DNA of 64,000 bases, taken from contig OZ242326.1 of NCBI GenBank assembly GCA_965208325.1, positions 1,888,001-1,952,000 on the forward strand, in the 5' to 3' direction. A program made the translations under genes and the position numbers. Below the pieces are notes generated by a model. The model saw only the letters and a list, made by a program, of their open reading frames with translations. It was not told the DNA's origin and did not search any database. Shown piece by piece: positions 1 to 64,000 of the stretch. The DNA is from Candidatus Poribacteria bacterium. Its GTDB lineage: Bacteria; Poribacteria; WGA-4E; PCPOR2b. Within the stretch, counting starts at the first letter, position 1, and each line of letters opens with the position of its first letter.

Positions 1-912
1 TTGCACATGGCGGCTGGGGAACGGGCAATTCTGCGGTTATCGAAAGAAATTACAAAACTCGAAGGCGTGTTGGTGCTGATTGACGAGGTGGAAGCGGGGC
101 TGCATCCTTGGGTGCAGCAGTTACTCATGGTGCATTTGCAGCAGTTGGCACTTCGCCAAGATCTTCAGATTATTGTGACATCCCACAGTCCCGTGGTTCT
201 CGAATCAGTTCCGTCAAATGGGAGAATTTTTCTCGACCGAGATGAGTTATCGGGTGAGGTCGTTGTGCGACCCGCATACCGCGATTTAATCCAGAATGCG
301 CTCTATGGACGCATCAATGAGGAGTTCAAACTTCTTTGTGAAGACGAGATTGCTGAAGGTGTTTTGCAAGGCATATTCGACGTTTTGGTACCTGAAGAGG
401 GAATCAGTATGGATTCGGTTCGCATCGGACGGGACACAGGAGCAGACCAATTTCCTGTACATGCCGAGACTTTAAGTAAATTCGGTCAGATTCAAGACAC
501 CGTCTTCATTCTTGACGGCGATCAGCGCGGCGGGGAAACACCGGGCAGGATACAGAATGCGGCTGGACCTGGTACAAATATTCCAATTCTGTTTCTTCCT
601 GGCAAAGAGGCGCCGGAGAGTTGGGTATGGGAAAGGCTGCGGCATATTCCTGAAGAGGATGCGTCACAACTGGGCTTAAATCGGGCAAGCCTGTCCAACG
701 TCATACGCAAGTTGGATGCCATCTATGACTCGGCATCTGACAGCGCTTCAGAAATAGCGAAGAACAAATTCCGGAGTCTGTCCGAAAGTCTTCGTAGAGA
801 GGCGCCGGAAATTTGTCGAATCGTCGCACGGTTGGAAGCAGATCGGAATGCGAGTGACATTCAACCGCTCGTTGGAGATTTACGCGGAATTCTAAGACTG
901 TGGCGCGGGTAA
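1..912 (+). CDS. ABC/AAA-type ATPase with C-terminal TOPRIM-like domain (OLD-like), 5'-truncated by the window edge
   Basis: Walker B/D-loop VLIDEVEAGLHP and H-loop IVTSHSP, then TOPRIM-like LLCED and FILDGD. Walker A is outside the window. Confidence 0.7.
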   Translation: MHMAAGERAILRLSKEITKLEGVLVLIDEVEAGLHPWVQQLLMVHLQQLALRQDLQIIVTSHSPVVLESVPSNGRIFLDRDELSGEVVVRPAYRDLIQNALYGRINEEFKLLCEDEIAEGVLQGIFDVLVPEEGISMDSVRIGRDTGADQFPVHAETLSKFGQIQDTVFILDGDQRGGETPGRIQNAAGPGTNIPILFLPGKEAPESWVWERLRHIPEEDASQLGLNRASLSNVIRKLDAIYDSASDSASEIAKNKFRSLSESLRREAPEICRIVARLEADRNASDIQPLVGDLRGILRLWRG

Positions 913-930
913 TCCGATGGAATTAGGGAC

Positions 931-3900
931 ATGAACACGGTAGGAAAAAAGGAATTCTTAACACAGCAGCGCGTGATTTCATTTTTCGTTCGCGAGCTCG
1001 GCTACGGCGGTCTTGGCAATCGCAAGGATCTTCCTAACAATAGCAACATTGAGACTGAGATTCTGACCAAATGGCTGAACAAGCATGGGTACAACGAACA
1101 AATTATTGAGAGGGCTTTATTTGAGGTAGACAAGGCTGCCGCGGTCGTCGGGAGCAGAAAGCTCTTTGACGCGAACCGAGAGGTTTACGGCTTGCTACGG
1201 TACGGAGTGAAGATCCAACCCGATGTGGGTGAACACCACCAGACCGTCCGCCTGATAGACTGGAAAAACCCGGACAACAACGACTTCGGCATCGCGGAAG
1301 AGGTAACCGTTTCCGGGGAAAACGACAAGCGGCCCGATATTGTGCTCTACATCAACGGAATTGCGATCGGAGTGCTGGAGTTAAAGCGTTCGACGGTGTC
1401 GGTTTCCGAGGGAATCCGACAAAACCTCGACAACCAGAAGCCGGAATTTATCCGCCCGTTCTTTTCGACGGTGCAACTCATCATGGCGGGGAACGAGACC
1501 GAAGGGCTGCGCTACGGCGTGATTGAGACCTCTGAGAAGCACTGGCTGCGATGGAAGGAAACCGACGAAATTGACGACCACGACCGCCCTTTGTTTCGCG
1601 AGTTGCGCCAATTCTGCAGCAGGGAACGGATGCTTGAAATTCTGCACGATTTTATCGTTTTTGATGCCGGAACCAAAAAAATCTGCCGGCATAATCAGTT
1701 TTTCGGCGTGAAATCCGCGCAGGCGCGCGTCAAGAAGCGAGAGGGCGGTGTCATTTGGCATACCCAGGGCAGCGGTAAGAGCCTGACAATGGTCTGGCTG
1801 GCGAAATGGATTCGCGAAAACGTGACCAACAGCCGCGTACTGATAATCACAGACCGCACCGAACTGGATGAACAGATTGAAAGGGTTTTCAAAGGTGTCA
1901 ACGAGGACATCCACCGCACTCGGAGCGGTCCTGACTTGGCAGCGACGCTCGCTGACCCGGCAAAATGGTTGATTTGTTCGTTAATGCAGAAGTTCGGCAG
2001 ATCGGGGGAAATCAGCGACGACGATGTGGATAGATACGTCAAGGAATTCAAACAGAATCTGCCGGCCGATTTTCACGTCCGCGGCGAGGTATTCGTCTTT
2101 GTGGATGAATGCCACCGCACGCAGTCGGGCAAACTGCATAGGGCGATGAAGACTATTCTGCCGGGGGCAATGTTAATCGGCTTCACGGGTACGCCGCTGC
2201 TCAAGCAGGACAAATCTCAAAGTATCGAAACTTTCGGCACCTACATTCATACCTACAAGTACGACGAGGCGGTTGAAGACAACGTGGTGCTTGACCTGCG
2301 CTATGAGGCGCGGGATATTGACCAGCACATCACATCGCAGGAACAGATTGATGAATGGTTCGATCTCAATACGCGCGGGTTGGCTGACGTGCCGAAGGCG
2401 CAGCTAAGACAGCGTTGGGGCACGATGCAGAAAGTTTTGAGTTCACAGGAGAGATTGAACCGGATTGTCGCAGATATTCTGATGGACATGGAGAGACGCG
2501 ATCGTTTAATGAGCGGCCGCGGCAACGCAATGCTAATATCCGACAGCATCTTCTCGGCATGCCGGTTTTTTGAGTTGTTTCAGGGAACGCCGCTGCAGGG
2601 CAAATGCGCTATCGTGACCTCTTACGATCCGTCCGTGTCTGACATCAAGGGAGAGGAAACGGGCGAGGGAGAGACGGATAAACAGTTCAAATTCCACACT
2701 TACCGAAAGATGCTCGCGCAACACTTTAACGAACCGGAAAACGCCGCGCTGAACAGGGCGAAACAATTTGAGGGTGAGGTCAAGAAGCGTTTTGTCGAGG
2801 AGCCGGAACAGATGAAACTGCTGATTGTCGTGGACAAGCTGTTAACTGGTTTCGACGCTCCGCCGGCGACATATCTCTACATTGATAAGCACATGCAGGA
2901 CCACGGCTTGTTTCAGGCAATCTGCCGAGTCAACCGCCTCCACGGCGAAGACAAGGAATACGGCTACATCATCGACTATAAAGACCTGTTCCGCACCCTA
3001 AACAAGGCAATCTCGGACTACACCGGAGAAGCCTTCGCCGGCTATGATACCGAAGACGTAAAAGGGTTGTTGGAAAACCGCCTTGAGAAAGCGCGGGAGC
3101 GGCTTGAGGAGGCACGCGAGGCCGTCAAGGCGCTCTGCGAACCGGTCGAACCGCCTCGCGACAGCGCGGCATATTCGCGTTACTTCTGCGCCGCCGAGAG
3201 CGGCAACGAGGCGCAGCTAAAAGCCAACGAGCAGAAACGCTTAAACCTTTACAAACTGGTTGCTGCATTACTGCGCGCCTATGCCAATCTGGCAAACGAG
3301 ATGAGTGAAGCGGGTTTTAGCGACGCGGCGGCAGAGGAAATCAAAGACGAAGTCGATCACTACGAGACGGTGCGTCAGGAGGTCAAGCTGGCGAGCGGCG
3401 ATTATATCGACCTGAAAATGTATGAGCCTGATATGCGCCATCTGTTGGATGCCTACATCAGGGCGGAGGAGAGCAGGACGCTCTCCGAGTTCGATGATCT
3501 GACGCTCGTGGATTTAATCGTCAAGCGCGGCGAAGGCGCTGTTGAGGCATTCCCCGGCGGGTTGAAGGGGAATCCTAAAGCGGCGGCAGCAACGATTGAC
3601 AACAACGTCCGCCGGTTGATTATCGACCGGACACCGGTCAATCCCATATACTATGAGGAGATGTCAAAGCTGCTTGATGCGCTAATCCAACAGCGCAAAC
3701 AGGAAGCAATTGAATACCAAACCTATCTGTCCCGCATTGTCGAATTGACGAAGCAGATTGATACATACGGCGCCCAGTCACCTTATCCGCCTGAAATCAA
3801 AAACGGAGCGCAGCGGGCATTATTCGACAACATAAAAATAACCAACATGTCGGAAATTGCAGAGACGCTAGGCCAGAACGAGAGCCCTCTCAGCCGAGAA

Positions 3901-4092
3901 ATCAGGGGGCAGATGTCAATTGCAGTAGACGAGGCTATTCTCAATTCAAGAGAGGATGATTGGAGAGGACATAGACTCAAAGAACGGAAAATACACAGGG
4001 CAATGGCTCGGGTCATCGCGGAAGAATTTGGCGATTACACTGTTGACGTTGATTCGCTCTTTGAGATTGTGAAAAAGCAGCGTGAGTATTGA
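931..4092 (+). CDS. hsdR: Type I restriction enzyme R subunit
   Basis: 1053 aa. PD-(D/E)xK motif RPDIVLYINGIAIGVLELK, Walker A HTQGSGKS, DECHR, GFTGTP, LTGFDAP and QAICRVNR. Confidence 0.96.
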   Translation: MNTVGKKEFLTQQRVISFFVRELGYGGLGNRKDLPNNSNIETEILTKWLNKHGYNEQIIERALFEVDKAAAVVGSRKLFDANREVYGLLRYGVKIQPDVGEHHQTVRLIDWKNPDNNDFGIAEEVTVSGENDKRPDIVLYINGIAIGVLELKRSTVSVSEGIRQNLDNQKPEFIRPFFSTVQLIMAGNETEGLRYGVIETSEKHWLRWKETDEIDDHDRPLFRELRQFCSRERMLEILHDFIVFDAGTKKICRHNQFFGVKSAQARVKKREGGVIWHTQGSGKSLTMVWLAKWIRENVTNSRVLIITDRTELDEQIERVFKGVNEDIHRTRSGPDLAATLADPAKWLICSLMQKFGRSGEISDDDVDRYVKEFKQNLPADFHVRGEVFVFVDECHRTQSGKLHRAMKTILPGAMLIGFTGTPLLKQDKSQSIETFGTYIHTYKYDEAVEDNVVLDLRYEARDIDQHITSQEQIDEWFDLNTRGLADVPKAQLRQRWGTMQKVLSSQERLNRIVADILMDMERRDRLMSGRGNAMLISDSIFSACRFFELFQGTPLQGKCAIVTSYDPSVSDIKGEETGEGETDKQFKFHTYRKMLAQHFNEPENAALNRAKQFEGEVKKRFVEEPEQMKLLIVVDKLLTGFDAPPATYLYIDKHMQDHGLFQAICRVNRLHGEDKEYGYIIDYKDLFRTLNKAISDYTGEAFAGYDTEDVKGLLENRLEKARERLEEAREAVKALCEPVEPPRDSAAYSRYFCAAESGNEAQLKANEQKRLNLYKLVAALLRAYANLANEMSEAGFSDAAAEEIKDEVDHYETVRQEVKLASGDYIDLKMYEPDMRHLLDAYIRAEESRTLSEFDDLTLVDLIVKRGEGAVEAFPGGLKGNPKAAAATIDNNVRRLIIDRTPVNPIYYEEMSKLLDALIQQRKQEAIEYQTYLSRIVELTKQIDTYGAQSPYPPEIKNGAQRALFDNIKITNMSEIAETLGQNESPLSREIRGQMSIAVDEAILNSREDDWRGHRLKERKIHRAMARVIAEEFGDYTVDVDSLFEIVKKQREY

Positions 4093-4816
4093 GATTGACG
4101 GCGGAAGTATAGAAGTTGCGGGGATACCGGTAGAAATCGTTCGCAAGGACATCAAAAACCTGCATGTCGGTGTATATCCACCGAGTGGGCGGGTTCGGGT
4201 AGCGGCGCCATTGCGCCTTGATGATGAGGCGGTGCGGCTCGCCCTGATTTCACGCCTTGGATGGATTCGACGCAAACAGGCGGAGTTTCAACAACAGGTG
4301 CGTCAATCTCAGCGCGAGTTCGTTACCGGCGAAAGCCACTATTTTGATGGACGGCGTTACCGGCTGGATGTAATCGAGCGAGACGCACCGCCAACGGTTA
4401 AACCACGAAACAACACGATACTTGAATTGGGAGTCCGCCCGAACACTGACTGGAAAGCGCGGGAAGCGGTGATTCATCGTTGGTATCGCCGCCACCTGCG
4501 TAACCAGTTGCCGCCACTCATCGGAAAATGGGAATCTAAGCTGGACGTGACCGTCGAAGACGCGCGAATCAAGAAGATGAAAACGCTTTGGGGCTCCTGT
4601 AACGTTGAGGCGAAACGGATATGGCTCAACCTTGAACTGGCAAAGAAACCGAAGTCATGCCTTGTGTACATCCTTGTGCACGAAATGGTGCATCTGCATG
4701 AGCGTCAGCATAACGACCGGTTTCACGAGTTGATGGACAAGTTTCTACCACAATGGCGCAGCTATCGGAATGAACTCAACCGTGCGCCGCTTGCCCATGA
4801 AGAGTGGCGGTATTGA
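4082..4816 (+). CDS. M48/YgjP (DUF45) family zinc metallopeptidase
   Basis: Motifs MKTLWGSC and YILVHEMVH (HExxH). Overlaps the hsdR end, a typical position for this family. Confidence 0.9.
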   Translation: MSIEIDGGSIEVAGIPVEIVRKDIKNLHVGVYPPSGRVRVAAPLRLDDEAVRLALISRLGWIRRKQAEFQQQVRQSQREFVTGESHYFDGRRYRLDVIERDAPPTVKPRNNTILELGVRPNTDWKAREAVIHRWYRRHLRNQLPPLIGKWESKLDVTVEDARIKKMKTLWGSCNVEAKRIWLNLELAKKPKSCLVYILVHEMVHLHERQHNDRFHELMDKFLPQWRSYRNELNRAPLAHEEWRY

Positions 4817-4880
4817 ATACAATCGGTGTCACAACGGCGACTAACCGGAGCGTGGTGGGATTGAATGGTGGGGTGGGATT

Positions 4881-5229
4881 GTCTGAACTGTGATTCGTGT
4901 GATTAAATGATGGGCTATGATTAGGGGAGCACATTGTCATTCGGTGTTGGCAGCTTTTGTGGGTTGGTAAGGCCAACAGCCAAAGGCAGTGTTTTTGGTA
5001 GTCGCGAGGTTTAAATGCTGAAGACTATCGCCTTCGCTATTCGCTCAGTTGATCGTTGGGTTTCGCTACACACTATTAGTAATGAGCAATGATTAGCGTA
5101 CTGAATGGTTAATTCAATCTGAACAGTTCCGGAATTATCCGCTCTACCCAACCTACATGAACTTGTCCACGAACTAAGATTAGGAGAAACCGAGTTTTGA
5201 AGAAAAAACTCGGTTTCAAATGAGTGCCG
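4881..5229. repeat. Composite REP-like intergenic repeat
   Basis: Contains CGTTGGGTTTCGCTACAC...CCGCTCTACCCAACCTAC and the hairpin GAAACCGAGTTTT-GAAGAA-AAAACTCGGTTTC (5186-5217). Segment 4997-5224 recurs at 6425-6663. Confidence 0.85.
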
Positions 5230-5291
5230 TGATTCGGAGATGGGGCTTAGCGAACTTACAAGAACTGGTATCTTAGTGAAATGATAATATT

Positions 5292-6257
5292 ATGCGCAGA
5301 GTGACGATTACGACGCCAGCCCGACTTCACTTTGCCCTTATTGATCTCAACGGTGCATTGGGTAGGATTGACGGCAGCATCGGACTGGCAATTGACGAGC
5401 CGAATTTTCAGATAGAGGCTGAACCGTCGAACCATGTGCAGGTCGAATCCGTTCATTATCAAGAACGCGCGCGCGGCGTTGTCGAACGGCTGCAGGCGAA
5501 ATTTGGGATAGGCGGGGTTAATCTCAAATTCCGATCCGAAATTCCCTATCACTCCGGATTCGGCTCCGGTACGCAGTTGGCTTTAGGGATTGCCCAGTCG
5601 GTGAACCTTCTGTATGACCTAGATTTAAGCGTGACGGAATTAGCGAGCGCAGTCGGGCGCGGCGGGACCTCGGGAATCGGGGTTGCGGCATTTGAGGGCG
5701 GCGGATTCATCGTAGACGGCGGGCATTCGTACCCGGACCAGAAATCCTCTTTTCTGCCGTCTTCGGCAGCGGAGCAGACGCCACCGCCGCCTACGCTCCT
5801 GCGCCATCCCTTCCCCGACTGGGATGTGCTCATCACCGTTCCAAATTGCACGCGGATAGCGGGTCTAACCGAGGTCAATCTCTTTCAGAAACTGTGTCCT
5901 CAACCCCGATCCACGGCTGAACAACTCTCCCACCTAATTCTGCTCAGACTTTTGCCAGCGATTTTCGAAGAAAATCTGGATGCATTCGGGGAAGCTGTCA
6001 ATTCCATTCAAAAATTTGGATGGAAGCAGGTCGAAATTGACGCGCAAGGCGAGGTACTGCGACAGACGCTGAATTTCTTATTGGACAACGGCGCAGTTGG
6101 TGCCGGCGTTAGCAGTTGGGGACCGGCGATTTTTGCATTCGGAGAAAATTTGATCGAATTGCGGGAAAAAACGCAAGCGTACGTTAAAGGCACGGCAGCC
6201 GGGGGGACTTGCTTCATTACGAAGGCGAATAATACAGGTGCGGGAGTTGAGATTTGA
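5292..6257 (+). CDS. mptG: Beta-ribofuranosylaminobenzene 5'-phosphate (beta-RFAP) synthase, GHMP kinase fold
   Basis: Motifs TPARLHFALIDLNG..GRIDG, HSGFGSGTQLAL, GRGGTSGIG..AF..GGFIVDGGH and SSWGP. Confidence 0.85.
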   Translation: MRRVTITTPARLHFALIDLNGALGRIDGSIGLAIDEPNFQIEAEPSNHVQVESVHYQERARGVVERLQAKFGIGGVNLKFRSEIPYHSGFGSGTQLALGIAQSVNLLYDLDLSVTELASAVGRGGTSGIGVAAFEGGGFIVDGGHSYPDQKSSFLPSSAAEQTPPPPTLLRHPFPDWDVLITVPNCTRIAGLTEVNLFQKLCPQPRSTAEQLSHLILLRLLPAIFEENLDAFGEAVNSIQKFGWKQVEIDAQGEVLRQTLNFLLDNGAVGAGVSSWGPAIFAFGENLIELREKTQAYVKGTAAGGTCFITKANNTGAGVEI

Positions 6258-6279
6258 ATTTGCGGTTGAACGCTTAATA

Positions 6280-7461
6280 CAACCTACAAGAACTTTGGAA
6301 GAACTATAAAAACTATCGCCTTCCCTATTCGGTCAGTTGATCCTCCTTCGTAAGGAGGGGGATGGAAGAGAGGAAGAAAAAACTGTCTTAACTGGGATTT
6401 GAGTGATTAAGAGAGCAAATAATTGGTGGTCGCGAGGTTTTAATGCTGAAGACCGTAGGAAAACTATCGCCCTCCCTATTCGGTCGGTTGATCGTTGGGT
6501 TTCGCTACACACTATTGGTAATGAGCAATGATTAGCGTACTGACCGGGCAGTGTTATCGGAACGGTTTCGGAATTTACCGCTCTACCCAACTTACAAGAA
6601 CTTGTCCACGCACTAAGATTAGGAGAAACCGAGTTTTGAAGAAAAAACTTGGTTTGAAATGAGGGTTGAGATTCGGTGTGTGCGGTTGAAATGAGCGCGG
6701 CAAGATGCCGCGCCTACGGGCGAAGGGTGTAGGTGGGGCAAGATGCCGCGCGTATTACCTAGGTGTGGCAAATTACGTTGCAAACGGTGGATATGTGCGG
6801 GGTGTGGCAATGTTGAAGAAACCGAGTTTTGAAGAAAAAACTCGGTTTTAAATGAGGGGCGAGATGCGGTACGTGCGGTTGATATAAGCGCGGCAAGATG
6901 CCGCGCCTACGGGCGAAGGGTGTAGGTGGGGCAAGATGCCGCGCGTATTACCTAGGTGTGGCAAATTACGTTGCAAACGGTGGATATGTGCGGGGTGTGG
7001 CAATGTTGAAGAAACCGAGTTTTGAAGAAAAAACTCGGTTTTAAATGAGGGGCGAGATGCGGTACGTGCGGTTGATATAAGCGCGGCAAGATGCCGCGCC
7101 TACACATCCCACCCCGTAGGCGCGGCGTCTCGCCGCGCGTATTTCTTAGGTGCGGCAAATTGCGTTGCAAACGGTAGATATGTGTGGGGTGTGGCAATGT
7201 TGAAGAAACCGAGTTTTGAAGAAAAAACTCGGTTTAGAATGAGGGCGAGATGCGGTACGTGCGGTTGAAATAAGCGCGGCAAGATGCCGCGCCTACGGGG
7301 GAAAGGTGTAAGTGCGGCATCTTGCCGCGCAGACTTCCTGCGTGTGGGAAGTTGCGTTGCAAACGTTGGATTTGTGCGGGGTATGGCAATGTTGAAGAAA
7401 CCGAGTTTTGAAGAAAAAACTCGGTTTCAAATGAGTGCCGCGAATCGGAGATTGCGCCTAC
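6280..7461. repeat. Tandem composite REP array, ~193-bp period
   Basis: GAAACCGAG hairpin starts at 6625, 6818, 7011, 7205 and 7397, interleaved with GCGCGGCAAGATGCCGCGCCTAC. Inverted REP doublets at ~7081-7138 and ~7274-7331. Confidence 0.9.
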
Positions 7462-7552
7462 AGAAGAAAGAACCTCCTTTCTCGTTGGTATGGCGGGGGA
7501 GGATGGATAACCGGTCGTTGGCAAGTATGGGTGGATAAAATTTGAGGGGCTT

Positions 7553-8809
7553 GTGGTGATGTCGAGGCGGAAGGGTGTACTGTTGCTGCTGCCCACGCGA
7601 ACGTACCGTGCAACCGACTTCTTGGCGGCGGCAGCGCGGTTAGAAATAGAGGTCGTGGTGGGTTCGGACCGCCCTCAAACGCTATCCGAATTGTCGCCCC
7701 GCAAGACGCTCACGCTCAACTTTCAGGACGCGGCAAAAGGGACACAAGAAATTGTCCGCTTTGCGAACGCATATCAAATTGATGCGATCATCGGCGTTGA
7801 CGACGACACGACTATGCTTGCGGCAACGGCGTCGAAAGCGTTGTCTTTTCCGCACAACAGTGTGGAAACCGCTTACGCCACTCGAAATAAATACCGTATG
7901 CGGAAGGCGCTAGCCGACGCCGGCATTCGCTCGCCCCGGTTCAATGTCTTTTCAACGGACGAAAATCCCGCGACGCTCGTGGATCAGATTGGCTTTCCGT
8001 GCGTTGTGAAACCCCTTTCTCTTTCTGCGAGCCGCGGTGTGATTCGCGCCGACGGACCGGATGAATTCGTCGGGGCATTTCGTCGGGTAGCCGCGATTTT
8101 GCAAACCTCAGACGTTGGCAATCGAGGCGATGCCGAAACGCAACAGGTGCTGGTTGAGCGTTACATTCCCGGGATTGAGGTTGCCTTGGAAGGCATTCTT
8201 TTGGGCGGCAAGCTCAAAACGCTTGCGATTTTTGACAAACCCGATCCGTTGGACGGCCCGTTTTTCGAGGAAACGCTATATATCACGCCTTCAAGGTTGC
8301 CAGACCATTTGCAGGAGGAAATCGCCGGCGTTACGGCGCATGCGGCGAAATCGCTTGGCCTGCTGGAGGGGCCTGTTCATGCAGAACTACGGTTGAATGA
8401 CGAAGGCGCATGGCCACTTGAGATTGCGGCGAGATCCATCGGCGGGCTTTGCTCGCGCACATTGGGCTTCGGCACAGGTATGTCGTTAGAGGAGCTAATC
8501 CTGCGACATGCGGTCGGTATGGAGGTTCAATCGTTGGAACGTGAAGCCGCGGCGGCGGGCGTCATGATGATTCCCATCCCCCGCCCTGGCATCTTGCGTG
8601 AGGTAAGAGGCAAATCGGAAGCCGAGCGGGTCACCGGCATTGAGGGCATTACCATCAGTATCCCGCTGGGACAAACGGTTGTTCCGCTCCCGGAGGGTTC
8701 ACGTTACCTCGGTTTCATCTTCGCGCGGGGGAATGCCCCCGCAGATGTCGAGCAGGCGCTTCGGGAGGCGCATGGACGGCTCGAATTTGTTATTGGTCAT
8801 CCTTCCTAA
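7553..8809 (+). CDS. ATP-grasp domain ligase (L-amino-acid ligase-like)
   Basis: Motifs TRNKYRMR, FPCVVKP..LSASRGV, LVERYIPG.E, HAELR and LEIAARSIGG. Confidence 0.85.
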   Translation: MVMSRRKGVLLLLPTRTYRATDFLAAAARLEIEVVVGSDRPQTLSELSPRKTLTLNFQDAAKGTQEIVRFANAYQIDAIIGVDDDTTMLAATASKALSFPHNSVETAYATRNKYRMRKALADAGIRSPRFNVFSTDENPATLVDQIGFPCVVKPLSLSASRGVIRADGPDEFVGAFRRVAAILQTSDVGNRGDAETQQVLVERYIPGIEVALEGILLGGKLKTLAIFDKPDPLDGPFFEETLYITPSRLPDHLQEEIAGVTAHAAKSLGLLEGPVHAELRLNDEGAWPLEIAARSIGGLCSRTLGFGTGMSLEELILRHAVGMEVQSLEREAAAAGVMMIPIPRPGILREVRGKSEAERVTGIEGITISIPLGQTVVPLPEGSRYLGFIFARGNAPADVEQALREAHGRLEFVIGHPS

Positions 8810-8837
8810 ATGACTCAATGTGGTGGGAACGCAGTTG

Positions 8838-9745
8838 GTGTAGGCGGGGCAAGATGCCGCGCATACGGGTGAAGGGTGTAGGTGCGGCAAATTGCGTTGC
8901 AAACGTTCGATTTGTGCGGGGTGTGGCAATGTTGAAGAAACCGAGTTTTGAAGAAAAAACTCGGTTTCAAAAGAGTGCCGCGCCTACAGGGCGACTAGCG
9001 GCGGGCGCAGGGAAAGATGAACCGCATACGGAGAGCGAAGAGCGCGGCAAGATGCCGCGCATACGGGTGAAGGGTGTAGGTGCGGCAAATTGCGTTGCAA
9101 ACGTTCGATTTGTGCGGGGTGTGGCAATGTTGAAGAAACCGAGTTTTGAAGAAAAAACTCGGTTTCAAAAGAGTGCCACGCTTACAGGGCAACTAGCGGC
9201 GGGGGCTGGGAAAGGTGAATCGCATACGGAGAGTGAAGAGCGCGGCAAGATGCCGCGCCTACGGAGGGGTGGCGGCACACGCACCGCAAGATACCGCGCC
9301 TACGGGTGAAGGGTGTAGGTGCGGCAAATTGCGTTGCAAACGTTGGATTTGTGCGGGGTGTGGCAATGTTGAAGAAACCGAGTTTTGAAGAAAAAACTCG
9401 GTTTCAAAAGAGTGCCACGCCTACAGGGCGCTGGTGGCGGGCGCAGGGAAAGTTGAATCGCATACGGAGAGCGCGGCAAGATGCCGCGCCTACGGGTGAA
9501 GGGTGTAGGTGCGGCAAATTGCGTTGCAAACGTTGGATTTGTGCGGGGTGTGGCAATGTTGAAGAAACCGAGTTTTGAAGAAAAAACTCGGTTTCAAAAG
9601 AGTGCCCCGCTTACAGGGCGACTAGCGGCCGGCGCAGGGAAAGATGAACCGCATACGGAGAGTGAAGAGCGCGGCAAGATGCCGCGCATACGGAGGATGG
9701 TGAGGTACGATACGCTGATTATCGGGACAGGGATGTCCCTCCCAC
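8838..9745. repeat. Tandem composite REP array (4 units)
   Basis: GAAACCGAG hairpin at 8937, 9135, 9374 and 9564, with CGGCAAGATGCCGCG and GCAAATTGCGTTGC modules. ATCGGGACAGGGATGTCCCTCCCAC at ~9721-9745. Confidence 0.9.
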
Positions 9746-9854
9746 AGTTTACACCATACCGAAATGAACAGTCGTTCATAGCCCCAGCAGAGACGTGTCT
9801 AACACCAGAGACTTGTCGGTAATCGTAAGCCAACGGGGGAAGGTGGCGGCGGAC

Positions 9855-11720
9855 TTAGTCGATTCGCCGCCGTTGATAGAGCCACCACTCGACGGCGCTC
9901 AGGGCGACGGCAAGAAAGATTAGATAAATCCACGGCGGGTAACGCAGCAGGGCGGAGCCGCCGAGTCCGACCATCTCCTCGTCCAGTAAGTCTTCGATCG
10001 ACGGTGTTACACCGATTTGCGATTCCGATTCGTCCGTGAGGTTGACTGCCCAGACCTCCTCGTTCGCACCGACCTTTAGTTCATAGAAACCGGAGACGGA
10101 CGTCTGATCGAAGAGCAGTTGGCCGTCCTCAACCGCAACTTCCGTTTGCCCGCCCGACGGGGCGGTAATGGCAGCCGTTTTTACCGTGGAAGGAACCTGC
10201 TCGCTCAAAATCTCGCCCGTTTGAAGGTGGAAGTCTTCGATTGCTGATCCGCTACGAAACCACTGAATGGTGTTGGCAATAATCACCGGAAAGGCGATGC
10301 GGAGCGGCAGATCCGATTTCAGGATGTCGATGGCAGCAAATACAATTTTGCGATTTGCGGTAGAATCAACAATCAACAACGGGTCGTCAAAAGAACGCAC
10401 CAGGACTTTGGCGTGCGGGGGCGGTGTGACCTGATAGGCTTCCCCGATTAGGACGTTGTCGAGTTGGACGTAGCGGAGGATGGGATGACCGCGCGCCCAA
10501 TCGGTAACAATGGGCGATTCGAGCGGTTCTCCAATCTCCCACATGGCACCGTCTTTCGGCGGATAGATGAACATATAATTGCCATCGCCGAGTTCGGGCG
10601 GGCTGTACCGGTCAAAAATCGTCACGCCCCCACTGACGGGATCGTATTGATCTGGATTAATGACCGTTACATCCAACTTTTCATCAACGGCGAGCGCATT
10701 TTCGAGGAATGTGTTACCGCGCGTGACGAGCAGGACAGGGATTTGCTCACGTTTGGGCAAGGCGGCGTAAGCGACGTTGTCGGTAGCGAGCGCATCATCG
10801 ACATTGATTGCGGCTTTTAGCCGGCCGCCTTCGAAAGTGAAATTGCTGAAGATTTCAGATTTGTCTTCGCCGGCGGCTAGCGTATAGGGGCGGACATCGA
10901 GGAGATTGTCGTTGAGATAGAGTTCCACGTTGAACGACTTTTCCACCTCTGAATTGTTGGCAACCGTTAACAAGGTCTGATAGTCGAAGGCGTTGACAAG
11001 GCTCTTCCGCACCCGAAACTGCGTGATTCCGACGTTATCGCTCACCGTGTCCGCAACCGGCATCAGGTGCAGCTTGACGTGGGGCGGCGGGTTTTGGAGC
11101 ATATCCGCGACCTGCTCACCCTGATGGGTTGCGCCTATCGCAAAGTCGCTGAAAACTACAATTTCGGGATTAGTATTGGTCTGCGTTACGGAATAGGCGA
11201 GCGACAGCGCGGGCGCCAAATCGGTCTTTACATCGGTAGGTTGAATCGCCTCAATGGCGGCGCGCAGGGATTTTTGATGGTTGGTGAACGGGCTTTGAAT
11301 GATAGGCTGCGTGTGGCAACTGATGACCATCATTTCATCAATATAGCGGAGATTATCTACAAGTTTCAGCGCATGTTCTTTAGCAGATTCGAGGCGTGTC
11401 TGCGTGTCGCCGCGGGTGTTCATGCTGGCAGAATGGTCGATGATTAGCACCATCTGACGCGCCAGTTTTGTCATGAATCCGAACTGCGGCCGAGCAATTG
11501 CGAGGACGAGCAGCGCTAGGAACAACAGCTGGAGAAGGAGAGATAACAGGTGTTTTAGTTTTTGGAATAGGGAGGTGGTTTGCCGCTCTTTGAAAATCTG
11601 TTCCCAGAACATCAGGGTGGAGACGGGCTCGCGGCGGCGGCGCAGTTTGAGGATGTAGAGGGCAACGATTGGAGCGGCGATGCCAAATAGGAATAGTGCG
11701 GTTGGGGATAGGAAGTTCAT
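9855..11720 (-). CDS. BatA N-terminal + VWA domain membrane protein
   Basis: BatA-like N-terminus (PIVALYILKLRRR..VSTLMFW...LAIARP), MIDAS motif DHSASM, VFSD and C-terminal TM ending AVEWWL. Confidence 0.88.
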   Translation of the reverse strand: MNFLSPTALFLFGIAAPIVALYILKLRRRREPVSTLMFWEQIFKERQTTSLFQKLKHLLSLLLQLLFLALLVLAIARPQFGFMTKLARQMVLIIDHSASMNTRGDTQTRLESAKEHALKLVDNLRYIDEMMVISCHTQPIIQSPFTNHQKSLRAAIEAIQPTDVKTDLAPALSLAYSVTQTNTNPEIVVFSDFAIGATHQGEQVADMLQNPPPHVKLHLMPVADTVSDNVGITQFRVRKSLVNAFDYQTLLTVANNSEVEKSFNVELYLNDNLLDVRPYTLAAGEDKSEIFSNFTFEGGRLKAAINVDDALATDNVAYAALPKREQIPVLLVTRGNTFLENALAVDEKLDVTVINPDQYDPVSGGVTIFDRYSPPELGDGNYMFIYPPKDGAMWEIGEPLESPIVTDWARGHPILRYVQLDNVLIGEAYQVTPPPHAKVLVRSFDDPLLIVDSTANRKIVFAAIDILKSDLPLRIAFPVIIANTIQWFRSGSAIEDFHLQTGEILSEQVPSTVKTAAITAPSGGQTEVAVEDGQLLFDQTSVSGFYELKVGANEEVWAVNLTDESESQIGVTPSIEDLLDEEMVGLGGSALLRYPPWIYLIFLAVALSAVEWWLYQRRRID

Positions 11721-11807
11721 AATATTGAGTGGATATTTTTAATGTTTTTGTTCAATGTGGGGTACGATACGTTATACACCTGCCGCCCGGATGGGGCTAT
11801 GGCTACG

Positions 11808-12125
11808 GGCGCGGCAAGATGCCGCGCCTACGGGGGGCGACGGGCGCGGTGATTTGGGCAACCGCAAGGGTTGCCCCTACAGAATATGTATCCGATGTAG
11901 GGGTAGCCGCTATAACCGTTGGATATTCTATCGCATACGCTATTCGTTCAGTTAGTCCTATTTAGTTGCTTGGTTCCGCGAAATTCTTTACGCCAGCGAA
12001 GAGCGCGGCAAGATGCCGCGCCTACAGGGGGCGGCCGCACACACGCCGAAAGATAAACCGCATACGGAGGGCGGCTGCCACATGCGCGGCAAGATGCCGC
12101 GCCTACAGAGGGCGGTGGCACACAC
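11808..12125. repeat. Cluster of GTAG-family REP palindromes
   Basis: Three GCGCGGCAAGATGCCGCGCCTAC copies plus GGGCAACCGCAAGGGTTGCCCCTAC. Confidence 0.85.
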
Positions 12126-12140
12126 GCCTGGCTCCGAGGA

Positions 12141-13037
12141 TTAGGACACAAACCCGCCCATTCGAAAGATGCGCAAGATGAGTTCATCAAAAGGCAATTC
12201 CGTGGCTGTGCGGATGAATCCTATTTCACGCTGCACACAGTAGCGGTCGAGGTCGCCGCAATACTTCTGGAACAGCGTTTTGTATCGTTTGAGGTGGCTT
12301 TCGTTGATAGTGACGGGACGAAGCTGATTCGTTTCCATATCGACGAGGTGGTAGTCACCGAGCAATTCGGGATTCACCTCTTTGTCGTCAACGATGTGGA
12401 TTAAGAATAGGTCGTGTTTCTGAAATTTTAACACGTTTAGCCCGTCGGTAAATCCGCGCGGATCAAAAAGGTCCGAGATTAGCACTACCAATCCGCGGCG
12501 TTTGGCGGTGTGCACAAAGTTGCTGAAAGCGGTTTGAAGATTGGTTTCGCCAGCGCCGCCGATCCGATCGAGGAAATCGAGCACCGTAAAGATTTTGCCC
12601 TTCCCGCGCTCCGTCGGCAGCCGATTCAGGTCTGCTTCGGTAAAGGCGGTGATGCTGACGCGGTCGAGATTCGACAAGCCGATATAGGCGAGCGCGGCAG
12701 CGACACGTTTGGCGTACAGCAATTTCTGGGGGTCGCCGTAGGTCATTGACCGGCTGGCATCCACGAGAAAGTAGATGTGTAGGTCCTCGCGTTCTTCATA
12801 GAGTTTCAGCAGGAGTTCGTCGAACCGAGCGAAGGCGTTCCAGTCGATATAACGGAAATCGTCGCCGGCGGTATAGTTACGGTAGTCGGCGAACTCGACG
12901 CTCACGCCGCGGCGAGTGCTGCGGCGTTCGGCCTTGATTCTGCCGGCGAAAATCTTTTTCGAGACGATGTAGAGGTATTCCAGTTTTTTCAGAAATTCGC
13001 TGTCAAAGGCGGATTGGGTAGATTGAGTTTCGTTCAT
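12141..13037 (-). CDS. DUF58 domain protein (MoxR-associated)
   Basis: Motifs GVSVEFADYRNY..GDDFRYIDWN, DASRSM and ISDL. Start placed at ATG 13037. Confidence 0.92.
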   Translation of the reverse strand: MNETQSTQSAFDSEFLKKLEYLYIVSKKIFAGRIKAERRSTRRGVSVEFADYRNYTAGDDFRYIDWNAFARFDELLLKLYEEREDLHIYFLVDASRSMTYGDPQKLLYAKRVAAALAYIGLSNLDRVSITAFTEADLNRLPTERGKGKIFTVLDFLDRIGGAGETNLQTAFSNFVHTAKRRGLVVLISDLFDPRGFTDGLNVLKFQKHDLFLIHIVDDKEVNPELLGDYHLVDMETNQLRPVTINESHLKRYKTLFQKYCGDLDRYCVQREIGFIRTATELPFDELILRIFRMGGFVS

Positions 13038-13077
13038 GGCGAGGCAGCCTCTTGAAATGTAGGTTGCGCAATCGTCG

Positions 13078-14172
13078 TCACTCTGAACTTCGGCGGCTTC
13101 GGCGACCGATGATGACAACACCAGCGACAATCACTAAACCGATAATCAACAGCCATATCAGCGAACCGGATTCGTGTTTGTGCGATTCAGGTTCTTCTTC
13201 AGCCGTTTTCGACGGAACCTTGTCATCGCCGCCGAATAGCCTCTTCAAGAACGAACCGAGGGACGCCTTTTTGGACATTTTCATCGCCACCGACTGATCG
13301 CCGCCAGCGGTAACTGTCATTGGTTTACCTAGACGGTCTCCGTACCCCTCTTTAGTGAAGTCCACCAGGTAGCGGCCGCTAGGCAATCCGATTATCACGA
13401 ATTCTCCGTTAATGCCGGTCTGCGTTTCGTATTCGATGCCGGCAGGATTGACGGCAACCACTCGGACGCCTTCAATCGGGTTTTGCAGTGATGAGGTGTC
13501 AGTGACGCTTCCGCGTATGGTACCCATTTTAGACATCTCCATCTGCACATACTGGTCGCCACCCGCAGCAGCGGTAATCGGCTTGCCGACGCGCGATTTG
13601 TAACCGTATTTAGTGTAGTTCATCAGGTAGCGGCCGGGAGGCAAATGTATGATTTCGTACTCACCGTTGCTGTCTGTCAGTGTTTCATGTTCGATGCCAT
13701 CAGCATTAACGGCAACCACGCGGACGCCTTCAAGCGGGTTTGCAAACGGTGAGGTGTCAAGGACCATCCCGCGTACGATGCCAGTTTTGGACATTATTTC
13801 CGCATTCAAGGCGGGGTCTACCATGGCTATAGCCATCTCTCCCTTTTTCGACATCATCCGCGAAATATATTGAATGCCGCCGGCAGTAACTGTAATTGGC
13901 TTATCGGCACGCCTTTCGTACCCCTCCTTCGTGAAGCTCATCAGGTAGCGGCGGGGAGTTAAGCCGGCGATGTTAAACTCGCCCTTGCTATCTGTCAGCG
14001 TTTCATGTTCGACGCCATCGGTGCTATCGACAACGACACGAACGCCTTCGAGCGGGATTCCGGCGTGTGTGACAGTTCCCTTCACGGCGCCGGTTGTGGT
14101 ATTTTGAGCGACCACGGGCGTTAGCATGACCACCAGACTGCATAGGGTTAGTATTAGGTACAACCGTTTCAT
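13078..14172 (-). CDS. Secreted, membrane-anchored protein with three carboxypeptidase-regulatory-like domains
   Basis: Signal peptide, three repeats of G.V.D...P(L/I)EGVRVV...T...GE(F/Y).I..L..GRY...K.GY, then a C-terminal TM helix and basic tail. Confidence 0.85.
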   Translation of the reverse strand: MKRLYLILTLCSLVVMLTPVVAQNTTTGAVKGTVTHAGIPLEGVRVVVDSTDGVEHETLTDSKGEFNIAGLTPRRYLMSFTKEGYERRADKPITVTAGGIQYISRMMSKKGEMAIAMVDPALNAEIMSKTGIVRGMVLDTSPFANPLEGVRVVAVNADGIEHETLTDSNGEYEIIHLPPGRYLMNYTKYGYKSRVGKPITAAAGGDQYVQMEMSKMGTIRGSVTDTSSLQNPIEGVRVVAVNPAGIEYETQTGINGEFVIIGLPSGRYLVDFTKEGYGDRLGKPMTVTAGGDQSVAMKMSKKASLGSFLKRLFGGDDKVPSKTAEEEPESHKHESGSLIWLLIIGLVIVAGVVIIGRRSRRSSE

Positions 14173-14214
14173 GATTTCCTCCGTATATCTAATTTGAAAT
14201 TACTGTGTAACCGT

Positions 14215-16416
14215 TTATTCCGTTGATTCCAACAGGGCGGGTACTTTCCACAGCAGAACGGTTCCATCGTCCGAAGCTGATGCGAGCATGCCGCCATCTG
14301 CCGCAAACACTATCTTTCTAATTGTGCCGCCATGCCCGTGAAGCGCAGTGATTGGCTGTCCAGTCTTACCGTCCCAAAGGCGAAGGGAAACATCACCCGA
14401 TCCGCCCGAGGCAAGTATGGCGCCATCGGGTGAAAATGCGACTGCGAAGACATACCACATATGCGGCAGCACGGCGATTATTTTTCCAGTTTGGACTTCC
14501 CACAGTCTGACCGTTCTGTCCTTTAAACCGGCTGAAGCGAGTTTAGTTTCATCGGGCGAGAACGCCATAGCGTAGACCGCGTCCGTATGCCCCACGAGCG
14601 CGGCAATTTTTAATCCTCTGTCAGTGTTCCATAAGCTGATGGTGTTTTCCCTTGACGGCAAAGCCAGTATCTTACCGCTGGGAGAGAACGCAATATAACG
14701 CACCGAATACACCCGTGCATTAGGTGTGGCAACTGTTAATCCCCTTTCTACATTCCACAGTTTAATCACTTTGCCCCCCGATTGATTTTGTGCTGTTGAC
14801 AGCGTAACGGCCCTTGCGCCGTTGGGTGAGAATTTCACGTCGGTGACTGCTCCCATTCCGCCGCTCAGTATGCCGCGCAATCGTCCGGTTTCGATTTCCC
14901 ACAGCCTGACCGTTCCGTTATCTGACCCCAAAGCTAGAATGGCGCCGTCGGCGGAGTAAGCGACCGCGGAGACCTTACCTGTATGCTCTTGCAGTTCAGC
15001 GATGACACGTCCCGCGGCGGTTTCCCGCAGTTGGGGCGGCGAGCCATCCTGCCAAGCGACAGCTAGTCTCGGATTTCTTGGATTCGTGTATTTGGGAAGC
15101 GTGTCGAGATAATTTCCTGTCTCGATATCCCATAGTCTGATTTTATCGCTAGACTCGGATGTGATTTTCGCACCGTCTGCCAGAAACCAAATATCGTCAA
15201 TGGGTCCCATGTGTTCGGGCAGCGAAGCAATCTCTTGATAGCGTTTAATCTCTCCATTTGGAGAAGGTGTAGGCGTTAACGCCCACAATTTGACCGACCG
15301 GTTCCAGCCGGGATCGGCAGGCGGCGATGATTTCCACCGTTTATTTAATCCGCCGCCACTTGACGCGGAAGCGAGCATTGCGCCGCCTGGGGAGAAAGCG
15401 ACGGAATAGACGCCTCCCTCATGTCCATGTAATGCGACAGTTGGCCGTGCAAAGGTTCCGGCTACTTTTTCGGATGAAGCGTTCAGGCGCGTTGAAGGGC
15501 GACCGTGAACCGCCCAGAGTATGACTTGGCTATCCGCCGACGCCGCGGCGAGTATGCTTCCATCGGGCGAAAACCTTACTGCATCAACCCAGCTACTTTT
15601 TTTTCCTCCCAGTCCGTGCAGCACACCAGAATTTCGTTTGGTTTTCACATCCCAAAGGTTAACCCCTTCAGGAGACCCTGCAGCCAGTATTTTCCCGTCC
15701 GGTGAAAATGCGACCGACTCGACTAATCCCGTATCCCCCCGCAGTGTTGCTATATGCCGCCTCGTCACAAATCTTTTGAATCGAGCGGCGATACTACGTC
15801 TGGTGCCTACATCCCATAATTTGACGGTGTCATCCCCTGACCCGGAGGCGAGCATGGCGCCATCCGGCGAGAATATGACAGAGGAAACTTCTTTACCATG
15901 GCCGTTAATGGTTGCAATATCAACGGCGGACTCTACATTCCACAGTTTAATCCTCCCGTCCTGGTCCCCGGACGCGATCGTCTTGCCGTCCGGAGAAAAG
16001 GCGATTGCCCTAATCCCAGAACGCACCCGGCGGTTGTACTCAATGAGTGTAGCGATGTTTTTCTGTGTCTTTACATCCCAAAGCTCGATTAGGCCCACCC
16101 CCGTTGACGCGAGAATCGCCCCATCCGGCGAAAACGCGACATTATTTACGCCGCCACTGTTGTTCCCGATGAGCCGCGCAATTTCGCGGGTTGTCTTTAC
16201 ATCGTAGAGCGATACGCCGATGGCGGTGGCTACGGCGAGCGTCTGTCCATCCGGCGAAAATTCAACCGCGCGGTCACCGTGACCGACAGCGCCTTTTCCC
16301 AGGCGGATAGGCGGTCCGAAATCCGCCGCCAGACATTGTTGGACAACACCGCCGGGAACGATTGTAGAAACGACAACCAATAGGACAAGCGTAAAATGAG
16401 GCGCACGCGCAGTCAT
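14215..16416 (-). CDS. Secreted WD40 repeat protein
   Basis: More than 10 GH..V..VAFSPDG..LASG..D..V.LW repeats and a hydrophobic N-terminus. Start 16416 has an AAGGA RBS; the longest ORF starts at 16530. Confidence 0.92.
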   Translation of the reverse strand: MTARAPHFTLVLLVVVSTIVPGGVVQQCLAADFGPPIRLGKGAVGHGDRAVEFSPDGQTLAVATAIGVSLYDVKTTREIARLIGNNSGGVNNVAFSPDGAILASTGVGLIELWDVKTQKNIATLIEYNRRVRSGIRAIAFSPDGKTIASGDQDGRIKLWNVESAVDIATINGHGKEVSSVIFSPDGAMLASGSGDDTVKLWDVGTRRSIAARFKRFVTRRHIATLRGDTGLVESVAFSPDGKILAAGSPEGVNLWDVKTKRNSGVLHGLGGKKSSWVDAVRFSPDGSILAAASADSQVILWAVHGRPSTRLNASSEKVAGTFARPTVALHGHEGGVYSVAFSPGGAMLASASSGGGLNKRWKSSPPADPGWNRSVKLWALTPTPSPNGEIKRYQEIASLPEHMGPIDDIWFLADGAKITSESSDKIRLWDIETGNYLDTLPKYTNPRNPRLAVAWQDGSPPQLRETAAGRVIAELQEHTGKVSAVAYSADGAILALGSDNGTVRLWEIETGRLRGILSGGMGAVTDVKFSPNGARAVTLSTAQNQSGGKVIKLWNVERGLTVATPNARVYSVRYIAFSPSGKILALPSRENTISLWNTDRGLKIAALVGHTDAVYAMAFSPDETKLASAGLKDRTVRLWEVQTGKIIAVLPHMWYVFAVAFSPDGAILASGGSGDVSLRLWDGKTGQPITALHGHGGTIRKIVFAADGGMLASASDDGTVLLWKVPALLESTE

Positions 16417-16567
16417 TGACGGTTCCTTAACCACAATCTTTAGCGTATGTTTGAGTAATAGGCGGAAAAGCCAGGCTTGGGCGGCTGAGCCGTTGTAATC
16501 GTTGAATTTTCTATTGCGCTTTCTATTCATCCGTTTGATTAGGCCAAATGCGTCGCTCTAGCATTGG

Positions 16568-16872
16568 GCGCGGCAAGATGCCGCACCTGCAGGGCCTCGC
16601 GGCGCACGCGCGGCAACATGCCGCGAATACAAGGCCTCGCGGCGCACGCGCGGCTAGATGCCGCGAATACAAAGCCTCGCGGCGAACGTACGGCAACATG
16701 CCGCGAATACAGGGCGTCGTGGCACACGCGTGACAAGATGCCGCGCCTACAGGGCGTCGCGGCACACGCGCGGCTAGATGCCGCGCCTACAGGGCGTCGT
16801 GGCGCACGAACGCCAAGATACCGCGAATACAAGGCGTCGCGGCGAACGCGCGGCAAGATGCCGCGCCTACAG
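16568..16872. repeat. Tandem array of 8 REP units, exact 40-bp period
   Basis: Variants of GCGCGGCAAGATGCCGCG(CC/AA)TAA-type unit (consensus ...GCCGCGCCTACAGGGCGTCGCGGCGCAC) start at 16568, 16608, 16648, 16688, 16728, 16768, 16808 and 16848. Confidence 0.92.
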
Positions 16873-16884
16873 GTTGCGGCGGTG

Positions 16885-17868
16885 TTATTGGATTTCCTCC
16901 AGCAGGTGTTGGATAATTCCGTCGGGGTCGATTCCTTCAGCTTCGCCCTCGAAGTTGAGTATTAAACGGTGGCGAAGGCTTGATAATGCCACGGCTTGAA
17001 TGTCTTCGCGGGCAACGTTGTAGCGGTCGTCAAGGATTGCCCTGACCTTGCCGCCAAGAATCAACGCTTGGGCACCGCGGGGGCTTGAACCGTAGCGGAC
17101 ATATTTTTTAGTTAGCTCGGGAGCGTCCGCCGAGTCAGGGTGCGTGCCCAACACAATCCGCAATGCGTACCTGCGGACATCTTCGGCGATGAGGATGTCG
17201 CGGACTATGTGTTCCAGTGCGTTGATTCGCTCCCCATCGCAGACTTTTTCAACGACAGGCATTTCGCGCTTGGTGGTGCGTTCCATCACGAGGTCGAGTT
17301 CGTCGAGGCTCGGATATTCGACCTTAAGTTTGAAAAAGAAGCGGTCGAGTTGGGCTTCAGGGAGTGGATATGTGCCCTCCATTTCCAACGGATTTTGCGT
17401 CGCCATGACAAAGAAGGGGGGTTGCAAGGTATGATGTTTTCCCGCAACGGTGACGGATTTCTCCTGCATGGCTTCAAGGAGCGCAGATTGCGTCTTGGGT
17501 GTGGCGCGGTTGATTTCGTCGGCGAGCACGAGATTGCTAAACACAGGACCGGATTGGAATTCAAAGAATTTGCGTCCGTCCTCGTCTTCGGCGACGACGT
17601 TAGTGCCGATTATGTCGGCGGGCATCAAATCGGGCGTGAATTGAATGCGGGTGAATCCGAGATCGAGCACCTCGTGCAGCGTTCGAATGAGCAGGGTTTT
17701 ACCCAAGCCGGGTACACCCTCCAAGAGTGCGTGTCCTCCGGTCATTAGGCAGATTAATACGCCTTCGACAATTTTCTCTTGTCCGACGATGCGTTTGGAT
17801 ACCTCGTCTTTGATATGATTGAAAACGTCGCGAAATTCTTGGTATTGATGTTCAAGTTCTTCCGACAT
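16885..17868 (-). CDS. moxR: MoxR family AAA+ ATPase
   Basis: Motifs HALLEGVPGLGKT, RIQFTPDLMPAD, LADEINRATPKTQSALLEAMQE and ATQNPLEMEGTYPLPEAQLDRF. Start 17868 has an RBS. Confidence 0.95.
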   Translation of the reverse strand: MSEELEHQYQEFRDVFNHIKDEVSKRIVGQEKIVEGVLICLMTGGHALLEGVPGLGKTLLIRTLHEVLDLGFTRIQFTPDLMPADIIGTNVVAEDEDGRKFFEFQSGPVFSNLVLADEINRATPKTQSALLEAMQEKSVTVAGKHHTLQPPFFVMATQNPLEMEGTYPLPEAQLDRFFFKLKVEYPSLDELDLVMERTTKREMPVVEKVCDGERINALEHIVRDILIAEDVRRYALRIVLGTHPDSADAPELTKKYVRYGSSPRGAQALILGGKVRAILDDRYNVAREDIQAVALSSLRHRLILNFEGEAEGIDPDGIIQHLLEEIQ

Positions 17869-17892
17869 GATTTCCCCCTTCTGAGAGCGATT

Positions 17893-18495
17893 TGGGCAAC
17901 CGCAAGGGTTGCGCCGACAGAATATCCCTTCTATGGTGTTTGAATCGCTATAATCGTTGGAACTTTTGTCGCAATCCCAATTCAGCCGATTGATTCCGCC
18001 GAGTACCTTGCTCCGGCATCGAGCGCGGCAAGATGCCGCGCCTACAAGACGCGGTGACGCACGCCAAGATGCCACGCCGACAAGACGCGGTGACGCGCGG
18101 CAAGATGCCGCGACTACAAGACGCGGTGGCGAATGCGCGGCAAGATGCCGCGCCTACGGCGCGGTTTGGGATTGAACAATTTTCTTTAGAGCATGATTGA
18201 ACAATAGTCGGCAAACCCATTTTTGGATTTCTGTGCCGCTATGACCTGTCGCCCCGCTGGGGCTTTGGTGTAGGATGTATTTGAGTTTCTATATACCTTT
18301 CGCCCCGCTGGGGCTATTTCCTAAGGCAATTGGTGCATTGATATGGGCAACCGCAAGGGTTGCGCCGAGTACCATACTCCGGCATCGGGCGAGGCAAGAT
18401 GCCGCGAATACAAGGCGTGGTGGCGCGCGGCAAGATGCCCAGCCTACAAGCCATGGTGGCGGACGCGCCGCTAGATGCCGCGAATACAGCGCGTG
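17893..18495. repeat. Mixed REP cluster
   Basis: ~36-bp tandem CGGCAAGATGCCG units at 18023-18157, two GGGCAACCGCAAGGGTTGC, two CGCCCCGCTGGGGCT and further units at 18388-18490. Confidence 0.85.
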
Positions 18496-18500
18496 GCGGT

Positions 18501-19520
18501 CTATTTCCAGGCGTCTTCTTGGACGGCATGGGAATCAGCCTTGTTTCGGATGGAGGTCCACCACTTTCGATTTTCGGCGTACCAACGGACTGTGTCTCGG
18601 AGTCCGGATTCAAAATTGACTTGCGGTTCCCAACCGAGTTCGCGCCGAATCTTCGACGAATCCAATAGGTACCGGCGATCGTGACCGGGGCGGTCAGGAA
18701 CGTAAGTTTTTAAGGATTCAGGTTTGTCCAACGCGGTTAAGATTGCGTCGGCAATTTCCTCGATGCTCTGTTCGACGCCGCTGCCGATGTTGTAAGTTTC
18801 GCCGATTTTTCCATTCCGAATAATCAGATCGATGGCGCGGCAGTGATCCAAAACGGCGAGCCATTCCCGCCGGTTTTGGCTGTTGCGGTAGAGCGGCAGC
18901 GGTTTGTCGTCGATGGCGTGCGTTGTAAACAGCGGTATTACCTTTTCCGGGTGCTGATAAGGACCGTAGTTATTTGAACAGTTCGAAATGGTGACGGGGA
19001 GCCGATAGGTTTCGAAATAGGCGCGGACTGCATGGTCTGCGGCGGCTTTGGATGCGTTATACGGCGTGCGAGGACGATAGGGATGGTTCTCCGTGAACTC
19101 TTCGCACGAGTCGAGGGGGAGATCGCCGTAGACCTCGCAAGTGGAGATGTGGTGGAACCGGGCAACCTCATGTTTGCGGGCGAGGTCAAGCAGCGTCTGT
19201 GTGCCCATGACGTTTGTCTCGAAGAAGCGGCGTGGCTGGAAAACAGCGCGGCTGTTGTGGGATTCTGCGGCGAAATTTACAATCACATCGGGATGGAGTT
19301 CCGCCATGAGGCGATCGATGCAGCGATAATCTCCAATGCCGGCATTGACAAAGCGGTATCTATCGGGGCGGCTATCGGCGTCATTTGAGAAGTTTGACGG
19401 ATCGCCCGCGTAGGTTAGGGAATCGATGTTGACAACCGAATCGCTCGGGTGGCGTTCAAGCCAGTATCGGCTGAAATTGCATCCTATGAATCCCGCTCCG
19501 CCAGTAACCCATAGTCTCAT
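18501..19520 (-). CDS. rfbB: dTDP-glucose 4,6-dehydratase
   Basis: Motifs VTGGAGFIG, D.LTYAG, NFAAESH, HISTCEVYG, PYNASKA, SNNYGPYQHPEK and DRPGHDRRY. Confidence 0.93.
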   Translation of the reverse strand: MRLWVTGGAGFIGCNFSRYWLERHPSDSVVNIDSLTYAGDPSNFSNDADSRPDRYRFVNAGIGDYRCIDRLMAELHPDVIVNFAAESHNSRAVFQPRRFFETNVMGTQTLLDLARKHEVARFHHISTCEVYGDLPLDSCEEFTENHPYRPRTPYNASKAAADHAVRAYFETYRLPVTISNCSNNYGPYQHPEKVIPLFTTHAIDDKPLPLYRNSQNRREWLAVLDHCRAIDLIIRNGKIGETYNIGSGVEQSIEEIADAILTALDKPESLKTYVPDRPGHDRRYLLDSSKIRRELGWEPQVNFESGLRDTVRWYAENRKWWTSIRNKADSHAVQEDAWK

Positions 19521-19632
19521 GAAACCATCCTCAACCGCGGGTTGTTTCACGGCATGTTCGGAGATTTAGTTGCACCGCAGCAGCGGTTTGCTTCAGAGCC
19601 ATGATGCGCAGGAAAGCCAATCAGGACATTTC

Positions 19633-21489
19633 CTACCGCCGTTTAAACCGGCTTTCCAATTCGATTTTGCCCATCTCGACAACGATTGGGCGCGCGTGCG
19701 GGCAATTGAACGGTAATTTTGCTTGGGATAGATCCTTGACCAACGCGACCATTTCATCCATCGTCAGTGAGTCGCCCGCTTTGACCGCGGATTTGCAGGC
19801 GAGCATAACCAGCGCATCATCCTGCACGCCGAGCAGTTCATCGGGAGGGATTTCATTCTGGGGCAGCCGATCCAATAGGTCTGTCACTGTCATTGCGATT
19901 GACGATGTCGCCAACATGGCGGGAATTGTACGGACGAGGATGGTATTGCCTCCGAACTGCTCGAGTTCGAAACCGAGTTTCTCGAAAAGGGCGGCGTGGG
20001 CATTGAGTGTGGTCAATTGCTGTGAGGTGACTTCGATTGTTGCCGGGAGTAGTAACCCCTGCACCGGAATCCCGTCCGCTTTCAGTTGATGGACAAATTG
20101 CTCGTAGAGCACCCGCTCGGCTGCGACATGCTGGTCGATGAAAAACACACGGTCTTTCGCCTCCGCCACGATGTAGGTATTAAACAGATTTGCCTTCAGT
20201 TGTACATCTTCAAAATCGAAGAGTTCGAGGGCCGTGCCATCAGGGATGGCGCGTTCAGGCGGTTGGATATCCGCCGGCGTTCCAGAAGGGAGCGGCTCAA
20301 CCGCACTTCCAGCAGTTTGCTCAGCCTGCCACGGCGGTTGAGACGCCGGGTTAATCCGGACGCCGGTTCCGATTTCCAGCCCGGTTTCCGCAGTTTGGGA
20401 GAAGATTCGGGGGGTTTCATCAACACCGAACGCACCCTTATTTTCGAATGGAGTACCGGCCGGCGATGCCGGTTGCGCCGCCTTGTCAAGCCGCGGGATA
20501 TACTTGTGCTTGTGGACGCCGCTGTTTATCATGCGCGAAACGGCGCTGAAGATTGCGCGTTCATTTCTAAAACGTACCTCGATTTTGGCGGGGTGCACGT
20601 TCACATCGACTTCTTGCGCGTCCATCGTCAGGAACAGGAAAGCCACGGCGAACCGATCCTTGGGCACCATGGCGCGCATGGCTTCGCCGAGGGCAGCGCC
20701 GATAATCTTGCTGCGGATAGGCCTGGCGTTCAGAAAAAACAGTTGATAGCTGCGATTCGATTTAGTGAGCTCGGGTTTACCGATGAAGGTGTGCAGATGA
20801 AGGTTGGGCAACTCCGCGTCAAATTCGATTAAGTTTTCGGCGAACTCCTTCCCGTAGAGCAGGCGAATCCGCTCAATATAGGAATCGCAGGTGCGGACGT
20901 CAATCAGGGAACGGCGGTCGTGGGATAGGGAAAATTGAACGTTTGGGTGCGCGAGCGCCGCCCAAGTCACTTGGTTGGTGAGATGGTTTAACTCGGTGGT
21001 GTCGGTTTTCAGGAATTTCAGGCGCGCGGGGACATTATAGAACAGGTTATTGATAGTGATATGCGTGCCCGGCGAACAGCCGCTTTCCTGCACGGATTTT
21101 ACGACTCCGCCTTCAACGGCAATCTTTGTGCCCGCGAGGTCATCAGATTTACGCGTCAGCAACTCAAGCTGCGATACGGACGCGATACTCGGCAGCGCCT
21201 CGCCGCGGAATCCGAATGTGTGAATGTGCTGCAAATCTTCAATGGTGCCGACTTTGCTTGTGGCGTGGCGTTTTAAGGCGATCAGGGCGTCGTCGCGGGA
21301 CATGCCGGTGCCGTTGTCGGAGACGCGGATGAGCCGTTTGCCGCCGGCGCGGATTTCAACGTTTATCTTGGTGCTCTCGGCGTCAATGGCGTTTTCGATG
21401 AGTTCTTTGACTACCGACGCGGGCCGCTCGACAACTTCGCCGGCTGCGATTTTGTTGGCAATATCGGGCGGAAGAATTTTGATTGGCAT
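19633..21489 (-). CDS. mutL: DNA mismatch repair endonuclease MutL
   Basis: IAAGEVVERPASVVKELIEN, GFRGEAL, DVNVHPAK, plus C-terminal endonuclease motifs DQHVAAERVLYE, ACK and CPHARP. Confidence 0.97.
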   Translation of the reverse strand: MPIKILPPDIANKIAAGEVVERPASVVKELIENAIDAESTKINVEIRAGGKRLIRVSDNGTGMSRDDALIALKRHATSKVGTIEDLQHIHTFGFRGEALPSIASVSQLELLTRKSDDLAGTKIAVEGGVVKSVQESGCSPGTHITINNLFYNVPARLKFLKTDTTELNHLTNQVTWAALAHPNVQFSLSHDRRSLIDVRTCDSYIERIRLLYGKEFAENLIEFDAELPNLHLHTFIGKPELTKSNRSYQLFFLNARPIRSKIIGAALGEAMRAMVPKDRFAVAFLFLTMDAQEVDVNVHPAKIEVRFRNERAIFSAVSRMINSGVHKHKYIPRLDKAAQPASPAGTPFENKGAFGVDETPRIFSQTAETGLEIGTGVRINPASQPPWQAEQTAGSAVEPLPSGTPADIQPPERAIPDGTALELFDFEDVQLKANLFNTYIVAEAKDRVFFIDQHVAAERVLYEQFVHQLKADGIPVQGLLLPATIEVTSQQLTTLNAHAALFEKLGFELEQFGGNTILVRTIPAMLATSSIAMTVTDLLDRLPQNEIPPDELLGVQDDALVMLACKSAVKAGDSLTMDEMVALVKDLSQAKLPFNCPHARPIVVEMGKIELESRFKRR

Positions 21490-21624
21490 TATGGGTTCCT
21501 ACGATAGTGGATGACACGCCAAATTGTACCACAAAGTTTCCGATTCAACAATGGCTATTTTTTTCGCAGTACCAACGTACGGCGCGCAGGACGAATGCGG
21601 TACTGACAAACGATGAATTTTTAC

Positions 21625-21653
21625 TTGCATTCGGACGTTGCATTATGTATAAT
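21625..21653 (+). promoter_or_regulatory. Sigma70-type promoter of tRNA-Asn
   Basis: TTGCAT-17 bp-TATAAT, about 50 bp upstream of the tRNA. Confidence 0.7.
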
Positions 21654-21702
21654 TATGCCTTGTTTTCTGACGTTGCTCGGGGTTTCACCTGCGAGTCATT
21701 AA

Positions 21703-21778
21703 TCCCCTGTAGCTCAGCTGGTAGAGCGGGTGGCTGTTAACCACCTTGTCGGCGGTTCGAGTCCGTCCGGGGGAGCCA
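21703..21778 (+). tRNA. tRNA-Asn(GTT)
   Basis: 76-nt cloverleaf: acceptor TCCCCTG/CGGGGGA, D-arm GCTC..GAGC, anticodon arm GGTGG-CTGTTAA-CCACC, T-loop GTTCGAG and encoded CCA. Confidence 0.97.
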
Positions 21779-21819
21779 ATTATATTTGCCGCCGATTCGG
21801 CGGTCTACGAGTAAATACC

Positions 21820-21855
21820 AAGACCCCAGTGGGCAACCCCATTGGGGTTTTGTTG
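21820..21855 (+). terminator. Intrinsic terminator after tRNA-Asn
   Basis: Hairpin AGACCCCAGTGGG-CAAC-CCCATTGGGGTTT followed by a T-rich tract. Confidence 0.7.
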
Positions 21856-22112
21856 TGTCTGCGGCTGGTTGATGGAGTTGAACTCACTCAAGCAACCGAC
21901 ACCCAATACCCATGCGCAATAAGATGATGCGCCTCCGGCAACTAATCGAAAGCGCAGTATTGGAGTCGGAGGGTGTTAAAGCGCTGTTCTCACTTGCCCT
22001 GACCTACTATCGTGAGTAGCACCTACCGTTGTTGGATACTTAATATCTTCGCAATAATTGTGGAGAGTTGTAGTGCCGCAAAACGGTTAAAGTTCGAATT
22101 TTGAGGCGTGCA

Positions 22113-23360
22113 ATGAACAAGGCTGAATTAATCGAGCTGATTCGCAATGGGGAAAATTCGGGGGTCGAGTTCAAGCGTGATACTGTCGCAAACCATGATG
22201 TCGCTAAAGAAATCGTCGCACTGCTCAATCTTGAAGGGGGCACTGTTCTTTTAGGCGTCGAGGACGACGGTAAAATCACGGGAACATCACGGGAAAACTT
22301 GGAGGAGTGGGTGGAGGAACTATGCCAGCTTAAGATTAATCCGTCGATAGTTCCGTTTCTTTTTTGGGTAAAGCGCATAGAATCCGGTCGACATGTTCTC
22401 GCTGTTAGAGTGCCTAAAGGGCCGGACAAACCTTACGCACTAATTCACAATCGTCAAAAGACCTATTTCATCCGCGTCGGCAGCACTTCACGCGAGGCGA
22501 GCCGGGACGAAACCCAACGGCTGTTTCCGGCGTCGAGCAACTTGCGCTACGGCGTGAAACCTGTGCCGGGCGCCGGATTCGACAGTTTGGATCGACGTCG
22601 ACTAAAAGACTATCTAATCAGTGCGCCTAGAGGGCAGGCGCCTGCTGACGATGATGCAGAGGCTTGGCAGACCTTGCTGCGAAACATAGATTTTATGACG
22701 ATATCCGCATCCGCCGGTTTACCGGTCGCTACCGTTGATGGAATGCTTCTCTTTGGAATAAATCCTAACAAATTCATGCCGCAATCCGGTATTCGCGCGG
22801 TCTGTTTTCCGGGAACTGAACCCGGTTATGCGGTCCGCGCCGACGAAGATCTGCGAGGTCCGATGGTGCCCCTGCGAGCCGCCAACGGCGATATCCTCGA
22901 ACACGGCCTCGTCGAACAGGCGTGGGACTTCGTTCGCCGAAATACGACACCGACAGCTCATCTTGAGAGCGCGCGGAAAATTCAAAGCTGGGAATATCCG
23001 GAATGCGTCATTCGCGAGGCAATCGTGAACGCCCTCGTGCATCGCGATTACAGCATCACGGGCGCAGAGATAATGCTGGCAGTCTTCTCTGATCGCTTGG
23101 AGATTACCAGCCCCGGACGATTGCCAAATACAATTACCACGGACGGCATTAAAGCGGGCGCACGTTCCGCTCGCAACCAGACGCTGGTTTACATTATGCG
23201 TGACTATGGTTACGCCGATGCGGGAGGTATGGGAGTACGAAATCGAATTATTCAGTCTATGCGCGACCACAATGGCACAGAGCCCGACCTGATTGAAGAT
23301 GAAGCCCGTTTTACCGTACGGTTGTGGAAGGAACCCAAGACACACAATCTTAACAAATGA
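22113..23360 (+). CDS. Schlafen/AlbA_2 domain + HATPase_c_4 (RecG C-terminal-like) protein
   Basis: GENSGVEFKR, KEIVALLNLEGGTVLLGVEDDG; REAIVNALVHRDYS, DRLEITSPG and RN. Confidence 0.85.
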   Translation: MNKAELIELIRNGENSGVEFKRDTVANHDVAKEIVALLNLEGGTVLLGVEDDGKITGTSRENLEEWVEELCQLKINPSIVPFLFWVKRIESGRHVLAVRVPKGPDKPYALIHNRQKTYFIRVGSTSREASRDETQRLFPASSNLRYGVKPVPGAGFDSLDRRRLKDYLISAPRGQAPADDDAEAWQTLLRNIDFMTISASAGLPVATVDGMLLFGINPNKFMPQSGIRAVCFPGTEPGYAVRADEDLRGPMVPLRAANGDILEHGLVEQAWDFVRRNTTPTAHLESARKIQSWEYPECVIREAIVNALVHRDYSITGAEIMLAVFSDRLEITSPGRLPNTITTDGIKAGARSARNQTLVYIMRDYGYADAGGMGVRNRIIQSMRDHNGTEPDLIEDEARFTVRLWKEPKTHNLNK

Positions 23361-23432
23361 AAGCGTCATAAGGAAATTGTGCGTGTTGGATTCGCGCGTT
23401 CTTCCCAGCCCGTGACGCCGGGAGACATAATC

Positions 23433-23804
23433 ATGATCAAAGGCGTGCATACGATGTTCTACTCGTCGGAGCCGGAGGCTTTGCGCGAGTTCATTCGCGA
23501 CAAACTTGGTTTCGATTCCTATACGGACGTTGGCGGCGGTTGGCTTATCTTCAACCTGCCGGAGGCGGATATGGGTGTGCATGACGCCGATCCGAGCGGA
23601 GCGCACGGTGCACCTGCCGGTACCCATGACGTTTCCTTCTACTGCGACGACATCCGGACTACGGTGGCAGAGTTGGGAAACCGGGGCGTGGTCTTTGACG
23701 GGGACGTCGTTGACGCCGGATTCGGGCTGGTAGTACACTTTGAGATGCCGGGCGGGGTGCGCGTGCAGCTCTACCAGCCGCGTTACGAGAAGAATTCCGG
23801 CTGA
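23433..23804 (+). CDS. VOC/glyoxalase family protein
   Basis: IKGVHTMFYS..FIRDKLGF, SFYCDDI..TV.EL..RGV, GFG...F.MPGG. GGAGA RBS. Confidence 0.85.
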   Translation: MIKGVHTMFYSSEPEALREFIRDKLGFDSYTDVGGGWLIFNLPEADMGVHDADPSGAHGAPAGTHDVSFYCDDIRTTVAELGNRGVVFDGDVVDAGFGLVVHFEMPGGVRVQLYQPRYEKNSG

Positions 23805-23944
23805 AACACTGGAGACAATGATATTAAGTTGCGGTCCGAACCAAATTTCGGCAGATCGGTAAGCAGACGAAGGCGTGTGCCCGATGGCCATTACGCCGTC
23901 CACTAATCCTTACCCATGCCACTAAGCACAAGGAGAAATGTATT

Positions 23945-24382
23945 ATGCAAGATTTCAATTATTTGGCGGTGATAGCCGCTGGAATCTTTCCGATGATTGT
24001 CGGCGCACTCTGGTATGGCCCGCTATTCGGCAAACGGTGGCTCACGTTGATGGAAACCACTGCGGAGGAGATTCAAGAGGGATTCAATCCGTTGAAGACG
24101 TACGGTGGGAGCTTCCTGCTAGCGCTGATTACCGCGTTTATCTTGGCGCAGTTATTGGCGGGGTTGGGAGACGCTGCGCGCGTCGTCTCAGCCGCCGGAA
24201 AGGGCGGGGACGCGGTGGCGGGTGTCTACTTGGCGCTGTTGGCGCTAATTGCATTTGTTCTCCCGGTCGGCTACCAGTCGCTCGCATTTGAAGGGCGGAA
24301 GGCGGGGCTGGTTTGGCTTAACTTAGGTTATAATGGAGTGGCGCTCATTGGGCAGGCGGTGATTATCGCGGTGTGGCGTTAG
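23945..24382 (+). CDS. DUF1761 family membrane protein
   Basis: NYLAVIAA....VGALWYGPLFGKRW, four hydrophobic segments and an AAGGAG RBS. Confidence 0.85.
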   Translation: MQDFNYLAVIAAGIFPMIVGALWYGPLFGKRWLTLMETTAEEIQEGFNPLKTYGGSFLLALITAFILAQLLAGLGDAARVVSAAGKGGDAVAGVYLALLALIAFVLPVGYQSLAFEGRKAGLVWLNLGYNGVALIGQAVIIAVWR

Positions 24383-24397
24383 GTTTGCCGCGAAATT

Positions 24398-26160
24398 GTC
24401 TGAACTGTGATGCGTGGGATTGAATGGCGGGGTGTGATTGGGGAGCACTTAACTTACTAGCCAATCTTTGGGAAGGACGGAAGGGAGGAAGACTGGAAGA
24501 AAAAATATAGCGCGGGTTGGTGGTCGGAAGGTTTCAAAAGCGTTGGGTTTCGCTACACGCTATTAGCAATGAGAAATGATTAGCGTCCGGAACGGTTAAT
24601 GCTATCGGAACTGGTTCGGATTTTTCCGCTCTACCCAACCTACAAGAACTAGCGACTATGTTTCGCGATACGGAGATCGCTCCTACAAAGACTGTCTGAA
24701 CTGTGATGCGTGGGATTGAATGGCGGGGTGTGATTGGGGAGCACTTAACTTACTAGCCAATCTTTGGGAAGGACGGAAGGGAGGAAGACTGGAAGAAAAA
24801 ATATAGCGCGGGTTGGTGGTCGGAAGGTTTCAAAAGCGTTGGGTTTCGCTACACGCTATTAGCAATGAGAAATGATTAGCGTCCGGAACGGTTAATGCTA
24901 TCGGAACTGGTTCGGATTTTTCCGCTCTACCCAACCTACAAGAACTAGCGATTATGTTTCGCGATTCGGAGATTGCTCCTACAAAGACAGTCTGAACTGT
25001 GATTTGCGGGATTGAATGATGGGTTGTGATCGGGGGAGCACTTAACTTACTAGCCAATCTTTGGGAAGGACGGAAGGGAGGAAGACTGGAAGAAAAAATA
25101 TAGCGCGGGTTGGTGGTCGGAAGGTTTCAAAAGCGTTGGGTTTCGCTACGCGCAATTCGCAAAGTGCAAGACTTAGCATCCTGAACGGTTAATGTTATCG
25201 GAACGGTTTCGGAATTTTCCGCTCTACCCAACCTACAAGAGCTTAGGAAGAACTATAAAAACTATCGCCCTCCCTATTCGGTCGGTTGATCGTTGGGTTT
25301 CGCTACACGCTAATAGCAATGAGCAATAATTAGCGTCCTGAACGGTTAATGCAATCGGAACGGAATTGGGTTTATCCGCTCTACCCAATCTACAAGAACT
25401 AGCGATTATGTTTCGCGATTCGGAGATCGCTCCTACAAAGACAGGCTGAACTGTGATGCTTGGGATTGAATGATGGGCTGTGATTGGGGGCGCACTTAAT
25501 TTACTAGCCAATCTTTGGGAAGGAAGGATGGAAGGGACGAAGACTGGAAGAAAAAATATTGCGCGCGTTGGTGGTCGAGAGGTTTCAAAAGCGTTGGGTT
25601 TCGCTACGCGCAATTCGCAAAGTGCAAGGTTTAGCGGCCGGAACGGTTAATGCTATCGGAACGGTTTTGGATTTATCCGCTCTACCCAACCTACAAGAGC
25701 TTAGGAAGAACTATAAAAACTATCGCCCTCCCTATTCGGTCGGTTGATCGTTGGGTTTCGCTACACGCTAATAGCAATGAGCAATAATTAGCGTCCTGAA
25801 CGGTTAATGCAATCGGAACGGAATTGGGTTTATCCGCTCTACCCAATCTACAAGAACTAGCGATTATGTTTCGCGATTCGGAGATCGCTCCTACAAAGAC
25901 AGGCTGAACTGTGATGCTTGGGATTGAATGATGGGCTGTGATTGGGGGCGCACTTAATTTACTAGCCAATCTTTGGGAAGGAAGGATGGAAGGGACGAAG
26001 ACTGGAAGAAAAAATATTGCGCGCGTTGGTGGTCGAGAGGTTTCAAAAGCGTTGGGTTTCGCTACGCGCAATTCGCAAAGTGCAAGGTTTAGCGGCCGGA
26101 ACGGTTAATGCTATCGGAACGGTTTTGGATTTATCCGCTCTACCCAACCTACATGAACTA
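24398..26160. repeat. Large composite tandem repeat (~296-bp and ~458-bp units)
   Basis: G(T/G)CTGAACTGTGAT at 24398, 24694, 24990, 25444 and 25902. ORFs 25233-25613 and 25691-26071 are identical. Contains TCGCGATTCGGAGATCGCTCCTAC and CCGCTCTACCCAACCTAC. Confidence 0.93.
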
Positions 26161-26223
26161 TTACGTGATTTTTGGGTATTATACATGTTTCACTATAACG
26201 TTAACTTAAATTAGGAGGAATTG

Positions 26224-26658
26224 ATGACGCTTAACACGTACATTAATTTTGAGGACAACTGCCGCGAGGCGTTTGAGTATTACCGGTCTATTTTCGGCGG
26301 TGAGTTCACATTTATCTCGACGTTCCGCGAAGGGCCGGAAGAGATGGAGGAGATGCAGATACCGGAGGAACACCTCGACCGCATCATGCACGTGTCTCTG
26401 CCGATTGGCGACAGCGTGCTCATGGGCAGCGACACGACTTCAGCGTTCTGCGCGCCGCTGGTGGCCGGCAACAACTTCTCAATATCGTTCGAGGCTGACA
26501 GCAGAGAACATGCCGACGAAGTTTTCGCCAAACTGTCAGACGGCGGTTCGGTGATGTGGCCGATGGCGGACGCCTTCTGGGGCGCATACTTTGGCTCGTG
26601 TACGGACAAATTCGGCATCAACTGGCAGGTTCTCGCCGAGAATCCACCGCATGAATGA
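26224..26658 (+). CDS. VOC family PhnB-like protein
   Basis: YINF..NCREAFEYY..IFGG, IMHVSL, LMGSD, FWGAYFG...DKFGINW. AGGAGG RBS. Confidence 0.9.
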   Translation: MTLNTYINFEDNCREAFEYYRSIFGGEFTFISTFREGPEEMEEMQIPEEHLDRIMHVSLPIGDSVLMGSDTTSAFCAPLVAGNNFSISFEADSREHADEVFAKLSDGGSVMWPMADAFWGAYFGSCTDKFGINWQVLAENPPHE

Positions 26659-26717
26659 GCGGGCACGCATCCATCGGCTCGTAATATTCACCAACTTTAA
26701 TGGGCGGCGAGACCGGC

Positions 26718-27203
26718 ATGTCGAAGATTGATAACCCCGACGTTGCACGCGTATTTGCGGGCTACCCGGCGGCTATGCGTGAAAAGATGCTGCGCCTCCG
26801 GCAAATCGTCCTAGACACGGCATCGGAGACCGAGGGTGTCGACGCGCTAGAAGAAACGCTGAAGTGGGGAGAGCCCAGCTACCTCACCAAGGGCGGCAGC
26901 ACAATCAGAATGGACTGGAAAGCGAAGGCGCCCGATCAATACGCGATGTATTTCAACTGCAACACGCCGTTAATCGCTACATTTGAGGAAGTTTACGGAG
27001 ATGTGTTCACATTTGAAGGGAACAGAGCCATTGTCTTCGGCGAGACCGACGAATTGCCGATTCCCGAATTGAAGCACTGTATCTCGCTCGCTCTGACTTA
27101 CCATCGTGTGAAGCATTTGCCGTTGCGGTGCTTCTCCGATACACACAGCGGAACATTTACGGAAAGAATCTCATGGATAAGATTGATTTCAAAAAGACGA
27201 TGA
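26718..27203 (+). CDS. DUF1801 domain protein
   Basis: LEETLKWGEPSY...GSTIRMDW, YFNCNT, FEGNRA. The C-terminus runs into the next gene. Confidence 0.85.
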   Translation: MSKIDNPDVARVFAGYPAAMREKMLRLRQIVLDTASETEGVDALEETLKWGEPSYLTKGGSTIRMDWKAKAPDQYAMYFNCNTPLIATFEEVYGDVFTFEGNRAIVFGETDELPIPELKHCISLALTYHRVKHLPLRCFSDTHSGTFTERISWIRLISKRR

Positions 27204-27781
27204 AAACGCTATACCGCGCGACCAGTAAGGTGGAGCGCGTTAACCCGGGTGTGGGCACTTTCTTTGCTGTTGATGGGCGCGGTACGCCGGGCGGGGAAGC
27301 GTTTGAGAAGGCGATTCAGAACCTCTATCCGGTGGCTTACACCGTGAAATTCGCCCTGAAAAATGCGGGAACGATCGACTTTGTTGTCCCGCCTCTTGAG
27401 GCGCTTTGGTACGACAATCCGATCGACGTTCCCGACATGTCCCAGTGGCGTTGGCGGACGATGATTCGTGTCCCGGAGTGCGTGAGCAGCGAGGATTTGC
27501 AAGCGGCGCAGGATTCTATCTTGGACAAGAAGGGCACTGACACCTCCGATGTGCGGTTAGTAAAGTGGGAGGAGGGCGTCAGCCTCCAGATCTTGCACAT
27601 CGGACCGTACGAGCAGGAGTCCTTCGGAGCTATCTACGAAGAGCTTCATCGCAGCGCACAAGCCGAGAACATGGCATTGCAGGCGCCGGGGCATGAGATT
27701 TATCTCAGCGATCCACGCCGTACGGCGCCAGAAAAGCTCAAGACAATCGTGCGGATGCCGATAGCTGGAGAATCCCCCTAG
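27173..27781 (+). CDS. GyrI-like small-molecule-binding domain protein
   Basis: MDKIDFKK..K.LY, VPPLEALW, QILHIGPYEQE and HEIYLSDPRRTAPEKLKTIVR. Confidence 0.88.
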   Translation: MDKIDFKKTMKTLYRATSKVERVNPGVGTFFAVDGRGTPGGEAFEKAIQNLYPVAYTVKFALKNAGTIDFVVPPLEALWYDNPIDVPDMSQWRWRTMIRVPECVSSEDLQAAQDSILDKKGTDTSDVRLVKWEEGVSLQILHIGPYEQESFGAIYEELHRSAQAENMALQAPGHEIYLSDPRRTAPEKLKTIVRMPIAGESP

Positions 27782-27840
27782 ATTTCTCCGAACTTCACGC
27801 CATTTACATACGTTCAATTTCAAGAGATAGCGAAACAACT

Positions 27841-28443
27841 ATGTCAAGTGAAAGAATAATCGAACTCGAACAAAAGATTGGCGAGCTAATTGCCGAGCTC
27901 AACACACTGCGCAAGAAAAACGCCGGGGCGCCGGTGCCCAACTACGCCTTTGCGACGCTGACCGGTGAGGCCACTCTACTTGAACTGTTCGGCGAAAAGG
28001 ACAAGCTACTGGCGATTCACAACATGGGGCAGGGCTGCCGCTATTGTACGTTGTGGGCGGACGGATTTAACGGATTGCTCCCGCATTTAGAGACTGCCAT
28101 GTCTGTTGTGCTGCTATCGAAGGATTCGCCGGAAGTTCAGCGCCGGTTTGCAAACGCCCGCGGCTGGCGGTTTCGCACCGCGTCGCACGGCGGCGGGGCG
28201 TACATTCGTGAGCAGTCGGTGTACACCGGCGACGACAATTTCCCGGGCGCCGTGGTCTACGAACGGGTCGGCGACACCATCCTGCGCAAGAATTCGTGCG
28301 TGTTTGGGCCTGGTGACCTTTATTGTTCGATGTGGAGCCTGCTTGGACTGGCGGGACTGGACGACGAGGACTGGACGCCGCAATACACCTATTGGCAGCG
28401 TCCATCCGAGTTGGATGACGGCGGCGCGAACGTGCTAGACTGA
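27841..28443 (+). CDS. DUF899 family thioredoxin-like protein
   Basis: HNMGQGCRYCTLWADGFNG (CxxC) and FGPGDLYC..W. Confidence 0.8.
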   Translation: MSSERIIELEQKIGELIAELNTLRKKNAGAPVPNYAFATLTGEATLLELFGEKDKLLAIHNMGQGCRYCTLWADGFNGLLPHLETAMSVVLLSKDSPEVQRRFANARGWRFRTASHGGGAYIREQSVYTGDDNFPGAVVYERVGDTILRKNSCVFGPGDLYCSMWSLLGLAGLDDEDWTPQYTYWQRPSELDDGGANVLD

Positions 28444-28476
28444 AAGCGGCAAAGCACCGCTGCGACGACGACGGAA

Positions 28477-28937
28477 ATGACGCAAGACCTATTGACGCAA
28501 GCCGCCGCGGCTGCGAATGACGGCGACCTTGCGGCACTCAGAGATTTACTCACCTCCTCCCCTGCAGTTCTCACGGCAAGAGATTCAGACGGGCGCACGC
28601 TGCTCGATTTCGCCTGCCGCGCCGCGACGGAAGACATCGCCATACCGCTGAAACCGGGCACGCCCGAACAACATGCCGCCGTTGACCTAATCCTGGAAGC
28701 GGGCGCCGACCCGTCGGCCTGCGACAAAGATAACTGGACGCCGTTGCACACCGCGATGATGCCACCGCCATGCACCTTGCGGCGCAATACAACTGTTTAG
28801 ACTGCTTGAACCTGCTGCTCGACCACGGCGCAGATCCGAGCATCGTTGACGGCGCCCACAACAGCACACCGAAGGAGTGGGCTGAATTTCAGGGTTCAGC
28901 GGAAGCTGCTGCGATATTGAGCCGGCGAGCCGGATAA
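28477..28937 (+). pseudogene. Frameshifted ankyrin repeat protein
   Basis: The first frame reads GRTLL..A...GADP..DNWTPLHTA. After ~28755 another frame continues ATAMHLAAQYN..LLLDHGADPSIVD..STPKEWA to TAA at 28937. Confidence 0.75.
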
Positions 28938-28991
28938 TGTGCTAGTCCACATCTTGCAGAACGCATTGCTCACGCAACGGCAGTGCGTGTG

Positions 28992-29021
28992 TTGACCCAT
29001 ACGCGGATTTTATGTTATAAT
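28992..29021 (+). promoter_or_regulatory. Putative sigma70 promoter with extended -10
   Basis: TTGACC-18 bp-TATAAT, with TGn before the -10. Confidence 0.5.
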
Positions 29022-29147
29022 CCCGTGCTTCAGAAAATTTTGTGATTGTTTTGGCGGAGGAGACCATGCCGCTCAACAGGTATTTAAACTTCGCGGACAA
29101 CCGCCGCGAGGTGTTTGAGTCGAGGATTTTCCCAAATGACGGTGGAA

Positions 29148-29618
29148 ATGAACCATAAAGCTAAGTTGCGCACATGTCTGTGGTTTGACCATCAGGGTGA
29201 AGAGGCTGCGAATTTTTACGTATCGCTATTGCCGGACAGCCGCATTGAAAGGGTTTACCGGCCGGATCCGGATTGCCCTGCGCTGGTGGTTGAGTTCACA
29301 CTTGCCGGTGCGCCTTATATGGTGTTGAACGGAGGGCCGCACTACGAACTTAATCCAGCGGTGTCGATCTCCGTATTGACAAAGGATCAGGAAGAAACCG
29401 ACGAACTGTGGGCGGCGTTAACCGCCGACGGCGGAAGCCCCAGCCGTTGTGGATGGCTTATCGACAAATACGGATTGTCGTGGCAGATTATACCAGAGGC
29501 ATTGCCGCGTCTACTGGGTTCCGACGATACAGCAGCGGCGCAAAGAGCGCACGACGCCATGATGAAGATGGGTAAGATAGACATTGCTGCACTTGAATCT
29601 GCCTTCGACGGTAAATGA
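29148..29618 (+). CDS. VOC family PhnB/3-demethylubiquinone methyltransferase-like protein
   Basis: TCLWFD.Q.EEAANFY, LNGGP, DQEETDELW and CGWLIDKYGLSWQI. Start uncertain (29115, 29136 or 29148). Confidence 0.9.
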   Translation: MNHKAKLRTCLWFDHQGEEAANFYVSLLPDSRIERVYRPDPDCPALVVEFTLAGAPYMVLNGGPHYELNPAVSISVLTKDQEETDELWAALTADGGSPSRCGWLIDKYGLSWQIIPEALPRLLGSDDTAAAQRAHDAMMKMGKIDIAALESAFDGK

Positions 29619-29842
29619 CGGATAACGCCGAAGGGTTGAAATTAGCAGGATTCAGGAATAGCTTGTTGCTTTAGGCAATATAATAACACTGTCGAACCAG
29701 AATAAGACTGGATTCGATCGCATTTTCGCTCCGCAATATTCCCCTTGGCTAATCGTCACATGGGCTAAGTCGGGCTAATGTAATTGCCCGGTCTAATGAA
29801 GCATATTGAGATGGACGCGAAAAGAGGATTGGACGAAGTACG

Positions 29843-30193
29843 ATGCGAGTCATGGTACTGATCAAGGCAAATGAAGCGTATGAGGGGGGCGGCATGCCGT
29901 CGAAAGCGCAGATTGCCGCCATGGGTAAGTTCAACCAGGAGATAGTCCAGGCGGGTGTAATGTTGGGCGGCGACGGATTGAAGCCGTCTTCAAAGGGTGT
30001 CCGCGTGGATTGTACGGGCGGCGAGCGGGTTGTTATTGAGGGGCCGTTTCCGGAAACGAAGGAGTTGATTTCCGGCTATTGGCTTTGGCAGGTAGAATCG
30101 TTGAATGAGGCGATCGAGTGGATTCGGCGTTCTCCTTTCGGGGAAGGGACGGTTGAGTTGCGCCCGGTTTTCGAGCCGGAAGATTACCGGTAA
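29843..30193 (+). CDS. YciI family protein
   Basis: AGV.L.GDGLKPSSKG.RV, EGPFPETKELISGYW and VELRP. Confidence 0.9.
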   Translation: MRVMVLIKANEAYEGGGMPSKAQIAAMGKFNQEIVQAGVMLGGDGLKPSSKGVRVDCTGGERVVIEGPFPETKELISGYWLWQVESLNEAIEWIRRSPFGEGTVELRPVFEPEDYR

Positions 30194-30228
30194 GCATTCT
30201 CGATTAAACCGCGTTAGTTAGGAAGAGG

Positions 30229-30675
30229 GTGAAAATAAATATGACGGACGAGACAGGACTCCGCGGCGCTGCGATTATTCCGGGCTTGCGTTACGTAGAC
30301 GCGCCGGGCGCGATAGAGTGGCTGTGCGCAGCCTTCGGTTTCGAGCGGCATCTTGTGGTGCCGGGTGAAAATGGCAAGATTGCGCATGCCCAGCTCACGT
30401 TTCGAAACAGCATGATTATGCTGGGTTCGGGGCACGACGGGGATTACGATGAGTTGCTAATCCATCCGAAAGATGCCGGCGCTGTGACGCAGGCGCCGTA
30501 TGTGATAGTGGATGATGTGGATGCGCATTGCGACCGCGCACGCGCCGTGGGCGCCGAGATAATTATGGAGCCGGCTGACCAGGATTACGGCGGACGCCTT
30601 TATAGCTGCCGAGATATTGAGCGGCATGTATGGAATTTTGGTTCTTATGATCCGTGGGCAGAATTAGAACACTAG
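30229..30675 (+). CDS. VOC/bleomycin-resistance family protein
   Basis: IIPGLRY.DA..AIEWL..AFGF, HAQL and DQDYGGR.YSCRD.E.HVW.FG.Y. Confidence 0.9.
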   Translation: MKINMTDETGLRGAAIIPGLRYVDAPGAIEWLCAAFGFERHLVVPGENGKIAHAQLTFRNSMIMLGSGHDGDYDELLIHPKDAGAVTQAPYVIVDDVDAHCDRARAVGAEIIMEPADQDYGGRLYSCRDIERHVWNFGSYDPWAELEH

Positions 30676-30834
30676 AGAACTGTCCAGGCGCGGACGCAGC
30701 GACATTCGACCTACCCGAAGTGTTCTTCTCGGAGTTGCGTACTGTAGGCATAGTAGGATTGGAACGATTGGGTACCCGAAGCGCCACGTGATTTGCCATC
30801 ATCTCATCAAGAGCGACACCGCGGGAGTGTATTT

Positions 30835-31599
30835 GTGAAGCGCTTAAACTCAGAATCTACGCGAGAGGGTCGGTCCCGACTTTACTCGTCAACCGCACTC
30901 TGCCGGGCGTTGCGGGCGGGTTTGCGGGAAAAAGCCGACCCCGAATTGGCGCCTGGGATGCAGGCGTACATGAAATCGGAGATGCCCTATCTCGGCTTGC
31001 GGGCGCCCGCGTTGAAAGCGGTGTGCCGGCAGGTCTTCGCTGCACACCCGATCACAACCCGGAAGCGTTGGATCGACACGGTTCTTGCGGTCTGGCGCGG
31101 CGCGGAACACCGTGAAGAACGTTACGCCGCCATCAACCTCGCGGATTACGACGCTTACGACGACTTTCAGACGCTTGAAGCGCTTCCTTGTTACGAGGAG
31201 ATGATTGTTGACGGTGCGTGGTGGGACTATATTGACGCCATCGCGCCTCGACTGGTCGGCGGGCTGCTCATGCGCTACCCTGACGATATGAGAGGGGTGA
31301 TGCTGGAGTGGGCGCACTCGCCCGATATCTGGAAACGCCGCTCGTCCATCATTTGTCAACTGAAATTCAAGGACGCCACAGATTTCGATTTGATCCAAGC
31401 GTGTATCGAGCCGTCGATTGACCACCGCGAATTTTTCCTGCGCAAAGCGATTGCTTGGGCGTTGCGCGAATACGCCAAGACCGAACCGGACGCCGTCATC
31501 GCATATATCAGGGAGAACGCGGATCGGTTGAGCCCATTCAGCAAAAAGCAAGCGGTACGCCTGCTCATCCGGTCGGGCCGCATTGACGCCGTGCCCTAA
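30835..31599 (+). CDS. DNA alkylation repair protein (AlkD-like HEAT-repeat glycosylase)
   Basis: MQAYMKS..PYLG, REERY, WWDYID, W.RR.SII and EFFLRKAIAWALREYAK. Start uncertain. Confidence 0.88.
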   Translation: MKRLNSESTREGRSRLYSSTALCRALRAGLREKADPELAPGMQAYMKSEMPYLGLRAPALKAVCRQVFAAHPITTRKRWIDTVLAVWRGAEHREERYAAINLADYDAYDDFQTLEALPCYEEMIVDGAWWDYIDAIAPRLVGGLLMRYPDDMRGVMLEWAHSPDIWKRRSSIICQLKFKDATDFDLIQACIEPSIDHREFFLRKAIAWALREYAKTEPDAVIAYIRENADRLSPFSKKQAVRLLIRSGRIDAVP

Positions 31600-31708
31600 C
31601 GGGCTATCGGGATTCGGGCGAGAAGGAGGTATGATTTGCTCAATCTCAGCCGGAGCCGCAGTTCTTTTTCGGCGTTATGCCGAAACATTGAAAAAGGGAA
31701 TACCAAAT

Positions 31709-32626
31709 ATGACAAGATTTCATTTTTCAGTCACGATTTCCGCGCCGCGATCCACTGTTTGGCACGTGCTGGTGGACGATGAGACGTTCAGGCAGTGGAA
31801 CAGCGTTTTTTGCGAGGGTTCGTATTTTGAAGGTGACTGGAGCGCGGGCAGCACTATTCGCTTCCTCACGCCTGAAAAGAGAGGGTTAGTGGGGGAAATC
31901 GCCGAAAATCGAAAGCACGAGTTTTTGTCAATCGAGCACCGGGGGTGTATTATCGACGGCGTCGACAATTTCGAAAATGACGACGCGAAGGCATGGTCGC
32001 AAGCTTATGAAAGTTACACACTCACGGCAGTTGACGGGGGCACCGAATTAACGCTCGATGCCGAAGTTCCGTCGGCGTATAAGGCTTACTTGGAAGACGT
32101 ATGGCCCAAGGCGCTGGCGGCAGTTAAGGAACTCGCTGAAAAAAAATCAGATGACAATGTGAGCAGTGAATCGCAAATGAAAAAAATGCGCCATTCAATC
32201 AGTATTTCAGCGCCGCGGGCTGCCGTGTGGCGAGTACTGCTTGAGGAGGCGACCTATAAAGAGTGGACGGCAGTATTTGCTGGAGGTTCATATTTTGAAG
32301 GGGACTGGAGCGAAGGCAGTACGATCCGTTTCCTCACGCCAGAAAAGGACGGCATGGTCGGGGTGATTGCGGAAAACCGGGAGCACGAATTTGTGTCAAT
32401 CAAGCACCTCGGCTATGTACACAAAGGTGTTGATGACACGGAAAGTGACGCGGTAAAGGCTTGGGCGCCCGCTTATGAAAATTATAAGCTGAATGAAGTT
32501 GACGGTGGCACCGAGTTAGTGGTTGAAATGGAAATTACTTCGGCGGAGGAGGGCTATTTTGAAGACGTGATGCCCCAGGCGCTGAAGATTATTAAAAAAT
32601 TAGCTGAAACATCGGAGGAATCATGA
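31709..32626 (+). CDS. Tandem SRPBCC/START-like domain protein
   Basis: Two near-identical domains ISAPR..VW.VL....T...W...F..GSYFEGDWS.GSTIRFLTPEK.G....IAENR.HEF.SI.H.G. Confidence 0.85.
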   Translation: MTRFHFSVTISAPRSTVWHVLVDDETFRQWNSVFCEGSYFEGDWSAGSTIRFLTPEKRGLVGEIAENRKHEFLSIEHRGCIIDGVDNFENDDAKAWSQAYESYTLTAVDGGTELTLDAEVPSAYKAYLEDVWPKALAAVKELAEKKSDDNVSSESQMKKMRHSISISAPRAAVWRVLLEEATYKEWTAVFAGGSYFEGDWSEGSTIRFLTPEKDGMVGVIAENREHEFVSIKHLGYVHKGVDDTESDAVKAWAPAYENYKLNEVDGGTELVVEMEITSAEEGYFEDVMPQALKIIKKLAETSEES

Positions 32627-33021
32627 TTCGAAATACGTACATTAATCTACCGGTTAAGGATTTGAATGAAACTAGGGAGTTCTTCTCGCAGGTGGGTTTT
32701 GATTTTGATGAAGACTTTAGCGGCGAAGAATGCGTGTGTATGGTCATCGCGGACGGGAGTTTTGCGATGCTGGTGGCTGAGTCGTTTTTCCAACAGTTTA
32801 CCAAGAAAGAGATTGCCGACGCATCGAAGACAACCGAGGTGGTCACTGCACTTTCCGCCGACAGCCGAGACGAGGTTGACGAGATGATGAGCAGGGCACT
32901 CAACGCAGGCGGCGCGGAACCGATACCGGTCGTGAACCAAGGCTGGATGTATTGCAGGACGTTTGAAGACCCGAATGGACACATTTGGGAAGTGTTCCAC
33001 ATGAGCCAAGGTGACGAGTAA
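32623..33021 (+). CDS. VOC/glyoxalase family protein
   Basis: YINLPVKDL....FF..VGF, EVD.M...AL.AGG and WMY.R.FEDPNGHIWE. Confidence 0.9.
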   Translation: MIRNTYINLPVKDLNETREFFSQVGFDFDEDFSGEECVCMVIADGSFAMLVAESFFQQFTKKEIADASKTTEVVTALSADSRDEVDEMMSRALNAGGAEPIPVVNQGWMYCRTFEDPNGHIWEVFHMSQGDE

Positions 33022-33127
33022 GTCGCGGATATAAACATACATACCGCGCGGGGCTGAGAACAACGTCCGGTTCACGGCAACGATTTAGCGCCGTAAACTC
33101 CGTCCCGCGCCGAAAGGAAAAAATAAC

Positions 33128-33505
33128 ATGACTCAACACTACAACCCCGTCGGATGGTTCGAGATTCCCGTGATAGATTTGGACAGAGCAAAACAATTCT
33201 ACGAAGCCGTGATGGATGTGGAGCTTACGCCCATGACACTGGGAGCCGCGGAGATGGCATGGTTTCCCGTTGTCGAAGACGCCATTGGCGCCGCCGGTAC
33301 GCTTATCAAAGCGGAGGGTTTGACGCCGTCGCATGCCGGCACGTTGATATACTTTACCGCGCCCGACATTGAGGGAACATTGGAGCGAGTCGGCGCCAAC
33401 GGCGGCGAGACGCTGCTGCCCAAGACTAGCATCGGCGAATACGGTTTCATCGCCCACTTCGAGGATACCGAAGGGAATCGATTGGCGTTGCATTGTAGAG
33501 CGTAA
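33128..33505 (+). CDS. VOC/glyoxalase family protein
   Basis: NPVGWFEIPV.DLDRAK.FY, GG..LLPKTSIGEYGF.A.FEDTEGNR.ALH. Confidence 0.9.
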   Translation: MTQHYNPVGWFEIPVIDLDRAKQFYEAVMDVELTPMTLGAAEMAWFPVVEDAIGAAGTLIKAEGLTPSHAGTLIYFTAPDIEGTLERVGANGGETLLPKTSIGEYGFIAHFEDTEGNRLALHCRA

Positions 33506-33645
33506 CGTGCGGTAGGGCGCGATTCGGCGAGTGGTTGACGGGGACGGTAGAGATTATCAGGTTTTTGGGTGACGGAAAGTTTTTTCCGTCCGGATTTTTG
33601 ATACCTGTGGAGACTTTGATTTGCACCACTGACGAATTTCAATAT

Positions 33646-33770
33646 ACCTGTCGCCCCGCTGGGGCTTTTGTATGCGGTAGTTTAGTTTTCTATACACCTT
33701 TCGCCCCTCCGGGGCTTTCCTGTCGGGCGCCACTTTGTTGCTATACACCTGTCGCCGCGCTGGGGTTTTT
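33646..33770. repeat. Three ACCTGTCGCCCCGCTGGGGCT-type REP palindromes
   Basis: Three variants in tandem. The same family occurs at 18244-18315 and, inverted, at 36404-36477. Confidence 0.75.
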
Positions 33771-33794
33771 GAGGAAGGGTTATTTTTAATATTG

Positions 33795-34280
33795 ATGATA
33801 GACGAGAGTTGGTACGAGCGTCCGCCCGGCGTTCCGGATCGGACTTCTGCGGGCGGTGTCGTTGCACGGATAGAAGATGGGCAGATTTATGTCGCGCTTG
33901 TCGGCGAGGTCGGGCTTACGGAGCGGGTCTTGCCGAAGGGCGGCGTGGAGTCTGGCGAAAGTCTGGAAGGTGCGGCACGCAGGGAAATCGAAGAAGAGGC
34001 GGGCTTATCCTCGCTGGAACTGATTGGAAAAGTCGGCACACGCGAACGCCTATCGTATGACAGAGTTTGGTGGATTACGGCGCACTATTTCCTGTTTGCC
34101 ACGGAGCAGGCGGCGGGTATTCCAACGGATGTCGACCACCACTACGAACTGGCATGGAGTCCGATCGATAGACTGACGGCGATTTTCTGGCCCGAACAGC
34201 GCGAATTGATAGAGACAAACCGAGACCGGATTGTTGGGCTTGTGGAGGAGCATTGGTTTACGGTGCAAAGAGAATCGTGA
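33795..34280 (+). CDS. NUDIX hydrolase
   Basis: SAGGVV and Nudix box LPKGGVESGESLEGAARREIEEEAGL. Confidence 0.92.
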   Translation: MIDESWYERPPGVPDRTSAGGVVARIEDGQIYVALVGEVGLTERVLPKGGVESGESLEGAARREIEEEAGLSSLELIGKVGTRERLSYDRVWWITAHYFLFATEQAAGIPTDVDHHYELAWSPIDRLTAIFWPEQRELIETNRDRIVGLVEEHWFTVQRES

Positions 34281-34335
34281 TTGATTTAAGATCCGCCTGA
34301 ATATTAAGACGTGAAGACAAACGAAGGTATATACT

Positions 34336-35766
34336 ATGAATAGCCAGCGACCTAAACCCGCGACGTTTCGATTTAAGAATATTGGTCCTGTCAAGGACGC
34401 GGAAGTGGAACTCGGGGACCTCACAATCATCGCTGGGCGCAACAATACCGGCAAGACCTACATAGTATACACGCTCTACGGCTTCCTGAAAATGTTGCAA
34501 GGCCGGAATCGCGGAGACTATTTCTTAGAAGACGCGATGAATCATAACACTGACTTTGCGGACATACGGTGGATTATTGAGGAGGTAAGCAGAGAAGGTC
34601 GAGCGAGCATTTCCTTGGATAGAGAAAAAATTCGCCAGCAGCAACAGCTAGTAATTCAGCAACTCGCCCGCGTTTACTCGAAAGATGCTCTACGCTTAAC
34701 GTTTAGCACTCGCCACAGCGATTTCAAAGATTCTTCCATTGAGGTCGAACTCAATGAAACTGAACCCAGCAATTACTTCAATGTCATTGGAGAACTCCAC
34801 GGGGGCGTTCAATTTTCAATTGATTACGACGGCAGCAATTTTAGCGTTGCTGTGGATGCAACAAAAGACCAGCGGCAGATTTTAGATTTTGAATCCGAAA
34901 TCGCGCGCTATTACTTTTCGCTTCTCCTGTACAATCTGTTTCCTGACCCGCTCATTCTGTCCGCTGAACGGTTTGGCATCTCCCTTTTCTACAAGGAATT
35001 AGACTTTACCAAGAACCAATTGGTCGATCTGTTACAGAAAATGGGCGATGCGAAGAGCAGAGATTGGATTTCTCCATTTCTATTGATAGACAAGACCACA
35101 AGCCGCTACGCACTTCCAATTAAAGATAATATTGATTACACCAGAGACATTCCCAATCTCCAAGAGAGCAAAAGCGACGTTTTCGAGAGTAAGCTGTTTG
35201 ACGATATTAAAGACATGATGGACGGCTACTACGGAAATTCGGGCGATGACATTCGTTTCATATCCAAGGCACGCGGCAAGGGACGCAGTTACAACATACC
35301 GCTGCATCTGGCTTCGTCTTCGGCGCGCGGACTATCCGATCTCTACTTCTTTTTACGTCATGCGGCGCAGAAAAACCATCTCCTAATCGTTGACGAACCG
35401 GAGAGTCATCTTGATACATCCAACCAGATTCTCTTGGCGCGATTACTGGCGCGGTGCGTGCGGGCTGGACTGAAGGTTTTGATAACCACGCACAGCGACT
35501 ACCTCATCAAAGAGATTAATAACCTCGTTATGCTAAGTAGACCATTTGCAGACAAGGAGGCTGTCGTAAAGAAACTCAAATACAACCCCGAGGACTTCAT
35601 CAACCCGGATTCTATCCGCGCTTATGTAGCACAAGACAACAGCCTAACCCGATGCGAGGTGGACAAATTCGGCATCGACATGCCGGTCTTCGACGAAACC
35701 ATCGACAGGATTAACAGGGTGGCAAACGATTTAGCATCGCGAATGTCAGATGAGTCGGAGGCGTAA
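34336..35766 (+). CDS. ABC/AAA_15-type ATPase
   Basis: FKNIGPV, Walker A GRNNTGKT, SAER, signature ASSSARGL, Walker B IVDEPESHL and ITTHSDY. Confidence 0.88.
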   Translation: MNSQRPKPATFRFKNIGPVKDAEVELGDLTIIAGRNNTGKTYIVYTLYGFLKMLQGRNRGDYFLEDAMNHNTDFADIRWIIEEVSREGRASISLDREKIRQQQQLVIQQLARVYSKDALRLTFSTRHSDFKDSSIEVELNETEPSNYFNVIGELHGGVQFSIDYDGSNFSVAVDATKDQRQILDFESEIARYYFSLLLYNLFPDPLILSAERFGISLFYKELDFTKNQLVDLLQKMGDAKSRDWISPFLLIDKTTSRYALPIKDNIDYTRDIPNLQESKSDVFESKLFDDIKDMMDGYYGNSGDDIRFISKARGKGRSYNIPLHLASSSARGLSDLYFFLRHAAQKNHLLIVDEPESHLDTSNQILLARLLARCVRAGLKVLITTHSDYLIKEINNLVMLSRPFADKEAVVKKLKYNPEDFINPDSIRAYVAQDNSLTRCEVDKFGIDMPVFDETIDRINRVANDLASRMSDESEA

Positions 35767-36310
35767 AGACGTGTTGGCAACAAATCTGAAAAATATGCTG
35801 GCGGATAAAGCGCTGGTGTCGCCGAGAAAGGATGGAAGAACTGTTTTACGAGAAAAGGACGTGATGGAGTTCGAAGTCGCCGATATTCCTTCCGACATCA
35901 CCATAATAAATATGCGGCGCATTGGCAGTTTATCGGGGGTGAAAGAGGGCGAATGGAAGCAAGTTTGTGATTATCTCTTTCTTTTTGAGGAGGAAGGCAA
36001 GGATTACGCGGTATTCGTTGAATTGAAGAAGACTTTAAATGAAGAAAACGAGAAGGGTATGGAACAGCTACGGCGATCGCTCCCGTTCTTGGAATTCCTC
36101 CGTTCGCTATGTGAAATACATCATAGCGCCAAGTCTGCCAAACTGAGAATAATTGTGCGCTATTCACTTGTCGGCAATCAGATTAGTCAAAGGCTCGATA
36201 AACAACACGTCAAGGCAGGTTATGCGCTGGCTTCGAAGAATCACAGAGGCATATCGGTAGATATGTTGTTTGGAGAAAGAATTCGTTTTCGCAGTCTGAT
36301 AGGCGCTTGA
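35750..36310 (+). CDS. Hypothetical protein, putative PD-(D/E)xK nuclease
   Basis: VCDYLFL...FVELKK....GMEQL motif. Overlaps the end of the ATPase gene. Confidence 0.6.
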   Translation: MSRRRKDVLATNLKNMLADKALVSPRKDGRTVLREKDVMEFEVADIPSDITIINMRRIGSLSGVKEGEWKQVCDYLFLFEEEGKDYAVFVELKKTLNEENEKGMEQLRRSLPFLEFLRSLCEIHHSAKSAKLRIIVRYSLVGNQISQRLDKQHVKAGYALASKNHRGISVDMLFGERIRFRSLIGA

Positions 36311-36403
36311 CTTCTAGAGGCCGCCGCTTATGCGATTCACTGAGCGGTTAACCAATGCGATAGAGATTAGGAGGTGTATAGAATCGTGATGAACCACCTA
36401 CCT

Positions 36404-36535
36404 AAGCGCCAGCGGCGCGACAGGTGTATAGCAACATCAAACCTCTCTACACCCAAGCCCCAGCGGGGCGACAGGTATTTTGCCGTGGGAGAGGCTTCCT
36501 AGCCTCGATAATCGGGAGAAGGATCTCCCTCCCAC
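36404..36535. repeat. REP cluster
   Basis: Two GCCCCAGCGGGGCGACAGG-type copies and the inverted doublet GTGGGAGAGG...CCCTCCCAC (36485-36535). Confidence 0.75.
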
Positions 36536-36648
36536 AACATTGACCCACGCGATTTTTCGGACTTACGGATTACACCTTAATCCCTCCAAAATTCCCACCC
36601 CGATAATCTTCCCGAATACTGCCTTTATAACATGTGATATAGTTCAAC

Positions 36649-36678
36649 TTGACATGCACACGATGCGCATGGTATAAT
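36649..36678 (+). promoter_or_regulatory. Consensus sigma70 promoter with an imperfect palindrome in the spacer
   Basis: TTGACA-18 bp-TATAAT with TG extension. ATGCACA-CGA-TGCGCAT at 36654-36670. Confidence 0.75.
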
Positions 36679-36715
36679 TGGATTTTATCAATGCCATATA
36701 CTCATCGGGAAAATC

Positions 36716-39700
36716 ATGTCAGCCATTTTACCAACAGACTATCCGCAGAAAATTAAAGACCTGCGCGGCACGAAGGGTTTAACGCAGACGCATTTTGCGG
36801 AGCTCGTCGGCGTCTCCTTCGCCACCGTTAACCGTTGGGAAAATGCGCAATCTCGCCCAAACAATTTGGCGTGGAAACGCATCGTTGAGTTGGCGGCGTC
36901 GAGCGACGCGGAGCAAGCGGCACAACCCGTACCCGACGACTCGCCAAGCATGGATTTTGCCGCCGACCCGAACGCGGTCTCGGCGGTTGCAGAGGCGCAC
37001 CGCTTGGCATACGGCCACCTATTTAACCCGGCGTTCGCCACGGAAACCTCGCTAATCGACCCGCTTCCGCACCAGCGCATCGCGGTTTACGAAAAGATGC
37101 TGGGGCAGAAGCCGTTACGTTTCTTGCTGGCGGACGACGCCGGCGCCGGCAAGACCATCATGACGGGTTTGTACGTCCGCGAGATGCTGTCCCGCCGGCT
37201 CATCCGCCGCGTGCTCATCGTACCGCCTGCCGGTCTCGTGGGAAACTGGGTGCAGGAGATGCGCAAGCTGTTTCGGTTGTCGTTCCGCATCATCAGGGGC
37301 GATGACGCGCGAGACGGCAACCCTTTCAGCGGCGCCGAGAGCGATCAGGTCATCGTCAGCGTGGACACCTTGGTAACGCAGCGGGTTTTTGACCGCCTTA
37401 GAGACCCTCGAACGGAGCCCTACGACCTTGCGGTCTTCGACGAGGCGCACAAGCTGTCTGCGAATCGGCTGCCGGATTTCCGGGTGCGCAAGACGAATCG
37501 GTACAGGCTGGCGGAGGCTATCGCCGGGGTTGAAGTGGACAGCGACGACTGGAAATTTCCGCAACCCGCCCAGCACCTGCTGCTGCTGACCGCGACACCG
37601 CACATGGGCAAGGACTTTCCCTACTATTACTTGTGGCGCCTGCTGCTGCCGGAAGCGCTCTCGACCTATGACGCCTTCGATAGATTTCCCCGCGAACTTC
37701 GAGAGCGGCATTTCATCCGCCGCACCAAGGAGGAGATGCTGCATTACAACGAGAAACCGTTGTATCCGCAGCGTAACTGCGACACGTTGAGCTACAATCT
37801 CTCGCACGGTCCTGAAGGCGAGCAGGAGCTCTACGACGAGACGACAGAATACATCCGCGACTACTACAACCGCGCGAAAGTCTTGAACCGTTCAGCCGCA
37901 CAATTGGCGATGAGCGTCTTCCAACGGCGTCTCGCCAGTTCCACCTATGCACTCATGCGATCATTCGAGCGCCGGAGAGAGAAGTTGGAAGGGATGATTG
38001 ACGACATCATGAGCGGACGGCTCACTGAGGAACAGTTCGCCAGCCAGCAACAGCGTCTCAATGTCCCTAACGACGTATTCGATACATCAACCGCTGATGA
38101 GACCGAGGACGACCAGAACGAAGCACACGAAAATCAAGCGCTCGGCGGCACCACGGCTTTTAACCTAACCGAGTTAGCGGCGGAGAGGGGTGAGGTCGAG
38201 GCGTTGTTGAATAAGTCACGGAAATTGTTGGACGCGGGCGAGGAATCCAAATTTGAGAAACTGCGAGAAGTTCTGCGTCATCCGAACTACATCAACGAGA
38301 AATTCATCATCTTCACCGAACACCGCGACACGGCTGAGTTTCTGGTGCGCCGGTTGGAAGGTCTTGGATTCACAGATCAGGTTGCGCTTATCCACGGCGG
38401 ACTAGACTACCGCGAACGCGAGGGGCAGGTGGAGTTTTTCCGCCGTTCTGCGGAGAAAGGCGGGGCGAACTATCTCGTAGCGACAGACGCCGCGGGTGAG
38501 GGGATTAACCTCCAGTTCTGCTGGTTGATGGTGAACTACGATATCCCATGGAATCCAGCGCGGCTTGAGCAGCGCATGGGGCGAATCCATCGTTACGGCC
38601 AAAAGCACGACCCCGTGGTGATAGTTAATCTGGTTGCGGGCGGCACACGCGAGGGGCGTGTATTGAAAACGCTGCTCGATAAACTTCAGGTTATCCGAGA
38701 GCAGCTTCAATCCGACAAAGTGTTCGATGTGGTTGGGCGTCTATTTGAGGGTGTATCCATGACCGAATATCTTCGGCAGGCGCTTACCGACGATGTTGAG
38801 GACGTCACCGAGCGGTTGGAGGGCAACCTAACGGAAGACCAAGTTCGAGCACTAGCGCGAAAAGAGCAGGTTCTGTACGGCGGCGGCGGCGACGTGCGCC
38901 GCAGACTGCCGCAACTCAACGCGGAGACGGAGCAGGAAATCTATCGTCAACTGCTGCCGGGTTATGTGCGCCGTTTTGTGGAGCGCGCCGCGCCGCTGCT
39001 CGATTTGCGCATTGACGGCGACCCTGACACCGCCTTCAGCTTGATACCGAACCGACCGCGTGCGTCTGATCCCTTGCTCACCTCGCTTGAGCGGTATTCC
39101 GAGGGTGCGCGCCAGCTACTAACGGTGTACAAACCGACGAGCCGGGAAGATGCCGTCTGGATGCACCCCGGCGAGCCCGTGTTCGATTGCCTTTCAGATG
39201 CCATCCTAGAGCGGTTTGGACGCGCCGGACGACAGGGCGCCGTGTACACCGATCCCTATGCCGCCGAGGCGTATCTGTTCCACATTGCGCTGGTTTCTGT
39301 TGAACAGCGCGGCAGAGAAGACGAGATGACCGACCTGTTTGATGACCGTTCTGAGCGTGAAAACGCGCCTAAGCCGCTAGAATCACGATTGGTCGGGCTA
39401 CGCCAATCCAGCGACGGTAGCGTCACTGAACTTCCAGTCGAACACCTACTGCTGCTCAGGGGTGCGGGGGGCTTCGCGCCGAGTCGTGTGCCGCTCGCAA
39501 CCTTGGCACGCAGTATGGCTCCAGACGCCCTGGAGTTTGCCCGGGCGGAGATAGGCGAGCGACTGGCGCAGCGCCATCGACAGGGACGATTCGACGACCT
39601 TCCCTCACGTGCGGAGTCGGTCAACCGCGGCTTCGATTTTCAGGCAGCTGAACTTGCGGCTGCCCGATCCCGCCTCAACCAACTTGCACGCGAAGGAGAT

Positions 39701-40315
39701 CGGGACGCGGAGAAGGAACTTGGGGCGGTCAAGGATCGACAGCGCGGCTTAACCGCCTCCCGAAATCGGCGCCTGGCTGAACTGCGAGCCGAACCGGAAC
39801 TGATTCAGGCCGGGGATGCCGCGATCTTGGTGCATGCACTCGTGGTGCCCGTTCAGGACACGGAGGCGGTTGAGCGTTACGACGACGATGTCGAAGCCGT
39901 CGCCGTGGAGGTTGCAACCGCTTACGAGGAGCACCAAGGCGCGGTAGTCACGGATGTCTCGAAGCCTGAACTCGCGCGGCGTGCCGGTTTGATGGATTGG
40001 CCCGGCTTCGATCTCAAGTCCCGCCGTCCAGCAAATGCCGACGGTTCTGTTGAGGAGCGTGCCATTGAGGTTAAGGGGCGCGCCGGATCCGGGGATGTTC
40101 AGATGTCCGAAAATGAATGGGCGCGGGCTTGCAACCTGCGTGAAGATTATTGGCTTTACGTTGTCTTCGACTGCGCGACGCCGCGGCCGCGCTTGGTGCG
40201 AGTTCAGGACCCGTTCGCCAAATTGCTCGTCCGCAGCCGCGAATCTTTGGCGTTCACAATAACCGAGGGGGCACTCAATGAGGCGTCGGCGCCTGTTGAG
40301 GAAACAAGGAGATGA
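36716..40315 (+). CDS. XRE-HTH + SNF2-family helicase + DUF3883 nuclease domain protein
   Basis: N-terminal LTQTHFAELVGVSFATVNRWEN; LADDAGAGKT, DEAH, LTATP, QRMGRIHRYGQ; C-terminal GFDLKS...IEVKGRA..MSENEW. Confidence 0.92.
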   Translation: MSAILPTDYPQKIKDLRGTKGLTQTHFAELVGVSFATVNRWENAQSRPNNLAWKRIVELAASSDAEQAAQPVPDDSPSMDFAADPNAVSAVAEAHRLAYGHLFNPAFATETSLIDPLPHQRIAVYEKMLGQKPLRFLLADDAGAGKTIMTGLYVREMLSRRLIRRVLIVPPAGLVGNWVQEMRKLFRLSFRIIRGDDARDGNPFSGAESDQVIVSVDTLVTQRVFDRLRDPRTEPYDLAVFDEAHKLSANRLPDFRVRKTNRYRLAEAIAGVEVDSDDWKFPQPAQHLLLLTATPHMGKDFPYYYLWRLLLPEALSTYDAFDRFPRELRERHFIRRTKEEMLHYNEKPLYPQRNCDTLSYNLSHGPEGEQELYDETTEYIRDYYNRAKVLNRSAAQLAMSVFQRRLASSTYALMRSFERRREKLEGMIDDIMSGRLTEEQFASQQQRLNVPNDVFDTSTADETEDDQNEAHENQALGGTTAFNLTELAAERGEVEALLNKSRKLLDAGEESKFEKLREVLRHPNYINEKFIIFTEHRDTAEFLVRRLEGLGFTDQVALIHGGLDYREREGQVEFFRRSAEKGGANYLVATDAAGEGINLQFCWLMVNYDIPWNPARLEQRMGRIHRYGQKHDPVVIVNLVAGGTREGRVLKTLLDKLQVIREQLQSDKVFDVVGRLFEGVSMTEYLRQALTDDVEDVTERLEGNLTEDQVRALARKEQVLYGGGGDVRRRLPQLNAETEQEIYRQLLPGYVRRFVERAAPLLDLRIDGDPDTAFSLIPNRPRASDPLLTSLERYSEGARQLLTVYKPTSREDAVWMHPGEPVFDCLSDAILERFGRAGRQGAVYTDPYAAEAYLFHIALVSVEQRGREDEMTDLFDDRSERENAPKPLESRLVGLRQSSDGSVTELPVEHLLLLRGAGGFAPSRVPLATLARSMAPDALEFARAEIGERLAQRHRQGRFDDLPSRAESVNRGFDFQAAELAAARSRLNQLAREGDRDAEKELGAVKDRQRGLTASRNRRLAELRAEPELIQAGDAAILVHALVVPVQDTEAVERYDDDVEAVAVEVATAYEEHQGAVVTDVSKPELARRAGLMDWPGFDLKSRRPANADGSVEERAIEVKGRAGSGDVQMSENEWARACNLREDYWLYVVFDCATPRPRLVRVQDPFAKLLVRSRESLAFTITEGALNEASAPVEETRR

Positions 40316-40363
40316 GGGGTTTTGAAGGCTTAAAAACTTCAACCCAAACCAGATCGGTTTCGA

Positions 40364-40393
40364 TTGACGAACGATGGTGGGGTGGGGTATAGT
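40364..40393 (+). promoter_or_regulatory. Putative internal promoter
   Basis: TTGACG-18 bp-TATAGT upstream of the AGGAGGA RBS of ORF 40427. Confidence 0.5.
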
Positions 40394-40426
40394 GAACAAA
40401 AGCAAACCACTTAGGAGGAGAACACG

Positions 40427-40966
40427 ATGGATGCACTGATTGAAGGATTTAAGGTATTCGCTCCTATTGTATTGGCAATCGTTACAGTAATCGCTTTTGT
40501 GTGGAAAGTGCCAAGCAAGAAAGACATGCAAAGGGGGGACGACGCTCTCCGAGCGATGCTGAACAATCTTTCTGATAGAATTGACGCAAATTCTCGGACA
40601 ACACATGTGGAGATTACTAAACTCAATGACAAGATGGACGCAAATTCTCGGACAACACATGTGGAAATCACGAAACTCAATGAGAAGGTTGACGCAAATT
40701 CTCGGACAACGCATGCGGAGATCGCCACACTCAATGACAAGATGGACGCCAACTTCCGCACGGTCTATGACAAGATGGACGCCAACTTTCAGACAGTCTA
40801 TGCTGATATCCGTACACTGAACGGCAAGATAGAATCTTATTCTCAGGCAACCCATGAGAGGATTGACAAGGCGACGGCGGAACTCCGCGCAGACATCAAG
40901 ACGATGAATCAGAACTACATCGATCACCTAGCTCGACACGAGGAGCAGGCACTGAAAGCACGCTAA
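40427..40966 (+). CDS. Membrane-anchored coiled-coil repeat protein
   Basis: N-terminal TM helix, three 18-aa repeats DANSRTTH(V/A)EI..LN(D/E)K, two 11-aa repeats DKMDANF.TVY and a strong RBS. Confidence 0.75.
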   Translation: MDALIEGFKVFAPIVLAIVTVIAFVWKVPSKKDMQRGDDALRAMLNNLSDRIDANSRTTHVEITKLNDKMDANSRTTHVEITKLNEKVDANSRTTHAEIATLNDKMDANFRTVYDKMDANFQTVYADIRTLNGKIESYSQATHERIDKATAELRADIKTMNQNYIDHLARHEEQALKAR

Positions 40967-40985
40967 ACTCATGGCGATTGAGTTG

Positions 40986-41305
40986 TGATGGAGACCGAAA
41001 ATGGGGATGGTTAACGCAAGCGCGACCGACAGCCTCGTCCCGCGACTGCACGTGGAAGCCATCAATCTCAAACCCGAAGCGAAACGGACGTACCTTTTGG
41101 CAGATGTTACGGAAAATCAGATTGATATTGCAGTTGCACGAATTGAATTTATGGGTGAAATTGTATGGGCACCGCGCTATGTGGAGAGGAAAACATCAAG
41201 CCGCTGCACGGCGTCACAGCGCTAGAGTCATTGGGTATCGAAATCGATCCGTTCAACCAACAACTGAAGAACCTGCCGGCGGTGCGGCTGAAGGACATCG
41301 GATGA
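40986..41305 (+). pseudogene. Degraded clan AA (retropepsin-like) aspartic protease
   Basis: VNASATDSLVP (expected DTG replaced by NAS), RTYLLAD, IEFMGEIV. After a frameshift near 41165 it reads GTALCGEENIKPLHGVTALESLGIEIDPFNQQLKNLPAVRLK. Confidence 0.7.
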
Positions 41306-41437
41306 TTCTGGCAGTAGCAACACGCTCTAATCGTGTGAAACTAACGGTTGAAAAATTCGGAGATTATTCCATTCGCGCGAGACCAAAGACTATATTTCAA
41401 ATTACCACGCCGGTGCGTGGGAAGGGACAACGGGACA

Positions 41438-42919
41438 ATGTTTGAGTATTATGACGGCTACCTTGGACGTCGCAATTCCATTCCAGTCAATCCGGACGAC
41501 CTTATACGGTTACGGCTGCAAGGACTGCGGTGGTTGCAAGTTGCCAAGCAGGTACCGCGCACTGATGGTGGAATCGGCATCTCCCATAACATCTTATCTC
41601 AGGCCAACCGCGTTCGGGAATCACACGAGTGGCGTATTGCACTTGATGACTACTGGCGACGGCACCATGGAAATGCACCACCACCGTTTGATGTGAAAAA
41701 ATTATTGAGTTATCCTTCAGCACCAAACGCAGAGACGTTTCAATTACCAGAACCTAATCCAGACTCAGAAACACAGACGAATTCTTCCAACGGAGGCTTT
41801 CAATCAGGCAAAGACGTTGAGGAAGATCTGGATAGCGGTGTAGAAGTCGAACGCGACGATCCAAAGCTAAAGATTGTGCGACCATTTAATCCAGAGAAAA
41901 TAAGAGTTCTGACTACCAATACAACCGTGGAACTGCTTGTTTCGCGGATTCGGCATGATGAGGTCGATTTGGAGCCTGAATTTCAGCGCTCATTCATATG
42001 GACAACTGAGCAACAAAGTCGATTGATAGAATCCCTGCTCCTGCGTATTCCAATCCCGGTGTTTTATGTGGCTGCGGATGATAAGGAAAACTGGTCTGTG
42101 GTTGACGGTGTCCAGCGAATGTTTACTATTTACAACTACGTTACAGACAAATTTTCCTTAGACAGACTCGAATATCTGGACCGAATTAATGGCAAAAGGT
42201 ATAGCGAACTTCCGCGACCGATGCAGCGCAGAATTGGCGAAACCGAACTTGTTGTGAACATCATTCAGCCAGGAACCCCCGAGGATGTGATGTTCAACAT
42301 TTTTCACCGGATTAACACCGGAGGCATGACGCTGAACGGACAGGAAATTCGGAACGCGTTACACCCCGGTCCGGTGCGAGACTATCTGAAACGGCTTGCT
42401 CAATCCGAGGAATTCCGCAAAGCAACGGACTATTCAATAAAAGAAATCAGAATGGCTGACCGAGAGTGCGTTTTGCGCTTTATAGCCTTCTATGTTGATT
42501 CGTGGCAGAAATATGGCGACAATGACCTCAACGGTTTTCTTAGTCGCACAATGACTAAAATCAACAATATGGATTCACGATACCATGAAATGCTCGCCGA
42601 AGAATTCAAGAAAGCAATGAACGCCGCTTATCGCATTTTTGGCAGGGAAGCGTTTCGCAAGCGATACGACCGAGAGGATACCCGCCGCCGACCGGTCAGT
42701 AAAGCGCTGTTTGATGCGTGGAGCGTCGAACTTGCGCGCCGTTCGCCTCAAGAAATTGATAAACTCGTGGACAAACGCGAGCAACTCATAGATTGCTTTA
42801 TAGAACTGATGAATTCAGACAGTGACTTTGACAGGGCAATCTCCTATTCAACCGGCACACCTCAGCGAGTGAAAAAACGATTCCACGCGATAGCACAATT
42901 GATTACGGAGGAGATTTGA
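41438..42919 (+). CDS. DUF262 (ParB/Srx-like) protein, Menshen NsnA-like
   Basis: PEFQRSFIW, SRLIESLLLRIPIP, VVDGVQR, IFHRINTGG..L..QEIRNA. Unassigned N-terminal extension; alternative start 41348. Confidence 0.88.
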   Translation: MFEYYDGYLGRRNSIPVNPDDLIRLRLQGLRWLQVAKQVPRTDGGIGISHNILSQANRVRESHEWRIALDDYWRRHHGNAPPPFDVKKLLSYPSAPNAETFQLPEPNPDSETQTNSSNGGFQSGKDVEEDLDSGVEVERDDPKLKIVRPFNPEKIRVLTTNTTVELLVSRIRHDEVDLEPEFQRSFIWTTEQQSRLIESLLLRIPIPVFYVAADDKENWSVVDGVQRMFTIYNYVTDKFSLDRLEYLDRINGKRYSELPRPMQRRIGETELVVNIIQPGTPEDVMFNIFHRINTGGMTLNGQEIRNALHPGPVRDYLKRLAQSEEFRKATDYSIKEIRMADRECVLRFIAFYVDSWQKYGDNDLNGFLSRTMTKINNMDSRYHEMLAEEFKKAMNAAYRIFGREAFRKRYDREDTRRRPVSKALFDAWSVELARRSPQEIDKLVDKREQLIDCFIELMNSDSDFDRAISYSTGTPQRVKKRFHAIAQLITEEI

Positions 42920-44055
42920 TGATAAGGAAAATCAAACTGTCGAATTTTAAGTGCTTTCGAAATCTGGATCTGGACTGCGCTCCGCTTACACTATTATGCG
43001 GTTTGAACGGCATGGGAAAAAGTACTGTTATCCAAGCGCTGCTCGTCCTTCGACAGTCGATAGAATCAGGGGACTTACTTGACGGCAGACTAGCGCTCGG
43101 CGGCGCACGCGCCGATCTCGGCACTGGACCAGACGTACTTTTTGAGGGGGCTGACATTAATAATGTTGGATTTGAAATCGAGTCTGACGGAATCAATATT
43201 CCTTGGAAACTATCGTTTCGGTATTCAAGGACGAGCAATCAATTGGCTGTTGAAAGCAGTGATTTGAATCTCTCTTCTCCCTTCGTGCCTACGGATTGGC
43301 AGCAAATCCCCCCATTCGGACATAATCTCCTGTACATTGATGCAGAACGCGTCGGTCCGAGAAAATTCCATCCACTCTCAGAAGCTGTGGCGCGTCGAGT
43401 CGACTTTGGATCAGGATGTCAATACGCCTTAAACTACCTAAGTCTAAACCGAAATATGAAGTTGCTTGAAGGCGATCCGCGTTGCGTCAACTTGCCGGAG
43501 CATCGCGAACACAGTCTAATGGCTGTCGTCAATCACTGGTTGCAAGGAGTTACCCCTGGTGTTCGCGTTAATCTTGATACTGTCCCCACCGCGGATGCCC
43601 TTATCGCCGAATACTCTTTCGATCGTCCGGGAGACGTACCTACTAAGCGTTTTCGGGCGACAAACGTCGGATTTGGTTTGTCGTATACGCTTCCGGTAAT
43701 ACTTGCGCTGCTATCTGAACCGGGCACATTGTGTTTGATAGAAAATCCAGAAGCGCACCTTCACCCGCGCGGGCAGACGAAGTTGGCGGAACTCGCGGTG
43801 CGCGCATCGTTAGCTGACGTGCAGGTGATTGTGGAAACTCACAGTGACCACTTCATGGATGGGGTGCGTATCGCTGTGCGGGACGGGTTAATCTCTCCCG
43901 ATAAAGCGGCCATCCATTACTTTGAACGCCCCGAAGGCGAGACGGTTGTGACTTCACCGCAAATTGATGAGGACGGACGGCTGTCAACATGGCCTGCCGG
44001 CTTCTTTGACCAACACGAAGAAAACTTGGAGAAACTGCTTGCCCCCAAAAACTAA
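42919..44055 (+). CDS. ABC ATPase with DUF3696, Menshen NsnB-like
   Basis: NFKCF, Walker A GLNGMGKS, NVGFGLSY, IENPEAHLHPRGQ, VETHSDH and DGRLSTWPAGFFDQ. TGATG coupling to the upstream gene. Confidence 0.9.
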   Translation: MIRKIKLSNFKCFRNLDLDCAPLTLLCGLNGMGKSTVIQALLVLRQSIESGDLLDGRLALGGARADLGTGPDVLFEGADINNVGFEIESDGINIPWKLSFRYSRTSNQLAVESSDLNLSSPFVPTDWQQIPPFGHNLLYIDAERVGPRKFHPLSEAVARRVDFGSGCQYALNYLSLNRNMKLLEGDPRCVNLPEHREHSLMAVVNHWLQGVTPGVRVNLDTVPTADALIAEYSFDRPGDVPTKRFRATNVGFGLSYTLPVILALLSEPGTLCLIENPEAHLHPRGQTKLAELAVRASLADVQVIVETHSDHFMDGVRIAVRDGLISPDKAAIHYFERPEGETVVTSPQIDEDGRLSTWPAGFFDQHEENLEKLLAPKN

Positions 44056-44056
44056 T

Positions 44057-44974
44057 ATGCGAGAGATGGTACTGAATCACGCGAGCCTTACAGCGCCCGA
44101 TTACGACACCGCGCTTTGCTGGCTGAAGGACGTCGCTATCGGGATGATTCAGCTCCGGAGCATCGCTGATCCAAGTCTGAGGATGATTCATGCTGTGCAT
44201 GAAATCGTGATACTTCCCAAGCTTTCGCTTTTCGATGCATTCAAATCATTAAGGAGTATCGGCGCACGGGAGGAGTCGGCGTTTCTCATGCGTCAAAGTT
44301 CAAAATACCCGCTTCTGAGCGACGTCGAGTCGAATGTAAGGGCTCGCTTCTTAGCGTGTGAAGGCAGACAACTTCCAGCGGAAGACTGTGAACCGCTCAT
44401 CTTATGTGCAATTGCGAATTGGATTGCCGTCGGTTTTCCGTCAGACTCTAGGTGGGATAGTGACCAACTCACAGTCAGGTTCAACGAGTTGCTTGCTGAC
44501 GAGAGAATTGAAGAAGCAGGCGAGAGGATAGATAACCTCGCTAGATCAACTCACTCCAACTCAATACGCGAGCGTCATCGTGCGGCATTCCTTGAGCATC
44601 AAACCCCTTCGGCAGTATGGGAACAAAGGGACGAGGTGTTTCCAAATCTAGTTTTTGGTCGAGATGTTAAACCACCGCCACAATTTCTCGGAAGCGCTAT
44701 GAGAAGGCTCGCCGAGCTTGACAATTCGGCGGCCGAATGGCGGGTTGTTGGAGGGACCGCACCTTGCTGGGCATGCAAAGTCACTCCCGAAAGCCAGAGC
44801 GTTAGAAACAACCCGGCGTTATTAAACGCGCGCCGATTTAGGTCAAGACACGGGACACGGGAATTGTATGAATTGCACGCCCGGATAGGTAGTGGATTCC
44901 GTATTCACCTTCGTTTCGACGCCAAAACACGAGAAGTCGAGATTGGATATATGGGGCCTCATTTGCCACTATGA
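44057..44974 (+). CDS. Putative effector with C-terminal RelE-like ribonuclease fold, Menshen NsnC-like
   Basis: C-terminal TPES..V...R.F......YELHARIGSGFRIHLRFD....VEIGYMGPHL. Third gene of the DUF262/DUF3696 operon. Confidence 0.6.
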   Translation: MREMVLNHASLTAPDYDTALCWLKDVAIGMIQLRSIADPSLRMIHAVHEIVILPKLSLFDAFKSLRSIGAREESAFLMRQSSKYPLLSDVESNVRARFLACEGRQLPAEDCEPLILCAIANWIAVGFPSDSRWDSDQLTVRFNELLADERIEEAGERIDNLARSTHSNSIRERHRAAFLEHQTPSAVWEQRDEVFPNLVFGRDVKPPPQFLGSAMRRLAELDNSAAEWRVVGGTAPCWACKVTPESQSVRNNPALLNARRFRSRHGTRELYELHARIGSGFRIHLRFDAKTREVEIGYMGPHLPL

Positions 44975-44981
44975 ATACCTT

Positions 44982-45035
44982 GAGGTCGATACACTCAATC
45001 AGCAACTGAAGAAGTTGCCATTCGTAAGGTTGAAG
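44982..45035 (+). pseudogene. Second remnant of the aspartic protease C-terminus
   Basis: EVDTLNQQLKKLPFVRLK versus EIDPFNQQLKNLPAVRLK at 41240-41293 (13/18 identical). Confidence 0.6.
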
Positions 45036-45110
45036 AAACTGCGGACGAGACGGGAAAAGAAAAAGACAAATTAATGCGATATAACTAGAGTTCGATAAAA
45101 GGGAACTTTA

Positions 45111-46457
45111 TTGAAAAAAGTAATGGCTCAAGCACGCGATCACATCTTTATTAGCTATGCGACCGAACAGTGGGCGCTATGCAATTGGCTTGCTCGCCGG
45201 CTTGCTGCGAACGGGTACGCTATCTGGTGCGATCGTCAAAAATTGCTCGGGGGTGAAAACTGGCCCAACGACATTAATGTAGCGATTAATGAGCGAACAT
45301 TCCGCATGCTTGCCCTTTTATCGCGAGAATCAATTAATAAACAGAATCCGCAGGGCGAATGGCTGAAAGGATTCGCCATTGGCAAAAAACTGGGCATTGA
45401 CGACTTTGTTATTCCGTTGAACACCGATGGACTCCGGCCAGACGAAATCCCATGGAATCTTCAACCCATAAACTACATCTCCTTCTCACCAAATTGGGCG
45501 GAAGGGCTCGCCGCGCTTTTGAAAAAACTCGAAACAATTGACGCTCCACGCGTACTTACCGGCGGACCGCGAATTGCCATAGACTCCATCGTTACTACCA
45601 ATGCTGTCCAGACGGAGCCTGAAGTCTTGCTAAGTAACTGCTTTGAGATCATCCACGCACCGCGCTTCGTATTCAAATACAAACTGCTTTCTGGTCGACT
45701 CTCGATAGATGAACGACGCGCGTTGCGGAAAGACTGGGCATGTCGCGATGTATCGCCGACTCGTGTGTTCGCTTTTCATGATCCACCCGTGTCCGTGATG
45801 AAGCGCTATGGTTTTCGTCGTATTTTGCAGGAATCTTGGGTGGATAAAGATAAGATCGATGGTTTCGACACTCGGGACCTCGTAGTTAGCCTCATACATA
45901 AATGTATAAATCGTTTATTTAAGGAGAGAGGACTAAATTATTGCAATGATAGGAAGCAATGGTATCTACCGTGTGGACTTCTGGACAATGACCGTGTAAA
46001 ATACTCACTTCCGTCTGGCAAGCAGAGTTGGTGCAGTGGCGTCGGTGAACGCACTTACTTCGGAGCAAGTGGTAAAGAGATTTACCGATACCACCTGAGT
46101 CCATCATTTACGGTACTGCGCGATCAAATTAATCCATTCGTGCTATTGCTTAAAAATCGGGTTTATCTCACCGATGTGAAGGGCATCCCGCTTGATGAAC
46201 AAAAGATTGTATCACGGCGCAAACATCTTTGTAAGGGTTGGTTCAATCGTGAGTGGTGCGTGCGAACGCTCGGAATTTCCCAGCTACTCGCCGATGGGAA
46301 TGGCTTTATCCGTTTTGGCCCGGAGGGAAAACAGGAACTAATCATCAAAGCAATGCCGATTGTAATAAATGCCCCCAAAGGTATCCGCGACGACATTGTG
46401 GACGAACCCGATGAAGATTACACGACATGGTATGAGGAAGAGGACGAAAATGAGTGA
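45111..46457 (+). CDS. TIR-APAZ protein (SPARTA NADase effector)
   Basis: TIR motifs IFISYAT, WL..RL...GY.IWCD...L.GGE.W, Glu in QGEW and FVIPL..D. APAZ-like region from E.LLSN.FEI to RR..CKGWFN.EW, then an acidic tail. Alternative start 45123. Confidence 0.88.
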   Translation: MKKVMAQARDHIFISYATEQWALCNWLARRLAANGYAIWCDRQKLLGGENWPNDINVAINERTFRMLALLSRESINKQNPQGEWLKGFAIGKKLGIDDFVIPLNTDGLRPDEIPWNLQPINYISFSPNWAEGLAALLKKLETIDAPRVLTGGPRIAIDSIVTTNAVQTEPEVLLSNCFEIIHAPRFVFKYKLLSGRLSIDERRALRKDWACRDVSPTRVFAFHDPPVSVMKRYGFRRILQESWVDKDKIDGFDTRDLVVSLIHKCINRLFKERGLNYCNDRKQWYLPCGLLDNDRVKYSLPSGKQSWCSGVGERTYFGASGKEIYRYHLSPSFTVLRDQINPFVLLLKNRVYLTDVKGIPLDEQKIVSRRKHLCKGWFNREWCVRTLGISQLLADGNGFIRFGPEGKQELIIKAMPIVINAPKGIRDDIVDEPDEDYTTWYEEEDENE

Positions 46458-47970
46458 AGCATCAATGCTCGGTGAACTCAAGATTCTTGATGAACCTGCA
46501 CTAGAATTTCGGTTTGGCCAACAAGTCAGCGATCCGCGTGACGGACTATCATTGTTTGGACCATACGATGTCGATGCTATAAGCCACCCGGCTGCTGTTT
46601 CATACGGTGTTGTCGGAACAACTCGGGGCATAAATCTTTTTTCAGCTTGGTCGAAAGCTATGGTTAGCGCGTGGACGAATGCGCCGAAGGAACGCCACCG
46701 GTTGTGGCCTCCTTACCCCGGTTTTCAAGCCGCGTTCGACAGTGACTGGCGAAGCGAACCAGTTTGGGAACATGTTCTTGACCATGATACACTGGATGAT
46801 GCGGCTCATCGTTATGATCCCTACGCGCGGGTATACGCGGTCGTAGACCAGTATCTCTTGGCTTTTGAAGATTTGCGGAAGATTGATGAGAACCTAAATG
46901 TCATGATATGCGTTGTTCCGGATGAGGTATATCGAACATGTCGAGTAAAGTCGCGTGTGAAAAAATCAACTAGTGAAGTCGTTTCGATGCGAGACGTTAA
47001 ATCTCGTAAGAAAGGGCAACTTGAAATATTTTCTGAGTATGTGCAGGAAACGTACCAATTGTCGCTTGATTTTCGAAGGCAAATCAAGGCACGGACGATG
47101 GCTTACAATATGCCAATCCAGATTATCCGTGAATCTACGCTTAGGCTAAATGACGAAAACAGGTTCGGGCAACGGCAGCTGACACCCCTATCGAATCGCA
47201 TGTGGAATCTTGCGAGTGTAATTTACTACAAAGCAGGCGGCAAGCCTTGGAGGCTCGCCACCGTTAGGGACGGCGTTTGCTATGTTGGGCTTGCCTTTCG
47301 CCGAACGGACGATCAGGACGGGACCAAGACAGCAGCCTGTGCTGCTCAGATGTTCCTCGACGATGGGGACGGCATTGTATTCTTGGGCAACTATGGTCCG
47401 TGGTATTCTCCGAAAGAAAACCAGTATCATCTCACGAAGCAGGCTGCATACGAACTACTAAAGGGAGCTCTTGAGACATATGCACAACTCCACGGAAAAC
47501 ATTTGACTGAAGTTTTCCTGCACTCGCGGTCAGACATCAGCGCCGAGGAGTTCGACGGTTACCAATCCGCCGCGTCAGACGGATTGAAGGTCGTGGGAAT
47601 TCGCGTGCGTCCATGGCGTGATGGTCCGCGACTGTACCGGCTAGACAAACCATGGCCGGTGATTCGAGGCACGTTCTGGCAGCATTCCGAAACTCGGGGA
47701 TATTTGTTCGGGTCCGGGTTCAAACCACGTCTCGGAACTTACGACGGATGGGAAATCCCTACACCTCTACAGATTGATATTCAACATGGCGAAGCAGATA
47801 TCGAAGATGTAGCGCGCGACATCTTAGGTCTAACCAAACTCAATTACAATGCTTGCGGTCCCGGAGATAAGCAGCCGGTCACCGTAAAGTTTTCTGATGA
47901 AGTTGGTGAGATTCTCGTGAGTAACCCTACCATCACTGAACGGCAACCCACTTTCAAATATTACATCTAA
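46450..47970 (+). CDS. Short prokaryotic Argonaute (MID-PIWI), SPARTA
   Basis: EP.L.F..GQ...DPRDGL.LFGP, QIKAR, QIIRESTL, YYKAGGKPW, CYVGL, CAAQMFLD.GDG, LTKLNYNAC and terminal FKYYI. Overlaps the TIR-APAZ stop. Confidence 0.93.
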   Translation: MSEASMLGELKILDEPALEFRFGQQVSDPRDGLSLFGPYDVDAISHPAAVSYGVVGTTRGINLFSAWSKAMVSAWTNAPKERHRLWPPYPGFQAAFDSDWRSEPVWEHVLDHDTLDDAAHRYDPYARVYAVVDQYLLAFEDLRKIDENLNVMICVVPDEVYRTCRVKSRVKKSTSEVVSMRDVKSRKKGQLEIFSEYVQETYQLSLDFRRQIKARTMAYNMPIQIIRESTLRLNDENRFGQRQLTPLSNRMWNLASVIYYKAGGKPWRLATVRDGVCYVGLAFRRTDDQDGTKTAACAAQMFLDDGDGIVFLGNYGPWYSPKENQYHLTKQAAYELLKGALETYAQLHGKHLTEVFLHSRSDISAEEFDGYQSAASDGLKVVGIRVRPWRDGPRLYRLDKPWPVIRGTFWQHSETRGYLFGSGFKPRLGTYDGWEIPTPLQIDIQHGEADIEDVARDILGLTKLNYNACGPGDKQPVTVKFSDEVGEILVSNPTITERQPTFKYYI

Positions 47971-48001
47971 AAAACTTTACAATGCTTGTGTGACTAAATT
48001 C

Positions 48002-51000
48002 ATGACCAAAGACAAACGCCTCATAGAAGTTGCTTTTCCGTTGAAGGAGGTTTCGCTTGATTCGGTGCATGAGAAGAATGTGCGGCATGGGCATATCTCG
48101 ACACTGCACATTTGGCCCGCGCGGAGACCGCTGGCAGCCGCACGAGCGGCGCTCATCGCAACGCTGCTTCCCGATCCCGGCAACGCCGACGAACGAAAAG
48201 CCATCTTGAAACGCATGGCGGGTAAGGTTGTCGAGACGACGGAACGCAAACGCCTGAACGGATGCATCGTTGAGAAGACCAAAGAGGTGACGGAGGGCGG
48301 CATCCTCCATTGGGGCAGAGAGAACGGCGAGGCGCTCCAGTGGTTTCGTGACGAGATTCGCAGAGCCTACGGTGGACGGGCTCCCAAGGTATTGGACCCA
48401 TTCGCCGGCGGCGGTGCCATTCCGCTTGAGGCGATGCGGCTCGGCTGCGATGTCACTGCCATGGACATCAACCCGGTGGCGTGGTTTATCCTGAAGTGCA
48501 CGCTCGAATACCCTCAGAAACTCGCTGGTCAGACGCGACCGCTGCCCGATTTCGCTGTAGCTGACCGCGAATTCATGACATCCTACCTGAAAGCCAAGGG
48601 ATACAAGAGCAGTAGGCTACGGACAGCGCTTCAACGACTCGGCCACGGCGACGGCAATGAAACCCAGTTAGAACATCTCCCCCACGACGATTCGCTGCTT
48701 AAAGCCGACCTGGCGTGGCACGTCCGCGCTTGGGGCAGATGGGTGTTGGCAAAGGCGCGCGCGGAGTTGGCACCCTACTACCCTACCTACGCTGAATTTG
48801 AGCCGCTCGACCCAGACGCTGACTTTGAGCCACAGCCCCTAGAACTCTTAGCGGTTGATAAGAACGGCGTGCCTCAAATCGATCCGCTCAACGCTGAATT
48901 TGACGACGACTACCTCAACGACCCTCGTAACCCGCGTTGGATTGCCAAGCCGACGGTCGCCTACCTTTGGGCACGCACCGTAACCTGCAAAGGCTGCCGC
49001 GCCACACTGCCTCTGCTCAAAACGCGCTGGCTGTGCAAGAAGGAACGGAAGCGGATACTTTTGACGATGGGACCGAACGCTGACGAGACCGGCGTTGTTT
49101 TTGGGGTAAAGACCGATGTGCCCCAGAACGGCGGGAACAGCGCGCAGCGGCGGGAACACGACAAGCGAATCGGAGCGGGTACCATGTCTCGCACCGGCGC
49201 AACCTGCCCTCGTTCCCGCTGCAAGGCGATTATGACGATGGAAGATATCCGCCTTGAAGGACGCGCCGGACGGCTAGGTGCGGTGATGACGGCTGTCGTC
49301 GTGGAAGGGCAGAAGGGAAAAGAGTACCGCCTACCGACCAACCATGAGTGCACCGCGGCAGCGGTGACTGAAGAGCAACTTCGTTCTCATTACGCAGATG
49401 TCCCCTTCGGATTGCCGGATGAACCTTTACCGAGCAAAGATGCTCTCGGGTTTCGTATTCCACTATATGGCTTTGACACATGGCGGAAATTGTTCACAAA
49501 TCGGCAACTTGTCACTCAATCAACCCTCCCGAAAGCGATCGCTCAATCCAAGTCAGAAATTGAGACGATATATGACAATGGCGTTGCGGATGCGATAGTG
49601 GGTTTCTTGGCGTGCATCATGGACCGTCAAGCGGCCTACGGAAGCGCAGGTTGCATATGGGTTAACGGCAATGAACATATGGGGCAACAGTTTAGCCGTT
49701 TCGCCCTGCCAATTGTTTGGGACATCGCTGAAGTGTGTCCGCTGACTAACGCGTCCGGTGGCTTAGACAGCGCTTATGAGTGGGTGACAAAGGTTGTCGA
49801 CCATCTTCAAGCAGCTGTTAAAGATGCAGCAAAACCTCAACTGGAACTGAAGTCAGCAATTCAAGCACAGGATAAGCGCTATGATGTAATTATCACCGAT
49901 CCGCCTTACTATGACGCCATCCCTTATTCCGACCTGATGGATTTCTTTTATATCTGGCTTCGCCGCCTCGCACATAGTTGTTCAAACGAATTGCGGGAGG
50001 TTTTTCTGTCTCAACTAGGTCCGAAGTGGAATGTGGAAGACAATGATGGAGAGTTAATTGACGATGCAAGTCGATTTGAGGGTGATAAGTCACAGGCGAA
50101 ACAGAATTACGAAGACGGTATGGAGCGCGCGTTCAGAGCGTGTTCTGAGGCGCTTGTGCCGGACGGAAGACTTGTCATTGTTTTTGCGAGTAAGAGTCCA
50201 GAGGCTTGGGAGACGCTCGTCGCAGCTCTGATTCGAGCGGGTTTCGTGGTGGATGGTTCATGGCCCATTCAGACGGAGCGACAGGGACGATTGCGATCTG
50301 TAGGCTCCGCAGCTCTTGCCTCTTCTGTTTGGATTATCTGCAAAAAGCGACCGCGCGCTCGTCCGGGCTGGGATCACACCGTCCTCGACGAGATGCGGAG
50401 TAATATTACCCAGCAATTGCACGACTTTTGGGACGCGGGTATTCGGGGACCCGACTTCGTGTGGGCGGCGACAGGTCCCGCACTGGAAGCCTTCAGCAAA
50501 CACCCGATTGTTAAGAAGGCAACCACTCAGGGCGAACTGTTGTCAGTCTCGGAGTTCCTGCGCGAGGTGCGGCGGATGGTCGTGGATTTCGTTGTCGGTC
50601 GCGTCTTAACCCAAAACGGCGAGGCGGAAGCCACCACCGAGTTAGACGATGTGACGACGTATTACCTGCTGCATCGCAACGACTTCAAGATGGACGGCGC
50701 ACCCGTCGGCGCCTGCATTCTTTACGCCTTGTCATGCAATCTATCCGACGCGGCGCTGGTCAACCAGTACGACCTCCTGACTCAATCGGGCGCAAAAAAC
50801 GCGGATGAGGATCTTGAAGCGGAGGACGACGAGGACGCTGAAAGCGGGAGCGGCGCCAAGGTTAAACTCAAGGCGTGGCACCGGCGGGGACGGCGCAACC
50901 TCGGCCTTGAAGCACCGAGCGGGCAGCCGGTGCCGCTCATCGACCAGGTGCATAAGCTGATGCACCTCTGGCGCGCCGGCGATCAGGCCAAGGTGGACAA

Positions 51001-51178
51001 TTATCTTAGCGATCAGGGATTGCAACGCAACACGCTATTCAACCAGATTCTTCAGGCGCTCATTGAGTTGGCAGACGAGGGTACAGTAGAGCGGTCGATT
51101 CTTGAAGCGCTAAGCAACCACCTCGACGCGCGGGGCGACGTCCGGGAGTCGGGTCAACGGTTGTTTTTTGAGGGTTAG
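48002..51178 (+). CDS. DUF1156 adenine-specific DNA methyltransferase
   Basis: RLIEVAFPL, LHIWPARRPLAAAR, motif I DPFAGGGAIPLEA, motif IV TDPPYYD and two Cys pairs. Confidence 0.92.
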   Translation: MTKDKRLIEVAFPLKEVSLDSVHEKNVRHGHISTLHIWPARRPLAAARAALIATLLPDPGNADERKAILKRMAGKVVETTERKRLNGCIVEKTKEVTEGGILHWGRENGEALQWFRDEIRRAYGGRAPKVLDPFAGGGAIPLEAMRLGCDVTAMDINPVAWFILKCTLEYPQKLAGQTRPLPDFAVADREFMTSYLKAKGYKSSRLRTALQRLGHGDGNETQLEHLPHDDSLLKADLAWHVRAWGRWVLAKARAELAPYYPTYAEFEPLDPDADFEPQPLELLAVDKNGVPQIDPLNAEFDDDYLNDPRNPRWIAKPTVAYLWARTVTCKGCRATLPLLKTRWLCKKERKRILLTMGPNADETGVVFGVKTDVPQNGGNSAQRREHDKRIGAGTMSRTGATCPRSRCKAIMTMEDIRLEGRAGRLGAVMTAVVVEGQKGKEYRLPTNHECTAAAVTEEQLRSHYADVPFGLPDEPLPSKDALGFRIPLYGFDTWRKLFTNRQLVTQSTLPKAIAQSKSEIETIYDNGVADAIVGFLACIMDRQAAYGSAGCIWVNGNEHMGQQFSRFALPIVWDIAEVCPLTNASGGLDSAYEWVTKVVDHLQAAVKDAAKPQLELKSAIQAQDKRYDVIITDPPYYDAIPYSDLMDFFYIWLRRLAHSCSNELREVFLSQLGPKWNVEDNDGELIDDASRFEGDKSQAKQNYEDGMERAFRACSEALVPDGRLVIVFASKSPEAWETLVAALIRAGFVVDGSWPIQTERQGRLRSVGSAALASSVWIICKKRPRARPGWDHTVLDEMRSNITQQLHDFWDAGIRGPDFVWAATGPALEAFSKHPIVKKATTQGELLSVSEFLREVRRMVVDFVVGRVLTQNGEAEATTELDDVTTYYLLHRNDFKMDGAPVGACILYALSCNLSDAALVNQYDLLTQSGAKNADEDLEAEDDEDAESGSGAKVKLKAWHRRGRRNLGLEAPSGQPVPLIDQVHKLMHLWRAGDQAKVDNYLSDQGLQRNTLFNQILQALIELADEGTVERSILEALSNHLDARGDVRESGQRLFFEG

Positions 51179-51263
51179 GCGACAAAACGAGTTTCGAACA
51201 TTTGGGGTTCCATTACCTGTCGCCCCAATGCTCCTATCGGGCTTCAAAGCAACACATGCAGAT

Positions 51264-51289
51264 TACGGCACACGGAGTGTGCCTACTAC
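51264..51289. repeat. Single GTAG-family REP
   Basis: TACGGCACAC-GGA-GTGTGCC-TACTAC. Confidence 0.6.
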
Positions 51290-51337
51290 TATGGTTCAAC
51301 TGCGTAAGTGCTATCTAAATCGAATGCGGTCTTTAAC

Positions 51338-52624
51338 ATGGCGAAGATTGAAGGATTCAGAGTAAAAAATTTTATGGTGCTCAAGGATGTTACCCTCGGG
51401 CGGGTCTGGAGCAAGCGGGATCGTAAACCCCTCACCGTTATGACGGCGGTTATCGGGAAAAACGGGGTGGGCAAAAGCGCGCTGATTGATGCATTTGGGT
51501 TTCTTGCCGACGCCCTTAAATCGGGAGTTGAGGATGCTTGCCACCAACGGGGGCGCGGCGGCTTTCAGACGTTGAGGTCGCAAGGGCAAACTGGTCCCAT
51601 TGAGTTTGAGGTTTATTACAGAGAAAGCAGCAAAACTCAGCCCATAACCTACGAGATCGCCATTGGCGAAGACCATTCCGGACGCCCATACGTCTGGGAA
51701 GAACGCCTCAGACAGGGACCAAAAGGCCGTAGATCATTTCATTTTTTGTATCTCAAGTATGGCAGAGGGATGGCATTGAAGGGCACACAAACAGGCCGCC
51801 AAATTGACGAAAAAATTGAACAAATTGATCTTGCAAGTTGCGCGAATTCAATTACGGCAGATGAATCTAGTGAGACTGAAACGGTCGAATTGAGAGACGG
51901 GCGTCAACTCGGCATTACGTCGCTCGGTGCCCTGAAGCAGCATCCGAGAATTTCCGATTTTCGCCAATTTATTGAGGGATGGTATCTCAGCTACTTCAGG
52001 CCGGACGCAGCACGCAGCCTGCCACTCGCTGGGCCGCAACCACATCTCAATACGCGCGGAGACAACCTCGGCAATGTCGTGCAATTTATGGAACGCGAAC
52101 ATCCGCGGCGTTTCAAGAAACTCTTGAACGGCATCGCAGAGAAGATACCCGGCATAGACCGGATTGACACGGTAAAAACCACTGACGGAAGGCTCCTACT
52201 CCGATTCAACGACAAGGGATTTACCGATCCCTTTTACGCCCAGCAGGTGTCCGACGGTACGCTCAAGGTCTTCGCTTACCTGCTGCTGCTGGCGGATCCG
52301 AAACCGCCCCCGTTTCTGTGTATCGAAGAACCCGAAAACGGATTATACCACAAACTATTGGAGACCTTGGCGAACGAATTCCGAGACCACACCAGTCGGG
52401 GCAACAATAGGTCGCAGGTCTTTGTCACTACCCATCAACCGTACTTCGTTGATGCGCTCGATCCAGCGGAGGTCTGGATTCTAGAGAAGGGTGCGGACGG
52501 CTTTTCGACAATTCGACGGGCAAGCGACGATCCAATCGTAAGCAACATGGTCGCCGAGGGATTGCCGTTGGGGGGCCTCTGGTACAGCAACTATCTGGAC
52601 GCGAGGCAATTCGATGCACTTTGA
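51338..52624 (+). CDS. AAA_21/ABC ATPase
   Basis: Walker A GKNGVGKS, signature SDGTLK, IEEPENGL and TTHQP. Confidence 0.9.
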   Translation: MAKIEGFRVKNFMVLKDVTLGRVWSKRDRKPLTVMTAVIGKNGVGKSALIDAFGFLADALKSGVEDACHQRGRGGFQTLRSQGQTGPIEFEVYYRESSKTQPITYEIAIGEDHSGRPYVWEERLRQGPKGRRSFHFLYLKYGRGMALKGTQTGRQIDEKIEQIDLASCANSITADESSETETVELRDGRQLGITSLGALKQHPRISDFRQFIEGWYLSYFRPDAARSLPLAGPQPHLNTRGDNLGNVVQFMEREHPRRFKKLLNGIAEKIPGIDRIDTVKTTDGRLLLRFNDKGFTDPFYAQQVSDGTLKVFAYLLLLADPKPPPFLCIEEPENGLYHKLLETLANEFRDHTSRGNNRSQVFVTTHQPYFVDALDPAEVWILEKGADGFSTIRRASDDPIVSNMVAEGLPLGGLWYSNYLDARQFDAL

Positions 52625-53261
52625 GATTCTCGTCGAAGACCTGTCCGGAAAAAGGGCGCTTGATATTTTGATGCCGAAAATTCTCGACGAGCAGCATACA
52701 TTCAATGTAAAAAATTACCGAGGAATTGGACGTATTCCAAAAAACCTCACCGGTAATACCGTTGGCAAACGATTATTACTTCATCAACTTCCAAAGCTAC
52801 TCCGGGGGTATGGAAAAACCTTTGCTGGATACCACTCCAGCTATCCCGCAGCAGTGATTCTGGTTTGCGATTTGGATGACAAGTGTTTGAAGACATTTCG
52901 TCAGGAACTAATTGAAGTTTTGAATGCGTGCCACCCGAAACCGGAGACTCGGTTCTGCATTGCTATCGAAGAGGGTGAAGCTTGGCTGCTCGGAGATATA
53001 CCTGCAATCAAGACAGCCTACCCAAAAGCGAAGGACAATGTGTTGAATGATTACGAAAACGACTCGATTTGCGGAACTTGGGAACTTCTGGCAGACGCCG
53101 TATTTATCACTGGATCGCGTGCACTCAAAAAGCAAGCAGGGCAGGCGTTGGGCATGCAGAAATCGGCTTGGGCAGAGAACATCGCACCGCACATGGATGT
53201 AGATGCCAACGCATCCGCAAGTTTCCGGTATTTTCGGGATAAGATACGAGACCTAATCTGA
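52614..53261 (+). CDS. DUF4276 family (TOPRIM-like) protein
   Basis: ILVED.SG, VCDLDD, IAIEEGEAWLLGD and N.S.SF.YF. Overlaps the end of the ATPase gene. Confidence 0.8.
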   Translation: MHFEILVEDLSGKRALDILMPKILDEQHTFNVKNYRGIGRIPKNLTGNTVGKRLLLHQLPKLLRGYGKTFAGYHSSYPAAVILVCDLDDKCLKTFRQELIEVLNACHPKPETRFCIAIEEGEAWLLGDIPAIKTAYPKAKDNVLNDYENDSICGTWELLADAVFITGSRALKKQAGQALGMQKSAWAENIAPHMDVDANASASFRYFRDKIRDLI

Positions 53262-53334
53262 AACCGATCGTGATTTTGGTGAATTCGCCTTTTCTTAAAA
53301 GAAAAATCCTTCACCAAATGAGGATGACACGAAA

Positions 53335-56300
53335 ATGAAATCGACACCGAAACCGTGGCACGAAGTTGTTCAATTGCGCGATGATGTTAGGACCCGTGAA
53401 CTATCGCTGGCGGTGTTTGCCGCTGACCTTTACGACGTGGTGATGCAAAAGGGTAAACGCCCGGCTTACGAGAATCCTGACGAGTTTTTTGCCCTCACCT
53501 ATCCCACGTACAACCTGCGCGAACTGGTCAAGGACGTTGCCCTGCGGTTGGCGCGGCGGAGCGACAAGGCGTATCGGACACTCTCAGTCAACTACGGCGG
53601 CGGCAAGACGCACACGCTCATCACGCTCAAGCATCTGGTGGAAGACCCTACTGCATTGCCGGAGCTTCCCGCAATCGATGAGTTTGAAGCGCACATCGGA
53701 CAGAAGCCGCCATCGACTCGGTGCGCTGCGTTGTGTTTCGACAAGATTGATCTGGAAAAAGGCGTCCAAACGCTCGGTCCCGACGGTTCAGTCGCCCAAC
53801 TCAAACGTCCGTGGAGCGTGCTCGCTTATCAGATTGCTGGTTCGGACGGTCTACGACTGCTTCACGCCGATGGCAAAGATATTGAGCGAGATACGCCGCC
53901 CGCAGAACCCGTTTTATCGGAATTGCTGTCAAAGCCGCAGAGAGACAATCTCTCGACTTTAGTGCTCTTGGACGAGGTGCTGATGTACCTGCGCGATATG
54001 GTTGAAACCGACGGGAGTTGGCGCGGCCGACTGCTCAGTTTCTTCCAACACCTGACGAGTTCGGTGGTAAAGGTTGACCGTTGCGCCATGGTGGCTTCGC
54101 TGCGCGCTTCTGATCATAACAAGCACGATGACCTCGGAAAAGAGCTCCTCGCCGAGGTGTCAGATGTCTTTGGTAGACAGATGGAAGAGACTTCCAGTCC
54201 CATTAGCAAAGAGGACGTAGCGGAAGTGCTCCGTCGGCGTTTCTTCAAACCCGAGTCCATACAAGACAAGGACGCATTTCGACCTCAAGTGACCGCTGTC
54301 GTCCGCAGCATCTCCGCGCTTGATGAAGAGACGAAGAAGGCGCAGAAGGCAGAGGAGGAACGATATTTGAACAGTTATCCGTTCCATCCGGACCTCACCG
54401 AAACCTTCTACAGCCGCTGGACGCAGCTTGAAAGATTTCAACGTACCCGAGGTATCTTGCGCACCTTCGCTACGGCATTGCGAGACGCCGAAAAGTGGGA
54501 CACCGGACCGTTAATTGGGCCAAATGTTTTTCTGGCGGAGCCGGGAAAGACCGGTTTAACTGAAGCCGCGAGCGAACTCACCTCCTTTGCCAGCGTGGAT
54601 GCGACGTCGGGCCAACACCAAGAATGGGGGCCTATTCTTGAGGGCGAGTTAAAAAAAGCGGCTACCATCCAGTCTGAAACCACCGGTTTAACCGGAAGAG
54701 AGATAGAGCAGGCGGTCGTAACGGTGTTCTTGAGTTCCCAGCCAGCCGCCCACAAAGCGTTGACGCCGGAGCTGATGGTATTGATTGGCACTGCCAACCC
54801 GGACAAAATTGGGTTGGAAAAAGCGCTGCGCCGCTGGACTGAATTGTCTTGGTTTTTGGACGAACAGGAGATTGCCACCGGAGAATCCGATGCCGGCGGC
54901 GCCACAGCATTGCCTAAGGCTTGGCGGCTGGGCAATCGGCCCAACCTGCGACAGATGCATCACGCGGCATGTACGACTCGTGTTCCCCCAAGTCTTATTG
55001 ATTCAAAGATTATCGAGGCGATTGAGAAACAGAAAGAACTGGTTTCAGGCGCCTCCGCTGCTGGCGCCAAGGTGCACAAGCTACCTGAGCAACCCCGCCA
55101 TATCGCAGATGACGGCGATTTCCACTATGCGATTCTTCGTCCGAGTGCGGTCTCGGAATCCGGCAAACCGAGCGCCGAAGCCAAGCGGTTCATTAATGAA
55201 ACGACTGCGTCCGACCGACCGCGTGTGAATCGCAATGCGGTCGTGTTGGCGGTGCCCTCTAGGGATGGACTTGAAATGGCGCGGGAGCGCGTCCGCCAGT
55301 ACCTCGGTTGGGAGGAGGTTCGCGATCAACTCAAAGACCAACAGATTGATGCTATCCGCGACCAGATGCTCGTAACCGAGATGGACAAGGCACGCAGACG
55401 CATTCCAGATGCTATCAAGCAGGCGTACTCCATCGTGGTAACGGTCAACGAGAGCAATGAGATTCACGCTTTCAAAGTGGTTGTGACCGACCAACCGCTG
55501 TTTACGACCATCAAGGCGGACAAGCGAGCGCGAATCCAAGAGACAGCTATCAGCGCTGAAGCCATGATGCCGGGCGGGCCTTACGACCTGTGGCGCGACG
55601 ACGAGCAGTCGCGCCGCGTCAAGGACTTGGTCGGCGCTTTCGCACAATTCCCGAAACTGCCCAAGATGCTGCGGTCTAAGGGAATTATGGACACTGTTGT
55701 GGGCGGCGTTCAGCAGGGCATCTGGGCGGCGCGATACGCGCGTCCGGATAAGACGACGAAGACCTTTTGGCGCACGGCAATTGATGAACACGCGCTTGAT
55801 GAGTCGGGCCTTGAAGTGCTGCTGCCGGAATCGGCAACGTTGAGCGAACTGCCGTCCAATCTGCTCAAGCACCAAGAGCTGCCGGGGTTATGGCAGTCCG
55901 ACGAGATTACGGTTCAAAGCCTGTACGACTACTTCGCAGGGGGTTATGTCGTGAACATCCCCAAGGACGGTTATGAAGAGCCGCTCACCATCCCCAAATG
56001 CGATCCTGCGGTCGTTGATGCCGCAGTATCGGAAGCCGTCGAACTGGGGACGGTCTGGTTGACCAGCGGACCGGCTTCAATTCTTAATGAACCCGTGCCT
56101 GCAGGAGTGCTTAACGCCGAGGCGACCCTACGACCGCCGCCTGCCCCGATTCCTGTGAATGAGTTGATGGAGGAGGCAACCCCCCAGGCGTGGGAGGATG
56201 GCAAAACTACGGCGCTCGCCCTAGTTACTGCGCTCTCGCAAAAACGGAGTGCGACGCTGCCGTGGCAGACGGTGCGTTCGGCGATAGATGACGCTATTCG

Positions 56301-56637
56301 TGCGAAATGGCTGGCACTACGTAACGACAGCGCGTACTGGCCGTGCGACTTGACGGGGGCTCAACACGTGGTGCTTCAAGTCCCACAGACTCGGGATCCC
56401 GTTCCGCCGATTCCCCCAAAACCCGCGGGCCTCCTTGTAGCTACAGCGGATTTAGAAGCCCACGGCATTCAAGACTTAGCGGATCAGATTCCGGATATTA
56501 CAGACGCGGCGATCGGGGAGGATTTAAAATTTAACATCCGCGTTGAGCTTGGGGGTGAAACACCGCCAGATCCGGAGGCGGTGGAAAAAATCAACAGGCT
56601 GCTCGCCGAGGTGTCTGAGGACATGAAACTGGAGTGA
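53335..56637 (+). CDS. DUF499 domain AAA+ ATPase
   Basis: KPW.EVV.LR.DV, FAADL, FF.LTYPT, Walker A YGGGKTH, LLDE, VLRRR.F, SYPFHP and FQRTRG.LR. Confidence 0.92.
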   Translation: MKSTPKPWHEVVQLRDDVRTRELSLAVFAADLYDVVMQKGKRPAYENPDEFFALTYPTYNLRELVKDVALRLARRSDKAYRTLSVNYGGGKTHTLITLKHLVEDPTALPELPAIDEFEAHIGQKPPSTRCAALCFDKIDLEKGVQTLGPDGSVAQLKRPWSVLAYQIAGSDGLRLLHADGKDIERDTPPAEPVLSELLSKPQRDNLSTLVLLDEVLMYLRDMVETDGSWRGRLLSFFQHLTSSVVKVDRCAMVASLRASDHNKHDDLGKELLAEVSDVFGRQMEETSSPISKEDVAEVLRRRFFKPESIQDKDAFRPQVTAVVRSISALDEETKKAQKAEEERYLNSYPFHPDLTETFYSRWTQLERFQRTRGILRTFATALRDAEKWDTGPLIGPNVFLAEPGKTGLTEAASELTSFASVDATSGQHQEWGPILEGELKKAATIQSETTGLTGREIEQAVVTVFLSSQPAAHKALTPELMVLIGTANPDKIGLEKALRRWTELSWFLDEQEIATGESDAGGATALPKAWRLGNRPNLRQMHHAACTTRVPPSLIDSKIIEAIEKQKELVSGASAAGAKVHKLPEQPRHIADDGDFHYAILRPSAVSESGKPSAEAKRFINETTASDRPRVNRNAVVLAVPSRDGLEMARERVRQYLGWEEVRDQLKDQQIDAIRDQMLVTEMDKARRRIPDAIKQAYSIVVTVNESNEIHAFKVVVTDQPLFTTIKADKRARIQETAISAEAMMPGGPYDLWRDDEQSRRVKDLVGAFAQFPKLPKMLRSKGIMDTVVGGVQQGIWAARYARPDKTTKTFWRTAIDEHALDESGLEVLLPESATLSELPSNLLKHQELPGLWQSDEITVQSLYDYFAGGYVVNIPKDGYEEPLTIPKCDPAVVDAAVSEAVELGTVWLTSGPASILNEPVPAGVLNAEATLRPPPAPIPVNELMEEATPQAWEDGKTTALALVTALSQKRSATLPWQTVRSAIDDAIRAKWLALRNDSAYWPCDLTGAQHVVLQVPQTRDPVPPIPPKPAGLLVATADLEAHGIQDLADQIPDITDAAIGEDLKFNIRVELGGETPPDPEAVEKINRLLAEVSEDMKLE

Positions 56638-56638
56638 T

Positions 56639-59600
56639 ATGCACACGTATGATGGTGGGATTCGGCTTAGTGCTTCTGATTTAGTTAATCATCTGAGTTG
56701 CCGGCATCTGACGCAGTTGAATACGGCGGTGGCGTTGGGGGAAATGGTTGCGCCGTCACGCCACGATTCACTCTTGGAGTTGCTGCAGCAGCGGGGTGCA
56801 GACCACGAGGAGAATTATATCCGGCACCTGAAGGACCGTGGGTTGGAAATCGTGCGCATTGGCGGCGAATCCGTTCAGGACATGAACGTAAAACAGACGG
56901 AGGCAGCCATGCGCCGCGGGGCCGATGTCATCGTTCAGGGTGCGCTCGCGCACGGACGGTGGTGCGGACGCGCCGATATCCTGCGGCGCGTGGATGCGCC
57001 CAGCCGGCTCGGTAGATGGTCTTACGAGGTCTACGACACCAAGCTCTCCCGCGAGACTAAAGGCGCAACCATTCTGCAGTTATCCCTGTATACCGATCTG
57101 GTTGAGCAGATTCAGGGCGAACTCCCGGCGCAGATGTACGTGGTCGTCCCATGGACGGAATTTCAGGAAGAGCCGTACCGTACCGACGACTACGCAGCCT
57201 ACTACCGGTTGGTTCGGCACAGCCTAGAGCAGGCGTTGGACCAAGAGATACCTGCCGATACCTACCCGGATCCAAAATCTCATTGCGATATCTGCCGCTG
57301 GCAGCGCCCATGCGAACAGCGCCGGCGTAATGACGATCATCTCTGTTTGGTGGCGGGAATTTCGAACTCGCAGATTCGAGAACTTCAGTCACGCGACGTT
57401 AGCAAGACCGCAACTCTGGCGGCAGAGCCGCTACCGCTGGCTTGGCAACCGAAACGCGGCGCTAAGTGGAGTTACGAACGGGTACGAGAGCAGGCGCGCG
57501 TGCAGGTAGCGGGGCGGACTCAGAATCGACTAATCTCTGAAACGCTTGAATTAGCGCCGGACCGCGGCCTTTCCATGCTACCCGATCCGTCGCCGGGAGA
57601 CATGTTCTTCGATTTCGAGGGCGACCCGTTCGTCGGTGACGGCGGACTGGATTATCTGATTGGCCATATTGTCACCGACGCCGACGAGGTTCACCGACAC
57701 TCCGCACTTTGGGCGTTCACCCGTGCGGACGAGAAAGACAGTTTTGAGCGCTTCGTCGACATCGTGGTGGCGCGCTGGGCGGAGTATTCCGACATGCACA
57801 TCTACCACTTCGGCGGCTACGCGCCGGGGGCGATGAAGCGGTTGATGGGGCGTTATGCCACCCGCGAGGACGAGGTTGACCGGATGCTGCGTGCAGATCT
57901 TTTTGTCGATCTCTACCGCGTAATGCGCGAGGGGATTCGTGCCAGCGTGGAGAGTTATTCGCTCAGAAATATGGAGGCGTTCTACGGCTTCCAGCGCAGC
58001 GTGCCGACTAGGGAAGCACACCTGTCCAACTTCAGCATCCAGTCGGCTTTGGCGTTAGGCGATGCACCTAGTATCAGCGATTTTGACAAGGCAACCGTGG
58101 CGCGCGCTAACCGGGACCGCTGCGTCTCCGCATCACGGTTGCGCGATTGGCTTGAACAGGAACGGGAAAAACTCATCGAATCGGGCGAGGAGATTGAAAG
58201 ACCTGAAGCGGGAGACGGCGAGGCGTCGGCGAAGATTAGCGAACGCCAAGAACGGGCCGCGTCGTTATCTAAAGCCATTGCGAGGGATGTCCCAGTGGAT
58301 TCGGAGGAACGGACTGCAGAAGAGCAGGCGAGGTGGGTGCTGGCTAACCTGTTGGACTGGCACCGACGGGAGGAGAAGGCGACGTGGTGGGAGTTCTTCA
58401 GGTTGGCGGAATTGTCTGCAGAAGACTTGAGCGAGGAGCGGTCGGCACTCTCCGGCCTAGCGTTCATAGAATCGGTAGGCGGCACAACCGCAGCGCCGGT
58501 GCACCGCTACCGGTTCGAACCTCAAGAGACCGAACTGGAGGGCGGCGAGTCGCTGTATAGCTATGGCGCCAAAAGGTTTGGGACTTTAGTAAGAATTAAT
58601 CCTCAGACACGCACCGCTGACATCAAGAAACGGCGAGATACTGCGCTGTTTCACCCGACTGCTGTTTACGCTCACGACCGGGTACCGACCGAAGTGCTGG
58701 CAGACGCCCTCTTGCGCATCGGCGAACACGTTGCCGAGAACGGCATTACCGTCGGCGGCGACGATAACACTGCCAAGGATCTCTTGCTGCGGCAGCCGCC
58801 TCGCCTGGAAGGAAATCCTATCCGCCGGGCAGGAGAAACCGCTTTGCAGGCGGCTACCCGTATCGCGCCCTTGCTAGACGCGGGCGTGCTGCCGATCCAA
58901 GGGCCGCCGGGCGCGGGCAAGACTTACACCGGCGCGCGGATGATTGTTGAGCTTATCAAATCCGGCAAACAGGTCGGCATCACCGCCAACAGCCACAAGG
59001 TTATACGAAATCTTTTGGACGAGGTGATGCGCGCGGCTCAAGGACAGGACATCCCGGTCGAGGCGATCCAGAAGTGTTCTGAGGAGGACTTTGAGGCAAG
59101 TGCGTACGGCATTGCGCGGGCAACGAGCAATGCCGGCTTGTTCTCTGCGCTAGCTTTTGGGACAGAGGTTGCCGGCGGCTCAGCTTGGTTATGGAGCCGT
59201 CCGGAGGCTGCGGGCGTATTAGACGTGCTATTTATCGACGAGGCGGCACAGATGTCTCTTGCTAACGTGCTAGCGGTATCGCATGCCGCGGACAGCCTAG
59301 TTCTGTTGGGCGATCCGCAGCAGTTGGACCAACCGACTAAGGGTACGCACCCCGACGGCACCGGCGTATCGGCGCTGGCACATTTGTTGGGCGGCCGACA
59401 GACGATTGCGGAGCATCAGGGGTTGTTCCTGGAGGAGACCTGGCGGTTGCATCCTGCAATTTGTGAATTCACGTCCGACGCCTTTTACCAAGGTAGGCTG
59501 CAATCACGGCAAGGTATGGAAATTCAACAGGTCAACTCTAGCAGTCCCGTATCGGGCACGGGGCTGCGCTTGATGCCGGTGCAACACGAAGGGAATCGAA

Positions 59601-60052
59601 ATTCGTCGGTTGAAGAGGCGGAGCGAGTCGCCGAGCTGTTCCGGCGGTTGACTGACGGTACGTCCGTGTGGACAAACGACAAGGGTGAAACGCTGCCGGT
59701 GGCGACGCATGACGTGCTGATAATCACGCCCTACAACGCGCAGGTGTCGGAGTTGATGAATCGGCTGCCGGATGCCAGGATTGGGACAGTTGACAAGTTC
59801 CAGGGGCAAGAAGCCCCGGTGGTGATTTACTCGATGGCGACATCGTCGCCGGAGGATGCGCCGCGGGGAATGGAATTTCTGTATAGCCTCAACCGGCTCA
59901 ACGTCGCCACTTCGCGGGCACGCTGCGTCTGCGTATTGGCGGCATCTCCGAAACTGTTCGAACCGGAGTGCCACACGCCGCGCCAAATGAAGCTCGCCAA
60001 CGCATTCTGCCGCTACCGGGAGTTGGCTACAGAGATAACGGCGTTGGATTAA
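56639..60052 (+). CDS. TM0106 family RecB/Cas4-like nuclease fused to SF1 (DNA2/NAM7-like) helicase
   Basis: LSASDL...L.C, GRAD...YEVYDTK...LQL..Y, CDICRW..PC, FFDFEGDP, IQGPPGAGKT, IDEAAQ, GDPQQL, GTVDKFQGQE and NRLNVATSRA. Confidence 0.9.
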   Translation: MHTYDGGIRLSASDLVNHLSCRHLTQLNTAVALGEMVAPSRHDSLLELLQQRGADHEENYIRHLKDRGLEIVRIGGESVQDMNVKQTEAAMRRGADVIVQGALAHGRWCGRADILRRVDAPSRLGRWSYEVYDTKLSRETKGATILQLSLYTDLVEQIQGELPAQMYVVVPWTEFQEEPYRTDDYAAYYRLVRHSLEQALDQEIPADTYPDPKSHCDICRWQRPCEQRRRNDDHLCLVAGISNSQIRELQSRDVSKTATLAAEPLPLAWQPKRGAKWSYERVREQARVQVAGRTQNRLISETLELAPDRGLSMLPDPSPGDMFFDFEGDPFVGDGGLDYLIGHIVTDADEVHRHSALWAFTRADEKDSFERFVDIVVARWAEYSDMHIYHFGGYAPGAMKRLMGRYATREDEVDRMLRADLFVDLYRVMREGIRASVESYSLRNMEAFYGFQRSVPTREAHLSNFSIQSALALGDAPSISDFDKATVARANRDRCVSASRLRDWLEQEREKLIESGEEIERPEAGDGEASAKISERQERAASLSKAIARDVPVDSEERTAEEQARWVLANLLDWHRREEKATWWEFFRLAELSAEDLSEERSALSGLAFIESVGGTTAAPVHRYRFEPQETELEGGESLYSYGAKRFGTLVRINPQTRTADIKKRRDTALFHPTAVYAHDRVPTEVLADALLRIGEHVAENGITVGGDDNTAKDLLLRQPPRLEGNPIRRAGETALQAATRIAPLLDAGVLPIQGPPGAGKTYTGARMIVELIKSGKQVGITANSHKVIRNLLDEVMRAAQGQDIPVEAIQKCSEEDFEASAYGIARATSNAGLFSALAFGTEVAGGSAWLWSRPEAAGVLDVLFIDEAAQMSLANVLAVSHAADSLVLLGDPQQLDQPTKGTHPDGTGVSALAHLLGGRQTIAEHQGLFLEETWRLHPAICEFTSDAFYQGRLQSRQGMEIQQVNSSSPVSGTGLRLMPVQHEGNRNSSVEEAERVAELFRRLTDGTSVWTNDKGETLPVATHDVLIITPYNAQVSELMNRLPDARIGTVDKFQGQEAPVVIYSMATSSPEDAPRGMEFLYSLNRLNVATSRARCVCVLAASPKLFEPECHTPRQMKLANAFCRYRELATEITALD

Positions 60053-60163
60053 TACACTGTACCTTCGGCGAACCCGGCGCTGCGCGTCCAATTTCTCGTG
60101 AATCCGCCGGACGAAATTCTGCGTTGAGATGATTGATATAAACAACCAACAAAGGAGCGAATC

Positions 60164-60547
60164 ATGAAGATACAACTGGCGGGTGTAGTTGTTGACGACC
60201 AAGACAAAGCGCTTAAATTCTATACCGACGTACTGGGGTTTGTTAAGAAACAGGATTTTCCGGTGGGGCAATTTAGGTGGATTACAGTTATTTCACCGGA
60301 AGGACACGATGATGTTGAATTGGTGCTTGAACCTAACGAAAACCCGGCGTCCAAGACTTTCCAAAAGTCGATCTACGAGCAGGGAATTCCGTACACGTCA
60401 TTTGCGGTTGACGATATTCAAAAAGAGTACGAACGATTGACCGCACTAGGCGTCGAATTTAAGGTGGCGCCGACGGAAACGGGAGCGGTGATTACGGCCA
60501 TATTTGATGACACCTGCGGCAATCTCATACAGATCCATCAGGTCTAA
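60164..60547 (+). CDS. VOC/glyoxalase family protein
   Basis: VDDQDKALKFYTDVLGF, RWITV.SPE and FDDTCGNLIQI. AAGGAG RBS. Confidence 0.9.
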   Translation: MKIQLAGVVVDDQDKALKFYTDVLGFVKKQDFPVGQFRWITVISPEGHDDVELVLEPNENPASKTFQKSIYEQGIPYTSFAVDDIQKEYERLTALGVEFKVAPTETGAVITAIFDDTCGNLIQIHQV

Positions 60548-60660
60548 CCGGTTATTTTTTACAATCGGTCAATTTTTGGTAATTTCAACGATTTACCTCC
60601 GGCGTCCGTGAGCGTCCGGTGAGGCGACAGCGCCGTGAGGAAGAACTGGAGCGTATTAGG

Positions 60661-61779
60661 ATGAAACCCGATAAAGCACTTGCCACCGCAGCCGCGGCGG
60701 GCGACCTCAAAGCTATGCGCGCTATGCTCGATGAAGATAGCACGCTCGCCGCTAACTGGAAGCCGATAATGGATGCGTGTTACGCCGGACAGGCAGATGC
60801 AGTCGCCCTTTTGCTTGAGCATGGGGCCGATCCGAACGTGAAATCCAAGTCCGCCCACCACTACCGCCCGCTGCACCGCACGGTGGAATACAAGAAGACG
60901 GCACCCAAGCACGACGGCCATCATCAGGTTGTTAAGTTGTTACTTGAAGCGGGCGCCGACCCATTGATGCAGGGCAGTTATACGTTTATTAGCGCGATCG
61001 CCGTTTGTGCTACGGGCGAATCGACCGAATTTTTGCCGGCACTGCTGGACAGTGCGCCACGGCGGTACGACATCTTCCACGCGGCTGTGCTCGGCGACGC
61101 CTCCCGCGTCAACGCTCTTTTGGAGGGTGACCCATCTCTGGCAAAGGCACATCATGAGGGAAGTAAAATTTGGACGAGCGACAAGGGCTGGACGCCGCTG
61201 ACTTACTGCGTCAGTTCCCGCGTGGGAAACGACAGCGAGAAGAAGCGGAAGGGGCTGGCGCAGATTGCGGGGAGTTTGATTGAACACGGCGCCGACCTGA
61301 CCGGCTGCGTCGATCAAGCCATCTACAGAGATAATTCGGAGGTTTTCGAGTTGCTGCTAAAATCCGGGGGTAGATGCGCCGACGACGACACGCTCAACCA
61401 CGCGGCTTGCGACGGGCATTTTGACGCGCTTGAACTGCTGCTGAAGCACGGGGCAGCACTCGACGGCACCCGCGGGACTGATCATCACGGCGGTTACACG
61501 CCCCTGGGATGTACGGTGTCGTGCCGCAGCATTCAGGGCGCCCGATGGTTTTTGGAGAAGGGGCAGGATCCGAACAACATCAAGAGCAAGGATGGTGAAA
61601 ACTGTTTGCATGTGGCGGTGCATTTCGGCGCCAGCGACAAGATGCTGCAGTTGTTGCTTGATTACGGCACGAAGATTGAACAGAAGGACAAACAGGGACG
61701 TACACCGCTTGCGCGCGCACATGAGAAGAAGCACAAGAAGGCGATAAGCTTCTTGGAAGCTGCCGGTGCCACGGCATAA
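60661..61779 (+). CDS. Ankyrin repeat protein
   Basis: Repeated LLEHGADPN, GWTPL, GYTPL, GENCLHVA and GRTPL motifs. Confidence 0.9.
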   Translation: MKPDKALATAAAAGDLKAMRAMLDEDSTLAANWKPIMDACYAGQADAVALLLEHGADPNVKSKSAHHYRPLHRTVEYKKTAPKHDGHHQVVKLLLEAGADPLMQGSYTFISAIAVCATGESTEFLPALLDSAPRRYDIFHAAVLGDASRVNALLEGDPSLAKAHHEGSKIWTSDKGWTPLTYCVSSRVGNDSEKKRKGLAQIAGSLIEHGADLTGCVDQAIYRDNSEVFELLLKSGGRCADDDTLNHAACDGHFDALELLLKHGAALDGTRGTDHHGGYTPLGCTVSCRSIQGARWFLEKGQDPNNIKSKDGENCLHVAVHFGASDKMLQLLLDYGTKIEQKDKQGRTPLARAHEKKHKKAISFLEAAGATA

Positions 61780-61875
61780 GCAGCCAGGAATCATCGTTAA
61801 CCATCGGCATGGCGTAATACCGGGACGCGGTTGCAGGATTTTTGATGCAAATTCCCGCCGGCGGATACTTTTCGC

Positions 61876-61904
61876 TTGACAACTATGTGTGCGTGTAGTA
61901 TATT
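61876..61904 (+). promoter_or_regulatory. Sigma70 promoter, probably giving a leaderless transcript
   Basis: TTGACA-17 bp-TATATT, with the ATG 7 nt downstream. Confidence 0.6.
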
Positions 61905-61911
61905 TTAGGGT

Positions 61912-62697
61912 ATGCCACACGCCCATTTAAATATAGAAGAGCACGCGGCGCGTTCGGTGTTGATGCCGCAAGACGGTATCCCGGTCAAAGGATACACCCT
62001 CAATCCGTACATCGGCTGCGGGATGGGGTGCGCCTATTGCTATGTGATGAAGTACCACTATGCGCGCGAGCATCCTCTGCCATGGGGGACTTGGGTCAAG
62101 CCGAAGGTGAACGCACCGTTTCTGATTGGGAAGGCGCGCGCGAAAATTTGGGGGCGCCGGATATTCGTGGGGTCAGCTACAGATCCGTACCAATACATTG
62201 AACGGCAATACCGGCTCACGCGGCGCTGTTTGAAAATAGTGTTGGAAAGCAACCCGAAAAGCGTGGTCGTGCACACGCGTAGTCCGCTCATCTTGGACGA
62301 CCTTGAGCTACTGCAGGCGTTTGGCACCCGCTTGCGTGTGGGCTTTTCCGTACCGACCGATGACGATAGGGTGCGGCGTAAACTTGAGCCGCATGCACCG
62401 CGGATTGGGGTTCGGTTGAGAACAATGCGCCGCCTCAGAGAAGCGGGTATTTACGTCATGGCGTCCTTGACACCGCTGCTCCACTGCAGCAGCCCGACCC
62501 GCTTCGCTCAACTCCTCAAAGATGCCGCGGACGGCGTCTATACCGGGTCAATCCGCTACTTGGATAAAACAGGCATACAGCAGATGGAACGCGCCAAAGC
62601 GTACTTCGGCAGCACCGAGTACGAGGAACTGATTGAAGAGATGAACCGATGTTTGGCGTCGGTTGGGCTGCTGAAAGATTGTCACAGCGAAGAGTAG
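61912..62697 (+). CDS. SPL-like (spore photoproduct lyase family) radical SAM protein
   Basis: NPYIGCGMGCAYCY (CxxxCxxC), SATDPYQ.IE...RLTR..L and LEPHAP. Confidence 0.88.
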   Translation: MPHAHLNIEEHAARSVLMPQDGIPVKGYTLNPYIGCGMGCAYCYVMKYHYAREHPLPWGTWVKPKVNAPFLIGKARAKIWGRRIFVGSATDPYQYIERQYRLTRRCLKIVLESNPKSVVVHTRSPLILDDLELLQAFGTRLRVGFSVPTDDDRVRRKLEPHAPRIGVRLRTMRRLREAGIYVMASLTPLLHCSSPTRFAQLLKDAADGVYTGSIRYLDKTGIQQMERAKAYFGSTEYEELIEEMNRCLASVGLLKDCHSEE

Positions 62698-62869
62698 GAT
62701 ACGGCGAGGCGAATACCGTTCAGCCCATTTTTTCAAGGGGCTCAAACGAGATACATCTGTGAATCAACCTCGACGTTTTTAGCCGACACGCGGGCGTGGG
62801 TGGTCGGGAAACCGGGCAAGGGTGTTGGGGCAGGTGTGGGTGATTTGGGAAGCCGTGGGCTTAATGGAG

Positions 62870-63337
62870 CTAAAGAGCCTTTTCCAAACTCACTCCACAT
62901 CTGATTAAGCGCACAAGTTCGCGTTGTTGTCGGAATTTAACTCTATGTCTTTTGTCCCTGAAAGCATCTCGTTCTGCCCGTTTGAGTTCTCCGCCGTAGG
63001 CAGCCACGGGTCGAAACGCAAGGTTTTCATTCTTAGGAATGATTCGTTCCGCGATGATTGCCCCCGCTTTGAGTTGTGGTAAAATCTCGCTTGCGTTAGC
63101 ATTGCCTTTCTTCAATTCTAATGGCACAACCCAGTTTTCGCTGTTGCACTCACCAATGAAAAGAAAGTCGCAACGTGTCCCGTCTTGCGGCGCCGGAGAT
63201 TTGGAGTGGTCCATATCAATTACGATGAACTGACGATTGCTGTTAGGAAGATGTACGCTACACCCCTTCTTTCGGCACTTCGTCGTTAGACATTCCTCCG
63301 ATACCTTCGCGCGGACAGCTTCTGAGAGATTGCTCAT
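62870..63337 (-). CDS. Hypothetical protein, putative PD-(D/E)xK nuclease
   Basis: RCDFLF...PLELKKG......QL, the same motif pattern as 35750-36310. ATGA overlap with the upstream ATPase. Confidence 0.6.
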   Translation of the reverse strand: MSNLSEAVRAKVSEECLTTKCRKKGCSVHLPNSNRQFIVIDMDHSKSPAPQDGTRCDFLFIGECNSENWVVPLELKKGNANASEILPQLKAGAIIAERIIPKNENLAFRPVAAYGGELKRAERDAFRDKRHRVKFRQQRELVRLIRCGVSLEKAL

Positions 63338-64000
63338 TTGTCCCCGCCCTTATTCGTCCGACCGGATATATCAGCCCACCGGTTATAGACATCAACAGCA
63401 ACCTTTTCATAACCAGCACTGAAGGTTCCCGATTCACAATTGAGCGGGATTTCCTGCACAACCGACCCCTTTGGGCGTTTCTTGGGTTGAAACAGCCATG
63501 CACCGACCTCGTCTGCACGAAGGGCAATGCCGCTGCCAGTGATTGTCCGTCTGTCAGATTCGGTAAGATTGGAGGCTTGTACCAGATTGGCGAGTTCTTC
63601 TAGCACCCATTCGCTATGCGTGGTCATGATGATGCGGACGCCAGCCCGGACGGCAGCCGCCAGAATGCGCGTGAGTGTGACCTGCATTTCAGGGTGTAGG
63701 TGAGCCTCTGGCTCCTCTATAATGAGCGTATCGCCGCGATCAACGGTGCTGCGGAGAAATAGTACAACGGGCGCAAGTTCTGAGACCATGGAAGAAGCGC
63801 GGGACAATGGAATGATTTCCTCAGTTTTCCGCGGCTGGTACACGAATTCCGGATATCCGCCTGGAAATGCTCTCCTAACTAGTATTTCACCGGCAAGTAC
63901 GTCCCGTTCAAGAGCATCAGCAAGATTTTTCATGATATCGCCGCGCCGTTCGTTCTCTTTGTAAAGGATGAGTCGCTGCATGAAATCTGCCATTCCTCCT
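63334..64000 (-). CDS. ABC/AAA_15-type ATPase, 5'-truncated by the window edge
   Basis: Signature ASSMVSELAP, IIEEPEAHLHP and TTHSEW. The frame is open to the window end. Confidence 0.85.
   Translation of the reverse strand, partial: GGMADFMQRLILYKENERRGDIMKNLADALERDVLAGEILVRRAFPGGYPEFVYQPRKTEEIIPLSRASSMVSELAPVVLFLRSTVDRGDTLIIEEPEAHLHPEMQVTLTRILAAAVRAGVRIIMTTHSEWVLEELANLVQASNLTESDRRTITGSGIALRADEVGAWLFQPKKRPKGSVVQEIPLNCESGTFSAGYEKVAVDVYNRWADISGRTNKGGDK

Follow-up and report, generated by a model that had tools for sequence, protein, structure and literature searches.

A probable Hma defence locus with self-contained modules in both intergenic gaps, beside a TM0106 nuclease-helicase, in a Candidatus Poribacteria genome

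The locus described here raises the question of whether a long row of defence genes on one strand is a single layered machine or a known system into which others have been inserted. The row lies in a 64,000-nucleotide stretch (hereafter the window) of a Candidatus Poribacteria bacterium assembly (GCA_965208325.1, contig OZ242326.1, positions 1,888,001 to 1,952,000). Core, cargo and TM0106 genes all occupy the + strand from 36716 to 60052 in the order hmaA, slot 1 (a 179-aa gene, NsnABC and a TIR-APAZ/pAgo pair), hmaB, slot 2 (HEC-01A/B), hmaC and a TM0106 nuclease-helicase. A preliminary description had listed these genes in this order behind a consensus promoter, with one nucleotide between the last two, and Pfam, PADLOC and the coordinates agreed with it on each of these points. 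The same searches identified the core as Hma and the cargo as Menshen, a SPARTA-type pair and HEC-01. We therefore read the locus, with a probability of about 0.85, as an Hma system (HmaA/HmaB/HmaC) with self-contained defence modules inserted in both intergenic gaps and the TM0106 gene as an independent neighbour.

The three-gene core was intact by PADLOC, Pfam and an 11-orthologue comparison, with catalytic motifs present, and PADLOC Hma models scored 250-553 bits on the scaffold genes. The predicted helicase-nuclease, DUF1156 methyltransferase and DUF499 ATPase that mark a member of Hma were all found. HmaA (36716-40315, +; PADLOC HmaA 4.1e-166, residues 78-1152) combines an XRE-type HTH (HTH_3), an SNF2 helicase (SNF2-rel_dom, Helicase_C) whose DEAH motif (residue 242) was invariant in 11/11 orthologues, and a C-terminal PD-(D/E)xK nuclease (NOV_C/DUF3883). 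HmaA presumably acts as the restriction effector; published work found its nuclease to be required against T4. Ahead of it, at 36649-36678 (+), lies a predicted sigma-70 promoter, assigned by its match to the consensus (TTGACA-18-TATAAT, 12/12 matches, TG extension), although such sites were no commoner overall than chance would give (14, with 15.7 expected). The -35 hexamer TTGACA was retained in 6/11 orthologous loci. A core of about 10 nt in the promoter spacer, with at most two changes in all 11 and no second exact copy in the window, may be a putative operator.

HmaB (47990-51178, +; PADLOC HmaB 4e-116; Pfam DUF1156 65.9 bits) is an N6-adenine methyltransferase in which motifs I (VLDPFAGGG, residue 134) and IV (DPPY, residue 637) were invariant in 11/11 orthologues. 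Variation was concentrated in residues ~481-720 (nt ~49430-50150), the presumed target-recognition region, where mean pairwise identity fell to 0.33-0.60, against mostly 0.8-0.99 (range 0.73-0.99) outside it. In a study of Halomonas, T4 grown on an HmaB-overexpressing host infected in the same way as wild-type T4, so an RM-like methylase role for HmaB was not demonstrated there. HmaC (53335-56637, +), a DUF499 AAA+/STAND-like ATPase, occurs as a single copy in the genome, matched positions 4-801 of 941 in the PADLOC HmaC model (1.2e-74) and exceeded the Pfam DUF499 cut-off (64.7 bits against 23); its Walker A motif GGGKT (residues 88-92) was invariant in 11/11 orthologues. It falls in a divergent clade, for which any behaviour given here is an extrapolation: it scored 250 bits against the PADLOC model, where other genomes of the phylum reached ~1,177 bits.

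Slot 1 opens with a second promoter-like site (40364-40393, +; 10/12 matches, a consensus match only) and a strong AGGAGG ribosome-binding site ahead of the ATG at 40427. The gene starting there (40427-40966, +) had been called a coiled-coil gene; its place and strand stood, and its 179-aa product, cc179, proved instead to consist of tandem repeats of 18 aa (54 nt) behind an N-terminal membrane helix. Against Pfam and PADLOC it matched no known family and gave only sub-threshold coiled-coil matches. Homologues stand first in slot 1 of two other genomes (73% in G026 and 65% in G022), and the gene is absent from the congener G035. The ORF at 40978-41445 is probably non-coding, because its translation is not protein-like and it has no family match. 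The Menshen genes follow at 41438-44974 (+), and both Menshen and, in slot 2, HEC-01 had their full gene content by PADLOC and Pfam. NsnA (7.7e-145) is a DUF262/ParB-like protein with an N-terminal extension, NsnB (2.5e-104) an ABC ATPase-DUF3696 protein and NsnC (5e-51) the effector, the Pfam domains being GmrSD_N and DUF3696. The longest Nsn ORFs start at 41348 (NsnA), 42916 (NsnB) and 43964 (NsnC) and that of HEC-01A at 51308; the family matches, together with in-frame start codons, point to starts further downstream for NsnA (41438), NsnC (44057), pAgo (46465 or 46450) and HEC-01A (51338).

The slot closes with a TIR-APAZ gene (45111-46457, +; PADLOC Aga_TIR-PNTD 1.7e-72) and a short pAgo (ORF 46369-47970, +; PADLOC pAgo_I 1.3e-171). 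The MID-PIWI protein of ~500 aa is encoded directly 3' of TIR-APAZ, the arrangement by which SPARTA is recognised. It aligned over its full length with SPARTA chain 8fex_B (5.9e-100, residues 4-501 against 3-507), and TIR-APAZ matched 8fex_A at 1.5e-20. Alignment to 8j7s_B placed a glutamate of TIR-APAZ opposite Glu77 of that chain, a residue that may be the catalytic one of TIR domains.

Slot 2 begins with two short dispersed REP-like hairpin repeats (51214-51293, +), comprising a 13-nt motif at 51214 with 19 exact copies in the genome, this one included, and a 34-nt element (51260-51293) with 47 genome matches. HEC-01A (ABC ATPase, AAA_21; PADLOC 3.3e-184) and HEC-01B (DUF4276, TOPRIM-like; 2.2e-92) follow at 51338-53261 (+). 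Upstream of the Hma promoter, a further cassette (33637-36482, +) carries NUDIX (33735-34280), PD-T4-4_A ATPase (34336-35766; PADLOC PD-T4-4_A 1.1e-106) and PDC-M47B-like (35750-36310) genes between inverted clusters of a REP-like motif (33637-33768 and 36372-36482).

The preliminary description had proposed looking for variable cargo at the same two slots of homologous scaffolds, and comparison with 10 orthologous scaffolds (HmaC 75-93% identical; 11 loci with the window) revealed exactly that, together with a constant core. The order hmaA-hmaB-hmaC was kept in 10/10 loci, with slot 1 spanning 2.9-9.0 kb and slot 2 0.5-4.2 kb. Among the 11 loci, slot 1 held 10 different cargo sets, including Menshen, PDC-M71, AriAB-like, OLD/GajA-like, Avs2, TIR-PDC-S60, CBASS, a long pAgo with a Cas4-like nuclease, and others; the Menshen trio recurred there in G035 and G021. 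Slot 2 contained HEC-01 in 4/11 loci (the window, G021, G019 and G025) and no family-matched ORF in 3/11, the slot of G026 measuring 491 bp and lacking any annotated gene; in the others it held ParE-type toxin-antitoxin pairs or transposases. IS200-like transposases and REP-like repeats were found in the slots. The scaffold of the congener G035 is 90-93% identical, and differences from that locus were confined to cc179, SPARTA, the variable region of HmaB and slot 2. The nesting is also visible in base composition, the cargo genes (GC 0.47-0.52, GC3 0.48-0.58) lying below the scaffold genes (GC 0.56-0.59, GC3 0.62-0.68). The picture of a restriction-like SNF2/DUF1156/DUF499 scaffold with self-contained modules in two internal slots is thus borne out by the orthologous loci.

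The TM0106-family gene (56639-60052, +) encodes a Cas4/RecB-like nuclease (TIGR03491 239.8 bits, cut-off 97.45, residues 11-505), a DnaQ-like exonuclease (RNase_H_2) and an Upf1-like SF1 helicase (AAA_11, AAA_12). Across 11 copies of the family four cysteines were invariant and a D...DxK-type signature and a DxE motif were conserved, residues that we would interpret as nuclease and exonuclease motifs, respectively. The ATG lies 1 nt after the hmaC stop in both the window and G035, and the preliminary description had suggested that the gene may be a fourth core subunit. If so, the whole row could be one integrated machine with modules that depend on the scaffold, a reading to which the co-directional genes behind one consensus promoter also lend some weight, as does the finding that 7/11 TM0106-family genes of the phylum adjoin this Hma clade. 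The distribution of the gene speaks against it. TM0106 adjoins HmaC in only 1/10 orthologous loci, and 4/11 loci of the clade have no adjoining TM0106 gene. In the congener G033 the TM0106-helicase occupies the same chromosomal site and a 23-kb block (33493-56638 of the window, upstream cassette included) is missing, with homology resuming at 56639. G033, a second contig of G020, and G116 carry the fusion with no Hma parts in the surrounding DNA fetched, and G034 has a stand-alone copy without Hma. Across 80 loci from other phyla, Hma parts lay within 10 kb of TM0106 in only two, leaving 78 unlinked, and no conserved neighbour was found (largest cluster 5/80); at least 75 of the 80 had the nuclease-helicase fusion. 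Within the phylum that fusion is present in 5/176 genomes, the HmaC family in 109/176. Moreover, almost all of the orthologous scaffolds carry different cargo, one of the slots is sometimes empty, and SPARTA and Menshen have been described as self-contained systems (Menshen: PMC12065111). An integrated machine is accordingly improbable, and the TM0106 gene is best read as a neighbour, probably co-transcribed with Hma, and not as one of its subunits. Some facultative link or coupling may still exist, given the seven adjoining genes, which are of two architectures (stand-alone TM0106 genes upstream of hmaA in five cases, helicase fusions downstream of hmaC in the other two), and the lack of an upstream region of its own in the window. 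We hold it doubtful that the divergent clade has twice recruited the nuclease as a facultative auxiliary effector. Were this true, a stand-alone Cas4-like/exonuclease gene would have been placed directly upstream of hmaA in one genus, the operon would have taken up the fusion 1 nt after hmaC in that of the window, the nuclease would process HmaA-nicked DNA, and the Hma-free copies (~1,130 aa, widespread, with no conserved partner gene) would represent an undescribed single-gene defence enzyme.

A reading that we regard as possible, if on the unlikely side, is that the genes share a strand and a hotspot and no operon, each module acting alone from its own promoter, with nesting arising as the gaps tolerate insertions. 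The second promoter-like site and strong ribosome-binding site before cc179, the 136-nt and 129-nt gaps that precede TIR-APAZ and HEC-01A, respectively, and the transposases (IS200-like) and REP-like repeats of the slots, which point to repeated insertion, are all consistent with it. However, most junctions are short or overlapping (19 nt for pAgo-hmaB, 73 nt for HEC-01B-hmaC, 1 nt for hmaC-TM0106), no terminator-like sites were found between the genes on the + strand, and published surveys report that 96.7% of embedded genes share orientation. The scaffold had also been assigned to Gao_RL (Type-2 BREX-related), which would here have lost its DUF3780 gene. The three enzyme classes are the same (DUF499, DUF1156, helicase-nuclease) and the RL models match weakly, but the NCBIfam RL equivalogs scored 81 against 1200, 161 against 1000 and 147 against 1100 bits (the last being NF042964, 147.3 bits), and the helicase ends in a PD-(D/E)xK nuclease (NOV_C), with no PLDc or PLD/HKD domain found by Pfam. 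DUF3780, reported in 98% of Type-2 loci, had already gone unrecognised in the preliminary description, rightly so, as a search of the entire genome (95.6% complete) with PF12635 gave nothing at E <= 0.1. We consequently rejected this identity as very improbable and assigned the scaffold to Hma / Type-1 BR. An assembly chimera is hardly credible: short-read contigs do break at 51267-51289, inside a genome-dispersed repeat, but they bridge every other gene junction, contigs of 4 runs (from one study, possibly the assembly source) cover 38001-58000 with zero differences, and the hmaB-to-HEC-01 and hmaA-to-Nsn adjacencies recur in other genomes.

For an Hma system with inserted modules, the literature on these families suggests how the parts might work. 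HmaB would mark host DNA, and HmaC with HmaA would sense unmarked invader DNA and nick or cut it. The nested modules would serve as back-up abortive-infection layers, each on its own trigger: SPARTA through guide-directed target binding leading to NAD+ depletion, Menshen through an RNase-type effector and HEC-01 through a TOPRIM nuclease. From the anatomy of the locus, most transcription of the row may start at the consensus promoter of hmaA, which HmaA may itself regulate through its HTH, and one or more further promoters may lie inside the row. TM0106 would be an independent resident of a chromosomal hotspot, its position 1 nt after hmaC arising either because the Hma block inserted here or because the block was lost elsewhere with TM0106 staying.

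The Hma system (Payne et al. 2021, PMC8565338; Liu et al. 2024, PMC11232893) is also called the Type-1 DUF499-centred BREX-related system, for which both the Type-1 BR architecture and a back-up effector model have been set out (PMC12839542). The locus resembles it in its SNF2 helicase with C-terminal PD-(D/E)xK nuclease, DUF1156 N6-methylase with an internal variable region and DUF499 ATPase, in the co-directional A-B-C order and in the defence genes between core genes. It differs in its divergent HmaC (250 bits) and in the N-terminal XRE-type HTH of HmaA, where the published Hma descriptions consulted place a Tudor domain and leave an HTH unmentioned. From Gao_RL / Type-2 BR, with which it shares DUF499, DUF1156 and a helicase-nuclease, it differs in having neither a PLD/HKD domain nor DUF3780. 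Its Nsn genes resemble those of Menshen (PMC12065111) in their NsnA, NsnB, NsnC order and overlaps, with an extra ~110-150 N-terminal residues in NsnA that fit the Type II of that paper. The SPARTA-type pair is like 8fex in gene pair, order and lengths; it is embedded in another system, and its TIR-APAZ is more diverged than its pAgo. The preliminary description knew of no report of such a combination, but embedding in Hma is already in print (Payne et al. 2024 preprint; PMC11232893; PMC12839542), as is a model of a methylation-based first line with abortive-infection back-up. One published survey found embedded genes in 931/1,485 Hma systems (62.7%), insertions have been reported in 66.5% of hma loci, and an AAA_21 gene pair lies between hmaB and hmaC in all Halomonas. 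The cargo-slot idea itself is contained in the name HEC-01, for "Hma-embedded candidate", under the "guilt-by-embedding" approach of Payne, Hughes, Fineran and Jackson (bioRxiv 10.1101/2024.01.29.577857). In that preprint HEC-01 likewise sits between hmaB and hmaC, and known systems are nested in hmaA-hmaB; HEC-01 gave no protection in the published assay. Menshen and SPARTA are stacked in one slot here, and the terms pAgo, SPARTA and Nsn do not appear in the preprint's main text; slot 1, with six genes that have a family match or conserved homologue, also holds more than the published survey allowed, which was at most three embedded genes in each gap. The locus is a further member of a known gene-cluster type, with a nested layout already published as typical of Hma.

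The row of genes that the preliminary description had reported at this locus was recovered in full and lies entirely on the forward strand. A consensus promoter with a TG extension (36649-36678) precedes the HTH-SNF2-NOV_C helicase-nuclease gene hmaA (36716-40315), which is followed by a 179-aa gene (40427-40966), the DUF262, ABC-ATPase-DUF3696 and effector genes NsnA/B/C (41348-44974), TIR-APAZ (45111-46457), a short pAgo (46369-47970), the DUF1156 methylase gene hmaB (47990-51178), the AAA_21 and DUF4276 genes (51308-53261), the DUF499 ATPase gene hmaC (53335-56637) and a TM0106-nuclease/SF1-helicase fusion (56639-60052). Upstream on the same strand are NUDIX (33735-34280), PD-T4-4_A ATPase (34336-35766) and PDC-M47B-like (35750-36310) genes. 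All genes were found in the order described, the promoter matched its consensus at 12/12 positions and a single nucleotide separates the DUF499 stop from the TM0106 ATG, which confirms the earlier observation. Judging from family matches and in-frame ATGs, NsnA (41438), NsnC (44057), pAgo (46465 or 46450) and the first gene of the AAA_21/DUF4276 pair (51338) appear to start later. An ORF at 40978-41445 was dropped as probably no gene, being non-protein-like in translation and without a family match; its conservation in the congener G035 is limited to the last 42 codons, where the DNA homology 5' of NsnA starts.

The three large genes matched the PADLOC models for HmaA (4.1e-166), HmaB (4e-116) and HmaC (1.2e-74). 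The Gao restriction-like models reached 81, 161 and 147 bits versus NCBI cut-offs of 1200, 1000 and 1100 bits, the C-terminal domain of the helicase is of the PD-(D/E)xK (NOV_C) type and not PLD, and DUF3780, which the preliminary description had not recognised at the locus, had zero matches across the whole genome. On these grounds the Gao_RL label first given to the scaffold was abandoned in favor of Hma. In the terms of PMC12839542 (NAR 2026), where Gao_RL is Type 2, the scaffold is a Type-1 DUF499-centred BREX-related system. The core looks functional: the DEAH motif of HmaA, motif I and DPPY of HmaB and GGGKT of HmaC are invariant in 11/11 orthologues, that is, the window's Hma and its ten close relatives. 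No solved structure related to HmaC was found at E <= 0.01.

Across the same 11 loci, the -35 hexamer of the hmaA promoter was kept in six, those without an upstream TM0106 gene. The spacer core showed at most two changes in 11/11 loci, which makes it a possible operator for the HmaA HTH; elsewhere in the window no second copy was found above chance (3 matches vs 1.9 expected). Between the genes no terminator-like sites were found on the forward strand, and such sites were not commoner than in shuffles. The sole Rfam match in the whole window was a tRNA at 21703.

PADLOC assigned NsnA/B/C to Menshen, the name given to NsnABC in PMC12065111, and the AAA_21/DUF4276 pair to HEC-01 (3.3e-184 and 2.2e-92), HEC standing for Hma-embedded candidate (bioRxiv 10.1101/2024.01.29.577857). 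The short pAgo aligned along its whole length with a SPARTA pAgo of solved structure (5.9e-100) and the TIR-APAZ protein matched SPARTA at 1.5e-20; the two are a SPARTA-type pair. In the 179-aa protein a membrane anchor, a helix at the N terminus, is followed by 18-aa tandem repeats, and its gene is the first of slot 1, the hmaA-hmaB gap, in 3/11 loci, with another repeat number in the G022 homologue. No family in Pfam or PADLOC matched it, and its Atlas look-alikes were unnamed coiled-coil clusters (0.90), with recognition under the tool's reliability mark; the gene is possibly a new single-gene system of the embedded type. In base composition the cargo is foreign, with a GC content of 0.47-0.52 versus 0.56-0.59 for the scaffold.

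The assembly was checked with contigs of unknown kind from four runs of one study, possibly the assembly's own source. These contigs covered 38001-58000 with zero differences and bridged all gene junctions except at a 23-nt overlap (51267-51289) within a 34-nt hairpin element (51260-51293), which has 47 genome matches and at which short-read contigs break. The adjacency of hmaB to HEC-01 was seen independently in G021 and G019. Several copies of the hairpin element stand elsewhere in the chromosome in regular arrays, approximately 340-390 nt apart, and its summed depth in metagenome contigs reaches thousands. Contigs at approximately 3x from three runs of one sample join 38894 in hmaA to 50879 in hmaB through 37 other letters; this join might stem from a deletion variant, from a relative or from an artefact of the graph.

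The preliminary description had also predicted variable cargo at two fixed slots, and this prediction was borne out. The HmaC family was present in 109/176 genomes of the phylum, and 10 genomes carried close orthologues (75-93% full-length identity; next best match 39%). We compared 40 kb of DNA per orthologous locus (24.8 kb for G019, where the contig ends), with cargo assigned from PADLOC (139 ORFs) and Pfam (44 ORFs). The hmaA-hmaB-hmaC order was kept in 10/10 loci and the slot contents differed. In the window, slot 1 measures 7.7 kb and slot 2, the hmaB-hmaC gap, 2.2 kb; over the orthologous loci the ranges were 2.9-9.0 kb and 0.5-4.2 kb. Slot 1 held 10 distinct cargo sets among the 11 scaffolds: besides that of the window, Menshen with PDC-M71 (G035); the repeat protein with a split GajB-like helicase and AriAB-like genes (G026); the repeat protein with an unknown 553-aa protein, OLD/GajA-like and AriAB-like genes and a PIN protein (G022); a Cas4-like nuclease with a long pAgo (G024); Avs2 (G025); an NsnA fragment with TIR-PDC-S60 (G027 and G019); Menshen with unknowns (G021); a metallophosphatase with a GHKL ATPase (G020); and a zeta-toxin-like gene with a CBASS cyclase and 2TM effector (G028). 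In slot 2, HEC-01 occurred in 4/11 loci (the window, G021, G019 and, with a truncated B gene, G025), ParE-type pairs in G024 and G020, IS200-like Y1 transposases in G035, G025 (two copies) and G020, DDE and rve transposases in G028, and no family-matched ORF in G026, G022 and G027.

Between the window and G035, DNA homology was broken at four stretches only, corresponding to the repeat-protein gene (40399-41319), SPARTA (45018-47907), the HmaB variable region (49513-50173) and slot 2 (51223-53304). Within HmaB, mean pairwise identity among the 11 orthologues fell to 0.33-0.60 at residues 481-720 and was mostly 0.8-0.99 outside them (0.73-0.78 adjoining the region); HmaA kept to 0.64-0.97 and HmaC to 0.60-0.92. 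This variability fits the target-recognition insert described for such methylases in PMC12839542, and suggests that near-identical scaffolds may differ in methylation motif. Published work describes HmaA as a DNA-nicking defence protein, likens HmaB and HmaC to the BREX methylase and BrxC, and presents the nested systems as self-contained. In the mechanism that we consider most likely, HmaB would mark self DNA, its variable region setting the motif, unmarked DNA would be recognized and cut by HmaC with HmaA, and Menshen, SPARTA and HEC-01 would each fire on their own trigger, with transcription starting mainly at the hmaA promoter.

A route for cassette exchange may be provided by a REP-like hairpin motif and Y1 transposases. 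The motif has 56 genome copies at no more than one mismatch versus seven for a reversed control. Inverted clusters (33637-33768 and 36372-36482) flank the NUDIX/PD-T4-4 cassette and the motif recurs at 51214-51226, shortly 3' of hmaB; 3/19 exact genome copies lie within this 18-kb stretch. The motif also flanks the slot 2 IS200-like Y1 transposase genes of G035, G025 and G020. No direct repeats were found at the borders of either slot. In G025 slot 2 (L040:16120-19637), two IS200-like Y1 transposase genes enclose the HEC-01 pair, whose B gene is truncated to 177 aa, in what looks like a composite transposon, and a Y1_Tnp gene is found approximately 4 kb past the window end. With 10 cargo sets on 11 scaffolds that are 75-93% identical, the lineage is a clean natural experiment, suited to asking how cargo is exchanged, given the REP-like repeats and IS200-like tyrosine transposases at the junctions, whether nested modules share scaffold regulation, and whether methylase specificity co-varies with anything else.

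The TM0106 nuclease-helicase had been proposed as a fourth core subunit. Above its cut-off, TIGR03491 matched 11 places in 10 genomes, and seven of these 11 genes adjoin the 11-member Hma clade. The helicase-fused form was confined to 5/176 genomes: in the window's genome and G035 it lies directly 3' of hmaC, and in G033, G020 (on another contig) and G116 the surrounding DNA examined held no Hma parts. Six copies of approximately 510 aa stand alone, directly 5' of hmaA in G022, G024, G027, G028 and G020 and without Hma in G034; those at L036:1262-2737, L038, L042, L046 and L048 combine PD-(D/E)xK and RNase_H_2 domains in 491-511 aa. In one genus with nine loci, a stand-alone TM0106 gene precedes hmaA in five and a VanZ-like gene in three others. 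An alignment-based scan outside the phylum confirmed 570 loci; among the best 80, at least 75 encoded the full fusion, HmaB- or HmaC-like genes lay within 10 kb in two (L072 and L109), and no conserved partner was found, the largest neighbor family reaching 5/80. Given its Hma-free occurrence in G033 and the rarity of Hma parts near these 80 loci, we concluded that TM0106 is not a core Hma subunit. A looser link, to which the 7/11 adjacency and the lack of an upstream region of its own in the window might point, has a low probability. Pfam, applied to 110 of the 142 flanking ORFs, gave mixed housekeeping, transposase and defence-type families, which was insufficient to call the contexts outside the phylum defence islands. 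We found no literature on the TM0106/TIGR03491 nuclease, the name matches concerning a corrosion test standard; this uncharacterised, widespread gene is worth testing for defence.

The congener G033 joins window 32440-33492 through 40 bp to 56639-62769, and so is without the whole 23.1-kb block (NUDIX, PD-T4-4, Hma and cargo) and keeps the TM0106-helicase with its glyoxalase-ankyrin-radical-SAM flank. The same chromosomal site holds a stand-alone TM0106 gene in G034, TM0106-helicase with PD-T4-4 in G020, and Hma with a UvrD-like helicase and PD-T4-4_A in G021. This site is thus a defence hotspot whose occupants change. Elsewhere, the flanks of window 4818-26171 are present in G033 but enclose no counterpart of it. 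Further defence-type genes of the window encode the R subunit of a Type I restriction system and a YgjP-like peptidase (931-4816), a MoxR-VWA-WD40 ternary set (14215-18075), and a Schlafen/AlbA_2 protein (22101-23360) shortly after the tRNA, a tRNA-Asn. Past the radical-SAM flank, on the reverse strand, a further AAA_15/AAA_21 ATPase gene (63334-63993) is cut by the window end.

The preliminary description knew of no account of this combination, and yet embedding in Hma is published (bioRxiv 10.1101/2024.01.29.577857, PMC11232893, PMC12839542). Payne et al. (bioRxiv 10.1101/2024.01.29.577857) report embedded genes in 931/1,485 Hma systems, 96.7% of these genes being co-oriented with the host system, and no protection by HEC-01 in their assay; their survey admitted at most three genes per gap, a limit that would overlook loci such as the window's. 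According to Liu et al. (PMC11232893), 66.5% of hma loci contain insertions, an AAA_21 gene pair occupies the hmaB-hmaC gap of all Halomonas loci, and the HmaA nuclease is required for T4 defence; these authors observed no effect of HmaB on T4. The layered arrangement envisaged in the preliminary description is the same as the primary-plus-back-up effector model proposed in PMC12839542. An Hma with embedded defence genes thus carries little weight as a discovery, being already published. What the locus adds is modest, namely the comparative series, the TM0106 question and the junction repeats; it is a genuine, intact and richly occupied Hma and a further member of a kind already known.
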